This document shows positions 1 to 64,000 of a stretch of DNA of 64,000 bases, piece after piece (within the stretch, counting starts at the first letter, position 1; the number at the start of each line of letters is the position of its first letter). The notes under the pieces were generated by a model. It was not told where the DNA came from, did no database searches, and saw only the letters and a list, made by a program, of their open reading frames with translations. Origin of the DNA: Eledone cirrhosa (lineage: Eukaryota); assembly GCA_964016885.1 (NCBI GenBank), contig OZ024743.1, forward strand, positions 193,440,001 to 193,504,000. The letters run 5' to 3'. The position numbers were made by a program, and so were the translations under genes.

Positions 1-106
1 AGAAAACTTATTGCTTTAATTGTAGACCAAGTACCCCCTGAAGAAGAACAGCAACCCAAAAAAGGGGATAAAAAGTCCTCCAAATCAGGAAAAAAAGGGA
101 AAGAAG
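1..106 (+). CDS. ARMC3: ARMC3 coding exon (starts before window)
   Basis: Frame open from base 1: RKLIALIVDQVPPEEEQQPKKGDKKSSKSGKKGKE; donor GTGAG at 107; phase fits next exon. Confidence 0.85.
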
Positions 107-717
107 GTGAGAATTTTGACTGTTTTCTTTATAAAGTTATTCTCCATTTTATTTTCAACTCTAGATTGGAGTCAGTCAGTCAGTGTATGTTAATATATTT
201 ATAAGAGTGTGTTAAAGTTTGCTTGAAGCATTGCGAAATATGAAAAGTAGTCGTTTTGGAAGCCTCAACAATGCAGATGGGTAAATCTCCGGGTAACAAA
301 ATCAGGTGGTAGTGAGATGAGAGAGAAAAGTAGGAAGAAGCGTAGATAGAGACATAGAGAGTGTTAATATATTTAATTCTTTATGCCAAGAACTCTCAGA
401 CCAGGATTTAGAGAGAAACATAAAGTCAACAGATGTGGTCAGTGTATTTTAATATATTTAGTTCTTTATGCCAAGAAGGTGTTTTCCCAGAGGATGGTGA
501 GGGAGACACATATCTCAAGTTTATGTTTATTTGTTGGATTGTTAACAGCTAAATCTGGGGTTGGCAACAAATAAATAAATAAAAGCTTAATTTCTTAATT
601 TTATTTGCTTATTGGTTTAGTGTGGAGGAAGGGATTCTGCTTGATAGCTCCTTAAGGGGTGTTGAGATTGATATATTTCCTTTTCCTCTTGAATAGTTTT
701 AAGTGGATGGCTGATAG

Positions 718-751
<34 letters not shown>

Positions 752-842
752 CTCCAGGGGAGCAGCATTCTGGGAAGGAAGACTGGATTTAGTTTTAATT
801 GTTATATCTTTACAAAGTTTTCATATTTGATATTCTATGTAG

Positions 843-956
843 CAAAATCTGTGAAGGAAGATGAAGCTGCAAGTCCAGCTATTGATACTTTTTTTCCACT
901 TCTACCTGATGTAAAGTATGCTGCTGCCAAGGCTGTTGGCCGTGCTGCTAGAAATG
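843..956 (+). CDS. ARMC3: ARMC3 coding exon
   Basis: TAG acceptor, GTAAA donor; AKSVKEDEAASPAIDTFFPLLPDVKYAAAKAVGRAARN (ARM helix). Confidence 0.9.
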
Positions 957-1092
957 GTAAATTCCTCTTCATTTATTTATTTACATGAATTTAAGAATTA
1001 TCTTTTGAAAAGATTTAGATTATATTTTAGTTAGAAACATCATCACCGTCACCATCATTGCTGCCACTATCAACACCACCACCACTGCCAAC

Positions 1093-1158
1093 AAGCAGCA
1101 GCAGCAACAACAGCAACAACAGCAGCAACAGCAACAACAGCAGCAACAACAGCAACAT

Positions 1159-1191
<33 letters not shown>

Positions 1192-1221
1192 CAGCAACAT
1201 CAGCAGCAACAACAGCAACAT

Positions 1222-1253
<32 letters not shown>

Positions 1254-1254
1254 A

Positions 1255-1289
<35 letters not shown>

Positions 1290-1298
1290 ACAGCAGCA
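1093..1298. repeat. (CAG/CAA)n microsatellite, intronic
   Basis: Direct reading. Confidence 0.95.
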
Positions 1299-2773
1299 GA
1301 ATTTTCAAGATTGGTGGGACGAAGATATCCTCAAATTGGAGAACTGGTCTGAATGCTTGTGAGAGAGAGAGGACTCTGCTAAAGGCACTTGGTAGATGGT
1401 AGGCAGATGGTAGGCACCTTAGTGCTGAATGATAGATTTAAGTCTACCCTCTAACTATTTCCAGCATAAGGAGAGAGAGAGCGAGAGAGAGATAGAGAGG
1501 GTGAGAGAGAGGGAGACAGAAAGAGAGAGAAAGAGATATCCACTGATCAAGTGTCAAACTAACTGGAATAATTGGAAACTAAAAACAAAATTAGAATTTT
1601 GTGTTTCGCTCTAACATAGCGGATATATAAATGTATTTGTGAGATTTATATTGAATAATAATAATATTTGATTCGTTTGCAAGCAAACAGCCTCATTACT
1701 CTATGTGTTTTAGACAACCATCGTCATCCCTTTGTTCTAGCAGTGACAGAGAGAAACAATCGACAATGTTGTTTCTGGGTTATTGCTCTTTGTTGATTGT
1801 TTCTCTGTATCACTGTTAGAACATAAGGATGGCGATGGTCATCTAAAAAACAACGTAATGTGGCTGTTTGCTTGCAAACGAATCAAGCAGTGGATTAGCA
1901 GTATCGGTAGAGGGTTGGATGCCATGCTTTGCAGCATAGAATTACAGCCCTTTATGACCTGAGTTCAAATCCCACCAGGATTGAAAAAATAAAGCACCAG
2001 TAATGCACTGTGGTAATTGCTGGCCTTGTGCCAAAAGTAGAAACAATTATTATTCAATATAAAACTCACGAATACATAACTGGAAATTGTAATAATTTTG
2101 ATGGCTTGTAGTGCCTTGAGGTCAAATAATTTAGGTGAGGATATATATAATAAATCATAGTTATAGGACTAAATGAAAAGAAAATAGAATTTATGTTAAC
2201 ACTTACTGTTAACCAGAAGCCAATAACTTCAGCTGTAAAACTGAAATAAACCATTTTCAAAAAGAGATTATCGTGTATAAGATGGTAGAATGATGTAAGT
2301 GAATATTTTTTCATACATTATTTGTTCTAGTTAACAGCAACATATAGTTTAAGATTTTAGTGGGGTTGAATCATGGTTTAGGGCCTTATTGTTATTATCT
2401 GATAAAAAATCTTTTGAATACTGAATTTGTATTTGGTATTCATGCCAACCCTTACCTATGATCTTGGGTAATGAATGAAAAAATATGACAGGAATACAAT
2501 CGGCCGAAATGGGGTTCCTCTGAAGGGTCTTTGGAGTAACGTTATTCAATAGAATGCATAGCTCGGAGATCAACGAGTCATTCCAGATAGAGCTGCTACT
2601 TCTCTGAATTGACAGATCACAGCAGGGGCTCCAGGGCAATTACTCCCTTTGCCCTCGCACCATTAAATCCGAGCCTGACTCCCATCCCAGCACTTTGATA
2701 ATTCAACAACTAAAGAATACATGTAGCTAATCAGAGGCTAACAATTATTAATGTTTCATGAATTATTTTATAG

Positions 2774-2926
2774 CTGAAAGTCGTAAAATATTACATGAAC
2801 TAGAAGTAGAGAAGATGTTGATAAGTCTGTTGTCTCATGAAAACTCTACCATTCAGGCAGCTGCTGCTAATACATTGGCTGTCATGTGTGAAAATCTAAC
2901 ATGTCGACAGGCAGTTGTAGATTACG
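2774..2926 (+). CDS. ARMC3: ARMC3 coding exon (ARM repeat)
   Basis: AESRKILHELEVEKMLISLLSHENSTIQAAAANTLAVMCENLTCRQAVVDY, resembles ARMC3 'RKLFHEQEVEKCL..AMCEN'; TAG/GTAAG. Confidence 0.93.
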
Positions 2927-3393
2927 GTAAGTAGATATATAGATATATATATCATTGTTTAATGTCCATTTTCCATGCTAGCATGAGTATGATGAACTGT
3001 TCCTTTGTGAGAGATCACTCACACAGAACTGATTTTGGCCTGGTTTCTACGACTGGATGCCTTTCCTAGGACCAACTTCATTTACAGTGTGTGCTGGATG
3101 CTTTTTATTGTGACACCTACATGACCACTTTACAGTGTGTGCTCGGTACCTTTTATCATGACTTCTACAGAACCACATTTACAGTGATGACGGGGCATTT
3201 TTTTTCATGACACCTACACGACCATTTTACAGTGTGGGCTGGGTGCTGTTGTAAAAATTCAAGGGTAAGATATTGTTGAGACAAATGTATCTACATTATG
3301 CATATTTCTACGATTATATAGGCGCAATGGTATAAGAATATCTGAGAGAAGAGTTGTTATAAGATCTGACCATCCTTAATTCTGACCATCCTT

Positions 3394-3425
<32 letters not shown>

Positions 3426-4052
3426 CAAAACCTTTTCAGGTTTCCCTTGAAGAAGAAAATCAGGGTAGAGAGGGAAGTGATGCTTTCCAGCCAGTTTGTT
3501 GAAAAATGGGTGAGAGAGGCCGGCTCCAAGTGAATGGGCCTGCTCTGAGTGTGAGCCTGTAGATTGGAGGAAGACAACTGGGACAGGGCAATTGCCCTAG
3601 AAATCAGAACACTCATGGTCTTATGGTTTTTTTTTTTCCATGAGCAGCCATCGAATGTACCATTGTTAAAATTTGTTATTGTTACTTTTGTTTTTACTAT
3701 TGTTAAACCTATCTTTACGGGGTTGATAGAATAAAGCACAAGTAATGCACTGGGAATAATTTTCCCATCGCCCAAAATTGCCATCCTTGTGCCTAAAGTA
3801 GAAGCAATTATTATTATCTTTAAGTTAAGGGCGATGGATTGGCAGAATTGGTAGCGGGTTGGACGCCATTCTTTGCAGCAAAGAGTTACGGCCCTTTACG
3901 GTTTGAGTTCAATCCCGCCAAGATTAACTTTGCCTTTCATCCTTATGGGGTCGATAAAATAAAGCACCAATAATGTAATGGGATAATTGCTGGCTTTTAG
4001 TAGTTATTATTAGTATCTTTAATTATATACACATATATATATTTTGTTACAG

Positions 4053-4161
4053 AGGGTTTTCTACCACTTGTACGTCTTCTCCGTTCAGACAATGGTGAAA
4101 CACTACAGGCAGTTACGCTTGTTCTTCGCTACCTTACAAATGCCAACCTATCAAATTGTTT
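4053..4161 (+). CDS. ARMC3: ARMC3 coding exon (ARM repeat)
   Basis: EGFLPLVRLLRSDNGETLQAVTLVLRYLTNANLSNC; CAG/GTATG; phase consistent. Confidence 0.92.
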
Positions 4162-6219
4162 GTATGTATTTCTACAGATTCTACAGTTTCAATTGTTTTA
4201 GTTCTATTCTTGAAGTCTCTTTGATGCCTACTTTTGTTAACATGTTTCTAATGAAAAACTCCTCCTCCTCCTCCTCCTCCTCCTCCTTCTTCTTCTTCTT
4301 GCTCCATGAAGCCGGGGTCATGCTAAGCCAGCGATCCCAAAGCATCGTCGTGTGTAGAGCTGACTCGGTTTTGTAACAGGTTGATGGTTCTTCTGGGTGG
4401 GTTGTTGACCTTCCGCAGAATAGTTGGATGATGGAGCTGCCATTGTGGTGGCGAGCTGACATGCTGTGGGTAACTGTTGGTCTGGAACCTCCCTGGGAGA
4501 CCGACCTGCCTTGGGTGGCCCTACCAGGAGCAAAGCTCTAGATGGTAATACTCTTTAGGATTTACAGAACACACAAGCCCTGTTGCCACGACAAGACCAA
4601 ACCCAGGAGGGGGCATAATGAAAAACATTAATTATTTAAGTTTTCAAAATTAATTATATAAATAATGAAAAAAAGGGGAGAAGGGTAAAGAAGGGCAGAT
4701 CTGGCAGTATAGGAAAGTAAAGGAGAGGACTATAAAATGCCATAAATGAGAAGAAAAGGAAAGGAAGAGCAAAGACTGTTCAGCCACGGAAGAAAGAGAG
4801 GAGGAAGAGGAGAGGGTGACAGGGGCAGTTAGTAATATAATTTAACTTTCTCATTATTATACTAATGAAGGGCAGTGACTTAGCAATATCAATTGAGCAT
4901 CTGATAAAATGCTTTGTGGTATTTAGCTATGACTTTCTATGTTCTTATTTGAAATTCCATTGAAGTCAGCTTTGCCTTTCATCCTCGCAGGGTCGATAAA
5001 ATAAAGTACCAGTTAAATACTGGGCTCAATATAATCGACTTTCCCCTCCTCCCAAGTTGCTGGCCTTGTGCCAGTTTTAGAAAGAATTATTAAGCTAATA
5101 TTTGGAACATAACTTAACAAAGATTAAAATTATTAGGGAAGATTTTTAGATTAATATAAACACTTAAAATAATCAGTTTTGTATTGTAGAACCAGGGGCA
5201 GTTTCAGGTAATTTTGGTATCAAAGAGGTTAAAATATGAAATACGTAGTTTGCTATATATATTTTAACAGATCTAATTTTAACAATACACTGATCTGATT
5301 GTTTTTTTAATATAGTTATCCTCCAAAACTATTTTCTACTCTACTATGTTAACTGCCTCACCCATACACACCAAGTGTGGTGTGAAAGTAACTTCAATTG
5401 CTTCAAAACAAGAAGGCCATTTGTCTGGAAAATGTACCTGCAAACAATGCATATCAGAGCTTGCTCCTCTCTTTACCAAGCGCTCTCTCTCTCTGATGTG
5501 AATACACACAACATGAACAGCTTCTCTGGCCCCTCTAACTAATGTTCCTTATTTTCAACTTCTCAAGAGCAATAGAGATGGTTCTCTCCAACTCAGTTTC
5601 AGTTTTGGTTTTGTCCGGCACACTCCATTCTATACATGAATGCCCCTCACCCCACCCACAGTAACACCCACTCCTATATAGATGATAGATATTACCCTTC
5701 ATTGCTCTCTGCCCTTCATCATATAAGTATATCAATCAAGATTTTAATCATCATCATCATCATCATCATCATTTTACATCTGCTTTTCCCTGCTTGCAAG
5801 GGTGGGACGGGAACTGATTCTGGCTTGATTTCTACAGCTGGATGCCTTTCCTAACACCAACCTCATTTACAATGAGTGCTGGGTGCTTTTTTGCAGTGGA
5901 ATGATAGGGACTCCAGTCCCTATCATCTCATTTCTATAGCTGAGTAAACTGGAACAATGGGAAATAAAGTGTCTTGCTCAAGGAAACAACACATCACCCG
6001 GTCTGAGAATTGAACTCACAACCTTTCGATTGCAAGGCCAATGCTCTAACCACTAAGTCATGTGCCTCTTTAATATATAAAATAATAATGTTTTCTTTAA
6101 ATAATAATGAAAATGATTGTGTACAGTGCTCAGATGTACTACAACTCATCAAAGGTACATGTATGGTACATAGAATAATAGGAACCCTTTAAAATGGGTG
6201 GTTTTATTTCATTGAACCA

Positions 6220-6600
6220 GAGCTAACCATAGTATCAGAGCTGTGATCTCTCAATTCAGAGAAGTAGCAGCTCTATCTGGTGTGACTCTCTGATCTCCGA
6301 GCTACGCACTCTATTAAGTAATCTTACTACAAAGACCCTTTGGAGGAACCCCATTTTGGCCACTTGTATTTGCGATTATATTCATTCAGAAAGAATCACT
6401 GGACAGATTTTACAGGCAAAATCAGCAGGAGACCTAGGGGTAGACCCTGAGCAAGATGTTTGGATAATATCCATGAGCTTGGCTGCTCTCAACTTGGGGA
6501 TTCAGCCAAATCAGTTGGAGATGATTGCTTCGGACAGAACCCACTGGAAGGTGTGTTTGAGGACTCTGCTCCTATGACCATCTCAGGAGTATGTAGGCAA
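6220..6600 (+). mobile_element. short repeat family derived from an RTE 3' end
   Basis: Encodes decayed 'WLDNIHEL..LGIQPNQLEMIASDRTHWKECLRTLP'; related copies near 2490-2620, 8745-9120, 9470-9720, 26480-26650, 53640-53870. Confidence 0.65.
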
Positions 6601-7744
6601 AGAAAAAGAAGAACCAAAGCTGGTTTTAACCAAATTGATATCAAAAGGGTTAAATCCACAGCTAGGATAAATTATAAGAATATATTAACTACAATAAACA
6701 AAATAATATTAAAGTTTCTTCCTTATACATCTCATCTATGGAATTCTCCCCCCAGCTTCTTGCTCTCCTGACTTCCACAATTTGCAAAAATTCAAAAGCA
6801 ACATCAATCACCATCTTTTCTCTTTCCTTGAATTATGTTTTTTCTGTAACCCCTTTGCATTTTAGTGGCTACAAGAATGTAGAAGAGCCTCTGGAGATAT
6901 AATAGTTATACAATATTAAGAATATAAACTATGTTATCTCGAATATAGAGATAATGATGATGATGATGATCAAGTTTGAAGCGTCAGTGTATTAGAGTTT
7001 CATCATCATCATCATCACCGTTTTACGTCCGTTCTTCCACGCTAGCATGGGTTAGACGGGTTGTCCTGTTGTGGGCAGTGTCTGGTCGGCTGACCATGTC
7101 TTGCTCATACAGGAACTGATCTGGCTTGATTTCTACAGCTGGATGCCCTTCCTAACACCAACCTCAGTTTGTAAAATAATAATAAGAACTCAACACAAGG
7201 AAGTTGTTAAAACAGGAAAATGTCGTCAATGACATTGTCTGGTAAGATCGTTGAAACCACAGGCGGTCTAAAAGTTGATGAGTGTATATAAATGTTTGTG
7301 TGATCTTCTCTTGTCGATTTTCTTCCTTTTCTTATTTCTTCCTATCACTTCTGTTGGCCAAAACACTTCTAACTGCTGATTTCTTTCCTTTGGGGTAAAT
7401 CTTACCCGACACTGCATTGAGTTCTTCCCATTATTCTACGAATATTAAGAATATTTGTTTGGAATACAACTCGGGCTGTGCATGTTCCATTGTCATTGCT
7501 TCAGTAATAAAGTCTTGAGAAAAGCAAAGAGTGTTTGAGACTCCTTTATGACAAAAGAAACTCTTAGCATGTCTGAAATACAATGGATGAAACAACGATG
7601 AGGTGGGGAACAAATAGTAAACTGCATGCAGCATGGAATGAAACTGAAACAACGAGAATGGAACATGCACAGCCTGAGTTGTATTCCTTTATAAATGATT
7701 GCATCTGAAATTTTTATCTAAAAAAATATTTCTTTAAATTCTAG

Positions 7745-7921
7745 AGAAGTTTCAAAGTCACATGGAATTGGTCCATTGATTCATTTATTGGAAGATAGTA
7801 ATGAAGGAGCTGTGTCTAACGCCGCAGCTGTTCTCACTAATCTTGCTCTTCATGAATCTCTGCGACAGGATGTTAAGCAGAAAGGTGTTATTAGTGCTCT
7901 TGTCAAAGCACTTAAATTTGT
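7745..7921 (+). CDS. ARMC3: ARMC3 coding exon (ARM repeats)
   Basis: EVSKSHGIGPLIHLLEDSNEGAVSNAAAVLTNLALHESLRQDVKQKGVISALVKALKF; TAG/GTAAG. Confidence 0.93.
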
Positions 7922-7947
7922 GTAAGTTTCTACTACTTTATACTCTT

Positions 7948-8366
7948 CATCATCATCATCATCATTGTCCTCGTCATCATCATCGTCATCATCACCATCT
8001 TCATCATCATCATCATCACCACCACCACCACCATCAGAACTCTCAACAACATCATCATCATCATCATCAGAGCTACCAACATCACCACCGTCACCACCAC
8101 CACCACCATCATCACCACCACCGCCACCACCCTCACCACCACCACCACAACCACCACCACCACCACCATCAGAACTCTCAACAACATCATCATCATCAGA
8201 GCTACCGACATCACCACCACCACCAACCACCACCACCATCACCACCACCGCCACCACTATCACCACCACCACCATCACCAGCACCACCACCATCACCACC
8301 ACCACCATCACCACCACCACCACCACCACCACCACCACCACCATCACTGCCACCGCCACCACCACA
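7948..8366. repeat. (CAT/CAC)n compound microsatellite, intronic
   Basis: Direct reading; includes a duplicated CAGAACTCTCAACAACATC block. Confidence 0.95.
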
Positions 8367-8549
8367 ATATTGCCCTGGGCTAGTAATGGCTCAATATTTG
8401 ATCCTCCCTTCTGTTTAGTGGCCATCATTCTTGGGGTTAGGATGAAATATTTCTCCAATAAACATCAAAGATATATTCTTCATTCTTCTGATAATTGTTA
8501 GTGTTACCTCATATTATTTTTACTAATAAGATTTATTATATTATTTCAG

Positions 8550-8625
8550 AACCAACAAAGTAACTCAGAGCCAGGTGTTGATGGCACTTGCCAATTATGT
8601 AAACAATCCTTCATCAAGAGATGAA
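8550..8625 (+). CDS. ARMC3: ARMC3 coding exon
   Basis: TNKVTQSQVLMALANYVNNPSSRDE; CAG/GTAAG. Confidence 0.9.
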
Positions 8626-9206
8626 GTAAGTCTTAGCAATTTACACAATAATGGTACCACCTCCTCCTCCTCCTCCTTCTTCTTCTTCTTCTTCTTCTTC
8701 TTCTTCTTCTTCTTCTTCTTCTTCTTCTTCTTCTTCTTCTTCTTCTTGAGAGGGTTGTCAGGTCAGAGTTCTCAAGCATGCCTTTTAGAAGGTCCTATTA
8801 TCAGAAGCAACTGTTTCCAAATGATTCAGTTGGATCCCCAAGTGGTACCATGCCAGGTGATGGATGTTATCCAACTATCTTGCTCTTGATGTACCGCTAG
8901 GACCTGTTGGCTTTGTCCTGACAATCTATCCAGCGATTTACTCTTTTGATATTCTAACCTCATGTCCATAGTACTGGAGCTGTGATTTCTCAATGCAGAG
9001 AACTAACAGCTGTACTTAGAGTAACTCCCTGATCTTTGTGTACTTAGAGTAACTCCCTGATCTTTGAGCTACACACCCTATCGAGTAACATTACTCCAGA
9101 GATCCAGAGATCCTTCAAAGAAAACTTAATATTCACAATCATATTCTTTTACTAACTATCCAAGATAGTTCATTTACTCTAATGTTTTTTTCTCTAATTG
9201 AATCAG

Positions 9207-9343
9207 TTAAGAAATGCCAATGGTGTAGAAACAGTGGTGAAGATGTTGAAATCTGATAACAAAGATGTTGTGAAAAATGCAGCATGGACTATCTACATAG
9301 CAGCTGCTGATGAAACAACAGCTTTTGAGATATGTGTTTGTGG
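9207..9343 (+). CDS. ARMC3: ARMC3 coding exon (ARM repeat)
   Basis: LRNANGVETVVKMLKSDNKDVVKNAAWTIYIAAADETTAFEICVCG; CAG/GTAAG. Confidence 0.93.
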
Positions 9344-10021
9344 GTAAGTATCTTTTAAAAGAATTATTCTGCTAAAATATCGTACAAGCTTTAGGAAACT
9401 TCTTACAAGATAAAGCAGTTGGTAGTTGTTTGCATTGTAAGTTAGGATGTATGTCTTCCTTTCTAATTCTTCGCCCACTTATTCCTGAGAGGGTTGTTGG
9501 GGCAGAGTCCTGAAATACTCCTTCCAGCTGGTCCTGTCAGAAGCAACCATCTCTAACTGATCCGGTTGGGTCCTCAAGCAAGTCCAGCGAAGCTCATGGA
9601 TGTTATCCAAACATCTTGATTGAAGTCTACTACCCTTGGGTTTGGTTTTTGTCTGTAAAATCTGTACAACTATTTCCTCCCGAGACATTCTAGCCACATA
9701 CCTATAGTATTGGAGCTGTGGTCAAAGTGGCTGGTGACTTAGGATTACAAAGATATTTGGAAAATAATTCAGGAACTCATTCAGGTTTCAATCTTTTGAT
9801 CATAAAAGAGAGATTGACAAAATAAATACCAGACTTGAAAAAATAAGTACCGGGAGGTTGATAGCCACAGTCTAATAACTGAAACCAGTAAAAGAGTGTC
9901 TGAGGATTTTATTTATTATATATTTATTTTTATGCTACTGATAATGATATTTTTTAAATATAACAATTTTCTATAAATTCTGTTGTAAGGAATTCCTACT
10001 ATGATTTTATTTGTTTCCAAG

Positions 10022-10146
10022 AGGTCTGAAAACTCTCCAAGAGATTAATTTGAACTCAAATCAACGTAGTTACTTCACCGAAGCTGCTCTTGAACGACTG
10101 TTTGACAACAACCTTTCTGCAAAGTTTTCATTTTGTGGCTACCTGG
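10022..10146 (+). CDS. ARMC3: ARMC3 coding exon
   Basis: GLKTLQEINLNSNQRSYFTEAALERLFDNNLSAKFSFCGYL (ARMC3-like 'NNLS.K.S..GYL'); AAG/GTAAG. Confidence 0.92.
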
Positions 10147-10726
10147 GTAAGAAAAAACAACAGCAATTTTCTTCTGATATTTAATAATAATAATAATGAA
10201 ATTATTGTGTACAGTGCTCAGGTGCACTACAACTCATCAAAGGTGCATGTATAGTACTTAGAATAATGTACAAATGTCAGGAAAATGAACAGTGTACGAG
10301 TCATGAAATACATGTGTGTGTGTGTGTGTATGGAGTGGGGATATCAGGGATAGTGTTGGTGAATTTCAGGAAGCATGGAGGTTTTAAAGGATGCAGTGTC
10401 TTGACAGCTAATAACTGAAGCAGGTAGTTTATTCATCTATATCAGGGATTTCAAAGTTCATGTTCCAATCAAAAGGTCCTGGGTTCTAACCCAGGTCCAT
10501 GTGATTTGAAAGTGAACTTTTTATTTGAGCAGCATGACTGAGATAGAAAATGCATTGTGTGTGTTTGTGTGTGTAGATTTTACATATATGTATATGCATA
10601 TATATATATATGTATGTATATATATATGTATGTGTATATATATATGTATATATATATATATATATATATGTATAAATATATATATATATATATATGTGTA
10701 TATATATATGTGTATATATATATGTG

Positions 10727-10757
<31 letters not shown>

Positions 10758-11360
10758 TTATATTTACATTAACTATGTTAATTAGTCTAATTTCTTAATC
10801 ATGATGAAATTGCAGTCTGAGCAAAATGTACATGTCTCAGTGGCCTAGTGGTAGGTATTAGAGATGGTGGAGATCCTGGTCTGGGCTTCAATCTCAGTCA
10901 TGATCTGCACTAAATTCTATCATTTGTTGTAGTGCACCTGAGCATTGTACACAATAATTTTCATTTTCCTTATATTTTTTCCTTAAATATATTTTTTTCT
11001 TAATAGTAATATACTTTATAATATTATACCTAAATATAATTTTGTATAAACAGTGCTCTGCAAAATATAGATTTTAGTCATTTTTGAGCTGATTTAGGGT
11101 ATATGATTGAAATAATTTTTATTTTAATCTTCTTTTATAATATATATATATATATATATATATGTCATCATCATCATCATCATCATTGTTTAGTGTCTAT
11201 TTTTCCATGCTTTCATGGGTTTGATGGGTTGTTCACAGTGTGAGACAAATCTGGCCAGAATTGGCCATGCTGTACCTTGCTCCGACAAGGACTATAAATT
11301 TGGCTGAGGATTTTACAGCTGGACGCCCTTCCTAACACCAACCACATTTACAATATATAT

Positions 11361-12741
11361 CATCATCATCTTTGTTTAGTGTCCATCTTCCATGCTAGCA
11401 TGGGTTAGACGGGAGTTGTCCCACTTGAGGAAAGGTTGGTCGGGTGACCGTGTCTCGCTCATATAGGACTATCTGGCAGGTTTTCTACGGCTGGATGCCC
11501 TTCCTAACACCAACCACATTTACAGTGTGGAACTGGGAACTTTTTACCCTGTTACCTACACAGCCACATTACAGTGTGGACTGTGTTTTTTTTTGTTGTG
11601 ACACCTACACGATCTCAATCTCATTATCTCATTTATTTGGACTGGATGTTGTGGTACCAACTTTACAGAGAGAGGGTGGTGTTGGTGGGAGTGGGAGGAT
11701 AAGGTAGGGGTAGTGGATTGGGGTGTATATTTGGTTAAGAGGTGCTCACTTTGTACATAGGCAAAGCAGGTCTTCTGTGTTATTGTCTTAGAGAGGTGCA
11801 AGTGTGTAAGGTCGGAATTTATCAGATCATCACAGGTTTTTCTGGGTCTACCTACTCCGTAACTACCATCAATTTTGATCGCCCTGTACTTTTTTTATAC
11901 AGCTATCATCTTTCATGCGCATCACGTGGCCATACCAACGTAGTTTTCTCTCAAGTAAACAGCATCTGATCCCTCTTATTCCTAATTTCTCACTTAGTTC
12001 ATTTATGCTTTGCCGTTCACGTATATTACTATTACACATCCAACGGAGCATGCATGTTTCGTTCCTTTCCAGTCTGCGCAGGTCCTCTGCACGTAATGCC
12101 CATGTCTCACTGCCATGTAGCATTGCTGTTCGTATACAGGCATCATACAATCTGCCTTTCATTTTTAGAGAGAAACCTTTTGTGGCCAACAGCGGTATAA
12201 TCTCTCTGAACTTTTTCCATCCCGTTCTGACTCTGGCTACTGTACTTTCAGAACACCCTCCACCACTGCTGATTTCGTCACCCAGGTAACAGAAAGTGTC
12301 CACTATTTCTATAGAACCATCTGGGCATAGAAGGAGCTAGTATCCTGTGGACACTTGGTACTTATTGCACCTGAGCATCGGTCACATATAAAGTCTACGT
12401 TCTTAGATAGTTTACCTGTGAACCCACTACATCTTTTATGTACCCATACTTTGCATTTGGGACATAAAATGGAATTTCTGCCTACTCCTTTCCTACGCAC
12501 TGAGCATGGCCATTTCCCTGAGGGCACCTGTGCCCTATTTTCCTTTCTACAAACTAGAACTTTAGTCTTAGACAAGTTAACTTTAAGGCCTTTTGATTCT
12601 AGGCCATGCTTCCATGTTAAGAATTTCTTCTCTAGTTCAGCCATTGATTCAGCTATGAGCGTTAGATCATCTGCATATAGGAGTTCCCATGGGCAGCCGG
12701 TCTTGAACTCCTCTGTTATAGCTTGAAGGGCAATAATAAAT
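11361..12741 (-). mobile_element. RTE-clade LINE, 5'-truncated and frameshifted
   Basis: LLYADD RT motif, PHD-like Cys cluster, 'FCYLG', 'RWYGHV.R'; 3' UTR with (ATG)n tail. Confidence 0.9.
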
Positions 12742-12831
12742 GTGGTGTATTATTATGGTTGATGATTGTAGCAGCATGACTGGGGTAGGAAATGCATCAT
12801 GTGTATGTGTGTGTAAATTTTAAAGAGTTAC

Positions 12832-12872
<41 letters not shown>

Positions 12873-13432
12873 TACAAACACACAGCATATTTTTATGGTT
12901 GGTATTCCATTCCTTATTCTGCAAATCTTCTATTTAACTCTTTCATTATTGTATTTCTAATGGAATTCGCTGCCTATGTGTTTCAGAGAACTTTGAAAAC
13001 AATCAAATATTTGCAGGAATTCAATATATTAATTAACTATTTCATTATTAAGCTGATATTTAGAACATTACTTAACATAAAAATATCTTAAATATGATTA
13101 TGATGGAAGGATTTGATATAAGTGAAGCAAAATTGAATAATTAAATGTGTGTGTTAGTGTTGCAGGCATGATGATGAAAATGATTATGTTGGTGTGGAAG
13201 GCATGAGGCATTGAAGGAAGGAAAAAACATCATATCTAACAATTCTTCATTTACATTGTAAACATTTATCACTACAATAAATAAATATGGCTGCTTTGAA
13301 TCATAACAGTGTTACTGTTCATACAAAAAAAGATGAAAAAAAAAACATGTGACAAATAACAACATACAGGAATAGTTACAAGTTTGGAATAGCAAAGAGT
13401 AGTTATAAGGATGAAGATGTGTGTATGGAGGG

Positions 13433-13750
13433 GTGTGATGGCACATGGCTTTGTGGTTAGGGTATTTGGTTTACAATCATAAGGTTGTGAGTTTGATTCC
13501 TGGTGGCGTGTTATGTCCTTAAGCAAGACACTTTATTTTACGTTGTTTCAGTGCACTCAGCTGGCAAAAATGAGTTGTACCTGTAATTTGAATAGCTAAC
13601 TTTTTCACATTCTGTATCATGCTGAATCTCCCTGAGACTACATTAAGGGTACGCATTTCTGTGGAATGCTCAGCCACTTGCAAGTTAATTTCATGAGCAG
13701 GCTGTTCCAGATCAACTGGAACACTCATCGTTGTAACCGGTGGAGTGTCT
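13433..13750 (+). mobile_element. tRNA-derived SINE family B
   Basis: tRNA-like head + GTCCTTRAGCAAGACAC + CTGAATCTCCCTGAGA body; copies at 21572-21898 and 60814-61085; related heads at 18450-18730 and 63010-63270. Confidence 0.8.
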
Positions 13751-14540
13751 CAGTCAATGGAGAGGTGTGGCTTGAGAAAAGATATTATCTGGATCTTGAT
13801 GTCAAGCAGATTTATTAACCTGGGTGCCATGGCCTGGCTGTGGCAGTGTCGTAACGACCACCAGTGATGGCCACAGCCAGTCATTGGCTGTCAAATTTTA
13901 GAGACCAGCAGAGTGAGAGTGAGAAAGGCTACTGAGATTGGCTTAATTACCTTTGGTTTCACATAGCTATTTCTGGTGATATTATTGCTAATTTAGCCTG
14001 AGTTTTGTACCCCTTCTATAATTTTAGAATGAGCTTTCTTATATCATAAATGCAGAACAGTTTCATGCACTTTGGTATGAAAAGGGTTAATGTGGTCACT
14101 GAAATGGATTATTTTTTAAATTGATTATTAAATAATAAAATAACGTAAATAACATTACAAATATATTGTTATATATGTTAGATAATATATATATACATAA
14201 ATAACATTAAAAATTGCTCACAATTCTTCCAGAATAACATTACAAATATAATGTTGTTGATAAACACAAATATAAACACATATAACAAATACAATTAATC
14301 ATTGCGAGGAACCTCACAAAAAACAATGCATCAAAATATATGACTAGCTTGCCTTACTGAGGCGTCAAATGATGCCCATGAGGGTGCCTGGTTGTTTCAG
14401 TACCTTAGCCTCACTATCACTGGTAATATGATAGTAAAGCACTGAAACAACCAGGTACTTAGTTTAGAAAAATATTTAGACAAATATAAAAAGGAAATAG
14501 TGAAAATATTCTTATTTTGATATGCAATTTTATTCCACAG

Positions 14541-14679
14541 CTCCTACCAATATAACTAGTGATGGCTTTTTCTATGCTGGTCGTCTGAAAATGGATGAAG
14601 AATTTAAGTCTTTAGATGAACTAGGTTCTCAGAAAATGAAAGACCGCAAAGCCATTATTGTTGTTAATACAAAATTTGA
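14541..14679 (+). CDS. ARMC3: ARMC3 coding exon (start of EDR1-like domain)
   Basis: APTNITSDGFFYAGRLKMDEEFKSLDELGSQKMKDRKAIIVVNTKF ('DGFYD.G'-like motif); CAG/GTAAG. Confidence 0.92.
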
Positions 14680-15705
14680 GTAAGTATAGCAGAACAAATG
14701 ATATTCATTGTATTTGTGCTTGAAATGTTAATAATGGTGTAATTGTATAAACATTATCAAGTAGTAATGGGGTTTCCTTTAGATGTTCAGTGTCATAGGG
14801 CAGTTGAATGTTTCATGTCATTCAGAGACAGTCATATATATATAATGATGTCGACGCGATGGTCCTGGTTAGTCAAATTTTTCCTGAATTCAGTCTCTTT
14901 CGTGGCTATGGTCACTGCGGCCCTTCTATCGGTCGCTGTCTTCATTTTTTTGCAAAGCTGTCTAAACGTAATGTTATAACTCTAGGGTTATATACCCTAT
15001 CGAGTGCTTAGTTGCACACCGAAACTGCAATCGTTAGCTTGGCTGCAACCATGGCTTCGTTGATGCTGTACTAAATTTTGTATTATTATCTCCTAGAACT
15101 AACCATTAATTGATTAATTTAATTAGACAATTCTATTGATCGATTAATGGTTTATGTTTGTTTGATAACTTCTAGTTGAGTGCTTAGTTCGGTTTGTGTA
15201 AGGGAATCTTTATTCATTGTTCCAAATTTTGAATTGACCGCCAAAATCAGGGGTTACCTCCCTTTGGGAAAACCATGTGTTTGCTAGCAGCGCTTACTCT
15301 AGCATAAAACACCCGAGCGGACTAGAACGAAAAACTTGTTGACGAAGTAAAACTCCATTGTTCTATCTTCAAAAACCATTAACTTGCAGACCCCTGCAAG
15401 TGGATTTTGTTGATTTCGGATTTACAGAAACCTAGCGGAGATATTGTGGATTACATGTGATGTATGTTATATGGTATATATTATATGTATTATGTGTTAT
15501 GTATGTTGTCGACGTGATGGTCCAGGTTAGTCAAATTTTTCCTGAATTCAGTCACTGCGGCCCTTCTATCGGTTGGTGTTTTCATTTTGCCTTCATATAA
15601 CCTATTGAGTGCTTAGCTGCACATCGAAACTGTATTCGTTAGCTTGGCTGCAACCATGGCTTCGTTGATGCTGTACTAAATTTTGTATATATATATACAT
15701 ATCAG

Positions 15706-15757
15706 GGCTTTCGTGATGATTTCTTTTGAATGAAACAGTTCAGGTCCTGTAGAAGCC
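15706..15757 (+). ncRNA. degenerate hammerhead (family 1)
   Basis: Same layout as 17914-17964 but core reads GUGAUGA; stem I GGCUU../GAAGCC. Confidence 0.5.
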
Positions 15758-16027
15758 ATTTCTATACAAAAAATTTTCCTGAGTTCAGTTTTTTTTGTTG
15801 CTATGGCAATGCAGCCAGACTGTCGGTCGCTATATTTGATTTGCAAAGCTCTCTAAACTTATTGTTATAACTCTGGGGTAATATTCTCCATCGAGTGCTA
15901 AGCTGCATTCCGAATCTGCATTCATTAGCTTGGCCGCCGCCAAAAGCTTCGTTGATGCTGTACTAAAATTTGTATATATATATATATATGAGGGTGTTAA
16001 AGTTTGCTTGAAGCATTGTGAAATGTG

Positions 16028-16503
16028 TAAAATACGTAGTTAAGAAAGCCACAACAATGCAGAGGGAAATCTCAAGGTAGGAAGTGAATGATAGATAGGA
16101 GAAACAGGTGAAAGTGAAAATTGAGAGAGACAAAGATGAAAACAAAACAAAGGTAGAAGGGTTACCGTAGTGGAGATTTAATCCCAATATTTCGAGCTCA
16201 CGCCCATCAACGGGGGAAAATTCCAAAAGAGGGGGAACAGGCCAAGCGGAGAAAGTTGTGATGTCGTTAAGACAGGAATGCCAACCATGCCCCCCCCCCC
16301 CCCCTTTTGGAATTTTCCCCCGTTGATGGGCGTGAGCCCGAAATATTGGGATTAAATCTCCACTACGGTAACCCTTCTACCTTTGTTTTGTTTTCATCTT
16401 TGTCTCTCTCAATTTTCACTTTCACCTGTTTCTCCTATCTATCATTCACTTCCTACCTCGAGATTTCCCTCTGCATTGTTGTGGCTTTCTTAACTACGTA
16501 TTT

Positions 16504-16505
<2 letters not shown>
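16028..16505. repeat. inverted repeat, 202-bp arms
   Basis: 16028-16229 vs 16304-16505, two mismatches seen; explains the twin ORFs 15963-16226(-) and 16307-16582(+). Confidence 0.95.
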
Positions 16506-16585
<80 letters not shown>

Positions 16586-17338
16586 TTCTAAATGCTTCCA
16601 CTTCAGACTAAACTAAAGCTGGCACACTTTAAAATTAACACCCTAGACAAATTAACCCATTAGCAATGTATACTTCTCCAAGATTCCAGAAACCTCTGAC
16701 AACTATATAATGCAGACCAAGCAACCACATAGAGATACCCAAATCAGCTAGCCCTGGAGGGCTTCCATGAAGATAATCGGATAAATGGAAGCATTCAGGT
16801 GTCAAACTAAATGCTTTACATTCCCCTGAATCTGGAAGTTTCTGCTGAAGATAGAATGGGTATTCCAGTGGCTCTGAACCTCTTTTTGTGGCAAAACTTT
16901 CTCCATTCCTCTAAATCTGAAATTTCTGTTAGGGATGGAATTAGTATTTCAATAACTCTGAATCTTCTTTGTGACAAAAAAAAAAACAAGGTCAATGTTG
17001 ATGATTTCTTCTAAGAAAATATACCAAGTAGATATTTTCAGAAGTAATTAACCCCTTCAAACCAATCCCAGCTGGAACTTGTATCCACTCCTCAAAGGGT
17101 CTCTCACAGCAGTCTGCCAACACAACTATCCCCCCTTCTTCTACCCTCTTCTACTACCAGTCACAACCAAGCTATAAGCAGAGAAGGATGGACAGAGAAA
17201 TGAACTCTCTTCTCTTATTTAATTATTATTATTATCACTATTTTTACAAATATGCAACTTAACAATATTCTGCATATCCGCAATTGACAATGCATATAAT
17301 GCTGAAACCGGTATTGTAAATAAATTAATGTTGTGATA

Positions 17339-17712
17339 TGGAGGCACATGGCTTAGTGGTTAGAGCAATCGAAAGGTTGTGAGTTCAATTCTCAGACCGG
17401 GTGATGTGTTGTTTCCTTGAGCAGGACACATTATTTCACATTGCTCCAGTTTACTCAGCTGTAGAAATGAGATGATAGGACTGGGGTCCCTATCATTCCA
17501 CTGCAAAGTGGTCATAGAGGTGCCACGGCAAAAAAGCACCCAGCCCACACTGTAAAGTGGACGTGGAGGAGCCACGGAAAAAAAGCACCCACCACTCACT
17601 GTAAATGAGGTTGGTGTTAGGAAGGGCATCCAGATGTAGAAATCAAGCCAGAATCAGTTCCCGTCCCACCCATGCAAGCAGGGAAAAGCGGACGTAAAAT
17701 GATGATGATGAT
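17339..17712 (+). mobile_element. composite SINE: tRNA-like head + RTE-type 3' tail
   Basis: Head as in family B; tail GTTGGTGTTAGGAAGGGCATCCAG...(GAT)n shared with RTE 3' UTR; copies 5748-6068, 26823-27168, 50061-50406 (all -). Confidence 0.8.
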
Positions 17713-17814
17713 ATCTCACTGAAAAAAATCTCTTCAACATTTTCTACTGAAAAAATCTTTTTCCTTTCTACTATTTGTTTATATATATCAACCCGTGGGT
17801 TACTTTTCTACATT

Positions 17815-17855
<41 letters not shown>

Positions 17856-17859
<4 letters not shown>

Positions 17860-17976
17860 TATAGAAAAGCTTCTACAGGACTAGAACTGTTTCATTCATG
17901 AGAAATCATCATGAGCTTCCTGATGATTTCTCATGAATGAAACAGTTCTAGTCCTGTAGAAGCTTTTCTATATTAA
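17856..17976. repeat. perfect inverted repeat, 56-bp arms
   Basis: 17856-17911 is the reverse complement of 17921-17976. Confidence 0.95.
17914..17964 (+). ncRNA. type I hammerhead ribozyme (family 1)
   Basis: Stem I AGCUUC/GAAGCU; CUGAUGA 17920-26; stem II UUC/GAA with U.U closing pair; GAAA; stem III ACAG/CUGU; GUA cleavage after 17958. Confidence 0.75.
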
Positions 17977-18352
17977 AACATTTATACTCTGCTATGTATT
18001 GAGTACCTTACTTACTGTGGTTACCCCCGATTCAACCCGGAATAACTTATATATATATAACAGTCAATCGACAAGGTCCCAGACCTCATTCACTTAACAA
18101 ATGAAACAATCTTCCTCTTCTTCTTCTTGCTGCTGCTTTTGCTGCTGTTGCTACTACTACTACTACTACTACTACTACTGCTACTGCTGCTGCTGCTACT
18201 GCTGCTGCTACTACTATTACTACTGCTACTACTACTACTACTACTACCCTCACCACTATTACTGTAATGACCTTCTGCTACTTGTGTGTTGTACAATATT
18301 TCTGACTTGTTATGTCTTGTTCAGTAGATAACTATGATATTTCTCTTTGTAG

Positions 18353-18427
18353 GACTCAGACAAAAGAAGAGGAAAAACGGGAAGAGTGTCACACCTCACA
18401 ACTGGTTAGGATACTTAAAATAAAAAT
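18353..18427 (+). CDS. ARMC3: ARMC3 coding exon (charged linker)
   Basis: TQTKEEEKREECHTSQLVRILKIK; TAG acceptor; the GTAAG donor at 18428 gives the phase needed by the next exon. Confidence 0.75.
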
Positions 18428-19586
18428 GTAAGCATTCATGATTAAATATTGTGGAGGTGCGTGGCCAGTGGTAAGGGTGTTGGACTTATGATCATAATGT
18501 TGTGGGTTTGATTCCAGGGTTGGGTTGCATGTTGTGTTCTTGAGCAAAACACTTCATTTCATGTTGCTCCAGTGTACTTAGCTGAAAATGAGTACCAGAA
18601 ATAGTTGGTGGTTTAACCCTGAGATGGACAGGTGTCCTCTCCAGGGGAGAGTCTTGTACTCTCAGTTGCTTCACAACATGAAACTGGTATAAGTACCCTC
18701 CTAACGAGCCTTCTGACTTAAGACAGACTTTATATGATTAACGCATTAGCATTTAAACCAGCCGTATCCGGCCATTATTCTCTCACCTCTTTCTGTTCAA
18801 ACCGGCTGTAACCGGCCACTCATACTTATGTTTAGGTATTGTTCTCAAAATAAATAATATCAAAATCTCCTAGATTCAATATTATGTGAGATAATTATGT
18901 GAGATAAAGCCTTTACCATGAAAATATAATAGTAAATATAGAGTAATGTAAATGCTAAAGAGTTAAATATAACAAGGCATTCTGTATGACACACTAATGA
19001 TTCTGCACTTTCATCATCCTTATTGAGCAATGAATATTGATTTCTAATTTAGGCACAGAGCCAGCAAATATTTGGGGAGGGGTAAAGTTGATTAAATCAA
19101 CCCAGTACTTAACTGGTATTTTATTTTATCAACCTGGAAGAATGATCTTGATAACTGACTGTAGAGAGTTCTACATCTCATAATGGTTTTGATAACTAAT
19201 TGTAGAGTTGTTAATAAGTGAACTGTAAAAATAGATTTTCAAATCTTGTACCACAAAAATTTCACACGTCTAGGGTTTATATCAATTTTAAGTAGAATCC
19301 CTGTTTTGATTGAAGTGAGAACATTTTAAGTTCTTTTGAGTGGGTGAGAGGGAATATGAAAATTCTTTTTGTCATATCTGACACAAATCTAAGGCAGTTT
19401 CTAGTGGTTTGGTATGAAAAGGGTGTATTGATTGATAGGTGGAAACAGCTTAACCCTTTGACCCTATTATCTCACATAATGAATCATAAATTTGTTTTAT
19501 AGCCTGTATTCCTTTATTTTTGAGTTATCTCCCTTCTTATTTGTACTTGTTAGTGGATGTTGAACATTTTGAAAAATTCATTTTAG

Positions 19587-19802
19587 GCGGGCACGAACTC
19601 ATAAAGATCGATATGACAAGACTAAAGAGGATGAAGAATCTTCTACAATAACTGGTGACGAAAAATCCGTGATAGGATCGGAGAGTGAAGAAAAGAATTT
19701 TGTCCTACCTGAAGATCCTGAGCTATGTACTTATGTAGAGGAAGTGATTAAAGATGTTTCTAATGTGAATAGCATTCAAGAACAAATCATTACATTAGCA
19801 AA
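19587..19802 (+). CDS. ARMC3: ARMC3 coding exon
   Basis: RARTHKDRYDK...FVLPEDPELCTYVEEVIKDVSNVNSIQEQIITLA; TAG/GTAAG. Confidence 0.9.
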
Positions 19803-19819
19803 GTAAGTGGTGGAAATAT

Positions 19820-20270
19820 TATCTTCTTCTTCTTGCTCTTGCTCAACGAAGCCAAGATCATCAGAAGCATAATGGTGCTTAGAGCTGACCAGAACCACCA
19901 GTGCCCTCCATCACTGGTGGTTCTGTGCCAGCTCTTCTGCATCCGCCAAGCTGATGTTGAGCCCCCGGAGATCTTCCCTGATGACATCCAGCCATGTGAT
20001 GCAGGGCCTGCCACAGGGTATCTTCCAACCTGCAGCCACTGTATCAAACGTGAGTAAGGCCCTGGTAGGATGATCTGATGGAAAGTGGAGGACATGTCCG
20101 TACTAGTGCATGTGGTGGATAGCTATGAGACGGGAAGCTGTGGGGTGATGCATGGGTGCATACAACACCTTCTTGGAAACGTGGTGGTGCATCTGATGTT
20201 TTTGATGGTCTTCAGCTCTCTGCTATCAAAGTTGTCGATCCTCTTTGCCAGTGTCTTTGTGAGGAGGAGA
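19820..20270 (-). mobile_element. degraded RTE-like LINE 3' fragment (different family)
   Basis: Frameshifted 'GRPRITWLD..REDL..WR..V'-type RTE C-terminus; (GAA)n-like tail. Confidence 0.55.
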
Positions 20271-21169
20271 ATGGAGATATTATTGATTTCAAATTTAGGC
20301 ATAAGGCTAGCAGATTTAGGGTGAAGGGCAAGGTTGATTAAATTAACCCCTGTACATGACTGGGTCTTTATTTTAACAATCCTGCAAGAATGAAAGACAA
20401 ATTTGGGGCAAGGTCAGATTCAATGGGGAAAGGGGGTAGGGGTCAATTGTCCTGGGGCGCCTGCAATGGGGGGGGGGGCTCAGTAGCAACGACCATAGAA
20501 ATTTATTTGTGCCCTCATACAGTGGAACCTTGGTTCACAAACTTAATCCATTCCTGAAGGACGTTCATCACCTGAAATATTTGTAAATCGAAACTATTTT
20601 TCCCATGTGAAATCTTGAGAGAGAAATACAGTGATAGAGAGAGACTGAGTGTGAAAGACAGAGATAGATATATTCCCGGCAATATTCCAAGCTTGTTGCC
20701 AGCCATTGTTGCCAGCTTGCTTGTTCATTACTCAAGATACCGTTCATGAACCGAAAAGTTTTATGTTTGGAAAAATTGTTCATGATGAACTGAGGTTCCT
20801 CTGTATAAACGATTTGGCCCTTTTGTATTGGAATTGATTCTCTTTCTCCATTCTGTAGAGAAGGATAGAGAGGATGAAAGAGTGGAAGAGAGAGGATGTG
20901 AGAAAAAGAGAAAGAGAGTAAAATAGAGAAAGGTAATATGTTCTAAAATATATTGTTACTTCCATATTACACCTGGGAATTTCCAGGTACTCCTAATAGT
21001 ACATATATATAAGATGGAAAAGTGATTAATTGAATGAGAGAATGAAAGTGATAATGGAGAAAAGGGAAGATGTTGGGGGGGGGGGGGCGATATTTATGTT
21101 ATGCATTTTTAAAGCTAGAGGTAGTGCAGTTACACATTTTAAACTTTTGAATTAAATTTATTTCTTCAG

Positions 21170-21332
21170 ATTTGTTTCAAATAAGATGGGTGGAGCTATT
21201 TCTCGAGAACAAGTAAAAAACTTCAGTTGGGAGTTACCTCTTGCCATGCTTCAACACGAATATGCCTCAAATATTGTCTCAATTGGGTCAATTAAATTTG
21301 GTAACCAATTCCACAGAGCTTTGCTATATAAG
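21170..21332 (+). CDS. ARMC3: ARMC3 coding exon (EDR1-like domain)
   Basis: FVSNKMGGAISREQVKNFSWELPLAMLQHEYASNIVSIGSIKFGNQFHRALLYK ('KMGG...HRALLFK' EDR1 motif); CAG/GTATT. Confidence 0.94.
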
Positions 21333-21401
21333 GTATTTGATGCAATAAATCCTGTTTTGTGATAGTGGTGTGGCAGTGCCACAATAAAATACACCTGGGA
21401 C

Positions 21402-22026
21402 CAGGGCTGGATTTAATGGGGAACACATAACAGCTAATGTATTGGCAGCAGTTGCCTAAATGGTAGAGTTTTCATGAGACAACAGACTTATCAACATCTT
21501 CTCTACTTCTAGTTCATGTAATATTTTACGACTCTCAGTTACAAAATAATTCATGAAGCATTAATAATTGTGAAGGTGTGTGACTTTGTGGTTAGGGTAT
21601 TTGGTTTATAATCATAAAGTTGTGAGTTCACTTCCTGGTGGCGTGTTGTGTCCATGAGCAAAACTCTTTATTTCACGTTGCTCCACTCCACTCAGCTGAT
21701 AAAAATGAGTTGTACTTGTAATTTGAATGGCCAGCCTTGTCACATTCTGTGTCACGCTGAATCTTACCGCGAACTATGTTAAGGGTATGCATGTATGTGG
21801 ATTGCTCAGCCACTTACACATTAATTTCATGAGCAGGCTGTTCTGTTGATAAGATCAACAGGAACACTCATCATTGTAACCGACTGAGTGCCTTCTTTCT
21901 TTAATAGATGTTAGCCTCTCATTGGCTACATGTATTCTTTAGTTATTGAATTATCAAAGTGTTGGGAGCCAGGGCTGGATTTAATGGGGGGCAAAGGGGG
22001 CCTCCCAAAGTCTAAATCCAACCCTG
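21402..22026. mobile_element. hAT-like non-autonomous DNA element carrying a captured ARMC3 exon fragment
   Basis: TIRs CAGGGCTGGATTTA / TAAATCCAACCCTG; degenerate 8-bp TSD CCTGGGAC / CCTGGAAG; related ends near 2645-2676, 20409-20460, 29921-29968. Confidence 0.7.
21423..21571 (-). pseudogene. inverted duplicate of ARMC3 2741-2889 (acceptor + 116 nt of exon)
   Basis: 110/116 identical over the exon part; acceptor AG->AA and in-frame CAG->TAG; upstream intron copy continues at 21909-21999 after a SINE. Confidence 0.92.
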
Positions 22027-22374
22027 CCTGGAAGTGTTTGGCATTTGGAAGGGCATTCAGCCATAGAAACTATGCCAAAAAATGAAACATATGTGCAAGA
22101 TGCAGTTGTTTGATATGTCTGGATTCAGAACTCTACATCTTGTCTAACTCCTGCAATTATGGAAAATAGGTGCAAAATGGCAGCAGCAGCTGATGATGAC
22201 AATGATGATGGTGACAATGATAACAATTATTAGTGTATAAACTAAATTGTTTATGGGATTATATTTCAAGAGTAAGAGTAAGGCGTAAGAAATATGCAAA
22301 TGTATATTTTCCATATTTCAAAACATAAAATAAAAAATTGTGGTCTAATATTTGTTTTTCTTTTGTGACTTTAG

Positions 22375-22500
22375 GTATTAGCTGATCGTGTCCTTATAAG
22401 GTGCTCTCTTGTACATGGCGATTTCTTCAAGGCATGGAATATTGTGATGCTTGAAAATAATGAACAAGAAACTTTACATGAAAAACATACTGAAGAAAAG
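22375..22500 (+). CDS. ARMC3: ARMC3 coding exon (EDR1-like domain)
   Basis: VLADRVLIRCSLVHGDFFKAWNIVML...EEK; TAG/GTGAG. Confidence 0.93.
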
Positions 22501-23712
22501 GTGAGATAGCCAAATTACATAATATGTAATCCTTTAGCATTTACATTACTATATGTTTACTATTATATTTTCATGGTAAAGGCTATACCTCACATAATTA
22601 TCTCACTTAATATCGAATCTATGAGATTTTGATATTATTTATTTTAAGAATAATACATTAACATCAGTATGAGTGGTTAGTTACAGCCAGTTTGAACAGA
22701 AAGATAGGATAGAATTCTAGCTGGAAACGGCTGGTTTAGATGCTAAAGGGTTAAGAGAAAATCTCCAGGTTTATCCAGTTTACCACTGAAGCCTATAAGG
22801 AAGCCTCAATGTGGTTACCTAATTTGCTAGAAATAGCAGCCAAATTACACCCTAATGTTAAAAAGCACTCAGTCCACTTTATACAGGGGTTGTACTGGTT
22901 CCATGACAAAAAGCACCCTGCAAATCGGTCACACTGGCATCATGACAAAAAAGCACCTCGTTCACCTTGTTAGGTGGTTGTACAGGTGCCATGATGAAAA
23001 GCACCCAGTCCACTCTGTATGGTGGTTGTGCTGGTGCTATGACAAAAAACAATTGGTCTACCCAGTAAAATGGTTGCACAAGGTGCCATGATGAAAAGCA
23101 CCCAACCCATTCTGTAAACTGGTAGTGATGGTGCCATGAAAAAAGCAATACATGCTGTAATGTGGTTGGCATTAGGAAAGGCATCTAACCATAGAAAACA
23201 GCCAAAAAACAGTGTATGAGCAAGACATGGTCACCTGACCTGGCTAGCCTCATAACATGACATGAATATTAATTAAAATATGGATGAGCTGAGAGGGAGA
23301 GAAACTGTGTATAAGAGGAATCAAATGTAGTGTGCAAGAGAGAAAACTGCACTGGTATGGCCATGTGATGTGTTTGGAAAATGATAGTTGGATGAAGAAA
23401 TGCCTGGAGTTCCAAGTAGAAGTAAGTTACAGCAGAAAAAGACCAAGGAAAATCTGGGCAGTGGAGATGAAAGAACACATCATGTGGAGGGATGTTGTGC
23501 TGGAAAAGACATGTCCAACTTATTCAAACATGGAAAAGTGTATGTAAAAAGGAGGGAGGGGTGGAGGGGGAGAAAGAGCATGACGGCAGATTGAGTGTTT
23601 TAGGTTTTGGAATAAAAAATGGAATGCAGATATTAAATTTTATTCTGTAGAAATACCGAAGATAGCAGCAATGTCTAAAACATACACTGTCGACATTTTA
23701 TTTCTTTTTCAG

Positions 23713-23820
23713 AAGAAGGAAATTTTACCTCTGAAAACCTACATTGTTGATCTCATTCACGATCCTGGTCAACTCATTTTAGTTGACACTCCAGAGGCAA
23801 TACGTTATTGTACGATGTAA
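23713..23820 (+). CDS. ARMC3: ARMC3 terminal coding exon
   Basis: KKEILPLKTYIVDLIHDPGQLILVDTPEAIRYCTM* ('YIVDL...PG.L' EDR1 end); stop TAA 23818-23820. Confidence 0.92.
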   Translation, partial: KKEILPLKTYIVDLIHDPGQLILVDTPEAIRYCTM

Positions 23821-23834
23821 TTCTTTGTTTTGGA

Positions 23835-23840
23835 AATAAA
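23835..23840 (+). promoter_or_regulatory. candidate polyadenylation signal of ARMC3
   Basis: AATAAA 15 nt after the stop; the region is AT-rich, so later signals are also possible. Confidence 0.35.
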
Positions 23841-24574
23841 ATACCTACTAAGTAGCATAATTTCATGTATATTTATATATATATTTCAAAAGTAAAAGAT
23901 GTATATATATATAGAGAGAGAGCTATATATCCAAGAGAATACATAATATATTGTATATATACAATGCACATATTTCAAAGAAAAATATGTACTGTAGATG
24001 TAGTCAATAGAATTCCCTATAGCTATATTTTGTGTTTAGTAAACTGCAACCTAAAATCGATCTATGTAATTGATTATCGATCACAAACTATGGATTTTGG
24101 TTAAGTTAAGGGAGATGCTAAACAGTACTTTCTTGTGTATAAAAGAGTCACCACGTAAAAAATTAGAATTTAGATTTGGTAAGCAAAGGAAAACAGAAAT
24201 ATTTAGAGAACGAGTAACAGTATGAGAATTAGATAATCAAAATACAATTATATACATTGACCTGAAGCTACAAAAAGACGAATTCTATAAGGAAGTTACT
24301 TCACTATCATAGAAAGGAAAATAAAATTCAATAAAAAGTTTGTCGGTAACAAAATAAAAAGCAAGGGAGATAATTAAAACGGGTAAATAAAAGAGTCTTC
24401 TCCCCTATTTACATATTTTTTATTTAGTTTTGTTTCTTAAAGAAATAAACGAATACATACATGCTCTCCATACGTAGATTACAGTTAGCGTGTAGATTGG
24501 CAGGATTAGTAGACTGTCGAAATAAAGTTTCATTAAATATATAAATAAATAACATTACAAATTGAAAATATAAA

Positions 24575-25265
24575 TGTGGGGGTCATTGCTTCCGCTGCCG
24601 AACCGAATAAAATTCGGAAAAACCTGGACTTATCAAATAATTATCTTTTCCAACCTGTGCCGTTCGAGACGTTTAGTGGAGTTGGGTTGCTGACAGCGAG
24701 GTTCTTGTCATCACTGGCAGCTCACCTTACTGATGTTTCAGCTGATGCACGTGTGGATGCCCGGTTGTTTCAGTGCCTTAGTCTCGCCATCACCCGTGGT
24801 AATACTTGTTTCTACTTTAGGCACAAGGCCAGCAATTACCCAGTGCATTACTGGTACTTTATTTTATCGACCCCGTAAGGATGAAAGGCAAAGTCAACCT
24901 CGGCGGGATTTGAACTCAGATCGTAAAGGGACGTAACTATGCTTGAAAGCATGGCGTCCGACCCTCTACCGATACCGCCATTCCACCGCCCTCACCCGTG
25001 GTAATACTGCGAGCGTGTTGGCTTGCCTGAAAGTGTTAGTTAACCCCAAAGGTGTGAGGTGCGGCCGATTGTCGCACTTGGTGGTGAATTGTGCCCCCCC
25101 CTTTCCTTTATCATTATTGTTCAATGATTATATTATATTTTTATACACGGCTTAGACATTATATTTGTAATGTTTTTCTCAACGAATTGCTATCAATTTA
25201 TAATGTTATTTACGCATTTGTAATGTTATTCAACTGTAAATTTATACAATTGTAAATAAAGCCTT
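24575..25265 (+). mobile_element. CRE-like non-LTR retrotransposon 3' fragment (restriction-like endonuclease C-terminus), interrupted by a SINE
   Basis: AEPNKIRK..YLFQPVPFETFSGVG..LFQCLSLAITRGNTASVL matches the 'F.P.A.ET.G..G...QRLS.AI.RGN' CRE-type end. Confidence 0.65.
24807..24991 (-). mobile_element. tRNA-derived SINE family A with 17-bp TSD
   Basis: B-box GTTCAAATCC; TSD TCACCCGTGGTAATACT at 24790-24806 and 24992-25008. Confidence 0.85.
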
Positions 25266-25280
25266 TGTTATTATATATAT

Positions 25281-26355
25281 AACTAGCAGCAGGACCCGGC
25301 GTTGCACGGGGTAGGAAACGCATATGCAAAGATTGAGGAATGTACTTGCTGTGTACTTTTTGAATTCCCTTATTCTCAGGGAATGATTGTTCATCTACTG
25401 GAAACGTAGAACACCAGCAGACCGAATCCAGTAGTAGCAGTGTCAGTGGGCTGATTGCGGAAATCGTGTATGAGAAAGGAGTAAGTGTTGTGGGGCGATG
25501 TATGTCGTAAGTCTGTTCATGAATTACGTCACGGATGGGGAACACACGCCAGTCTGAAGGAGCGACGTAATTGTGTGAAAACCAAGTAGGGATGTACATT
25601 TAAGTAGGGATATTGAGATGACGAAATCAGCATGGCAACGTAGCTGCAGCAGGGATCATAGTACAATTAGCACAAACGGTGGGTGGCATTGGGTTTACAC
25701 AGCAACAAAGGTGCAACAAAAGGGGTCACCGCCGAATTAGCACACCTGCTGTTCAGTGTACTTGCGCAGGGCGTTCATACTGCGATGTAGGTGCAACAAA
25801 AGGGTTCTTAGTAGAAGTAGCACAGACGTGAGTTTTACGGTGTCAATAACGCGGCAACGTACACAGGGTGCCGACAAAAATTTTAAGGTTCTCCTCATTT
25901 CCTCAATCCCCCGAAAATGGTCCTGCTTAAAAGTGAGTAAGTGTTGTGTCCTCTGTTAAATAAAACAAATTTTTAACGACATATTATACGCTACTTACGA
26001 TGTTTAAGTAGCGTTTATATTGAAAATGAAAATGGCATGTAATGCCCAATGCTAATTCGTAAATTTCTTAGAAACCATTAATGGAATCGGAAATTTTTTA
26101 CCACAGCAATGCGAGGGGACTAATTAATGTGTGCTGCAAATTTCGAGGAAATTGGCTGGATTATCTTTAAGTTACGCCTCAAAAAAGCCTAAAAATGCCT
26201 AAAAAATGCGGTTTTTCACCTAATGCGAAAATTGTTTTTAGCCCATTTCATTTCAAGAAATATAAGTAATGCATGTGTAAAGTTTGAAAAAAATCGGTCG
26301 GATACTTCTCGAGTTTTAGGGATTTACACAGACAGACACCCTCTGTTTTATATAT
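25281..26355. mobile_element. Helitron/Helentron-associated (HINE-like) non-autonomous element
   Basis: End ACTAGCAGCAGGACCCGGCGTTGCACGGG with short hairpin; other end ACAGACAGACACCCTCTGTTTTATATAT; inserted in TA repeats; CpG-rich interior. Confidence 0.55.
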
Positions 26356-26722
26356 TACGGGGTCGATAAAATAAAATACCAGTAATGCACTGGGATAATT
26401 ACTGTGCCAAAAGAAGAAACAATTATTATAAGTACTGGGGTTGTTTATATCAATTTTACCCCCCACCGCTTGTATTCAACCAACAGGAGACCCAAGGGTA
26501 GACACCAAGCAAGATGGTTGGCTAACATCCATGAGCTTCGCTAGTTTCGCTTGGGGATCCAGCTGGATCAGTTGGAGACGGATGCTTCTGACAGAACTTG
26601 CTGGAAGGAATGTTTGAGGAGTCCCCCCCCCCCCCCGACCCTCTCAAGAGTAAGTGGGAGGAGGAGGAGGAGGAAGGAGAAGAAGATATACACATATATG
26701 TATGTGCATATATATACATATA

Positions 26723-26814
26723 CAGGGGTGCCTTAAAGTCACTAGACTATTTTAAAATATAATATTTTTATAATAAATTTTTCCAATTAAAAAAGTTATT
26801 TTTGAGCCACCCTG
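26723..26814. mobile_element. Tc1/mariner-type MITE
   Basis: TA-CAGGGGTG...CACCCTG-TA termini. Confidence 0.55.
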
Positions 26815-27746
26815 TATATATATCATCATCATCATCATTTAATTTTACGTCCGCTTTTTCCCTGCTTTCAAGGGTGGGACGGGAACTGATTCTGGCTTGA
26901 TTTCTACAGCTGGATACCCTTCCTAACACCAACCTCATTTACAGTGAGTGCTGGGTGCTTTTTTTGCCGTGGCACCTCCACGGCCACTTTGCAGTGGAAT
27001 GATAGGGACCGCAGTCCCTATCATCTCATTTCTACAGCTGAGTAAACTGGAGCAATGTGAAATAAAGTACCTTGCTCAAGGAAACAACACATCATCTGGT
27101 CTGAGAATTGAACTCACAACCTTTCGATTGCAAGGCCAATGCTCTAACCACTAAGCCATGTGCCTCCATAATATATATAAGCATAGAAAGCTTGACATTC
27201 TCCACACCTACTCTCCCAGAGTCCTGTCACCATAACAAAACCTTGTTTCATAATGTGACAATTTGTCTAGCCCTTGTAATAGGAAAATAGACGTTAAACT
27301 GTGATGATGATGATATATAGGTTTAAACGTTTAACTAATATATTTCTTCCATATACTGTGCTGTTGCTTTTGTTATTTCTATTTACCTTTTACCTATATA
27401 TATATATATGTGTATATATTATAAAGAGTCAGGACCTGACGGCTGAGCTCTTGCAGTATCAACAGCTAGTTCCAGATTGATTCAGTCTGGAACTAGCTGT
27501 TGGAATGGAGTGGCAAGAGCTCAGCTGTCGAGTTTCAACTCTTTATAATATAACCATACACTACTAGCCCAAGTATCGAGTACTCTGTTAAGTAATGGTC
27601 TAACCAGTTTCAAACTGAATCCATCCTGATTTATATATATATATATAGTAATAATAATAAATGTGAAGACTAAAATCTGAAGAGGGCTCGATAAGGATAA
27701 TATATATAAAACCGTAGAGCAAATATTTATTAAAATAACAGATTAA

Positions 27747-27797
27747 AGTTTAAGCAAAGAATCACTGCTTTCACCCTTAACGAGATCTTCTGAAACT
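27747..27797 (-). ncRNA. degenerate hammerhead (family 4)
   Basis: Stem I AGUUU/AAACU; core CAGAAGA (one change); GAAA; stem III AGCA/UGCU; CUU site; sister copy at 31141-31185 has CUUAAGA. Confidence 0.5.
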
Positions 27798-27934
27798 AAA
27801 AAAATACTAATTAATATCTATATAGTTTCCAGAAAAAGCATTTAGAATAAGAATTCAAAATAGGGAGCTCACAGGACAAAGCCAATGGAGAAAACAATGC
27901 AAAGGCAGACAGTCCCATCTGTCTGTTTTTCTGC

Positions 27935-28490
27935 CAGGTGTAGTGTTGGCGGATTTCAGGAAGCATGGTAGCTTTGAAGGATGCAGTGTCCTGACAGGTA
28001 ACAACTGATGCAGGTAGTTTCAGCAACTCTGAGTGTGAAAAAATTTCCCAAAGTAATGAGAGCTATACCGTTTTTCTGATTTTGTAAGCATGTCTATGGG
28101 TTTTAGACATGGAATTCAAAAAGGTACTCAGGGTTGTTGTTGGAAAGATGGGTGCCTACAAAGTCAGTTGCCAGATGTCAGAGCTTTAATGTATCATCTC
28201 TGAGACATTAGTACATTGACCTGAAATGTGGGTATGCCAATGCAAATGACCACAACAATAATAGTTGAACAAATTTTTGGTAAAGAACCCTTGGGAATGG
28301 GAAAAATTGGGCAGAGTCATCTGCACGGAGTCGAATCCCACATCTTTCAATGGTTGTTTAGCATTGTGGTTAATGTACTTGCTTCTGTCCACTTTTTTTC
28401 CATTTCCAGGGATACTTTACCCAATTTACCTTGCCTATTATTTATAATGATCAATTATTGCTTTGATCATCTGTGTTGAGACACTCACAT
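27935..28490 (-). mobile_element. CR1/L2-like LINE 3' fragment
   Basis: 'KLPASVVTCQDTASFK' CR1-type C-terminus; same family at 10190-10440 (-), 46385-46690 (+), 60410-60520. Confidence 0.65.
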
Positions 28491-28936
28491 TTCAGGTTTC
28501 AAGTTTTCCCTGCACCCCTTGAGTCAAACAGTTATAAATAAATAAATTTAATTGAAATTTGCTCTGACATATCTGTATACATACAAGTATGTGAATTTCG
28601 TATATCTAAAGATATACAGTATGTTTCATAAATAAAAATTTTGAAAGACCAGCTATGAATATTGAAAGGCTGACAGTCAGTGTCGTCTAGTGGATTCCAG
28701 CAGAAACAGTGAGGGACAACTGTCAATGTACATTTTGAGCTTCTGGCTCTCACCAGGATAGTGCTTTCCCTGTTCTCTGCTGGAACTTGAGGCAGGCGAA
28801 AGTATATAGTTTTTTCACCTGTATAAGTAGGCTGATTAGCCTCATTTGCATATGGAGCTGTTGTAATAATATTTTGATAAACCCTTTGTAATTTAAAACT
28901 AAAAAGCCCAGCTGAGGGCACAAATAAATTGCAGGG

Positions 28937-29921
28937 TCATCATCATCATCATCATCATCAGCGTTTAACGTCCGTGTTCCACGCTTGCATGGGTTTGGAT
29001 GGAGGTTTTCCCACTTGAGGCAAGAGTGATTATCTTGCTCGCATAGGACTATCTGGCGGGTTTTCTACAGCTGGATGCCCTTCCTAACACCAACCACATT
29101 TACAGTGTGGGGCTGGGAGGTTTTTACCGTGTTGCCTACATGGCCACATTACAGCGTGAACTGTGTGTTTTTTTGTCGTGACACCTACACGATCTCATTT
29201 GTTTCGGCCTGGATGTTGTGGCACCAACATAACTTTACATTGAATGGGGCGGTGTTGATGGGGTGGGGGTGGTGGGACGGGGGTGTATTTTGTTAGAGAT
29301 GCCTACTGACTGTAGTAGGTTTTACTTTGTATTTAGGTAAGGCGGGTCATCTCTATTACTGAGTACCGCCAAAGGTCTCGGTCCAGTGACATTGTCTTGG
29401 TGAGGTGTAAGTGTGTGAGGTCGGAATTTATCAGCTCGTCCCAGGTTTTTCTGGGTCTGCCTATTCTGTGGCTACCGTCTATCTTTATAGCCCTGCACTT
29501 TGTTATACAGCTATCGTCTTTCATGCACATCACGCGACCATACCAACGTAGCCTTCTCTCGAGTAAACAACATCTGATCCCTCTTATTTCTAATTTTTTC
29601 CTTAGTTCGTTTATGCTTTGCCGTTCACGTATATTACTATTACACATCCAGCGGAGCATGCAAGCTTCGTTCCTCTCTAGTCTGCGTATATCCTCTGCAC
29701 ACAATGCCCAGGTCTCACTGCCATGCAACATTGCTGTTCGTATGCAGGCATCATACAACCTGCCTTTCATTTTTAGGGAGAACCCTTTAGCGGCTAATAG
29801 TGGTATAAGCTCTCTGAACTTTTTCCATCCAGTTCTGACTCTAGCTACTGTACTTTCAGAGCACCCTCCCCCACTGCTGATTTTGTCACCCAGGTAACGG
29901 AAGCTGTCCACTATTTCTATA
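28937..29921 (-). mobile_element. RTE-clade LINE, 5'-truncated
   Basis: ORF 29333-29911 is near-identical to the C-terminus of 33044-34618; same 3' UTR and (ATG)n tail. Confidence 0.92.
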
Positions 29922-31073
29922 GGGTGTCTGGGGCAATTGCCCCCTTCCCCTCATTACATCCAGCTCTGCCCATAAAGATAAAAGACAAAGCTAACCTTGG
30001 TGGGATTTGAACTCAGAACATAAAGGGCCATAACTATGCAACAAAATGTCTGATGCTCTACCTATACTACCAATCCACCACCATGTTTACATATCAATAA
30101 AAACTGGACCTGACAATATATAACATATTCTGTAATGCAAAATATTATCACTATAAAAGTTGTTTTCTACAAGATACAAAACCAAAGAAAAATTGATATG
30201 TTTGCTTCAATTACTTATTCGCACAATTCAATATGTAATATGGTTGAAATTATTTTCTAATTGTAAGGAAACGGTGAGGATGACATTTATAATTGGAGTC
30301 AGAGAATTTGACAGGTCACATCATAGAGATAAGATCTTTTTACCTTTTACGCAGAGAGGCTGTGGCTCTTAAATAAAATATAATTTAATAAAATTCACGT
30401 CGTAAATCAAATATATTGAAAAGCTGAAGTATTGAAATAGTTAAAATATTGAAAATAAAACAAATGTGAGGTTTAATAAAAATTTATTCTGTACAGATGA
30501 ATGTGAAATGCCATTAAAAGCTTCAGACTGTTCTGTGGTTGGTATTAGCACTTATTTAGAGGAGAACGGCGAGGAGGTTAGCAAAATGACTTCTAGCATA
30601 TCTCTCTTTTATTAACATAGATATACATACATATCTCTCTTTTACTAACATAGATATACATATATACACATACATACATATACAAATACATACATATATA
30701 CACTCATACACACACAAATACATACATACTTACACAAATACACACCCATGCATACATATACACACCTACACACACAAATACATACATATATACACCCATA
30801 CACTCACAAATACATACGTACATCAACTTATACACACAAATACATACACATATGATGAAAACAGTCAGAATAAAATTCTAGCTTTGGAAATGAAATAAAT
30901 TTTCTCCAATTAAATTTGCATCTAAAAACAAAATGATGAAAATTTCAAAATAGTATCTGATATTGTCCACAGAATCTTTAACTATATTTCTCCTAAATGT
31001 TTAATTTATAAATCAAAATTCTGCAACAAAAATGGACAAGGAAATCTTTCACACCAAAACAATATATATATAT

Positions 31074-31210
31074 ATATTTATTAAAATAACAGATTAAAGT
31101 TTAAGCAAAGAATGGCTGCTTTCACCCTTAACAGGATCTTCTTAAGATCCTGTTAAGGGTGAAAGCAGCGATTCTTTGCTTAAACTTTAATCTGTTATTT
31201 TAATAAATAT
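31074..31210. repeat. inverted repeat, 67-bp arms, 3-nt spacer
   Basis: 31074-31140 vs 31144-31210, one mismatch. Confidence 0.95.
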
Positions 31211-32082
31211 TTGCTCTCCGGATTTTATATATTTTTACATATATATTATCCTTATTGAGCCCTCTTCGGATTTTAGTTTTCACATTTATTATTATCACTA
31301 TATAATTAATTACAACAGTGATATATAAAAGTCTGAATGAGTTGGGTTCTATAATCCAAGAAACTAAAGTACCTGTATATGTCACTGTTGTAACTAATTA
31401 TACCTAACTCATCCAATGGACTGAGTGCTCTTAACCTTGGATATTTCTACCAAACTTATATGACAGTATATATATATATAGTTTTTGCTATACACATTGT
31501 AAATGTGGTTGGTGTTAGGAAGGGCATCCAACTGTAGAAAACCTGCCAGACAGTCCTATGCAAGCAAGACAATCACTCTTGCCTCAAGTGGGAATACCCC
31601 CGTCCAAACCCATGCAAGCGTGGAACACGGACGTTAAACGTTGATGATGATGATGATGATAACATATATATACATATACATACATATTTATACACACACA
31701 CATATATATGTACATAAATACATACTGTTGCCTGAATGTGTGGTTGTAATAGTTAAATAAAGAACCCTTAATATGTAATCATAGAGGTATATATACTATA
31801 TTGTATAAAATAGATATCAAACTGGCTTGTATCTTCCTAGGTATGCAGAGTTTCCAAAATCACCTTGCTTCGGGACACTCTGTACAGCTAGGAAGGTATA
31901 TGCCAGTTTGACATGTATTTTATACAATATATATATATATATATACATAAAATTAGAATTTTATGTATATATATATATATATATATACATAAAATTAGAA
32001 TTTTATTTGTCGCCCTAGCATATGTACATGTATATATGTGTGTATATGTATGTGTATATATATATGTGTGTGTGTGCATACT

Positions 32083-32114
<32 letters not shown>

Positions 32115-32324
32115 TATATATATATATGTGCATACTTATATATATATATATATATATATATATACTTATATATAGATATACACACACATATATATATATA
32201 TATTCATACATATATATATACACATATATATATACATACATATATATATATACATACATATATATATACACATATATATATACATACATATATATATACA
32301 CATATATATATATATATACATACA

Positions 32325-34832
32325 CATCATCATCATCATCATCATCATCGTTTAACGTCCCTGTTCCACGCTTGCATGGGTTTGGACGGGGGTTTTCCCA
32401 CTTGAGGCAAGAGTGGTTGTCTTGCTCGCATAGGACTGTCTGGCGGGTTTTCTACAGCTGGATGCCCTTCCTAACACCAACCACATTTACAGTGTGGGGC
32501 TGGGAGGTTTTTACTGTGTTGCCTACACGGCCTCATTACAGCGTGGACTGTCTGGCGGGTTTTCTACAGCTGGATGCCCTTCCTAACACCAACCACATTT
32601 ACAGTGTGGGGCTGGGAGGTTTTTACCATGTTGCCTACACGGCCACATTACAGCGTGGACTGTCTGGCGTGTTTTCTACAGCTGGATGCCCTTCCTAACA
32701 CCAACCACATTTACAGTGTGGGACTGGGAGGTTTTTACCATGTTGCCTACACGGCCACATTACAGCGTGGACTGTCTGGCGTGTTTTCTACAGCTGGATG
32801 CCCTTCCTAACACCAACCACATTTACAGTGTGGGACTGGGAGGTTTTTACCGTGTTGCCTACACGGCCACATTACAGCGTGGACTGTGTGTTTTTTGTCG
32901 TGACACCTACACGATCTCATTTGTTTCGGCCTGGATGTTGTGGCACCAACATAACTTTGCATTGAAGGGGGCGGTGTGGATGGGGTGGGACGGGGGTGTA
33001 TTTTGTTAGAGATGCCTACTGACTAGTAGGTTTTACTTTGTATTTAGGTAAGGCGGGTCTTCTCTGTTACTGAGTACCGCCAAAGGTCTCGGTCCAGTGA
33101 CATTGTCTTGGAGAGGTGTAAGTGTGTGAGGTCGGAATTTATCAGCTCATCCCAGGTTTTCCTGGGTCTGCCTACTCCGTGGCTACCGTCTATCTTTATT
33201 GCCCTGCACTTTGTTATACAGCTGTCGTCTTTCATGCGCATCACGTGACCATACCAACGTAGCCTTCTCTCGAGTAAACAACATCTGATCCCTCTTATTT
33301 CTAATTTTTTCCTCAGTTCGTTTATGCTTTGCCGTTCACGTATATTACTATTACACATCCAGCGGAGCATGCAAGCTTCGTTCCTCTCTAGTCTGCGTAT
33401 ATCCTCTGCACACAATGCCCAGGTCTCACTGCCATGCAACATTGCTGTTCGTATGCAGGCATCATACAACCTGCCTTTCATTTTTAGGGAGAACCCTTTA
33501 GCGGCTAATAGTGGTATAATCTTTCTGAACTTTTTCCATCCAGTTCTGACTCTAGCTACTGTACTTTCAGAGCACCCTCCCCCACTGCTGATTTTGTCAC
33601 CCAGGTAACGGAAGCTGTCCACTATTTCTATAGAACCCTCTGCGCAATTGAAAGAGTTAGTATTTTGTGGGCACTTGCTGCTACTTATTGCACCAGAGCA
33701 CCGGCCACATGTAAAATCTGTGTTCTTAGTTAGCTTACCTGTGATCCCACTACATCTTTTATGCACCCATACTTTGCATTTGGGACATAAAATGGAGTTT
33801 CTACCTACGCCTTTCCTACACACTGAGCATGGCCATTTCCCGGAGGGGACCGGCGCCTTATTTTCTTTCCTACAAACTAGAACTTTAGTCTTAGCCAGGT
33901 TAATTTTAAGGCCTTTTGATTCTAGGCCGTGCTTCCATGTTTGGAATTTCTTCTCTAGCTCGGCCATTGATTCAGCTATGAGCGTTAGATCATCTGCGTA
34001 TAGGAGTTCCCATGAGCAGCTGGTCTTGAACTCCTCTGTTATAGCCTGAAGGGCAATAATAAATAGTAGGGGGCTAAGAACAGAGCCCTGATGGACACCA
34101 ACTTTTATGCTAAACTCTTCACTATATTCGTTGTTAATTCTAACCTTGCTGACTGTTTCTTTATACATGGCTTGTATGGCTCTCACAAGCCATTCGTCAA
34201 CACCTAGTTTTCTAAGAGCCCACCAGATAATGGAACGAGGGACTCTGTCGAAGGCTTTCTCCAAGTCGACAAAAGCTAAGTATAGGGGTTTACTTTTAGC
34301 TAGGTACTTCTCCTGTAATTGTCGTACAATGAAAAGAGCGTCTGTGGTACTTTTGCCTGACACAAACCCGAACTGCATTTCATCTAGATCAATTCTCTCT
34401 CTGATTAATTGCGCTATTACTTTTTCTGTGACCTTCATGACCTGGTCGATTAATTTAATGCCTCTATAGTTACTCCTATCTAGGGCGTCTCTTTTACCCT
34501 TGTAACAGTTAACGATGATGCTGCTACGCCAGTCCTTCGGAACAACCCCATTCTGTACGACTTGGTTTACTATCCGGGTGACCATGGTGTGTCCCACCGT
34601 ACCGGAGGCTTTCAGCATCTCAGCAACTTACCCGTCTTCATATCTTTGATTGCCTTACTTATTATACTACCTTCGACTAACACTGCTGGTCCCTCTATTG
34701 GGTCGATGTGGGGGAGACTGTCTTTCTCCCATTTATTCTCCTCATTTAGTAGCCTTTCGTAGTGACACTTCCAAGCTACCTTCTTATCAGCGTCAGTGAT
34801 GGCAAGTACGCCATCATCGTTAAGTACACAAC
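32325..34832 (-). mobile_element. RTE-clade LINE, longest copy (RT-containing, 5'-truncated, frameshift near 34625)
   Basis: 524-aa ORF with NYRGI, QFGF, FVDLEKAFD, GVHQGSVLSP, YADD motifs and C-terminal GRPRKTW; (ATG)n tail. Confidence 0.95.
32433..32887. repeat. 112-bp unit x4 inside the RTE 3' UTR
   Basis: Units start at 32433, 32545, 32657, 32769; single copy in sister elements. Confidence 0.92.
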
Positions 34833-34885
34833 ACATATATACACAAATATATATATATTCATATACACATATACATGTATATATA

Positions 34886-34980
<95 letters not shown>

Positions 34981-35021
34981 CATTATATATATATATACAT
35001 TATATATATATATATATACAT

Positions 35022-35205
35022 TGTGGATTGGCAGTATCGGTAGAGGGTCGGATGCCATGCTTTCCAGCATAGTTACGTCCCTTTACGATCTGAGTTCAAA
35101 TCCCGCCGAGGTTGACTTTGCCTTTCATCCTTACGGGGTCGATAAAATAAAGTACCAGTAATGCACTGGATAATTGCTGGCCTTGTGCCTAAAGTAGAAA
35201 CAATT
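35022..35205 (+). mobile_element. tRNA-derived SINE family A (representative copy)
   Basis: A/B-box head, central GCCTTTCATCC..GGGTCGATAAAATAAAGTACCAG; other copies near 1890, 3833, 4870, 38565, 41447, 42203, 46105, 55092 (12-bp TSD TAATGAAATAAT), 61097. Confidence 0.85.
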
Positions 35206-35685
35206 ATATATATATATATACATTATATATATATATTGCTCCTGCTGGACATCAGCAGAGGGTGTTAGCCCCCCCCCCCCCCCCCCCCCCGGTGTTTACA
35301 TAGCTACGGCTTCCTAAAACTGTATTTCTTTGGAGATACAAAATATTTATACATATCGTATAAAGCTATGCTTGAAGCGAAATCCTCTTTCTTTTTTATA
35401 TATATAATTATATCTACATGAAGATTATACGAGTTTAAGCTGGTAAGACCATTATTCAGTAGAGTACTCGATAATTGGAATAGCAGATATTAGAGTGAGC
35501 CAGGGTCTGATGGCTGAGCTTTTGTTTCGACAGCTAATTCCAGACTCATTCCGGCTGTCGGGCCCTGACTGTCTTTCTAATATATTATATATATATATGT
35601 TTATATATATATATATAGTGATCGTATTGCTGGCTGGGGTTGACTATGTATTAATATCCTTTGTTTATATTTTGCTCTAGCTCAG

Positions 35686-35865
35686 TAGGGATTACTGAAC
35701 TAAATTAGGGATTACTGAACTAAATTAGGGATTGCTGAACTAAATTAGGGATTACTGAACTAAATTAGGGATTACTGAACTAAATTAGGGATTACTGAAC
35801 TAAATTAGGGATTGCTGAACTAAATTAGGGATTGCTGAACTAAATTAGGGATTACTGAACTAAAT
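35686..35865 (+). repeat. 20-bp minisatellite x9
   Basis: TAGGGATTRCTGAACTAAAT units; junctions read TTAGGG. Confidence 0.95.
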
Positions 35866-36057
35866 CATTTAAATCTTTTATGTTTATTACACCTGGTGAT
35901 ATCCCCGATTGTCTTGTGATATGGTCTGATAATGTAAGCCGGCCATAGAAATACATATTGTGTAATCGTGCAACATTAAGATATATATTGGAATCCAGCC
36001 TTCTGTTTTCATTGAAGTACATATAATATATATATATATTTATATACTTGATATACC

Positions 36058-36089
<32 letters not shown>

Positions 36090-36131
36090 TATATACTTGA
36101 TATACCTGTATATAAATATATATATATATAT

Positions 36132-36446
36132 ATAATATAAGATCAAAAGATGGTTAAAGGAGTTCCATGTATTTTATTATGCGCATTTCAAAAACAAACA
36201 TCATCATGCAATAATATTTGTGTTTTCATCAGATAAAACAGGAGAACATGATATGAAGGCTAAAAAACACTTGTGGATAGTGCAGTTTTAAATCAACATA
36301 TCCACAAGTGTTTTTTAGCCTTCATATCATGTTCTCCTGTTTTATCTGATGAAAACACAAATATTATTGCATGATGATGTTTGTTTTTGAAATGCGCATA
36401 ATAAAATACATGGAACTCCTTTAACCATCTTTTGATCTTATATTAT
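36132..36446. repeat. inverted repeat, 148-bp arms, 19-nt spacer
   Basis: 36132-36279 vs 36299-36446, no mismatch seen. Confidence 0.95.
36338..36408 (+). ncRNA. type I hammerhead ribozyme with palindromic stem III (family 2); mirror copy on - at 36170-36240
   Basis: Stem I UGUUUUAU/AUAAAAUA; CUGAUGA 36346-52; 15/16-bp stem II; GAAA; AUGCGCAU palindrome; AUA cleavage after 36400. Confidence 0.8.
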
Positions 36447-39400
36447 GTATACTCCAGTCCTACAAACTGTAGAGTGCTTCTTATCCGATATCTGCATTGC
36501 TTTATTGTACTACAATAAAACTCACCTCCTATATATATATATATATATATATACATATTTATATACTTGTATATAAATATATATATATATATATAGTTAT
36601 ATACATATTTATATACTTGTATATAAATATATATATATATATACATACACATACACACACTCTGTGCAATAGTTTTTAAAACTAGCCCAGATAGTTCCAT
36701 AAAAAAACAAACAACTTAATTCTCAGTTAACAAGGAACACTAAATTATTGTTAAAACTGAAGAAAAAATTGAACAAAGTTTTTGCTGAACATAGATGACA
36801 TGATATGTCACTGCTCTATTAACAGTTCACTACAACACTGATGAAGCTGAAGCTGCTGCTGCTGTAGATATTCATTATCAAGCTACAAGGTATGGATTCA
36901 TCACATCTAAAAATTGTTTCAATCGTTTCACTTAGCAATTAATATATTTCCATAAAATACATTTACTTTGGTTTCAAATGTGGAAAAATTAATTAGGAAA
37001 TTTGAAGAAAAGAATTTGAATTAAAATAGCTGAAATAAAGTGAAAAAAAAAAAAAATTCAAAACAAAAATTGGATAAAATTTAATGTTTACTGAAGTGAA
37101 ATATTTTTATAATGAAAATAATAATATTTTATTGTTTTATTCTAGTATTTCAGAGCCATACCAATAGGACAACATAGCTAAGAAGTCTGTAAGCAGGGAA
37201 AACATTTATTTCTTTAACAATTTTAATTTAAATAAAAATTCAAAATACCAAGAGTCAATTGTCTAGATACATAAGAATCAAAAGAATGATTTGTCAGTTC
37301 TTTTACTGATATTGGTAAAAGAAAATTTGTTGAGAACTTCAATTGTTTTTTTAAAATTTGTTTTGATAGTTCACAATCAATAAGCATGAAGCAAAATTGT
37401 GAATTGTTATTTGTGCCTACATGGTAGACAGCTACCATAGTGACAACAGCAATGCTCTAGTCATTACTGCCAACACTATTTTGTCAGATAGCTAGGATTT
37501 GAAGTTAGCATTTCAAGAAAAAAGAGATTTGGAAGACAACATGAGGGACTGTTAAAAATAATTTTGAGATGTTTTTTTTATTAGATTTAACAAAATGGAA
37601 TTCAATTGTTTGAAAGTAAATATCTGTATTTGTTAACTCTTGTATTCTTTAAACATTTTTATTTATGAAGTATTAAATTTATTAGAAAACATTTTAATAT
37701 TTTCGATAATTCCAAAGTAAAAGTTTTTCTTAACTTCTTGCTAGAAAAAAAAAATATACTATGATAGAATAATTCATGCAAAATATCTTTTAATTGTTAT
37801 ATCTAAATATATAGCTTCTCTCAATAGAAGTTACATACACAACTTAAATTAATTGATTTTATTTTAGTTTCAGTAGTATTTTAAAACTTTTTTGATAACA
37901 ACCCTTCAGAAACAGTTTTTGGCCCTATAATAAAAGAAAACAAAACTGCCCCTGACTTCATGATACTAAACTGTCCATTTTAAAGTCTTCATATTACTCA
38001 AACCACACAAAGGCATAGATACGTCCTCTTCGACACTCTCCAAGGTTCCCAATGGATCCATATATAATGGATGGTACATCTGAAATATATTGGGACATTA
38101 TCTTTAATTCTTGTTTTTCTTCCTATTCTCCACTGAACCCTACCTCTTTCATCCTTCAACTGATTTTGTTGCCTTAACCCATTAGCATTGATATTACTCT
38201 AAATTTACTATTCTATATTCATGTTAAATCTAAAGTCTATGAGATTTTGATGATGTTATTGTTTATTTTAAGAATGCTATCTTAACGTCAGTGTGAGGTG
38301 CTGGTTACAGCAGTTTCAAAAAGGGGAAAGAATTCTGGCCGGATACAGCTGGTTTAAATGTTAAAGGGTTAATATTGGTTAATATTTACAACCCCACTTG
38401 CATTGTAACAGCTTCCAAGACATAACCACTACTCATATTTATATTAACACTTTTCAACAGAAAATTTATGTAAGAATTTTTTTATTAAGTTGGGGTACAA
38501 GTATCAGTTTATATATATATATAAAAAAAAATCCTCTAAATTTTTGATTATTTTCAAAATTGATTTCCAATCTAGGCACTAAACTATATATTAACCCCAG
38601 TAATTTGTTGGGAGAAGAAAGTCGAGTATACAACCCCGGTATTTCACTGGTACTTTATTTTATCTACACCAGAAATGATGAAAGGCAAATTTAACTTTGG
38701 TGGGATTTGAACTCAGAATGTAAAGAACCAGAACAAAATACCACAATGGTATTTTATCCAACGCTCTACCAATTCACCTAATCCACCACAATATTATTTT
38801 CAAAACAAATTGAAACAAGTTGACAGTGTATTTCATTAGAAATATGGTAAGAAAAGAGTTACTTATTGATCTATCTAAAGTCTGTCTGGAGCTCAGAGGC
38901 TCATGAAGCCGGCGCTTATCTCGGTTTTCGTGAAATGAAGTGACTGAGCGTACAAGATTCCTTCCTGGATAGGATGCCAGTCCATTGCAGGGTTAAACCC
39001 GCAGCTATTGCTAGTACTCATTTTCAGCTGAGTATACATGTGTATATATATATATATGGTTTTCAGAAAATCCTGTATAAGTATGAAAGCAAAAATTGTT
39101 TGCTTAAACTTTTAATCTGTGCTAGTAATATATATATATATATATGTGTTTATGTGTATGTAAGTATATATATATGCATGAGAAAATGGACGTTAAATGA
39201 TGATGACGATATATATATATACATATACATGATGATGATGATGATGATATATATATATAAGGTAGATTATATTCATTTATATATATGTATATATATGAAA
39301 TGCTGCAATAATTGTTTAGCTGCTGAGAGTTGCACAATATGGACATATAAATTTATAGAAATTGCGTAAGTTCAACCAATAAACATAACAAAGTATGGAA

Positions 39401-40019
39401 ACAATTGTAGGGAGTCATAAAACAGAACAAAATGTAATTTTCATCATCCATTGTCATCGCGATATATAAGCATCAGAGATTGTTAATATTATCATCATTA
39501 TTTAATGTCTGTTTACCTGCTAGTATGGGTTGGACGGGTCGTCACAGACCAAGTCAGTATTTAATCAGAGCTGCTGGCCTCTTAGATAGGCCAGGGGCCA
39601 CATCTCTCTCTCACATATGAGCCTGCATTCTACAGAGTGTACTGGGTGCATTATATCTATCTATCTATATATATATGTCTACTCTGACTTTCCCCATGTC
39701 TATGCATTTATTCAGGTGGCAAAGAGAGAGAGAGCGAGATAGAGGTTGCAGATGTGGAAACAAAAGTTAGAATTGAAAGACCTTTGAGTAAATTTCGGAA
39801 AGACCAAATTCTTGGTAAGTAGGAAAATAGACAGAATCATGCTTCCATCATGGAAATGACCAGGTTCCATTTAGAGAAAAGGAGGTAGAAACTCCATCCA
39901 GTGCATCCAGTGTAAAGTTTGGGTGCACAAGTAAAGTAGTGGGATCACAGACAGGCTAACAGACAAGAAATGTTGTATGTGGCAGATGCACATGGGTAGC
40001 TCATAGTAAGAACACCAGA

Positions 40020-40690
40020 GAAATAACTTCTTTCTTATCCAAGGAAGGCTCCATAGAAAAGCTGATAGCTTCTACTATCTAGGTGACCAAATTAACAGTA
40101 AGGGAGGGTGCTCCAAAAACATAATAGCCAGAGTAAGAATGGGAAGAAAAAAGTTGAGGGAGCTACCACCTCTGCTAGCAATAAACGGATTCTCTCTCCA
40201 AGTGAAGGGAAGATTATATGATGCCTGTGTATGAAGAGCAATGTTGCATGGTAGTGAGACATAATCACTGAATGCAGAGAATGTATGAACATGTGAAAGA
40301 AATAAGGCTACCATGCTCTGCTGGATGTGAAATGTTAGTGTTCATAAAGGATAAAGCACAGATGAATTGAGAAAAAATAATTGGCACAAGAGAAACCAGA
40401 TGTAGAGTGAAAGAGAGATGATTATTCAGGTACAGACATGTAATGTATAGGGATGATGATAGTTGGGTGAAGAACAAATTCCAGAAGTTCCAAGTGGAAG
40501 GAAACTGCAGAAGAGGAAGACCAAGAAAAATCTTGGCTGAAGTGGTGAGAGTTGATCTCAGATTGCTGAATCTTATACATAGGATGACGAAGGAACATGA
40601 TGAGTGGAGGAAAGCTGTACTGGAGAAAACTCATCCAATTCATGCAAGTATGAAAGGTAGATGTAAAATTGATGACGATAACGATGATAG
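40020..40690 (+). mobile_element. degraded RTE LINE fragment
   Basis: Decayed YLGD / LYDAC / MLHGSET / GRPRK coding remnants; similar remnants at 23270-23550 (+) and 61355-61720 (-). Confidence 0.75.
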
Positions 40691-43009
40691 TGGTGATGGT
40701 AAAGAAGATAAATATTCTTAAGAAATGCAAAGACACAAGAATATTTATCCTTTTCACCACCAAAGACATAGAAAAACCCAGAGTAGTGATGGAGTGAATC
40801 ATTATTATTAGCTAAAATTTGAGGCAACAAGAGAGCCTCTTGGATTGATGAAAGAACTTCTTGAGTCAACAAGGAGCTGCTTGAACCAGCATGGTCACTT
40901 GACTAGTTAAAAATAGCAGGCAAAAGTTCCTAAAATTGTACTTTAGTGTCTTAAAAAAGGAAGGGCACATTAAATAATGTAGTGCTAGATATATTATGCT
41001 GAAAAAAAAAAGAGGAAAAGATGGGCTGTCCAAGTCTAGAATGCCTGTGATCATAGGTCGGCTCACTCAGGGATACCTAGGGCTAAATGATAACATTACT
41101 GAATATAAAATTTATTGATTAAAATGAAAATCAAATCAAACAAAAAAAAAATAATGAAAAATAATTTTAAAAATATTTATAATTTTTTTATTTTTACTCA
41201 TTAGGTCTGTAGAAAGGGGAAGTACCAGAGCCTTTACAGGCTCTCAGAGACCAGGATTTCAAATGTATTACATGTATAACATAATTTGAGCTTATCAAAT
41301 CTATGGGTTGTATGTTTTTTTGCAAAATGTAATATATCTATGAACTATTATTGTAGCTTGTGTTTTTACATATTTAAAAAAATGATGTTTCCTCTATTCT
41401 AATCCTTCACCTGTAGATTCGGAGTAGTGCCTATTTTCATTTAAAATGATTTCTAATTTAGGCACAAAGCCAGTAAATTTTGGAGGAAGGATAAAGTTGA
41501 TTAAATTAACCCCGAGTATTTGAGTGGTACTTTATTTTATTGACCCCCAGAAGGATGAAAGGCAAAACTGACATTGGCAGGATTTGAACTCAGAGCCAAA
41601 ACAAATACCACAACGACATGTTAGCCGATGCTCTACCAATTCTGCCAATCCACCACCCATATTTTCATGTCAATTAAATGAAACAATCAGATATATAACA
41701 TTGATAAGATTCACAGCACATGTCTTTGAGCTCATAGTCTTTGGGCTTGGACTGGCAGTCTAGCACCTTAATAACTTATGTATTCCAACTTTTATTTGGA
41801 TATTTCTATATGAAACAATACTATAGACTTCCACCCACATTAAGAAAATTAATTAAATTAAATGTCTTATTTATTATGAGATGAATGTTAATGTGATAAA
41901 ATGAAGAAAAATTTGGCTGAGAAGTTTACCCAGTGAAATGATTTAGAAATGATTTAGAAATGATTTAGAAAAAAAAAAAAGTAAAATAATTTAGTCGCAT
42001 AGAATGCAAAATTTTGTTTGTAAAATAAATTAAAGCTCATTTCATTATGAATCAAATCAATTTTAGAGAATAATAAAATTTGACAGTCATGGTCTTTTTC
42101 CTTATATCAAACAAAATATTAGAGAAAGATATAAAATTAATAAATAGATTTTAAAAATTAAGTCATACTATAATTTTTTAAACAATCGTGGGCTTAATAA
42201 TGGTTTCTGATTTAGGTACAAGGTCAACAATTTTAAGGGTAAGTTGATTAAATTAACCCCAGTGCGTTACTGGTACTTTATTTTATCGACCTTGTTAGGG
42301 TGAAAGGCAAAACTAACCTCGGTGGGATTTGAACTCAGAACATAAAGGGGCATAACTCTCTGCTGCAAAGCAGGGTGTCCAACGTTCTACAGATACTGTT
42401 AATGGGCTTAATAATGAAAACATTTATGAAATAAAGTACTTATAATCAATATTTAATGAAAATAAAATCAACAGTGCTAGAAATATTCTGCTGTTTCCAT
42501 CTGAAATTGTTAAAGAGAAGCAGACATTTTCTCTGAATTGATTTTACTCAATCTATATTAGGATCCAGAAAACAATAACCAGTTATTTTTAATTGTTATT
42601 CTAGAAAAAATACAAACAGCCTTACATGTTCATCAATTTTAAGTGGAGAAGGGAAGACGGGTCCTTTGTCTGGTAGAATATAAGTAGTAGCCAGCAGTAT
42701 TTTTCTGAGACAGAAACATTAATGGAATTGGTCAAAAATTTCTTAATGGTTGTAAGTCATACTAATGACTGCACTAGTATGAATGCTTGAATACACCATA
42801 TATATATATATATATATATATGGATATAAATGTGTGTGGTGTGTAAATATATATATATGTGTGTGTGTGTGTCTATATATATATTGGTATGCTTAAGATT
42901 AGACAGAATTTATTTCATGAATTTTATAGTGTGCTGCAGAAAAAATAATCATTTGAAACTTTTTCGTGTTTTGATCCCTGTAAGCTCACAGTATAAAAAA
43001 ATGATGAGA

Positions 43010-43120
43010 CAGATATATATATATATACATATATATATATATTATATATACATATATATACACACATATATATATACACATATATATATATATACATATA
43101 TTTTATATACATATATATAC

Positions 43121-43151
<31 letters not shown>

Positions 43152-43572
43152 CATATACATATATACACATATATATACATATATATATATACATATATAT
43201 ATATATACACATATATATATATACATATATATCATATATATATATACATATATACATATATATATATATACATATACATATATATATACATATATATATA
43301 CCATATATATATACATATATATATATATACACACATATATATATATACACATATATACATATATATATATATATATATACATATATATCATATATACACA
43401 TATACACATACATATATATACATATATATATATTATATAAATATATACATATACACATATATATATATTATACACACACACATGTATATATAATGTATAT
43501 ATAATATATATATATATATATAGATGTATATACATACACATGTACACACATATATATATATATATATATATA
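43010..43572. repeat. (TA)n/(TACA)n microsatellite field
   Basis: Direct reading; similar fields at 10585-10765, 32020-32325, 34835-35020, 50410-50940. Confidence 0.95.
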
Positions 43573-44112
43573 TTTAAAAAGATGTCACAAATTATCAAAT
43601 ATAGCAATTGTGTTTATCTGTTTACATTATGGTGGGGATTGGAGAGCTTTAGATATAAATAAAATTGCTTGCAATGAGTCTTTTTCATAAACAACATGTC
43701 AGTCAAACGTGGAAAATAGAATTTGAGATAGCAGATAAACTGTATGGGTATGAAAAATGATTATTTAACTGTTGAAAGCACATCAAATCAAGTCACTGCA
43801 TAAAGAGGACTCAATAACAGTGGTTCAGTGAAAATTAATAAGATAAAATTGAGAAATATAATATTTATATTGACAATAAACTCCAGTACTTTAAGCATCT
43901 TGAGATGATGTTAGTTTTCTTGCCATCTTCCACAGCCAGTGTGTTTTTAGCAGTGACTAGCTTTTCCTTTCTTCTTGGAAGAAATGAGAACATCAAAGCA
44001 GAACTATCTGCAACTATACCCCTTCTATATCAGTTCGGACATTAAAAAAAAAAAAGCATAAAATATCAAATAAAATACAGTTGAGTTACAAACATGAACT
44101 CACTAAATTTTA

Positions 44113-45803
44113 TCATACATACTCTTCGTCTGATTTTGCCCCAACATTTGTAACAACTTCAGGCTGCAAATTTTGGCTTTGCTCATTGTCCGGCAATGAT
44201 GCGATATCTTTAAAAACACCAACTAACTTTTCAAAATTTGGCCCCCATGTAAGCAGATAATCTAAGTCAAACGAGCCTACTGTACCTCGATTTTTTGATT
44301 TGTCTTCATCAGAAGACACAAGGGTACTATATGATTCACCGGCAGAATCTAAGCCATCGTAATCAAATGTCCTATTGTCCACAGGGCTCTCATCATTTTC
44401 ATTCTCTACTTCAGTTAGTTTTGAATATATCATTGAACCAGGCTCAAAGTCATTACGTACTCGTTCAGTGTCATATTCAAATTCTGAACAAGTAAAAGAG
44501 TCATTTGCACTGCCATTTGAGCTAGAATCTTGTGCATCCATGAGACCACTGCTATTCAGGTTATCGCTTCCTTTACCCCATCTAGCAATGTTCTCATCAC
44601 TTGAACTTACTGATTCCCGTATACTTTCAGGATGGGTAGAATCAGGACAAGCATTTAGTCTATTTACTTCCTCCACAGAGAATCCTTTCATACGATTCCC
44701 TCTACCATTATTAGAGCTACTTCTTGGAGCTGGCTGAGGTTTTAATGCAACTTTAGGTTTAGATTTGCCAGGTTTTCCTGTACAGTTGTCTGAGGATGCT
44801 GAGTGGGAATTCCAATGATTATTTGAGCTAGGAGTCAGTACACAGGGACTTTGATGTGCCAGGAGATTCATTGGGCTTTGTCTAATTCCTACAGGTGCAG
44901 GGCTGCTGCGAGCTAAATTGTTGAGGTGCATGGGGCTACTGCGAGCTGGTACAGATAAAGGTCCATTATAATTTAAAGCATTTGAAGCTGGTACATTACC
45001 GGACCACATATTTTGTTGAGGGTTTGCAATATAAGGATGTCGATAACCAATCAGGTTAGAACTAGGTTTGTATTTATTGATCTTTCCATCTCGAAATCCT
45101 TTATAATGAGTAACAATATCAATATCTGAAGGAGCTATACTGCTGGCATTCTCCAAATCATAGTGTTCTGGCACATCTTCATTGAGGTGAACACTTTGAG
45201 AGAGATCTCCATTTTCAATTATTACAGTTCCGTCTTCCATTTCAAGAGGAACTACAGGATGACTTTCAGATTCAATAATATCAGGTCTTGCCATACAACT
45301 ATTGTCATGAGCCTTTTGGGCTAATTCTTCAAGAATGTGATTACGAATAATTATTTCATCAGGAATACCGTTTCCTTCCACATATTCAGCTTCGCTGTAA
45401 GTTTGACTGTTGTTTTTTAAATTACTATTATTCCTTCTCTGATTGCAAAACTTATTTAATACTCCAGATTTGCTGTTCTTATTATGTTGCTGGTTACTGT
45501 GCCGCCGGTGGCGCCGCCAGTACACAATAAGACCAACAATAATCAAGATGAGAATTAGAAGAATTAATAGAGGAAGTAAAATCTTCAGCAGTAAGGGAAG
45601 GTCTATTGAAGAGTAAGGAAGACACTTATATGTTGATGCTTCTACTTCACATGTCATATCAGTTCCGCAAGGATTTGTAGAACACAAACTGGGGCAATCA
45701 GCACTGACATTTCCTACGGCTGTCACATCAAATCTATCTGTAGAGCCACCAAATGGCATTTTCTGACCATTGAGAAAGAAGTCTTCTAAGCAGCCTTCAA
45801 AAC
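44113..45803 (-). CDS. FAT4: Fat/FAT4 terminal exon: LamG end, EGF, TM, cytoplasmic domain
   Basis: GFEGCL, TM LLLKILLPLLILLILILIIVGLIVYW, Fat/Fat4 motifs HYDLENASSIAPSDIDIV.HYK and SFTCSEFEYD, C-terminus EEYV*; CAG acceptor at 45804-45806. Confidence 0.93.
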
Positions 45804-47384
45804 CTGAAAATAAAAAGAGAGAAAAATAAAACAAAAAATGTAAGATAAAGAGAAAATATATGATATATGGCGGGGATGTATTTGTTTTGCAAGGTTTTTG
45901 ATACATCACCGCCATAGCACAGGCTTGTGCCAAGCCAGTAGGATATTGAAACACAAAATACTAGCGTGGAAGATGGACGTTAAACGAAGATGATGATGAT
46001 GATGAATTTTATTTATATTGAAAACCAAACCAAACCAAACCAAACAGTGAATGTGTTTTACTATTTTGGCAATATTAGGATAACATGACCCTCTTCAAAT
46101 ATAATGGTTTCCGATTTACGCACAAGGCCAACAATTTTAGGGAGGGGAAAGTCAATTAAATAGACCCAGGGCATTACTGGCGATTTATTTTATTGATCCC
46201 TTTAGGATAGGAGGCAAAGCTAACCTCGGTGAGATTTGAACTCAGAACAAAAAGGACTGTAACTCTATGCTGCAAAGCATGGTGTACCCTCCCCAAATAT
46301 AACAATAGATGATATATGATGTTACTGAAATAAAATTAAAACAGCTTAACGCTTTCGTGATGGTATTTCTAATTAAATACACTCATCATTATCAGAAAAC
46401 AGTACAGCTCCCATGACATTAGGAAACATTTTTTCATGTTCAGAGTTGCTGAAGCATGGAACAAACTACCTGCATCAGTTGTTAGCTGTCAGGTCACTGC
46501 ACCCTTCAAAACTTCCATTTGCCAACACTACATCTGATATTCCCCCTCCATACACACACACGCATGTATATGTGTCTGTGTATATCATGACTCATACACT
46601 GTTCACTTTCCTGACATTTGTACATTATTCTATGTACTATACATGCAATTTGATGAGTTGTAGTGCACCTGAGTACTATACACAATAATAATAATTATTA
46701 TTATTATTGTTTAACATCTGCTTTCCCTGCTAGCAAGGGTTGGATGAGTCGTCAGCATACTAATGTTGGTACTCAAGCAGAGCTACTGACCCCACAGATG
46801 GGCTTGGAGCCTGCATCTTGTTTACATGCATTCCTGCTGTCTATGGAGTGCTCAGATAAGTCAGCTGCCTGCAACTCATGTACATAAGATTCTGCACACT
46901 ATCAAGTGCATTTTATCATAATATTAAACTGTGAAACTTCCATGTGTCTCTCTCTATATATATACCCACCTTTATCCCATACATATTATATATAATGCAC
47001 AGCTATATAATCCTTTATAATCCTAGAGAACAAATGATTCAAATTCAACAAAAATTGTAATTGTGTAAATAATTTCTTGTTTAATTAAAGATTTTAAATT
47101 ATAGATAAATGAAAAAACAATGTGAGTGTATTTGAATACATATAAAATGAGAAAACTCATGGCTTGAACAGCTAAATGCTGTGAAAGACATAAAATCGGC
47201 AAAAATGCCACAGAGGACAGAAACCAGTGGCTAGTGGTTTGTTTCTCTGTTGACCATTGGCTATTGGTCTCTGTCCTCTGACACATTTTGCCCATTGCTG
47301 ACTTTGACAGAATTTAGCTGTTTTAAAAGCTGTTCTAACGATGAGTTTTCTCATTTTTATATGTATTTAAATTATAGTTTTTAC

Positions 47385-47528
47385 CTGGTATGGTTTCTTT
47401 ATGAATGGATAATGTATGTTTTGTGTTGGCCAAAAACATCACTTCAACATCCACAGAAGAAATATCTAGTGGATTTGAGATAAACACCTGAGTTTTTTCA
47501 TTTTCACCTTCAACTGTTACACTGTCAC
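47385..47528 (-). CDS. FAT4: Fat/FAT4 exon (LamG2)
   Basis: GDSVTVEGENEKTQVFISNPLDISSVDVEVMFLANTKHTLSIHKETIP; CAG/GTAAA; fills the missing LamG segment in phase. Confidence 0.8.
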
Positions 47529-47751
47529 CTGCAATAAATGATGATATAATGAGTTGATAGTCTCTCTATTAAAATACCCAAAATATTCATTTGCACTTTT
47601 ACTAGTTTTAGTCATTAGACTGGCCATGCTAGGGCACTGCTTTAATTTAGTTGACCATATCAAATCCAGTATTTATTTTTTCCAAGCCTTACTATATTGA
47701 TTTTTTTTTTTTTTTTTTACAAACAAATGTAAACATAAACATGAACTAATA

Positions 47752-47789
<38 letters not shown>

Positions 47790-47916
47790 CCAAAAGTTAA
47801 ACAAAGTTCATTGATTAATCAATAAATATAGTTTTACAATAGATTAGAAGCACTCAACAGTTAAAGTTTTCTGGAGTTATTAATATTAATAAATATAGTT
47901 ATTAATATTAATAAAT

Positions 47917-49330
47917 AAAGTTAGGATTGGCAATGAGTATAGCGAGGAATTTAGCGTACAGGTTGGGGTCCACCAGGGCTCTGTTCTTAGCCCTCTCCTG
48001 TTCATCATAGTCCTGCAGGCAATAACGGAGGAGTTTAAGACCGGATGCCCATGGGAACTCCTGTATGCTGATGACCTCGCACTCATAGCTGAATCTATGG
48101 TAGAACTAGAGAATAAATTCCAAACCTGGAAGCAGGGACTAGAGAGAAAGGGCCTCAAAGTCAACATGACAAAGACTAAGGTCCTTATAAGTAGACGAGA
48201 AAACAGAACCCAGATCCCCTCAGGGAAATGGCCTTGCTCAGTATGTAGGAAAGGTGTAGGTAGGAACTCCATTCTTTGCCCCAAATGCAAACAATGGGTA
48301 CACAAGAGATGTAGCGGGATCTCAGGAAGCTTAATTAAGAATGTAGGATTCACATGCAGCAGCTGTGCTGAAACAGCAAGCAAACAGCCACAGGAAACAA
48401 GTACCACCAATCTCTGGGAGGGCCCTGTAGAAACAGTAGACAGCTTCTGCTACCTAGGTGACCGAATTAGCAACGGAGGTGGGTGCTCAGAAAGTACAAT
48501 AACTAGGGTAAGAACGGGATGGAAGAAGTTTAGGGAACTACTACCACTGCTAGCTGCAAAAGGCTTCTCCCTCAGAATGAAAGGCAGACTGTATGATGCG
48601 TGTATCCGAACAGCGATGTTGCATGGTAGTGAGACCTGGGCGCTGAAGGTGGAAGACTTACGTAGATTAGAGAGAAACGAAGCCTGCATGCTCCGATGGA
48701 TGTGTAACAGTAATATACGTGAACGACAAAGCATAAATGAATTGAGAGAGAGACTGAGCATAAGAGGAATCAAATGCTGCGTGCAGGAGAGGCGGTTACG
48801 CTGGTATGGACATGTGATGCGTATGAAGGATGACAGCTGCATAAAAAGGTGCAGAGCACTAGAAGTTGATGGAAACCGCGGAGTGGGGAGACCCAAGATG
48901 ACTTGGGATGAGGTGATAAAAGCCGACCTTACCCAACTACACCTCCTAAAGTCAATGACACACGACCGTGACTTCTGGCGTCACGCAGTAATACAGGGTA
49001 CCCGACCTCCCATGGGTACATGCTGAAGCATATAAACAATATGCCCCCCCCCCCCCACCGCAAGGTGGTCGTGGAGGTGCCACGGCAAAAAAGCACCCAG
49101 CCCACACTGTAAAGTGGACGTGTAGGCGCCACGAAAAAGCACCCAGCACTCACTGTAAATGAGGTTGGTGTTAGGAAGGGCATCCAGCTGTAGAAATCAA
49201 GCCAGATCAGTTCCTGTATGAGCAAGGCATGGTCAGCCGACCAGACACTGCCCACAACAGGACAACCCGTCTAACCCATGCTAGCGTGGAAGAACGGACG
49301 TAAAACGGTGATGATGATGATGATGATGAT
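47917..49330 (+). mobile_element. RTE-clade LINE, related subfamily, 5'-truncated
   Basis: GVHQGSVLSP, YADD, PHD-like finger, RWYGHV; (GAT)n tail 49310-49330. Confidence 0.92.
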
Positions 49331-49612
49331 AGACATTCAACGTAATCAAAATATATTTTATTATATATATTTCGGAGGTACTGTGCTGTTTTTTCAGTAC
49401 GTCCTCATCAGATAAAATATATAAATTGATGTGTGACATATCTCAACTGTGCTGATGGTTCAATGCCAAGACTGGAATTGAACCATCAGCACAGTTGAGG
49501 TATGTCACACATCAATTTATATATTTTATCTGATGAGGACGTACTGAAAAAACAGTACAGTACCTCCGAAATATATATAATAAAATATATTTTGATTACG
49601 TTGAATGTCTAT
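49329..49612. repeat. inverted repeat, 136-bp arms, 12-nt spacer
   Basis: 49329-49464 vs 49477-49612, two mismatches seen. Confidence 0.95.
49519..49590 (+). ncRNA. type I hammerhead ribozyme with palindromic stem III (family 3); mirror copy on - at 49351-49422
   Basis: 11-bp stem I; CUGAUGA 49530-36; stem II GGA-c-GUACUG/CAGUAC-c-UCC; GAAA; AUAUAUAU; AUA cleavage after 49579. Confidence 0.82.
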
Positions 49613-50966
49613 ATTTATTAATATTTTGAATTAATATATATATATGAAGTATTTCCATAGGAAGGGTAAAGGAAAGGAGAGTGGTCTATTTTAATTATAC
49701 CCCCCTTTCATACCTTTAACACACACACACCGACCACTTTCATTCTTTCCACCCTTCATAACCTATTAGAGACTTTGAGCACTTTTTTATTTTTAACCTT
49801 TAACCATACTTTTATCTACAACCCAAAACACTCACATATTCACATTAATCCCATATCCTTTGTCATACCCTTAACACACACACACTGACTACCCTCATTA
49901 CTCTATCATAGCCTTTTTCTTTCTTCCTAATAGTTATACTCTTTCTACATACACCTTTACTTTTCATTATTATAATAACGGGAACCCCAATTCTATATTT
50001 CAGATAATATATTCATAGATATATATGGATATATATGCCTGTTTATGTATGTATGCATTTATCATCATCATCATCATCATTTCATTTTACGTCCACTTTT
50101 CCCTGCTTGCAAGGGTGGGACGGGAACTGATTCTGGCTTGATTTCTACAGCTGGATGCCCTTCCTAACACCAACCTCATTTATAGTGAGTGCTGGGTGCT
50201 TTTTTGCTGTGGCACCTCCACGACCACTTTGCAGTGGAATGATAGGGACTGGGGTCCCTATCTTCTCATTTCTACAGCTGAGTAAATTGGAGCAATGTGA
50301 AATAAAGTGTCTTGCTCAAGGAAACAACACATCGCCCGGTCTGAGAATTGAACTCAACCTTTCGATTGCAAGGCCAATGCTCTAACCACTAAGCCATGTG
50401 CCTCCACTTATGTATGTGTTTATGTATAATTGTGTGTGTATTCTTGTATTTATATGTGTATATGTATAATTATATATGTGTGTATGTATGTGCATGTCTA
50501 TGTATGTTTATGTATATGTTCTGCATGTACGTATGTGTGCATGAGTGTATAAATGTGTGTATATATATTATGTATATCCATATTTGTATATGTGTGTGTG
50601 TGCGTGCGTGTATATATTTATGTACGTATGTATATGTGCTGTATATCTTATAGTGTATATAATTTTATCCTTTTAATTTTTTTAGCTGTGTATATACATA
50701 CTTTTCCTATCATATGCATTTCCATACTTCTATGTCTGCGTACATGCGTACACGCATATGTATATTTATGTATTTTTATATTTTTTCTTTCTTTTCTTTT
50801 TTCATATATGTAAATGTATGTGTGTGTGTATATTTATTTATGCATGTGTGTGCGTATGTATGTACGAATATGTTTTTTTTATATATATATACACATATGT
50901 GTGTATGCATGTATATGTGTGTGTATATATATATATACGAATGGAAGTTTAGTAAAATCTCTCTCT

Positions 50967-52118
50967 ATCATCATCATCAACGTTTAACGTCCGTGTTCCA
51001 TGCTTGCATGGGTTTGGACGGGGGTTTTCCCACTTGAGGCAAGAGTGATTGTCTTGCTCGCATAGGACTGTCTGGCGGGTTTTCTACAGCTGGATGCCCT
51101 TCCTAACACCAACCACATTTACAGTGTGGGGCTGGGAGGTTTTTACCATGTTGCCTACACGGCCACATTACAGCGTGGACTGTGTGTTTTTTTGTCGTGA
51201 CACCTACACGATCTCATTTGTTTCGGCCTGGATGTTGTGGCACCAGCATAACTTTACATTGAAAGGGGCGGTGTGGATGGGGTGGGGGCGGGGGTGGATG
51301 GGGTGGGGGTGGTGTGACGGGGGTGTATTTTGTTAGAGATGCCTACTGACTGTAGTAGGTTTTACTTTGTATTTAGGTAAGGCGGGTCTTCTCTATTACT
51401 GAGTACCGCCAAAGGTCTCGGTCCAGTGACATTGTCTTGGAGAGGTGTAAGTGTGTGAGGTCGGAATTTATCAGCTCGTCCCAGGTTTTTCTGGGTCTGC
51501 CTACTCCGTAGCTACCGTCTATCTTTATTGCCCTGCACTTTGTTATACAGCTGTCGTCTTTCATGCGCATCACGTGACCATACCAACGTAGCCTTCTCTC
51601 AAGTAAACAACATCTGATCCCTCTTATTTCTAATTTTTTCCTTAGTTTGCTTATGCTTTGCCGTTCACGTATGTTACTATTACACATCCAGCGGAGCATG
51701 CAAGCTTCGTTCCTCTCTAGTCTGCGTATATCCTCTGCACACAATGCCCAGGTCTCACTGCCATGCAACATTGCTGTTCGTATGCAGGCATCATACAACC
51801 TGCCTTTCATTTTTATGGAGAACCCTTTAGTGGCTAATAGTGGTATAAGCTCTCTGAACTTTTTCCATCCAGTTCTGACTCTAGCTACTGTACTTTCAGA
51901 GCACCCTCCCCCACTGCTGATTTTGTCACCCAGGTAACGGAAGCTGTCCACTATTTCTATAGAACCCTCTGTGCAATTGAAAGAGCTAGTATTTTGTGGG
52001 CACTTGCTGCTACTTATTGCACCAGAGCACCGGCCACATGTAAAATCTATGTTCTTAGTTAGCTTACCTGTGATCCCACTACATCTTTTATGCACCCATA
52101 CTTTGGATTTGGGACATA
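50967..52118 (-). mobile_element. RTE-clade LINE, 5'-truncated
   Basis: Near-identical to the 3' part of the 32325-34832 copy. Confidence 0.92.
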
Positions 52119-52120
52119 TG

Positions 52121-52153
<33 letters not shown>

Positions 52154-52564
52154 GTTCTGTCTCATGAGGACATATCCACGTAAGTTACTGTTATGTAACA
52201 ATGGCAAGTGACTCAGAAATGTGCATAACGTTTGATCATTCAATAAATTGAAGTATATATAGAAAAGTAGAAACTGCCTTCATGTTATATATATATATAG
52301 ATATGACAAGCTTATGCAGATTCCTCACCACTAAATTCCACTCACAAAGCATTGGTCATGTCAAAGTGAAGCCACAGTAAGGGACACTTGCCTAATGCTA
52401 TGGGAAGGAAACACCTTTATTATATCACCATGCTTGCACCTTGATAATTTTCTACTTTTTCTTTTTTTACTTTCATAAAGTAGAAATTCTGACTATTCAG
52501 TTGTGATAGAAAAAAAAATGAATAAAACAGAAACCAAAGAAATGCGTATAAACTAGAATTGTAC

Positions 52565-52685
52565 CTTCCATGTGCACAGTAATTGTATACCAAGAATGGA
52601 TGGAGACATTCAATGCCAAAGGAGCACTGGAGACAAAACCATTATGATTCTGTCCAGCTACAAACAGTGGTTGACTATTGTTTAC
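52565..52685 (-). CDS. FAT4: Fat/FAT4 exon (LamG2)
   Basis: VNNSQPLFVAGQNHNGFVSSAPLALNVSIHSWYTITVHME; CAG/GTAC; phase consistent. Confidence 0.82.
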
Positions 52686-52972
52686 CTGTAAATAAATAAA
52701 TATAAATAAATAGATAAATATATATATATTTCAGATTGATAGTATCAAAAGTAGAGATCATTGTAAATATTTACATTATTAGAGTAACAGCTTTAAATTT
52801 TTAATGCGATGTAGGCTTAGTGATATTTTGTACTTTTCAAAAATTTCTTGCTAATACAACTTTATGTGGTACAGCACTGAGAGTTAAATAATGCAAAAAA
52901 AAACAACAACAAAAAAACAAAAAAAAATACAACAACAGAAAAAAAGGGAAAGAAAATGTCAGAAGTATTTAC

Positions 52973-53184
52973 CATCAGAAGAATGAACTTTTTCTTGTTA
53001 TCTGCATACCATAAAAGTCCAGATTTCTTTAGAATACGGAATTTGATACTGATTGTATTAGCTTTTAGAACACTTCGTTTTTTACGGAACTTTGAATTTG
53101 ATTTTAAAAATTCGTCTCGATAGTAAGTCTCTCGTCTACTAAATTCAACACGAGCTCCAGGTCCAAATGAAAATGCTTTCCATT
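52973..53184 (-). CDS. FAT4: Fat/FAT4 exon (start of LamG2)
   Basis: WKAFSFGPGARVEF..KFRKKRSVLKANTISIKFRILKKSGLLWY; CAG/GTAAA. Confidence 0.88.
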
Positions 53185-53874
53185 CTGAAAAACAGAAGAA
53201 ACATGTGTTAGTCAGTAATTATTTGGATTGACTGTAAAAAGGTTTCATAACTACTTAAAATATGATTTAATAGTGTTGCTGTCTTGTGAAATAATAATGA
53301 AATAATAATGTACAGTGCTCAGGTGCACTACAACTCACAATTCTTTCAGAATAACATTACAAATATAATTGTTTCTACTTTTGGCACAAGGCCAGCAATC
53401 ATCACAGTGCATTACTGGTACTTTATTTTATCGACCCCATAGGGAGGAAAAGCAAATATAATGTTGATAAACTCAAATATAAACACATATAACAAATATG
53501 ATTAACCATTGGTAGGAACCTCACAAATATAACGCACCAAAATATATGATCTGAGTGAGAGAAAGAAAGAAAAAAGAAAAAAGTTAAAAGGAGGGGGCGG
53601 GAGCAAAAACAAAAACGACCATCAATTAAGGGAGTCACTCCACGCAGAGCTGTTACTTCTCCAAATTAAGAGATCACAGCTCCAATGCTGGCATATGGTT
53701 AGAATGTCTTAGGGAAGAATCACTGGACAGATTTTACAGGCAAAACCAACAGGTAGGAGACCAAGGTGTAGACCCTGAGCAAAATGTTGGAGATCAGTTG
53801 GAGGCAGTTGCTTCTGACAGGACCCACTGGAAAGAGTGTTTGAGGACTCTGCCCCATGACCCTCTCAGGAAGAG

Positions 53875-53984
53875 AAGGAGGAGGAGGAGGAGGAGGAAGA
53901 GGAAGAGGAAGAGGAAGAGGAAGAGGAAGAGGAAGAAGAAGAAGAAGAAGAAGAAGAAGAAGAAGAAGAAGAAGAAGAAGAAGA
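53875..53984. repeat. (GGA)/(GAAGAG)/(GAA)n purine tract
   Basis: Direct reading; similar (TTC)n at 8660-8746 and (CTA/CTG)n at 18110-18250. Confidence 0.95.
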
Positions 53985-54009
53985 ATTACAATCAGAAAAA
54001 TTGACTTAC

Positions 54010-54314
54010 TTTCTTCACAAATTTCCCCCATGTACTGAAGGGGACATTTGCACTTGAAAGTTGTCCACTTATCAAGACAAATGCCACCGTTTTGACAGGG
54101 GTTTGTCTTACATGGTCCAGTTGTATTTTCTCGTAGACATTTTTTCTTGATTCCAGTGGATCTTCGTGGTTTAAGCTGAATCATATCCACTCCATTCACA
54201 ATAAAACTGCGCATACATCCAATAAAATCGTGTGAATGAACTTGATTGCTACGAATTACATATTGTGCAGGAATTCCACCAATGTATAGATTACCACCGT
54301 GAAGTTGTAAATTC
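54010..54314 (-). CDS. FAT4: Fat/FAT4 exon (end of LamG1 + EGF)
   Basis: NLQLHGGNLYIGG..DFIGCM..CKTNPCQNGGICLDKWTTFKCKC; CAG/GTAAG. Confidence 0.92.
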
Positions 54315-54824
54315 CTGGAATGGTAGGAATATTTCAAGAATATATGAAAAAAAAAAAGTGGTTGAATTAAGAAATAAGGGGAAAATTTGGAATTTTAAAT
54401 GTGTGTGTCCCAACACAAATGAATATAATAATGGTCATCATCATCATCATCATTATCGTTTAACATCCATTTTCCATGCTAGCATGGGTCAGACGAGTTG
54501 TCCCATTGTGTGATAACCAGGTCGTGGGACCGTGTTTAGCTCACAGAGAACTGATTTTGGTTTGCTTTCTACTGCTGGATGCCCTCTTAATGTCATCATC
54601 ATCAATCAATATAAATAACAACTGAGAAAATTTAGTATGCAAAGGGTTAAACAATGATCCACATAGCATATTCTGGTCCTAATTAAATTGATCCAGATTG
54701 CAATAGAGAATGTATTTATGAGAAACTTATCAGTTGTGAGCATTTAATAATTCTTTTGATACTAACTTGGCTAAGACTGGCTTTGGTCTATGAAACAAAA
54801 CCAGCCATTTCAAAGGGTTCTTAT

Positions 54825-55037
54825 TTAACCCTTTAGCATTTACATTACTCTATATTTACTATTGTATTTTCATGGTAAACACATTATTTCACATAATATC
54901 GAATCTATGAGATTTTGATATTTATTTTGCGAACAATACTTTAACATCAGTATGAACGGCTGGTTACAGCTGGTTTGAACAGAAAGAGGTGTGAGAATTC
55001 TGGCCGGATATGGCCGGTTTAAGTGATAAAGGATTAA
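54825..55037. mobile_element. piggyBac-like MITE family (TTAA ends)
   Basis: TTAACCCTTTAGCATT...AAAGGRTTAA; copies 18738-18966, 22526-22754, 38174-38372, partial at 60580-60660 and 62100-62255. Confidence 0.7.
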
Positions 55038-55857
55038 ATTAAAATTTTCCAGCATAACCATGTTAAGTTACTATCTTAGTAATGAAATAATTGTTTCTAC
55101 ATTTGGCACAAGGCCAGTGCATTACTGGTACTTTATTTTATCGACCCCGTAAGGATGAAAGGCAAAGTTAACCTCGGTGAGATTTGAACTCAGATCATAA
55201 AGGGACGCAACTCTATGTTTCAAAGCATGGCGTCCGACCCTCTACCGATACTGCCAATCCACCTAATGAAATAATCATCATCGTTTAGTATCTGTTTTCC
55301 CAGGGCTGGATGTATTGTCACAGACCAGTCAGTATTTAGGAAGAGCTTCTATCCTCAAGGAGGGATGGAATTCAAACATATGATCCACACTTTACCAAGT
55401 GCATTTTATCATGGCACCAGCACTAAGGAAGGTGTCAAGTCTTTGACACAGCTGAAGAGTCTTCTTAACCCTTTGTATAAGTTTTTTTATGGCTGGATGC
55501 CCTTCTTATCGTATAAATCACCAACACTAGGGAGGTTATCATGCCATTGACACAACTGAAAAGTACCTCATGACTCTTTATTTGGAAAGTTTTCTATGGC
55601 TGGATGCCCTTCATATCACCAACTACTTTACAGAGTGCACTAGGTGCATTTATCATGTAGATCAGCAATCATGTAAGTAAATCTCTCAAAATTCTTTACT
55701 AATTAATTGAAATAGCATAGAAAATGGACGTTAAACAATGATGATGATGATGATAGTGTATTTTGTGAGAAGTACCGTCATGAAACGTTTTACTGGGATC
55801 CCTGGACAGAAAAATGAAGCAGAATGTAAAAAATAACGGCAGGTACATATAACTTAC

Positions 55858-55955
55858 TCATATTTCAGTTCTCCTTGATTTGAGCAGGTTTTGTTTCCAT
55901 GACAACCACTACATTGGTTATTTGAAGAACATTTGTGAACTGATATATGGACATT
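55858..55955 (-). CDS. FAT4: Fat/FAT4 exon (LamG1)
   Basis: NVHISVHKCSSNNQCSGCHGNKTCSNQGELKY; TAG/GTAAG; phase consistent. Confidence 0.85.
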
Positions 55956-56411
55956 CTACAATTAAAGCCAGAAACAAAACAGAAATATATTAATCTACAA
56001 GTACTTTCACCATCATATTAGTGTCTGTTTTTCTATGCTGACCACTGTTAGCCATGTCTGCCAGGATACACATGATTCTATCTCTGTTGTACTTACAGTA
56101 ATTCTTTTGAAGAACTGATCTCCTGGTAATTGAGATGTCATTTTATTTTATATCAAAAATAAAAATAAAATAATGTATTAAAAGTCGGAGATCACTTGGG
56201 CATGTGGTTAGAATGTCTTAGGAAAGAATTGCTGGACAGATGTTATGGGCAAAACCATGTAGAAGTAACACAACTACAAAATGGTTATCTCTGTATTATG
56301 GCACTGGATCTATTCCTTCAAATATTGGTTTCTGATTTAGGCACAAAACCAACAATCTTTTGGGGAGAGAGGAAAGTTAATTAAATCGACCCCAGTGCAT
56401 CACTGGTACTT

Positions 56412-56728
56412 TATTAAACATAGTACATGCTTTCATATACACCCCTATTAAACATAGGACATTCTTTCATATACACCCTTATTAAACATAATACATTCTT
56501 TCATATACACCCTTATTAAATATAGTATATACTTTAATATACACCCTTATTAAACATAGGACATTCTTTCATATACACCCTTATTAAACATAGTATATGG
56601 TTTCATAAACACCCCTATTAAACATAGTACATTCTTTCATATATACTCCTATTAAACATAGTATATGCTTTAATATACACCCCTATTAAATATAGTATAT
56701 GCTTTCATAAACACCCCTATTAAACATA
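56412..56728. repeat. 34-bp minisatellite, about 9 copies
   Basis: TATTAAACATAGTACATGCTTTCATATACACCCY units. Confidence 0.9.
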
Positions 56729-56748
56729 ATAGAAGGAAAATAACTTAC

Positions 56749-58487
56749 TCTGCGAATTCTCAACACTTCCACTTTAAACCAGTTACCATCATTAATCCTG
56801 TATGGAATGTAAAGATTAAGAACAGATGCACTTCCAGTAGAGATAGAAAGTTGAACCTGTCCATCAATAATTTCCAAAGCTATGAAACTCTCTACAGTTT
56901 GGCTGAGAGATGGATTGACAGGGTTATAAAGTAGCAAAGCATTAGACATTTTTGTAGCAAGATGTACTGTAATGTTATTGTAGTTCTCAGCTATAGTTGG
57001 AAATTCCAGGAATGATAATTCTTCAAATCCATAAGAAGACTTGGAACAATACTGTCCCCATTTGTTGTATGGGCATTTGCAGATGAATCCATCCACATTA
57101 TTAATACAGACACTTCCATTTTGGCATGGATTAGGTTGGCAATAGTTGATTCCTGTTTCACAAAATGTTCCTAAGAAGCCTTTTTGGCAGATACACTTAA
57201 AAGAACCTTCTGTATTTTCACAAGTTCCATGTTGACAAGGATTTTGTTCACATTCATTGATATCTTGCGTACAACTTGGACCGGTCCAGCCTGATAAACA
57301 CTGACAATATGACTTCTCATTGGATCTGATAACACATGTTCCACCATTATGACAAAAAACTTCTCCACATTGGGTTTCTTGGATTTCACAAAAAGTACCA
57401 GTATAACCGACAGAACATTTGCAGATAAAGTCAGTTATATTAGGTCCACTCATAATTTGTTTATTGGTTGCTATAATATTCCAATTACTAGTGATAACTA
57501 ACTGATTAATACATGACCCTTCATTGTAGCAGGGTTTGACAGCACATAAAGAGTGACCCAAACTTATATCAGTATATAACCCCTTTTGCAATTTCTTTCT
57601 TTTAGCTGTAACTGTTTCTTGCAGCAACTGTTTTGAGATGGGTCTTCCATATTTATCTAATGCCATTATAAAGACATCAAGATCATCCCCAGTTTGTTTA
57701 ATACTAAATATTTTATTATTCCAATCAGATTCTAGATTATTATTTAAATTGTTCATAAACTTAGAGTAAAGTTTTGTAAGAAACCTTTTTTCAGTTACAT
57801 TTACTAACTTCACAGACAAAGAATCCTTTAGTGTTTCATTTGTAAGAAAAGCAAAGCTAACTGTAATGTTGTACTCTACATTTGAATGAATACCATCATT
57901 TCCACTAATGGTAAGCCAATGTTCACTAGTTTCTGGTTGATGAAGTACTTCTAAGTAACACTGTTTGGTAATTTTGAAAATATCAACACTCATTTGAAGA
58001 ATACGGCAAGAATAATCTCCAGTTATATCATTGTCTAACGGTTTCACATCTCCAATAAATTGAGATGGTGATTGCTTTTGGAATAAACTCAACTGGATAT
58101 TAAGTTGTCTTTGTCTTGAAGGACTATCATTGACATCTTGTACTACTACAGTAAAAGACAAACTTGAAGTCATTGTCAGTATACCATTATCTGTCACAGA
58201 GACATGAACAGAGAATGTAGAAATTTTTTCTCGATCTAAAGTTGTATTTGTTGTAACCAAACCTGTATTAGATATTTTAACATATTCCTTAGAATTTTTA
58301 TTGTTTTGGAAGAAATAGTAAGGGTCTGTATTTGGTGGTAAGTCACAATCTTCAGTAAAATCTGCTAACGATATCACACTGGTACCAATGGCAGCATTCT
58401 CTTTGACAAAAGCTGTTAATGAACCATTAGAGAAAGTTGGAGAGCAGTCATTCACATCAAGGATGCGAATTTTTATGGCTGTTGTTC
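56749..58487 (-). CDS. FAT4: Fat/FAT4 exon: last cadherin repeats, EGF repeats, start of LamG1
   Basis: DVNDCSPTF, CxNGGTC and DINEC EGF motifs, 'FIALEIIDGQVQL..INDGNWFKV' LamG; TAG/GTAAG. Confidence 0.93.
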
Positions 58488-58981
58488 CTATAAAAGAAAT
58501 AAAATTTATAAAAGTAAATAAATTGATAAAATAACTCAGAAAATTTTAACAAGAACCTTAAAATGATTTCTTTCTTCATTTGGTTTCATCTAGTTCTCCA
58601 TGAAGTATTTCAAATAATAAATATGAGGTTTGTCCCAAAAGTAAGGGTACTGATGTTTTATTTAAATGTATACTAGACATACATGAAATTACATGTTATC
58701 TCCTTCATACGACGCTTGAGTAAAGCATGACAGACTTGGGGACGGGTCTAGTACTCCTTACAGTTAAGAAACAAAAACAAGACATATAGAGAAATAAAAA
58801 AGGGAAGGCCTATGGGAGGCAAAAAAAAAGCATAAATAAGTTTTAAAAATGTGAAAAACAAGGTATTACTAATAATTTTAGTAAATCCCTCAAATTCTTC
58901 ATTAATTCAGTGTATTCCATTCGAAATACAGTCATAAAACGGTTAATTAGAAATAGAAAATAGATATAAGAATATAGTTAC

Positions 58982-60346
58982 CTGTTTGAGGTGGGACTCC
59001 TTTGTCAATGGCGCCTACTTTTAGCTTGTACAAAGCCACTGATTCACGATCAAGTTTGGAAGAAGTGGAAATTTGGCCGGAGGTTGAATCAATATGGAAA
59101 GCATTCTGGAGATTTCCTGATAGGATTGTATAATTGAATTGGTGATCCTTGCGATGCAGATCATTGTCAAAAGCTTTTACCTTAATAACAGGTGTATTAA
59201 ATGGAACGTTTTCAACGATATCTTTAGTATAAAGTGATTTAAGGAACACAGGAGCATCATTAGCATCAGTTATAGTGATATGGACCTTGCATTGAACGGT
59301 ATCATTGCCTTTCACACTTCCCCAGTTTTTAGCCATGACATCCAAAGTAATATGAGGTTGTGACTCATAATCAGGTTTTCCAGATACTGTGATAACTCCA
59401 GAGAGAGGGTTTATTTTAAAACCCTTTAAATTACTAGAATCCATTAAAAAATAATAGACAACTCCATCTGGCCCTGCGTCTCTGTCTGTAGCAAGTACAG
59501 CACCAACAGATGTTCCTTTTTGAACAGATTCACTGATACTGAAATTATATTCATTCTGTATGAATATAGGATTGTATTCATTGACACTAACTAAATTGAC
59601 ATTAATGACAGCAACATTTTGTAAATTAGTTCCAGGGTTCTTTGCAAGGATATGAAGTGAGTAGTTTTCTTCAGATTCATAGTCAAGTGATGAAGTAGAA
59701 TTTATAGTTTTAGTTTTATGGTCTATCATGAATTTAGATTGGGCTTGGTTATCTCCAACAATTTGATATTCAATTATAGCGTAACTACCAGAATCTGCAT
59801 CAGTGGCAGTTAGTTTGAAGATCGATGAACCAATTGGAGAATTTTCCTGGACATAAACATCGTAAACATCTTGGTCGAACACTGGAGGGTTATCATTGAC
59901 ATCAATAACAAAGATTGTAAATATAATGGAAGTTTCTTTGAAATATAAGCCATGGTCTCTTGCAGTAATATTCAGTCGATGTACAGTTGTTGTATCGTAA
60001 TCAAGTGTTTTACTCACAGATAAGTTTCCATATTTTTCATTAATAGAAAATAAATTTTGAGGGTTACCACCAGTTATGTAATAACTGACCTCTTTATTTG
60101 GTCCATGATCATAATCTAATGCTTGAACTGTATCAAAAATGCCATTTACGGTAAAATTCTCAGGAATTTGTTTCTCGAAAACAATTCTCAAGAATAGAGG
60201 TGGGTATTTGTTGATGTCTGTGACTTTCAAATGTATTGTTGCTATGTCTGATGACTGTGGTGGGCGTCCTTTATCAACTGCTTGAACTTTTAACTGAAAC
60301 TCTTTAGCCATACTTTGACTCAAACTAACAGAAAGATGCACAGTTC
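58982..60346 (-). CDS. FAT4: Fat/FAT4 exon, cadherin repeats
   Basis: About four cadherin repeats (DVNDNPPVF, LDYE, DANDAPVF, LDRE); TAG/GTAAC. Confidence 0.93.
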
Positions 60347-61846
60347 CTAAAAAGATAAAGGAGAAATAAAGTTGATTAAATAAAGCTAATTTTTACTAGA
60401 TTATATGAAAACTTCCATGCTTCCCGAAATTCACCAACACTATACCTGATATTCCCCCTCCATATGCATGTGTGTGTGTCATGTCTCATACAGTGTTCAC
60501 TTTCTTGACATTTGTACAGGATTCTGGCAGGTTAACTTTGCCTTTCATAGTACATAGAATAACTTTGCCTTCATTCAGTGGCCAGTTACAGGTGGTTTGA
60601 ACAGAAAGAGGTGAGAGAATTCTGGCCAGATATGGCTGGTTTAAATGTTAAAGGGTTAATGGTCACATGTCTTTGCAATACTCAACCACTCACATGTTAA
60701 TGCAGGTTCAATTGATAGAGTGACTCAATGCTCATCATTAAAACTGAGAGAGGATCCATCAGGTAATAAAATTGGAAGTATAGTTGTGTGATTATAGGTG
60801 TTGCCAATAATCATGTGAAGCCTTCATGTGGCTTTATGGTTAGTTTGTTTGGTTTATAATTGTAAGGTCATGAGTTCAACTCCTGGCAGTGTATTGTGTC
60901 CTTGAGCAAAGTACATTATTTCATGTTGCTCCAGTTCACTCAGCTGTAAAAAATGAGTCATATTTGTAATTCAAATGGGCTAGCCTTGTGATATACCCTT
61001 TCAGGCTGAATCTCCCTGAGAACTGTTTTAAAGGTACACATGTCTGTGGAATGCTCAGCCACTTTCATGTTGATTTATCAAGCAACAATTAATAATGATT
61101 TCTAATTTAAGCACAAGGCCAGTAATTTGTGAGGCAGTGAAAGTCAAATAAACCAACCCCAGTACTTTACTAGTACTTTATTTTATCAACTCTAGAAGGA
61201 TGAAAAACAAAGTTGACCATTGCAGGATTAGAACTCAGAATGTATAGGACCATAATTAAATGTCAGAAAGCATTTTGTTTGATGTTCTAATGATTCTGAC
61301 AACCCACTACTCTGAACATACAGCTAATAATGATTCCAATAATAAGACAAATTGTTCATCATCATCATCATCATTGTTATTACATCTGTTTTTCCATGTT
61401 TGCATAGGTTGGACAGGTCCTTCTCAACACAGCATCTCTCCACTAGCTATGTTTCTTCAACACCTCCTCTGTGACTCTCAGTGATTTGAGGTCAGCTCTT
61501 GCCACCTCTGCCCAGGTCTTTCTTGGTCTACTTCTACTGTGGCTACCTTCCATTGGCATTTCATGGCACTTCTTCACCCAGTGATCATCATCCATGCGCA
61601 TCACATGTCTGTACCAATGCAGTCTTTTCTCCTACACACCACCTCGGATTCTTCTTAAACCCAGCTTCTCCCTCAGTTATCCAAGCTCTGTCTTTCTCTC
61701 ACATTTACATTGCATACACACACACACACACAACAACAAGAACAATAACTGAAGTCATATTATCAATGTAATTTTACATATACGAAAAATATTTTCAATA
61801 GCTTGTTATCTTGAAATAAAGAAAGAATAGTAATGTAAAATCCTAC

Positions 61847-61938
61847 CGTCTGCTTTGTTGACATAGAAATAGTTGGTTCCATTGCCTTCTACAACAATGT
61901 ATTCAACCTCAGCATTCATTCCATAATCTTTATCATCT
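61847..61938 (-). CDS. FAT4: Fat/FAT4 exon, cadherin repeat
   Basis: DDKDYGMNAEVEYIVVEGNGTNYFYVNKAD; CAG/GTAGG; phase consistent; absent from the ORF track. Confidence 0.88.
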
Positions 61939-63389
61939 CTGAAATATTTAACAAGAGTTATCAATGTAGACATTCTCTGCTAATTAGGAGACATAACAAA
62001 GATATATTATTAAGTACTTCTGTTGGTTTCTATTGCCTAGATTAAGATTGGGGTCATTAGACTAATATGTATGTATGTATGTATGTATGTATGTTCAAAC
62101 TGGCTGCTCATGCTTATGTTAAGGTATTGTTCTCAAAATAAATGATATCAAAATCTCATAGATTCAATATTATGTGAAATAAATATGTAAGATAAAGACT
62201 TCACCACAAAAATAACATAGTATATATAGAGCAATGTAAATGTTAAAAAGTTAATCCTTTAGTATTTACATTCATCATTATCATCATCGGTTAACGTCCA
62301 CTTTCCATGCTAGTATAGCAGTAAAGGCTTTATCTCACATAATATCGAATCTATGAATTTTTGATGATGTTATGATTTATTTTGACACCAGTAAACTATT
62401 AAAATGAGTGGTTTTGATTCATAGAACCAGAGCCAGTTTTGGCTGGGTTGGTATCAAAAGGATTAAATTACTGAGCATATTATAAAAAATGTTGATTGTT
62501 TATAAATACAGCAAATTTAAAACAAAACTAATCTTTCAATCACAAAAATAATGTTATTAAACTATAGTACATGAGTATAAAACATTCATAGCTTAAACAT
62601 TTAAAATTCTTAAACTCTTTTGTGACTATATTTCTAATAAGAATACACTACCTATATTTGTCTAATAATTTTCAAAATAACCTAGGGTTTGGAAAGATTC
62701 AGTAATATAACTAACATCATTATTAAATTTGAATTTGGAACATAACTTAACAAAGGACTCTTACATAAATTATAATCTAAAATATCTAAATAAATATAAA
62801 CACAACATAAAGCACCATGTACACTCTGCATGATTGTTGGCATTAAGAAAGGCATCCACTAATAGAAAACTAAGCTAAAGACAGATTGTATGAGCAAGCT
62901 GTAGTCACCTGATCTGTTTGGTCTCATATCATGACAGCCTGTCTAACCCATGCAAGATTGGGTTAGATGGTGGGGATGATAAATATTTTAAAATAAACTG
63001 GTTGGTATCAGAGCCAGGCCTAGTGGTTAGGGTGTTGAACCTATGATTATAATGTTGTGGGTTCAATTCTTAGACTGGGTTGTGTGTTGTTTTCTTGAGC
63101 AAGACACCTCATTTAAAACAATATTCCAGAATATTCAGCTGTAAATGAGTACCAGCAGCAGTAGATAGGGATTTAACCCTGTGATGGACTAGCATTCTGT
63201 CCAGGGGAGAATCTTATACTCTCAGTCACTTAATGCCAAGTAAATCAGAATAAGCACCAGCTTAATGGTGCAGTTACAGGCAGGTGGTTTAATTATGAAA
63301 GACTTAAAATAATTACTCTATGTAAAAGAAAAAAAAAATGCTGATTTAATAAAAATAAAAGAAGCAAATTTAATAAAAAAGTGAATTAC

Positions 63390-64000
63390 CTTGCAACCAC
63401 CTTAATAATAGGATCACCAACTGTCAGATTGTAAGGAACAGCAGAGAAATAGTAGGTCTTTTCAAATTGTGGTGGATTATCATTATCGTCAATTACATTG
63501 ATAACAACTAGACTTTCTGAAGAACGTGAAGGTACACCGAGATCAGTTGCTACGACTGTTAATTCATGGTGATTGTAAAGACTGCTATTATCATAATGAA
63601 GCTGTTGGATTGTAAATAGTTCACCGGTTTTATCAGTAATATTGAACAGTGATGATGGCATTTTCAGTGAATAATAAAATTTATTATTTGGTGATGTTTT
63701 ATCCTGGTCTCTTGCCATGACTTTACCCACATGTATTGGGGGAACTTGAAGTTCAGATATTTCAAACATAAAAATTGACATAGTGAACTGTGGTTGATTA
63801 TCATTAATATCTGTAACTTTAATGGTTACATAAGTACTTGTTTCATGAGAGCTAGCCCGAGCTGCTACTTTTAGTTTGTGGTACTCCTTTTTCTCAACAT
63901 CCAAAACTGCTCTCACGGATATATTGCCACTAAGAGGATCTAAAGAGAATTTGTTACCAGAATTTCTTAAAAGTGCATAAGTAACTTCTGCATTTTCACC
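63390..64000 (-). CDS. FAT4: Fat/FAT4 exon, cadherin repeats (starts before window end)
   Basis: DINDNQPQF, ARDQD, ATDLG, DDNDNPPQF cadherin motifs; donor GTAAT after 63390. Confidence 0.9.

Follow-up and report, generated by a model that had tools for sequence, protein, structure and literature searches.

A stretch of the 64,000-nt window (the whole stretch of DNA that was analysed) that includes part of a coding exon recurs backwards in a downstream intron of the same gene, between pieces of a transposon. This raises the questions of how the copy arose and whether its potential to pair with the exon in the pre-mRNA is of any consequence. On the reading that accounts best for the locus, the 207-bp backwards copy probably arose in a single event, when the repair of a broken MITE switched templates, and is now most likely in decay, with no function under selection.

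The inverted copy and the surrounding transposon pieces

The gene is ARMC3, as given in the first-pass annotation and confirmed by homology to octopus ARMC3, and the suspected coleoid cephalopod is an octopus (the exon is 94% identical to Octopus sinensis ARMC3 and 92% identical to that of O. bimaculoides). The relevant features are as follows.

~2618..2677, minus strand: MITE left-end remnant at the source, ~19% off the family consensus, truncated by another repeat at 2493-2623
2678..2889, plus strand: source segment, 96 nt of intron including the acceptor AG (2772-2773) and 116 nt of exon (alignment)
2774..2926, plus strand: ARMC3 coding exon, 153 nt, phase 1-1, ARM/HEAT repeat region; the first 116 nt are copied
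2779..2853, plus strand: 75-nt run identical in exon and copy (copy side 21459-21533), candidate gene-conversion tract (alignment)
21170..21332, plus strand: ARMC3 exon preceding the insertion, with the EDR1/CTR1/ARMC3 domain (PF14381)
21394..21401, plus strand: left target-site copy CCTGGGAC, within an older host repeat
21402..21421, plus strand: outer MITE left end, 20/20 to the consensus, followed by base 21422, which fits neither template
21423..21571, minus strand: inverted copy of 2741-2889, with the acceptor AG changed to AA and a CAG codon to TAG; 9 transitions (alignment)
21572..21911, plus strand: later SINE (21572-21900) and second TSD copy (21901-21911)
21912..21969, minus strand: inverted copy of 2678-2740, with 5 substitutions and a 5-bp indel in our reading of the alignment
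21970..22001, plus strand: inner MITE left end, 32/32 to the consensus, a direct repeat of the outer end
22002..22026, plus strand: right end of the MITE; a ~243-bp deletion at GGGC microhomology separates it from the rest of the inner left end's element
22027..22034, plus strand: right target-site copy CCTGGAAG, probably the surviving CCTGG and then flanking DNA, with 11 bp deleted in between
22375..22500, plus strand: next ARMC3 exon

In the alignment, 21423-21571 and the reverse complement of 2741-2889 differ at 9 of 149 bp (E 7e-60); the exon part is identical at 110 of 116 bases (6 mismatches), in agreement with the count and the perfect 75-nt run reported in the first-pass annotation. 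The remainder had been described as 21909-21999 mirroring 2645-2743. An inverted match of 2645-2751 to 21901-21998 exists (81% identity), but 21970-21999 is the recipient's own element end. Likewise, the transposon end that had been placed at 2645-2676 is present just upstream of the exon, but it lies at 2677, so that the captured host DNA is 2678-2889. The copy is located downstream of the exon in the same gene, at a genomic spacing of 18,533 nt, within an intron of 1042 nt (21333-22374), and starts 69 nt downstream of the splice donor at 21332. When the genome is searched with 21390-21580, two matches result, the query itself and the source, so the copy is single with its parent in cis. The later SINE with TSD-like ends was recognized correctly: the TSD copies TTAATAATTGT and TTAATAGATGT match at 9 of 11 positions, and the source contains this site once, at 2741-2751. 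The head of the SINE is presumably tRNA-like, judging by A/B-box motifs.

The MITE family has a non-coding consensus of 300 bp with a TIR of 14 bp (13/14 matching) and many copies (71 exact matches of the end 20-mer in the genome). Among 30 fetched loci, the right end is found within 1.5 kb in 21 and is absent within that distance in 9; in 17 of the 21 complete copies, the 8-bp flanks match at 6 or more positions, indicating an 8-bp TSD. The CAGGG start of the element is taken here to be a hAT trait. Ends of hAT type do flank the copy, as had been noted, but the two CAGGGCTGGATTTAATGGGG motifs (21402-21421 and 21970-21989) both represent the left end and repeat it in direct rather than inverted orientation, the inverted right end being 22002-22026. 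The degenerate 8-bp TSD that had been proposed matches at 6 of 8 positions as read; the best reading is that CCTGG (5/5) survives at the right and that the host repeat has lost the next 11 bp, which is the likely cause of the mismatch. After alignment of the host repeat, the use of these mismatches as an excision footprint or as a clock was dropped.

Relative to the family consensus, the MITE remnant at the source shows 10 substitutions and one 4-bp insertion over ~54 bp, and the probability of at least 10 changes is 0.001-0.01 if the remnant was consensus-like at the time of capture. Given this divergence and the 32/32 match of the inner end to the consensus, 21970-21999 is the recipient's own end, not a copy of 2645-2677. 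The fused 57-bp left-right end form and the end variant at the source each have one exact match in the genome, and both a mobile 57-bp mini-subfamily and a subfamily with the source-type end were rejected on these grounds. One other locus among the 30 has a left end, then ~1.1 kb of other DNA, then another left end joined directly to a right end. It was not counted as a second case of capture: roughly the first 400 bp of the intervening DNA come from inside a longer subfamily, a young SINE accounts for one part, and the 40 candidates scored per search included no unique donor.

Read on the bottom strand from the right flank, the order of the pieces is right end (25 nt), left end (32 nt), source flank 2678-2889, left end (20 nt), and left flank. 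Capture by template switching in gap repair, one of the two origins suggested in the first-pass annotation, fits the two element ends, the microhomologies and the single copy. In such a path, which is reconstructed from one sequence, repair synthesis would first copy the right end of the recipient MITE and jump at GGGC to the recipient's left end, with the loss of ~243 bp. At the tip of the left end, the new strand would slip onto the related end of the older MITE 19 kb upstream, continue through the flank of that element into the ARMC3 exon, and be rejoined to the 20 nt that remained of the left end of the recipient; the SINE would then insert into the copy. The junctions contain the expected short homologies, namely CCATTAAATCC and the terminal CCTG shared by both element ends at the inner junction and GGGC at the deletion. 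The antisense orientation follows from the two MITEs facing opposite ways, so that no selection needs to be invoked. The outer junction has one unmatched base and lacks clean microhomology, which counts against the repair model.

Probable neutral decay, predicted pairing and possible editing

The SINE differs from the consensus of its 19 best relatives at 21 of 286 non-CpG positions, and this divergence spectrum was used as a neutral clock for the copy, at 1.0x and 0.8x rate. The probability of 9 or fewer mismatches is 0.21 and 0.48, respectively, and that of 6 or fewer exon mismatches is 0.19 and 0.41; thus, the divergence of the copy is in keeping with neutral decay (P 0.19-0.48). In the copy, the acceptor is gone (AG to AA) and a stop has appeared (CAG to TAG). 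Four of the 6 exon differences are at silent third positions, as expected if gene and copy drift apart; 5 of the 9 mismatches yield G-U pairs, against a neutral expectation of one half for transitions; and the alignment contains no compensatory change between exon and copy. Two observations lean away from plain drift, both from tests chosen after the data were seen: with 9 mismatches spread over 149 bp, an identical run of 75 or longer has P 0.014-0.026, and the lack of any transversion has P 0.019-0.030. A further point against is that there are 2 non-silent exon differences where ~6 are expected (~91 sites at 7%). The identical run would likely be a later gene-conversion tract or chance. The locus pair L010/L011 was discarded as a neutral control for transitions, with too few differences (5 in 3019 bp, 5 of them transitions). 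Altogether, a function of the copy is unsupported.

The exon:intron duplex that had been postulated for the pre-mRNA is possible and stable in silico (-233 kcal/mol), its exon part being predicted at -193 kcal/mol compared to -23 and -17 for the self-folds. Under the preferred reading of a decaying capture, such pairing would be incidental. The span of the gene contains 25 inverted matches, among which the exon/copy pair ranks 4th by score; thus, long pre-mRNA duplexes are common in this gene. According to Barak et al. 2020 (PMC7006430), long inverted duplicates in pre-mRNA are common in other animals as well. No other match among the 25 overlaps an exon, which counts against an inert copy.

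It is unlikely, but conceivable on modelling grounds, that the copy acts as an accidental or co-opted editing-complementary sequence (ECS): once the upstream introns are spliced, the exon would lie ~1.3 kb away and a 116-bp duplex could persist, with ADAR editing the exon, until splicing takes out intron 21333-22374. In favour of this, the DNA is from an octopus, the duplex includes 37 adenosines, of which 27 are recoding and 10 silent, and its exon part is predicted to be far more stable than the self-folds. The loop between exon and copy shrinks to 1269 nt if the upstream introns are spliced first, or ~70 nt more if there is an additional exon for O. sinensis residues 661-683, which was not found within 14679-19587, the frame being open without it. 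Given this loop and two mild anomalies, the 75-nt run and the 9 transitions out of 9 mismatches, incidental editing is possible, and the scarcity of non-silent changes points the same way. Against this, the total divergence fits neutrality, G-U pairs are not in excess, and compensatory changes are absent. The adenosines A2778 and A2770, singled out in the first-pass annotation as facing C, do form A:C pairs but neither can recode, 2778 being the third base of GAA (E>E) and 2770 being intronic. The copy also lies inside another inverted pair, 18738-18970 and 22522-22754, whose arms are closer together and are predicted to pair more strongly (-281 kcal/mol). PMC4066801 gives a decay length of ~800 bp for the editability of human Alus; extrapolated to octopus and to a spliced loop, this fit, which is weaker across segments, predicts about zero at 18,533 nt and ~0.6% per adenosine at 1.3 kb. 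Furthermore, robust recoding in squid is 91% neural-type (PMC9068888), whereas ARMC3 in other animals is described as a motile-cilia and sperm gene (PMC12859697). The full scenario, in which the repair accident made in one step a 116-bp ECS for the gene's own exon, splicing cuts the loop from 18.5 to ~1.3 kb, ADAR edits, and the core is kept by selection or gene conversion, is improbable; if true, it would show the birth of new recoding clusters in cephalopods.

Whatever the outcome, the copy has G where the exon has A at 2778 and 2770, so that mis-mapped reads from the copy would mimic A-to-I changes at these sites, a warning for editing studies. Such reads can be told apart by the linked variants that the copy has at 2854, 2860, 2868, 2877 and 2883. 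The reverse artefact, A>G at 21458, is seen in the DNA contigs of two of the three runs.

Other explanations

The second origin put forward in the first-pass annotation, aberrant transposition, is quite improbable and we do not adopt it. It would involve insertion of a second MITE at 2889/2890 in the exon, movement of the composite to 21402 and two subsequent deletions, or else the use of a cryptic end. The whole structure is indeed bounded by element ends and a TSD, but this path requires an exon-disrupting insertion along with the two further deletions, host sequence 2890-2912 is unlike a MITE end, the inner end is not that of the source element, and the copy is single in the genome. Origin from edited RNA was rejected: the copy contains intron and shows no A-to-G excess.

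An effect on splicing is very improbable. Here, the duplex would mask the acceptor or allow its editing (A2772, UAG context), leading to skipping of the 153-nt exon, or would bring 21332 near 4053 for back-splicing. The copy spans the acceptor and 33 nt of intron unbroken, and skipping of this exon, which is in frame as annotated, would preserve the reading frame. However, the acceptor is transcribed 18.6 kb ahead of the copy and, splicing being co-transcriptional, would in most cases be used before the copy is made; the SINE has cut 58 nt off the intronic arm; and skipping would drop 51 residues from a repeat region with 94% conservation relative to O. sinensis. As for a circle, the pairing arm is part of the exon that precedes 4053; the pair 18738-18970 / 22522-22754 is a better-placed candidate, for a different circle. 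Finally, an assembly artefact is scarcely credible despite the abundance of repeats in the region: short-read contigs (three runs from one sample, possibly the assembly's own source) bridge 21100-21684, 21823-21999 and 21973-22067, and thereby all junctions, with 0 other letters and depth as in the flanks, and the copy is set apart from the source by 14 substitutions, an indel and a SINE with its TSD.

Comparison with known systems

The locus resembles the intronic ECS and inverted-repeat editing substrates covered in PMC4066801 in that a downstream intron sequence is complementary to an exon and the predicted duplex is long and near-perfect. In contrast to an ECS, the octopus partners are 18.5 kb apart, lineage-specific and free of compensatory change, the flagged sites are non-recoding, and the pairing is a prediction. 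In literature searches, with subscription journals largely outside their scope, none of the papers listed has a title on an ECS born from an inverted exon copy. If RNA editing turned out to be confined to the paired 116 nt, the locus would provide a dated natural experiment on partner distance and on splicing that brings distant partners into range. The long inverted match within one pre-mRNA, gone from the mature mRNA, is also shared with the inverted duplicated sequences of PMC7006430, where matches confined to pre-mRNA are much less depleted than those in mRNA; unlike those repeats, one octopus arm is a coding exon.

The closest parallel is with Pack-TIRs. Judged from the sequence and from Tan et al. 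2021 (PMC8277862), the copy fits a single-copy Pack-TIR of the gap-filling type, having TIR-element sequence on both sides, a TSD around the whole, a single copy in cis and microhomology at one or more breakpoints. In that source, single-copy Pack-TIRs have a median of 224 bp, 59.8% are on the same chromosome as the parent, and 208 of 370 are hAT; the octopus copy matches in size, cis position and superfamily, with hAT ends flanking a ~210-bp host fragment of exonic origin near its parent and homology at one breakpoint, although its distance of 18.5 kb is slightly beyond the 15-kb class. The words 'Octopus', 'mollus' and 'editing' are absent from the main text of PMC8277862, which reports antisense transcription of captures and one capture reused inside its own gene. 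There are also differences: the octopus left end is duplicated as a direct repeat, the element is 81% deleted compared to a median gap of 4.6% in PMC8277862, the switch went to the end of another, older member of the family beside the source, and the copy is antisense within an intron of the parent gene. In view of its three junctions, the dated insertion that followed and an evident cause of the antisense orientation, this locus appears to be a cleanly readable octopus Pack-TIR.

Inverted copy of an ARMC3 exon

The protein matches, the domain content and the gene structure agree with the assignment of this gene to ARMC3 in the first-pass annotation: of 15 candidates, two proteins match the exon product, namely ARMC3 from Octopus sinensis (94%) and from O. 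bimaculoides (92%); exon 21170-21332 matches PF14381 above the cut-off; and between 843 and 23820 lie 12 exons that are bounded by AG/GT and share a single open frame up to the stop. No exon for O. sinensis ARMC3 residues 661-683 was found at 14680-19586; such an exon could have been lost or have diverged beyond recognition, and the frame is open without it. An intronic CAG/CAA triplet array spans about 260 bp (1035-1300). The minus strand at 44113-60392 carries the 3' exons of a large cadherin gene, convergent with ARMC3 and Fat-like by domain order (cadherin repeats, EGF, laminin G, cytoplasmic tail). LINE reverse-transcriptase ORFs (33044-34627, minus strand; 29333-29950; 47899-49026; 51373-52161) lie between the two genes or in cadherin introns; one 527-aa frame combines RVT_1 with a PHD-like finger.

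The inverted exon copy previously reported in a later ARMC3 intron is real. Self-comparison of the window recovered both matches, 2741-2889 against 21571-21423 (94% identity, E 7e-60) and 2645-2751 against 21998-21901 (81%). All nine mismatches of the 149-bp match are transitions (2754, 2770, 2773, 2778, 2854, 2860, 2868, 2877, 2883); six fall within the 116 exon bases and none within 2779-2853. Once the SINE that splits it is removed, the copy extends to donor base 2678, the SINE-distal part showing, in our reading of the alignment, five further substitutions, of which one is a transversion, together with an indel of 5 bp. The copy stretch matches two places in the 3.0-Gb genome, itself and the donor. 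In three runs of a single sample, possibly the source of the assembly, contigs bridge 21100-21684, 21823-21999 and 21973-22067 without any other letters, and misassembly is excluded by the copy-donor divergence and the nested SINE. As a minus-strand exon the copy is dead, because AA now stands in place of AG at its acceptor and TAG in place of a CAG codon.

The enclosing element and a proposed repair path

Exact matches to the 20-mer at 21402 number 71 (control, 0). A right end lies within 1.5 kb at 21 of 30 fetched family loci, and in 17 of these 21 the 8-bp flanks agree at six or more positions. The consensus is 300 bp with 14-bp TIRs (15 full-size copies, mean divergence 8.9%), and by these sequence features the family is classed as a hAT-type MITE. 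The relevant ends are:

21402-21421, outer MITE left end, 20/20 to consensus
21970-22001, inner MITE left end, 32/32 to consensus, direct copy of the outer left end
ending at 2677, minus strand, donor left-end remnant, 10 substitutions and a 4-bp insertion in about 54 bp

Element ends do flank the copy as first described, but they are direct left-end copies rather than a TIR pair. The right end joins the inner left end at GGGC microhomology, with about 243 bp deleted between them, a fused form that occurs once in the genome. Because the flank beside the donor remnant has changed by only about 9% since capture (both lineages summed), the remnant was already old at capture and the inner end belongs to the recipient (otherwise P 0.001-0.01). 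The recipient sits inside an older repeat, 65-73% identical to its other copies (seven distinct alignments listed for each of two models); alignment to this repeat suggests that the last bases of the right TSD were lost to an 11-bp deletion.

A single synthesis path would account for all three junctions. Synthesis would have copied the recipient right end and jumped at GGGC to the left end, slipped at the left-end tip onto the related donor end (common CCATTAAATCC and CCTG), copied 212 nt of donor flank, and finished by end-joining to a 20-nt left-end stump, leaving one unmatched base. As the two elements are in opposite orientation, a copy made in this way had to be antisense. The SINE inserted later, at donor-equivalent 2741-2751.

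Further remnants of this family lie at 20417-20517 (+), 28894-28932 (-) and 29921-29968 (-). At another fetched locus, L020 (element positions 1-1332), a second left end is fused to the right end as in the ARMC3 element; inside, it consists in part of a longer subfamily and in part of a young SINE, and no donor for it was found among 40 scored candidates in each of two genome searches. Two other fetched loci, L010 and L011, are near-identical 3-kb segments (five differences) about 760 kb apart on C1, probably a recent segmental duplication or an assembly duplicate.

Divergence and predicted pairing

The SINE, which is younger than the capture, has 21/286 non-CpG differences (7.3%) from the consensus of its 19 best relatives, drawn from 40 scored of 9053 candidates; other copies differ by 2.5-8.4%. 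Simulation of an unconstrained copy alongside a gene in which only silent and intronic changes were allowed, with the mutation spectrum of these 20 SINEs, gives 12.2 expected mismatches in 149 bp at 1.0x rate and 9.8 at 0.8x (P for nine or fewer, 0.21 and 0.48). Copy-lineage changes, polarised by an assumed GC-to-AT bias, are estimated at 8/202 sites versus 16-20/286 for the SINE (Fisher P 0.27-0.11). Counting against plain drift are the 75-nt run (P 0.014-0.026 for 75 or more, given nine mismatches), the zero transversions (P 0.019-0.030), the 13 transitions in 14 (P 0.027 for 13 or more), and only two exon changes at non-silent positions, the run, transition and non-silent-position tests all having been chosen post hoc, after data inspection. 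Of the nine mismatches, five would pair as G-U, and no change is compensatory. The 75-nt run, with 12% divergence outside it, could be explained by gene conversion between exon and inverted copy, which leaves the transition bias unexplained. Selection may have kept the duplex; the total divergence is compatible with neutral decay.

The duplex is predicted to be strong, at -233 kcal/mol over the 149 bp and -193 for its exonic portion; of the 25 inverted matches within the gene span it ranks fourth by score and is the only one overlapping an exon. With 18,533 nt between them, the arms are separated by far more than the 800-bp decay length found for editing of human Alus, which is also weaker across segments (available text of PMC4066801). 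Because the exon is retained in nascent RNA after splicing, the loop would shorten to a computed 1269 nt, once upstream introns are removed and until the 1042-nt host intron goes, which would favour editing. The Alu fit gives about 0.6% editing per adenosine at about 1.3 kb, its transfer to octopus and to a spliced loop being our extrapolation. A2778 and A2770 face C, as had been noted, but neither site recodes (E>E and intronic, respectively); 27 other duplex adenosines would recode if edited. In squid, 91% of robust recoding is neural-type (available text of PMC9068888), and in other animals ARMC3 is described as a gene of motile cilia and sperm (available text of PMC12859697). That the copy acts as an editing-complementary sequence for this exon appears improbable. 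Mis-mapped reads can mimic such editing, the copy having G opposite exon A2778; A>G at 21458 in two of three runs comes from donor contigs aligned onto the copy.

Acceptor masking or back-splicing by this duplex is less likely, as in either case the upstream intron would have to remain unspliced while 18.6 kb are transcribed. Another inverted pair, 18738-18970 and 22522-22754 (233 bp, 87%, -281 kcal/mol, 3.55 kb apart), flanks exons 19587-22500, encloses the copy and would be a better-placed back-splicing candidate. ARMC3 introns also contain foldback elements at 16028-16505 (480 bp, 90% self-complementarity) and 1668-1886 (220 bp, 78%).

Comparison with known captures

The repair history is unusually legible here; the duplex geometry is tempting but unproven. 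The capture is a single-copy Pack-TIR, that is, TIR-transposon ends enclosing captured host DNA, and belongs to an already known class, for which the gap-filling route proposed here has been described. As described in the available text of PMC8277862, these captures are biased to cis, have microhomology at one or more breakpoints in 67.6% of cases, have a median of 224 bp, are exonic in 13.4%, and include hAT elements as their largest group.

Follow-up and report, generated by a model that had tools for sequence, protein, structure and literature searches.

The window analysed here is a stretch of 64,000 nucleotides from the genome of Eledone cirrhosa (contig OZ024743.1). It contains the 3' exons of a Fat4-like cadherin gene, several of whose top named relatives are molluscan, together with palindromic stubs and solo copies of repeat families (F1 to F4):

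15705..15776, + strand: older solo copy of F1, with the core change C3G
17856..18046, + strand: stub of F1 (18-kb family), palindrome at 17856-17976
17856-17914: tail-less inverted arm of the F1 stub, with an extra G at 17913 and the start A at 17914
17914-17964, + strand: hammerhead of the F1 stub, core at 17920, followed by the tail to about 18046
27646..27797, − strand: solo copy of F2, with the complete family core (starting at 27792) and a tail
31074..31300, + strand: stub of F2 (31-kb family), palindrome at 31074-31210, tail on the + arm
35905..35975, + strand: possible decayed hammerhead-like motif (putative)
36127..36530, + strand: stub of F3 (36-kb family), palindrome at 36127-36451, tail on the + arm
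36346 (+ strand) and 36232 (− strand): hammerhead cores of the F3 stub, intact and minimal with a palindromic loop 3, on both strands
39055..39140 (39064), + strand: diverged, F2-related solo copy, with G8A
44116..64000, − strand: 3' exons of the Fat4-like cadherin gene, last coding exon at 44116-45804
49329..49637, + strand: stub of F4 (49-kb family), palindrome at 49329-49612
49530 (+ strand) and 49411 (− strand): hammerhead cores of the F4 stub, intact and minimal, on both strands
52153..52232, + strand: solo hammerhead-like motif with G5C, antisense to the Fat4-like gene

Palindromes and solo copies

The four palindromes described in the first-pass annotation were confirmed with the coordinates listed above; as reported there, their sequences are mutually unrelated and adjoin (TA)n. 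The hammerhead layout ascribed to all of them was recovered by a strict descriptor in three, on the + strand only in the F1 palindrome, whose − arm lacks C3 and stem I, and on both strands of the F3 and F4 palindromes. In the F2 palindrome both arms are 5'-truncated within the CAGAAGA core, which leaves a complete hammerhead on neither strand. This core had been called degenerate; it is noncanonical throughout the family, but the window copy is in fact truncated. In the F3 stub the − arm starts at the family start A (36301). A tail on one arm was present in the F1, F2 and F3 stubs, but the extension of the F4 palindrome is not the family tail, and the other (left) arm of this stub is interrupted by a (GAT)n-ended repeat. 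The F4 stub is located between homology-mapped exons of the Fat4-like gene.

The statement that all solo copies have mutated cores proved wrong, because the copy at 27747 (− strand) keeps the complete F2 family core without any core change and departs from the canonical CUGA only as the whole family does. The copy at 15706 carries a core change as claimed and was identified as a member of F1. Judged by eye, the motifs at 52158 and 35909 agree with the layout, and neither had a relative in 2.05 Mb with which its core could be compared. The F2-related copy at 39064 and a 478-bp palindrome at 16028-16505, which has no hammerhead core, were absent from the earlier annotation.

Hammerhead motifs

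The strict descriptor for type I hammerheads (core CUGANGA / GAAA / UH plus stems I and II) gave 84 matches in 1.264 Mb versus one in the reversed control, and about 40 of the 84 lay in tandem arrays. Extrapolated from this density, the genome may contain on the order of 100,000 such motifs. An Rfam scan returned generic miRNA hairpin matches and no hammerhead family at E<=1. MFE folding of the isolated motifs recovered stem I in F1, F3 and F4 and failed to give the full hammerhead fold, a result that is uninformative on activity. The type I core was present in the window copies of F1, F3 and F4. In the F1 hammerhead stem III is 3 bp long with a loop of 8 nt and stem II is closed by a U-U pair, F3 and F4 have a short palindromic loop 3, and the F2 family reads CAGA instead of CUGA. 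Tandem hammerhead arrays (310-bp and 468-bp) of other families occur nearby.

Families and associated ORFs

The Penelope origin proposed earlier found support: at other sites of the genome, each of the four families is linked to RT/GIY-YIG-type ORFs. A pattern search for F3 yielded 9855 exact 30-mer matches, and DNA searches for the other three families yielded 922, 619 and 1312 candidates. F3 flanks an intact ORF of 821 aa with a YRDD motif and a C-terminal nuclease region, and its tail continues directly into the ORF leader; F1, F2 and F4 are linked to broken or partial ORFs resembling that of F3. Pfam and PDB sequence searches gave no name for the 821-aa ORF. Its Atlas neighbours (0.96-0.98) include GIY-YIG clusters with a family share of 26-50%, and together with the motifs they support an assignment as Penelope-like. 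The pLTRs are arranged in tandem and inverted around the ORFs at F3, F1 and F2 loci. One end can carry a tail of about 65-100 nt that passes without a gap into the ORF start; these tails are longer than the 30-40 bp reported for Penelope-like element (PLE) tails. A target site duplication was not discernible within the (TA)n flanks.

DKT replaces DKG in F3 and F1; the F2 and F4 ORFs examined are broken or partial, and DKT was not seen in them. By eye, F3 and F2 share the CxCX5C linker, CxxC and CxH around the endonuclease E/N and the lack of CCHH, F4 has only the linker among the Hydra-clade cysteine/histidine motifs, and none was seen in F1. The N-terminal RW motif is RWT or RWI in F3 and RWR in F1 and F2, whereas the Hydra-clade form is RWK. 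The tandem spacing of F3 (3.3-3.9 kb) exceeds the <3 kb of the Hydra clade, which is described as a tendency and not as a strict criterion. The sequence data support the four families as PLEs with Hydra-clade motifs, a placement made by motifs.

Core integrity in paired and solo copies

The first-pass annotation had proposed that the antisense arm silences a harmful ribozyme, so that palindromic intronic copies would selectively retain intact cores or have them switched by editing. The antisense arm is indeed transcribed first, yet this is a consequence of any head-to-head inversion. The predicted stability of the window hairpins is very high (−92 to −249 kcal/mol), 24 of the first 30 exact matches of the young family F3 are accompanied by an inverted copy no more than about 5 kb away, and the lone sense-strand solo copy between Fat4-like exons, found in the flanking DNA, is core-changed (n=1); all of this would agree with silencing. 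However, when core integrity was compared in 1.26 Mb of unselected DNA, intact cores were found in 32 of 55 paired and 38 of 65 solo copies (p=1.0). Restricted to full-span copies the counts were 32/42 and 38/55 (p=0.50), and core changes per site amounted to 0.030 in both groups. With the reference copies removed, 25 of 35 paired and 30 of 47 solo copies were intact (odds ratio 1.41, 95% CI 0.50-4.1). Among young copies the numbers were 16/20 and 17/22; enrichment of intact cores in paired copies was thus not detected with the age split included. The point estimates of the odds ratio (1.3-1.5) lean towards silencing, and a modest pairing effect, or one limited to sense-strand intronic copies, may exist.

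Further observations speak against the proposal. Thirteen of 20 exact intact F4 hammerheads had no inverted partner, and the solo copies at 27747 (family-intact) and 52158 (antisense to the host gene) do not fit. In addition, a single minimal PLE hammerhead was not cleaved in vitro (PMC4209133) and another required protein for cleavage (PMC11167929), so there is perhaps little to silence. A ribozyme self-silencing system is unsupported, and we consider the proposal highly improbable. No effect of the long hairpin on the survival of cores was detectable, and we regard it as a by-product. Where transcribed, the many perfect hairpins could serve as editing or small-RNA substrates.

Ends and junctions of the stubs

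The stubs have two fixed outer ends, one with and one without the tail. The long arm lay at the tail end in 9/9 F3, 21/29 F1, 16/19 F4 and 19/20 F2 pairs, and junctions were distinct in 9/9, 23/29, 19/19 and 18/20, respectively. The differing junctions contradict a MITE or fold-back DNA transposon, of which a fixed palindrome would be copied whole. A non-LTR retrozyme made of non-coding tandem hammerhead units was likewise rejected, as the families of the window possess autonomous ORFs and are represented here by stubs. The broader view of the palindromes as MITE-like or retrozyme-like units that propagate themselves could draw on the high copy number and on the nearby arrays of other families, but the position of the centres varies among copies, and full-length ORF-bearing elements end in the same sequences; the likelihood of this view is negligible.

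Inner ends cluster at −69 (F3), −6 (F1), −68 (F4) and about −5 (F2) relative to core C3. Each cluster falls on one family-specific A, which is preceded by a pyrimidine in longer copies. A TATAAAT motif lies 29-30 nt upstream of this boundary A in F1 and F4; in F3 no canonical TATA box is present at −30. The base before the boundary A was scored by eye in the first 100 copies listed per family, with a pattern that excludes C and an expected share of G of 22%. G was found in 50/100 copies of F4 (of 299 in total, p=1e-9), 42/100 of F3 (of 3847, p=9e-6) and 38/100 of F1 (of 728, p=3e-4), and is a non-element base in these three families. One base further out, G occurred in 3/100 (F4) and 10/100 (F3) of the first copies listed, and at other F4 boundaries in 5/22. 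Among the F2 copies sampled, G stood at the boundary in 4/9. In some insertions the G is carried by both arms. Most F1 junctions show A because of folding at the self-complementary AGCT. The partner arm can template some junction Gs via microhomology.

Alternatively, the inner hot spot of PLE stubs could be an RT pause, a splice site or the self-priming point of an antisense template, as in the model of PMC3846280, with the G arising from junction microhomology. In F1 and F2 the hot spot falls on the 5' strand of hammerhead stem I, the F2 boundary resembles a 3' splice site (T-tract plus AG), and an intron reported in Drosophila Penelope ends at helix I (PMC4209133). The F3 and F4 hot spots, however, are found some 69 nt upstream of the hammerhead without a preceding AG, and the G is seen after TA-rich flanks as well and solely at position −1. 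This explanation appears quite unlikely. Since the inner ends cluster at one A with an extra G, the stubs likely represent cDNAs that ran off a capped sense transcript and were joined head to head.

Proposed origin of the stubs

The palindromes are 5'-truncated, head-to-head PLE stubs of four families which probably arose by run-off of the RT at the 5' end of a capped sense RNA. We infer from the sequence that the boundary A is the transcription start and that the G is a copied m7G cap. The PLE transcription start lies within the pLTR (PMC2377424), the untemplated G of L1 and SVA is ascribed to the cap (PMC3287187), and inverted copies, tails and (TA)n targets are hallmarks of PLE insertion (PMC8557442, PMC3846280). 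In PMC11167929, two internal RT starts, extension of both strands, a predicted dimer and an uncleaved template are described.

In the proposed sequence of events, the endonuclease would nick (TA)n on both strands, and the RT would begin just downstream of the hammerhead and copy the sense RNA of the element until it runs off at the capped 5' end. Each internal start site would give one short cDNA, and microhomology would join the 3' ends of the two; a single cDNA alone would yield a solo stub. The RNA template would be uncleaved because the cDNA spans the hammerhead cleavage site. The odds are about even that the stubs are such twin, strong-stop-like cDNAs, for which a dimeric PLE particle would prime both target strands at two internal starts in the 5' pLTR, copy the uncleaved hammerhead up to the cap and join the ends.

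With the same PLE origin and capped run-off, the second arm could instead stem from snap-back self-priming of one cDNA, followed by endonuclease resolution that removes one tail, as proposed in PMC8557442. Differences within pairs were lower than between insertions (F3 0.7 vs 3.2, F4 2.8 vs 8.8, F1 2.8 vs 5.3), and many junctions fall on short palindromes. Divergence between arms fails as a discriminator, as the lower within-pair difference fits both twin cDNAs and snap-back. The tail-less arm extends further 5' than the tailed arm in several pairs (F4 n=4, F3 n=1, F2 n=1), so that snap-back needs later trimming, and both ends were mapped to RT start sites in PMC11167929. Snap-back is a rather unlikely route.

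If twin cDNA synthesis holds, the stubs would amount to thousands of fossil 5'-RACE clones in the genome, marking where transcription of each family starts, and the question of a sense or antisense template would be settled against antisense self-priming. In F1 and F2 the hammerhead would then occupy the extreme 5' end of the mRNA, and its cleavage would remove the cap.

Comparison with known systems

The stubs share the head-to-head inverted copy, the tail on one end, the pLTR hammerhead, the AT-rich or (TA)n target and partial tandems with EN+ PLE insertion units, as described in the accessible sections of PMC3846280 and PMC8557442. They differ from these in the many pLTR-only stubs and in inner ends at one base with an extra G. 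The inverted architecture is a known PLE by-product; the families are new, and the mechanistic gain is modest. The single-base inner boundary with its extra G is likely the new part. No report of a cap-G or run-off reading for PLEs was found in the literature searched, of which most subscription papers were beyond reach. In PMC8557442 and PMC3846280 the formation of PLE inverted structures and the use of a sense or antisense template are stated to be open. The remaining value of the stubs concerns these two questions and not ribozyme silencing, and the boundary with its G in three families offers a cheap genome-scale test of the template question.

PMC8557442 attributes to the Hydra clade an RW motif, DKT, the CxCx5C linker, CxxC/CxH around the endonuclease E/N, canonical hammerheads and (TA)n targets, all of which recur here, whereas RWT/RWI/RWR instead of RWK and the F3 unit of about 3.3-3.9 kb instead of <3 kb set the present families apart. 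Few Hydra-clade families outside cnidarians are listed there, in contrast to at least four abundant ones here. The type I core, the short palindromic loop 3 of F3 and F4 and the mostly single, dispersed motifs are shared with the minimal hammerheads of metazoan PLEs (PMC4209133), from which F1 differs in stem III, loop and stem II closure and F2 in its CAGA. The same study described dual hammerheads 100-700 bp apart on opposite strands in Schistosoma and 9,000 motifs in Xenopus, far below the density found here. Finally, full-length L1 and SVA insertions likewise carry an extra G where the cDNA reaches the presumed 5' end of the RNA (PMC3287187), whereas here the G marks stubs of only about 70-270 nt, as priming takes place internally and near the 5' end.

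Ends of the insertions

Penelope-like elements (PLEs) of four families, F1 to F4, form the palindromes at 18 kb (17856), 31 kb (31074), 36 kb (36127) and 49 kb (49329) of the window, respectively. Paired copies have their outer ends at two fixed sites, one tailed and one tail-less (distinct junctions: F3 9/9, F1 23/29, F4 19/19 and F2 18/20, from a non-random set of loci that were mostly top search matches). The inner ends cluster relative to the core C (C3) at -69 in F3, -6 in F1, -68 in F4 and about -5 in F2. Each cluster is an A, preceded by a pyrimidine in longer copies, and in F1 and F4 a TATAAAT lies 29-30 nt upstream of this boundary A. For F2, a pause or splice site is a plausible origin of the inner end.

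Genome-wide patterns demanding a non-C before the boundary A gave 299 places for F4, 3847 for F3 and 728 for F1. The preceding letter was counted by eye in the first 100 listed per family, with 22% G expected. G was found in 50 (F4), 42 (F3) and 38 (F1) copies (p=1e-9, 9e-6 and 3e-4). One base further out, G occurred in 3/100 F4 and 10/100 F3 copies, and at other F4 boundaries in 5/22. Some insertions carried the G on both arms. Since at most ~3/300 show the element's own upstream sequence, the 300 counted copies are truncated at the boundary A.

Reverse transcription probably begins beyond the 3' side of the hammerhead, at two positions internal to the 5' terminal repeat (pLTR) of a capped sense RNA, and the cDNA would be copied ~70-270 nt up to the cap. 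Two such cDNAs, primed on opposite (TA)n strands, would then join head to head, and one cDNA alone would leave a solo stub. Alternatively, the second arm could be made by snap-back copying of a single cDNA, which is possible because in F3, F4 and F1 divergence is lower between the two arms of an insertion than between insertions; certain tail-less arms, however, extend further 5' than their tailed partners.

Family identity and ORF linkage

Candidate copies numbered 922 (F1), 1312 (F2) and 619 (F4) genome-wide, and F3 was represented by 9855 exact 30-mers. A related long ORF, with direct and inverted pLTRs on its flanks, lay on the pLTR strand in 7 of the 10 long F3 loci fetched, and the F3 tail runs directly into the ORF leader. 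In one locus, L122, this ORF is intact, with 821 aa:

L122:1229-3694, intact F3 ORF

Broken ORFs of F3 type were linked to F2 (L331-L333), F4 (L313, L314) and F1 (L321, L322), so that the Penelope association proposed in the first-pass annotation is supported for all four families, with ORFs of one type. Sequence searches of the ORF against Pfam and PDB gave no match; 18 homologues were found, and its Atlas neighbours include GIY-YIG clusters. Between RT and endonuclease, the L122 ORF has an asparagine-rich stretch recalling the N-rich inserts in the available text of PMC3846280. At three places on two contigs (L326-L328), a repeated unit with a C2H2 zinc-finger ORF stands beside F1 and F4 pLTR stubs; segmental duplication and pLTR-linked mobilisation are possible readings.

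Palindromes and hammerhead motifs

The 64-kb window comes from an AT-rich animal assembly of 3.0 Gb. A palindrome scan recovered the four palindromes noticed before and a larger fifth (16028-16505), which merges into (TA)39 and whose 213-nt arms are 98% complementary. It is without a hammerhead core and had no relative in the 2.05 Mb compared; possibly it belongs to another family and arose by the same process.

With a strict descriptor for type I hammerheads, matches were obtained in the 18-kb palindrome (plus strand only) and, on both strands, in the 36-kb and 49-kb palindromes. The descriptor gave 84 matches in 1.264 Mb (window, 400 kb surrounding it and four arbitrarily placed blocks of 200 kb) versus 1 in the reversed sequence. 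Extrapolated from the density in this sample, hammerhead motifs are of the order of 100,000 genome-wide. An Rfam scan returned no hammerhead at E<=1. F3 and F4 hammerheads are minimal motifs with a six-base palindromic loop 3, that of F1 has a short stem III, and the F2 family core is CAGAAGA. CAGA replaces CUGA throughout F2 with the stems kept (e.g. window 27745-27797, minus strand), which may be a natural variant of the core.

About 11 family groups in the sample carry hammerheads. A U-U pair replaces G-C as the closing pair of stem II in four unrelated families: F1, F2 and two that form arrays. Retrozyme-like tandem arrays with 468-bp and 310-bp units carry an intact hammerhead per unit, in a head-to-head layout resembling PLE inversions:

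G000:C4 ~193.657-193.704 Mb and C3 ~150.074-150.119 Mb, retrozyme-like arrays (L146-L150 and L222 region)

Core integrity in paired and solo copies

The first-pass annotation had proposed that an antisense arm sequesters the ribozyme, so that intact cores persist in palindromes and solo copies mutate. Within the window this contrast did not hold: the solo copy 27747 (F2, minus strand) has a complete family core and the 31-kb palindrome is cut inside the core in both arms. Solo copy 15706 (F1) is a true C3G mutant. The solo motifs 52158 and 35909 had no relatives among the 2.05 Mb compared. By homology mapping, 52158 and the 49-kb palindrome sit between exons of a Fat4-like gene, and the 31-kb and 36-kb copies 8-13 kb past its last coding exon:

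window 44116-64000 and ~47 kb beyond, minus strand, Fat4-like cadherin gene

Given this strand, 52158 runs antisense to the gene that hosts it. On the plus strand, open frames resembling exons of a second gene (near 38, 19573-19803 and 23584-23817) had no Pfam match.

Comparing the 1.264-Mb sample with 17 natural reference motifs yielded 161 copies; removal of 41 tandem-array units left 120. Intact cores were not enriched where a head-to-head partner lay within 600 bp (32/55 paired vs 38/65 solo, p=1.0, the two arms of a pair being non-independent). Nor were they enriched in full-span copies (32/42 vs 38/55, p=0.50, with 0.030 core changes per site in both classes), in copies other than the references (25/35 vs 30/47; OR 1.41, CI 0.50-4.1) or in young copies (16/20 vs 17/22). 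Intact hammerheads do not always lie behind an antisense arm: among 20 exact, fully intact F4 hammerheads (every fifth listed), an inverted partner was within 600 bp in 5, at ~2 kb in 2 and absent in 13 (for one of them within the 500 bp examined). Preservation by the antisense arm would agree with the fact that, when the first 30 exact F3 matches listed are taken, 24 have an inverted partner within ~5 kb, and with the mutated state of the single sense-strand solo copy among the Fat4-like exons (n=1), but the alike rates of intact cores leave it unsupported; given this sample, pairing may have a modest or intron-specific effect. The useful remainder is the end signature, which makes PLE template polarity, an open question, directly testable.

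Comparison with known elements

In L1/SVA insertions, an untemplated 5'-terminal G is ascribed to the cap (PMC3287187, available part), and Drosophila Penelope transcription starts inside the pLTR (PMC2377424, likewise). A cap-G run-off signature, with reverse transcriptase leaving an extra G at the capped 5' end, was not found stated for PLEs in the openly accessible literature covered, which took in a 2026 retrozyme preprint in part. The accessible text of PMC4209133 already describes dual minimal hammerheads on opposite strands, 100-700 bp apart, and no cleavage by a single minimal motif. PMC11167929, as far as accessible, reports that RT starts at two internal sites, which match the tail, and extends both strands; it also describes a predicted dimer and protein-assisted cleavage dispensable for insertion. 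Judged by sequence, the ORF motifs DKT, CxCx5C, CxxC/CxH and RW appear to match those of the Hydra clade in the available part of PMC8557442, with a varied RWK and a unit >3 kb as differences. Inverted 5'-truncated copies, one-sided tails and (TA)n targets are likewise known from PMC8557442 and PMC3846280, in the parts available; the palindrome architecture is already known, and F1-F4 are new families of a known kind of element.
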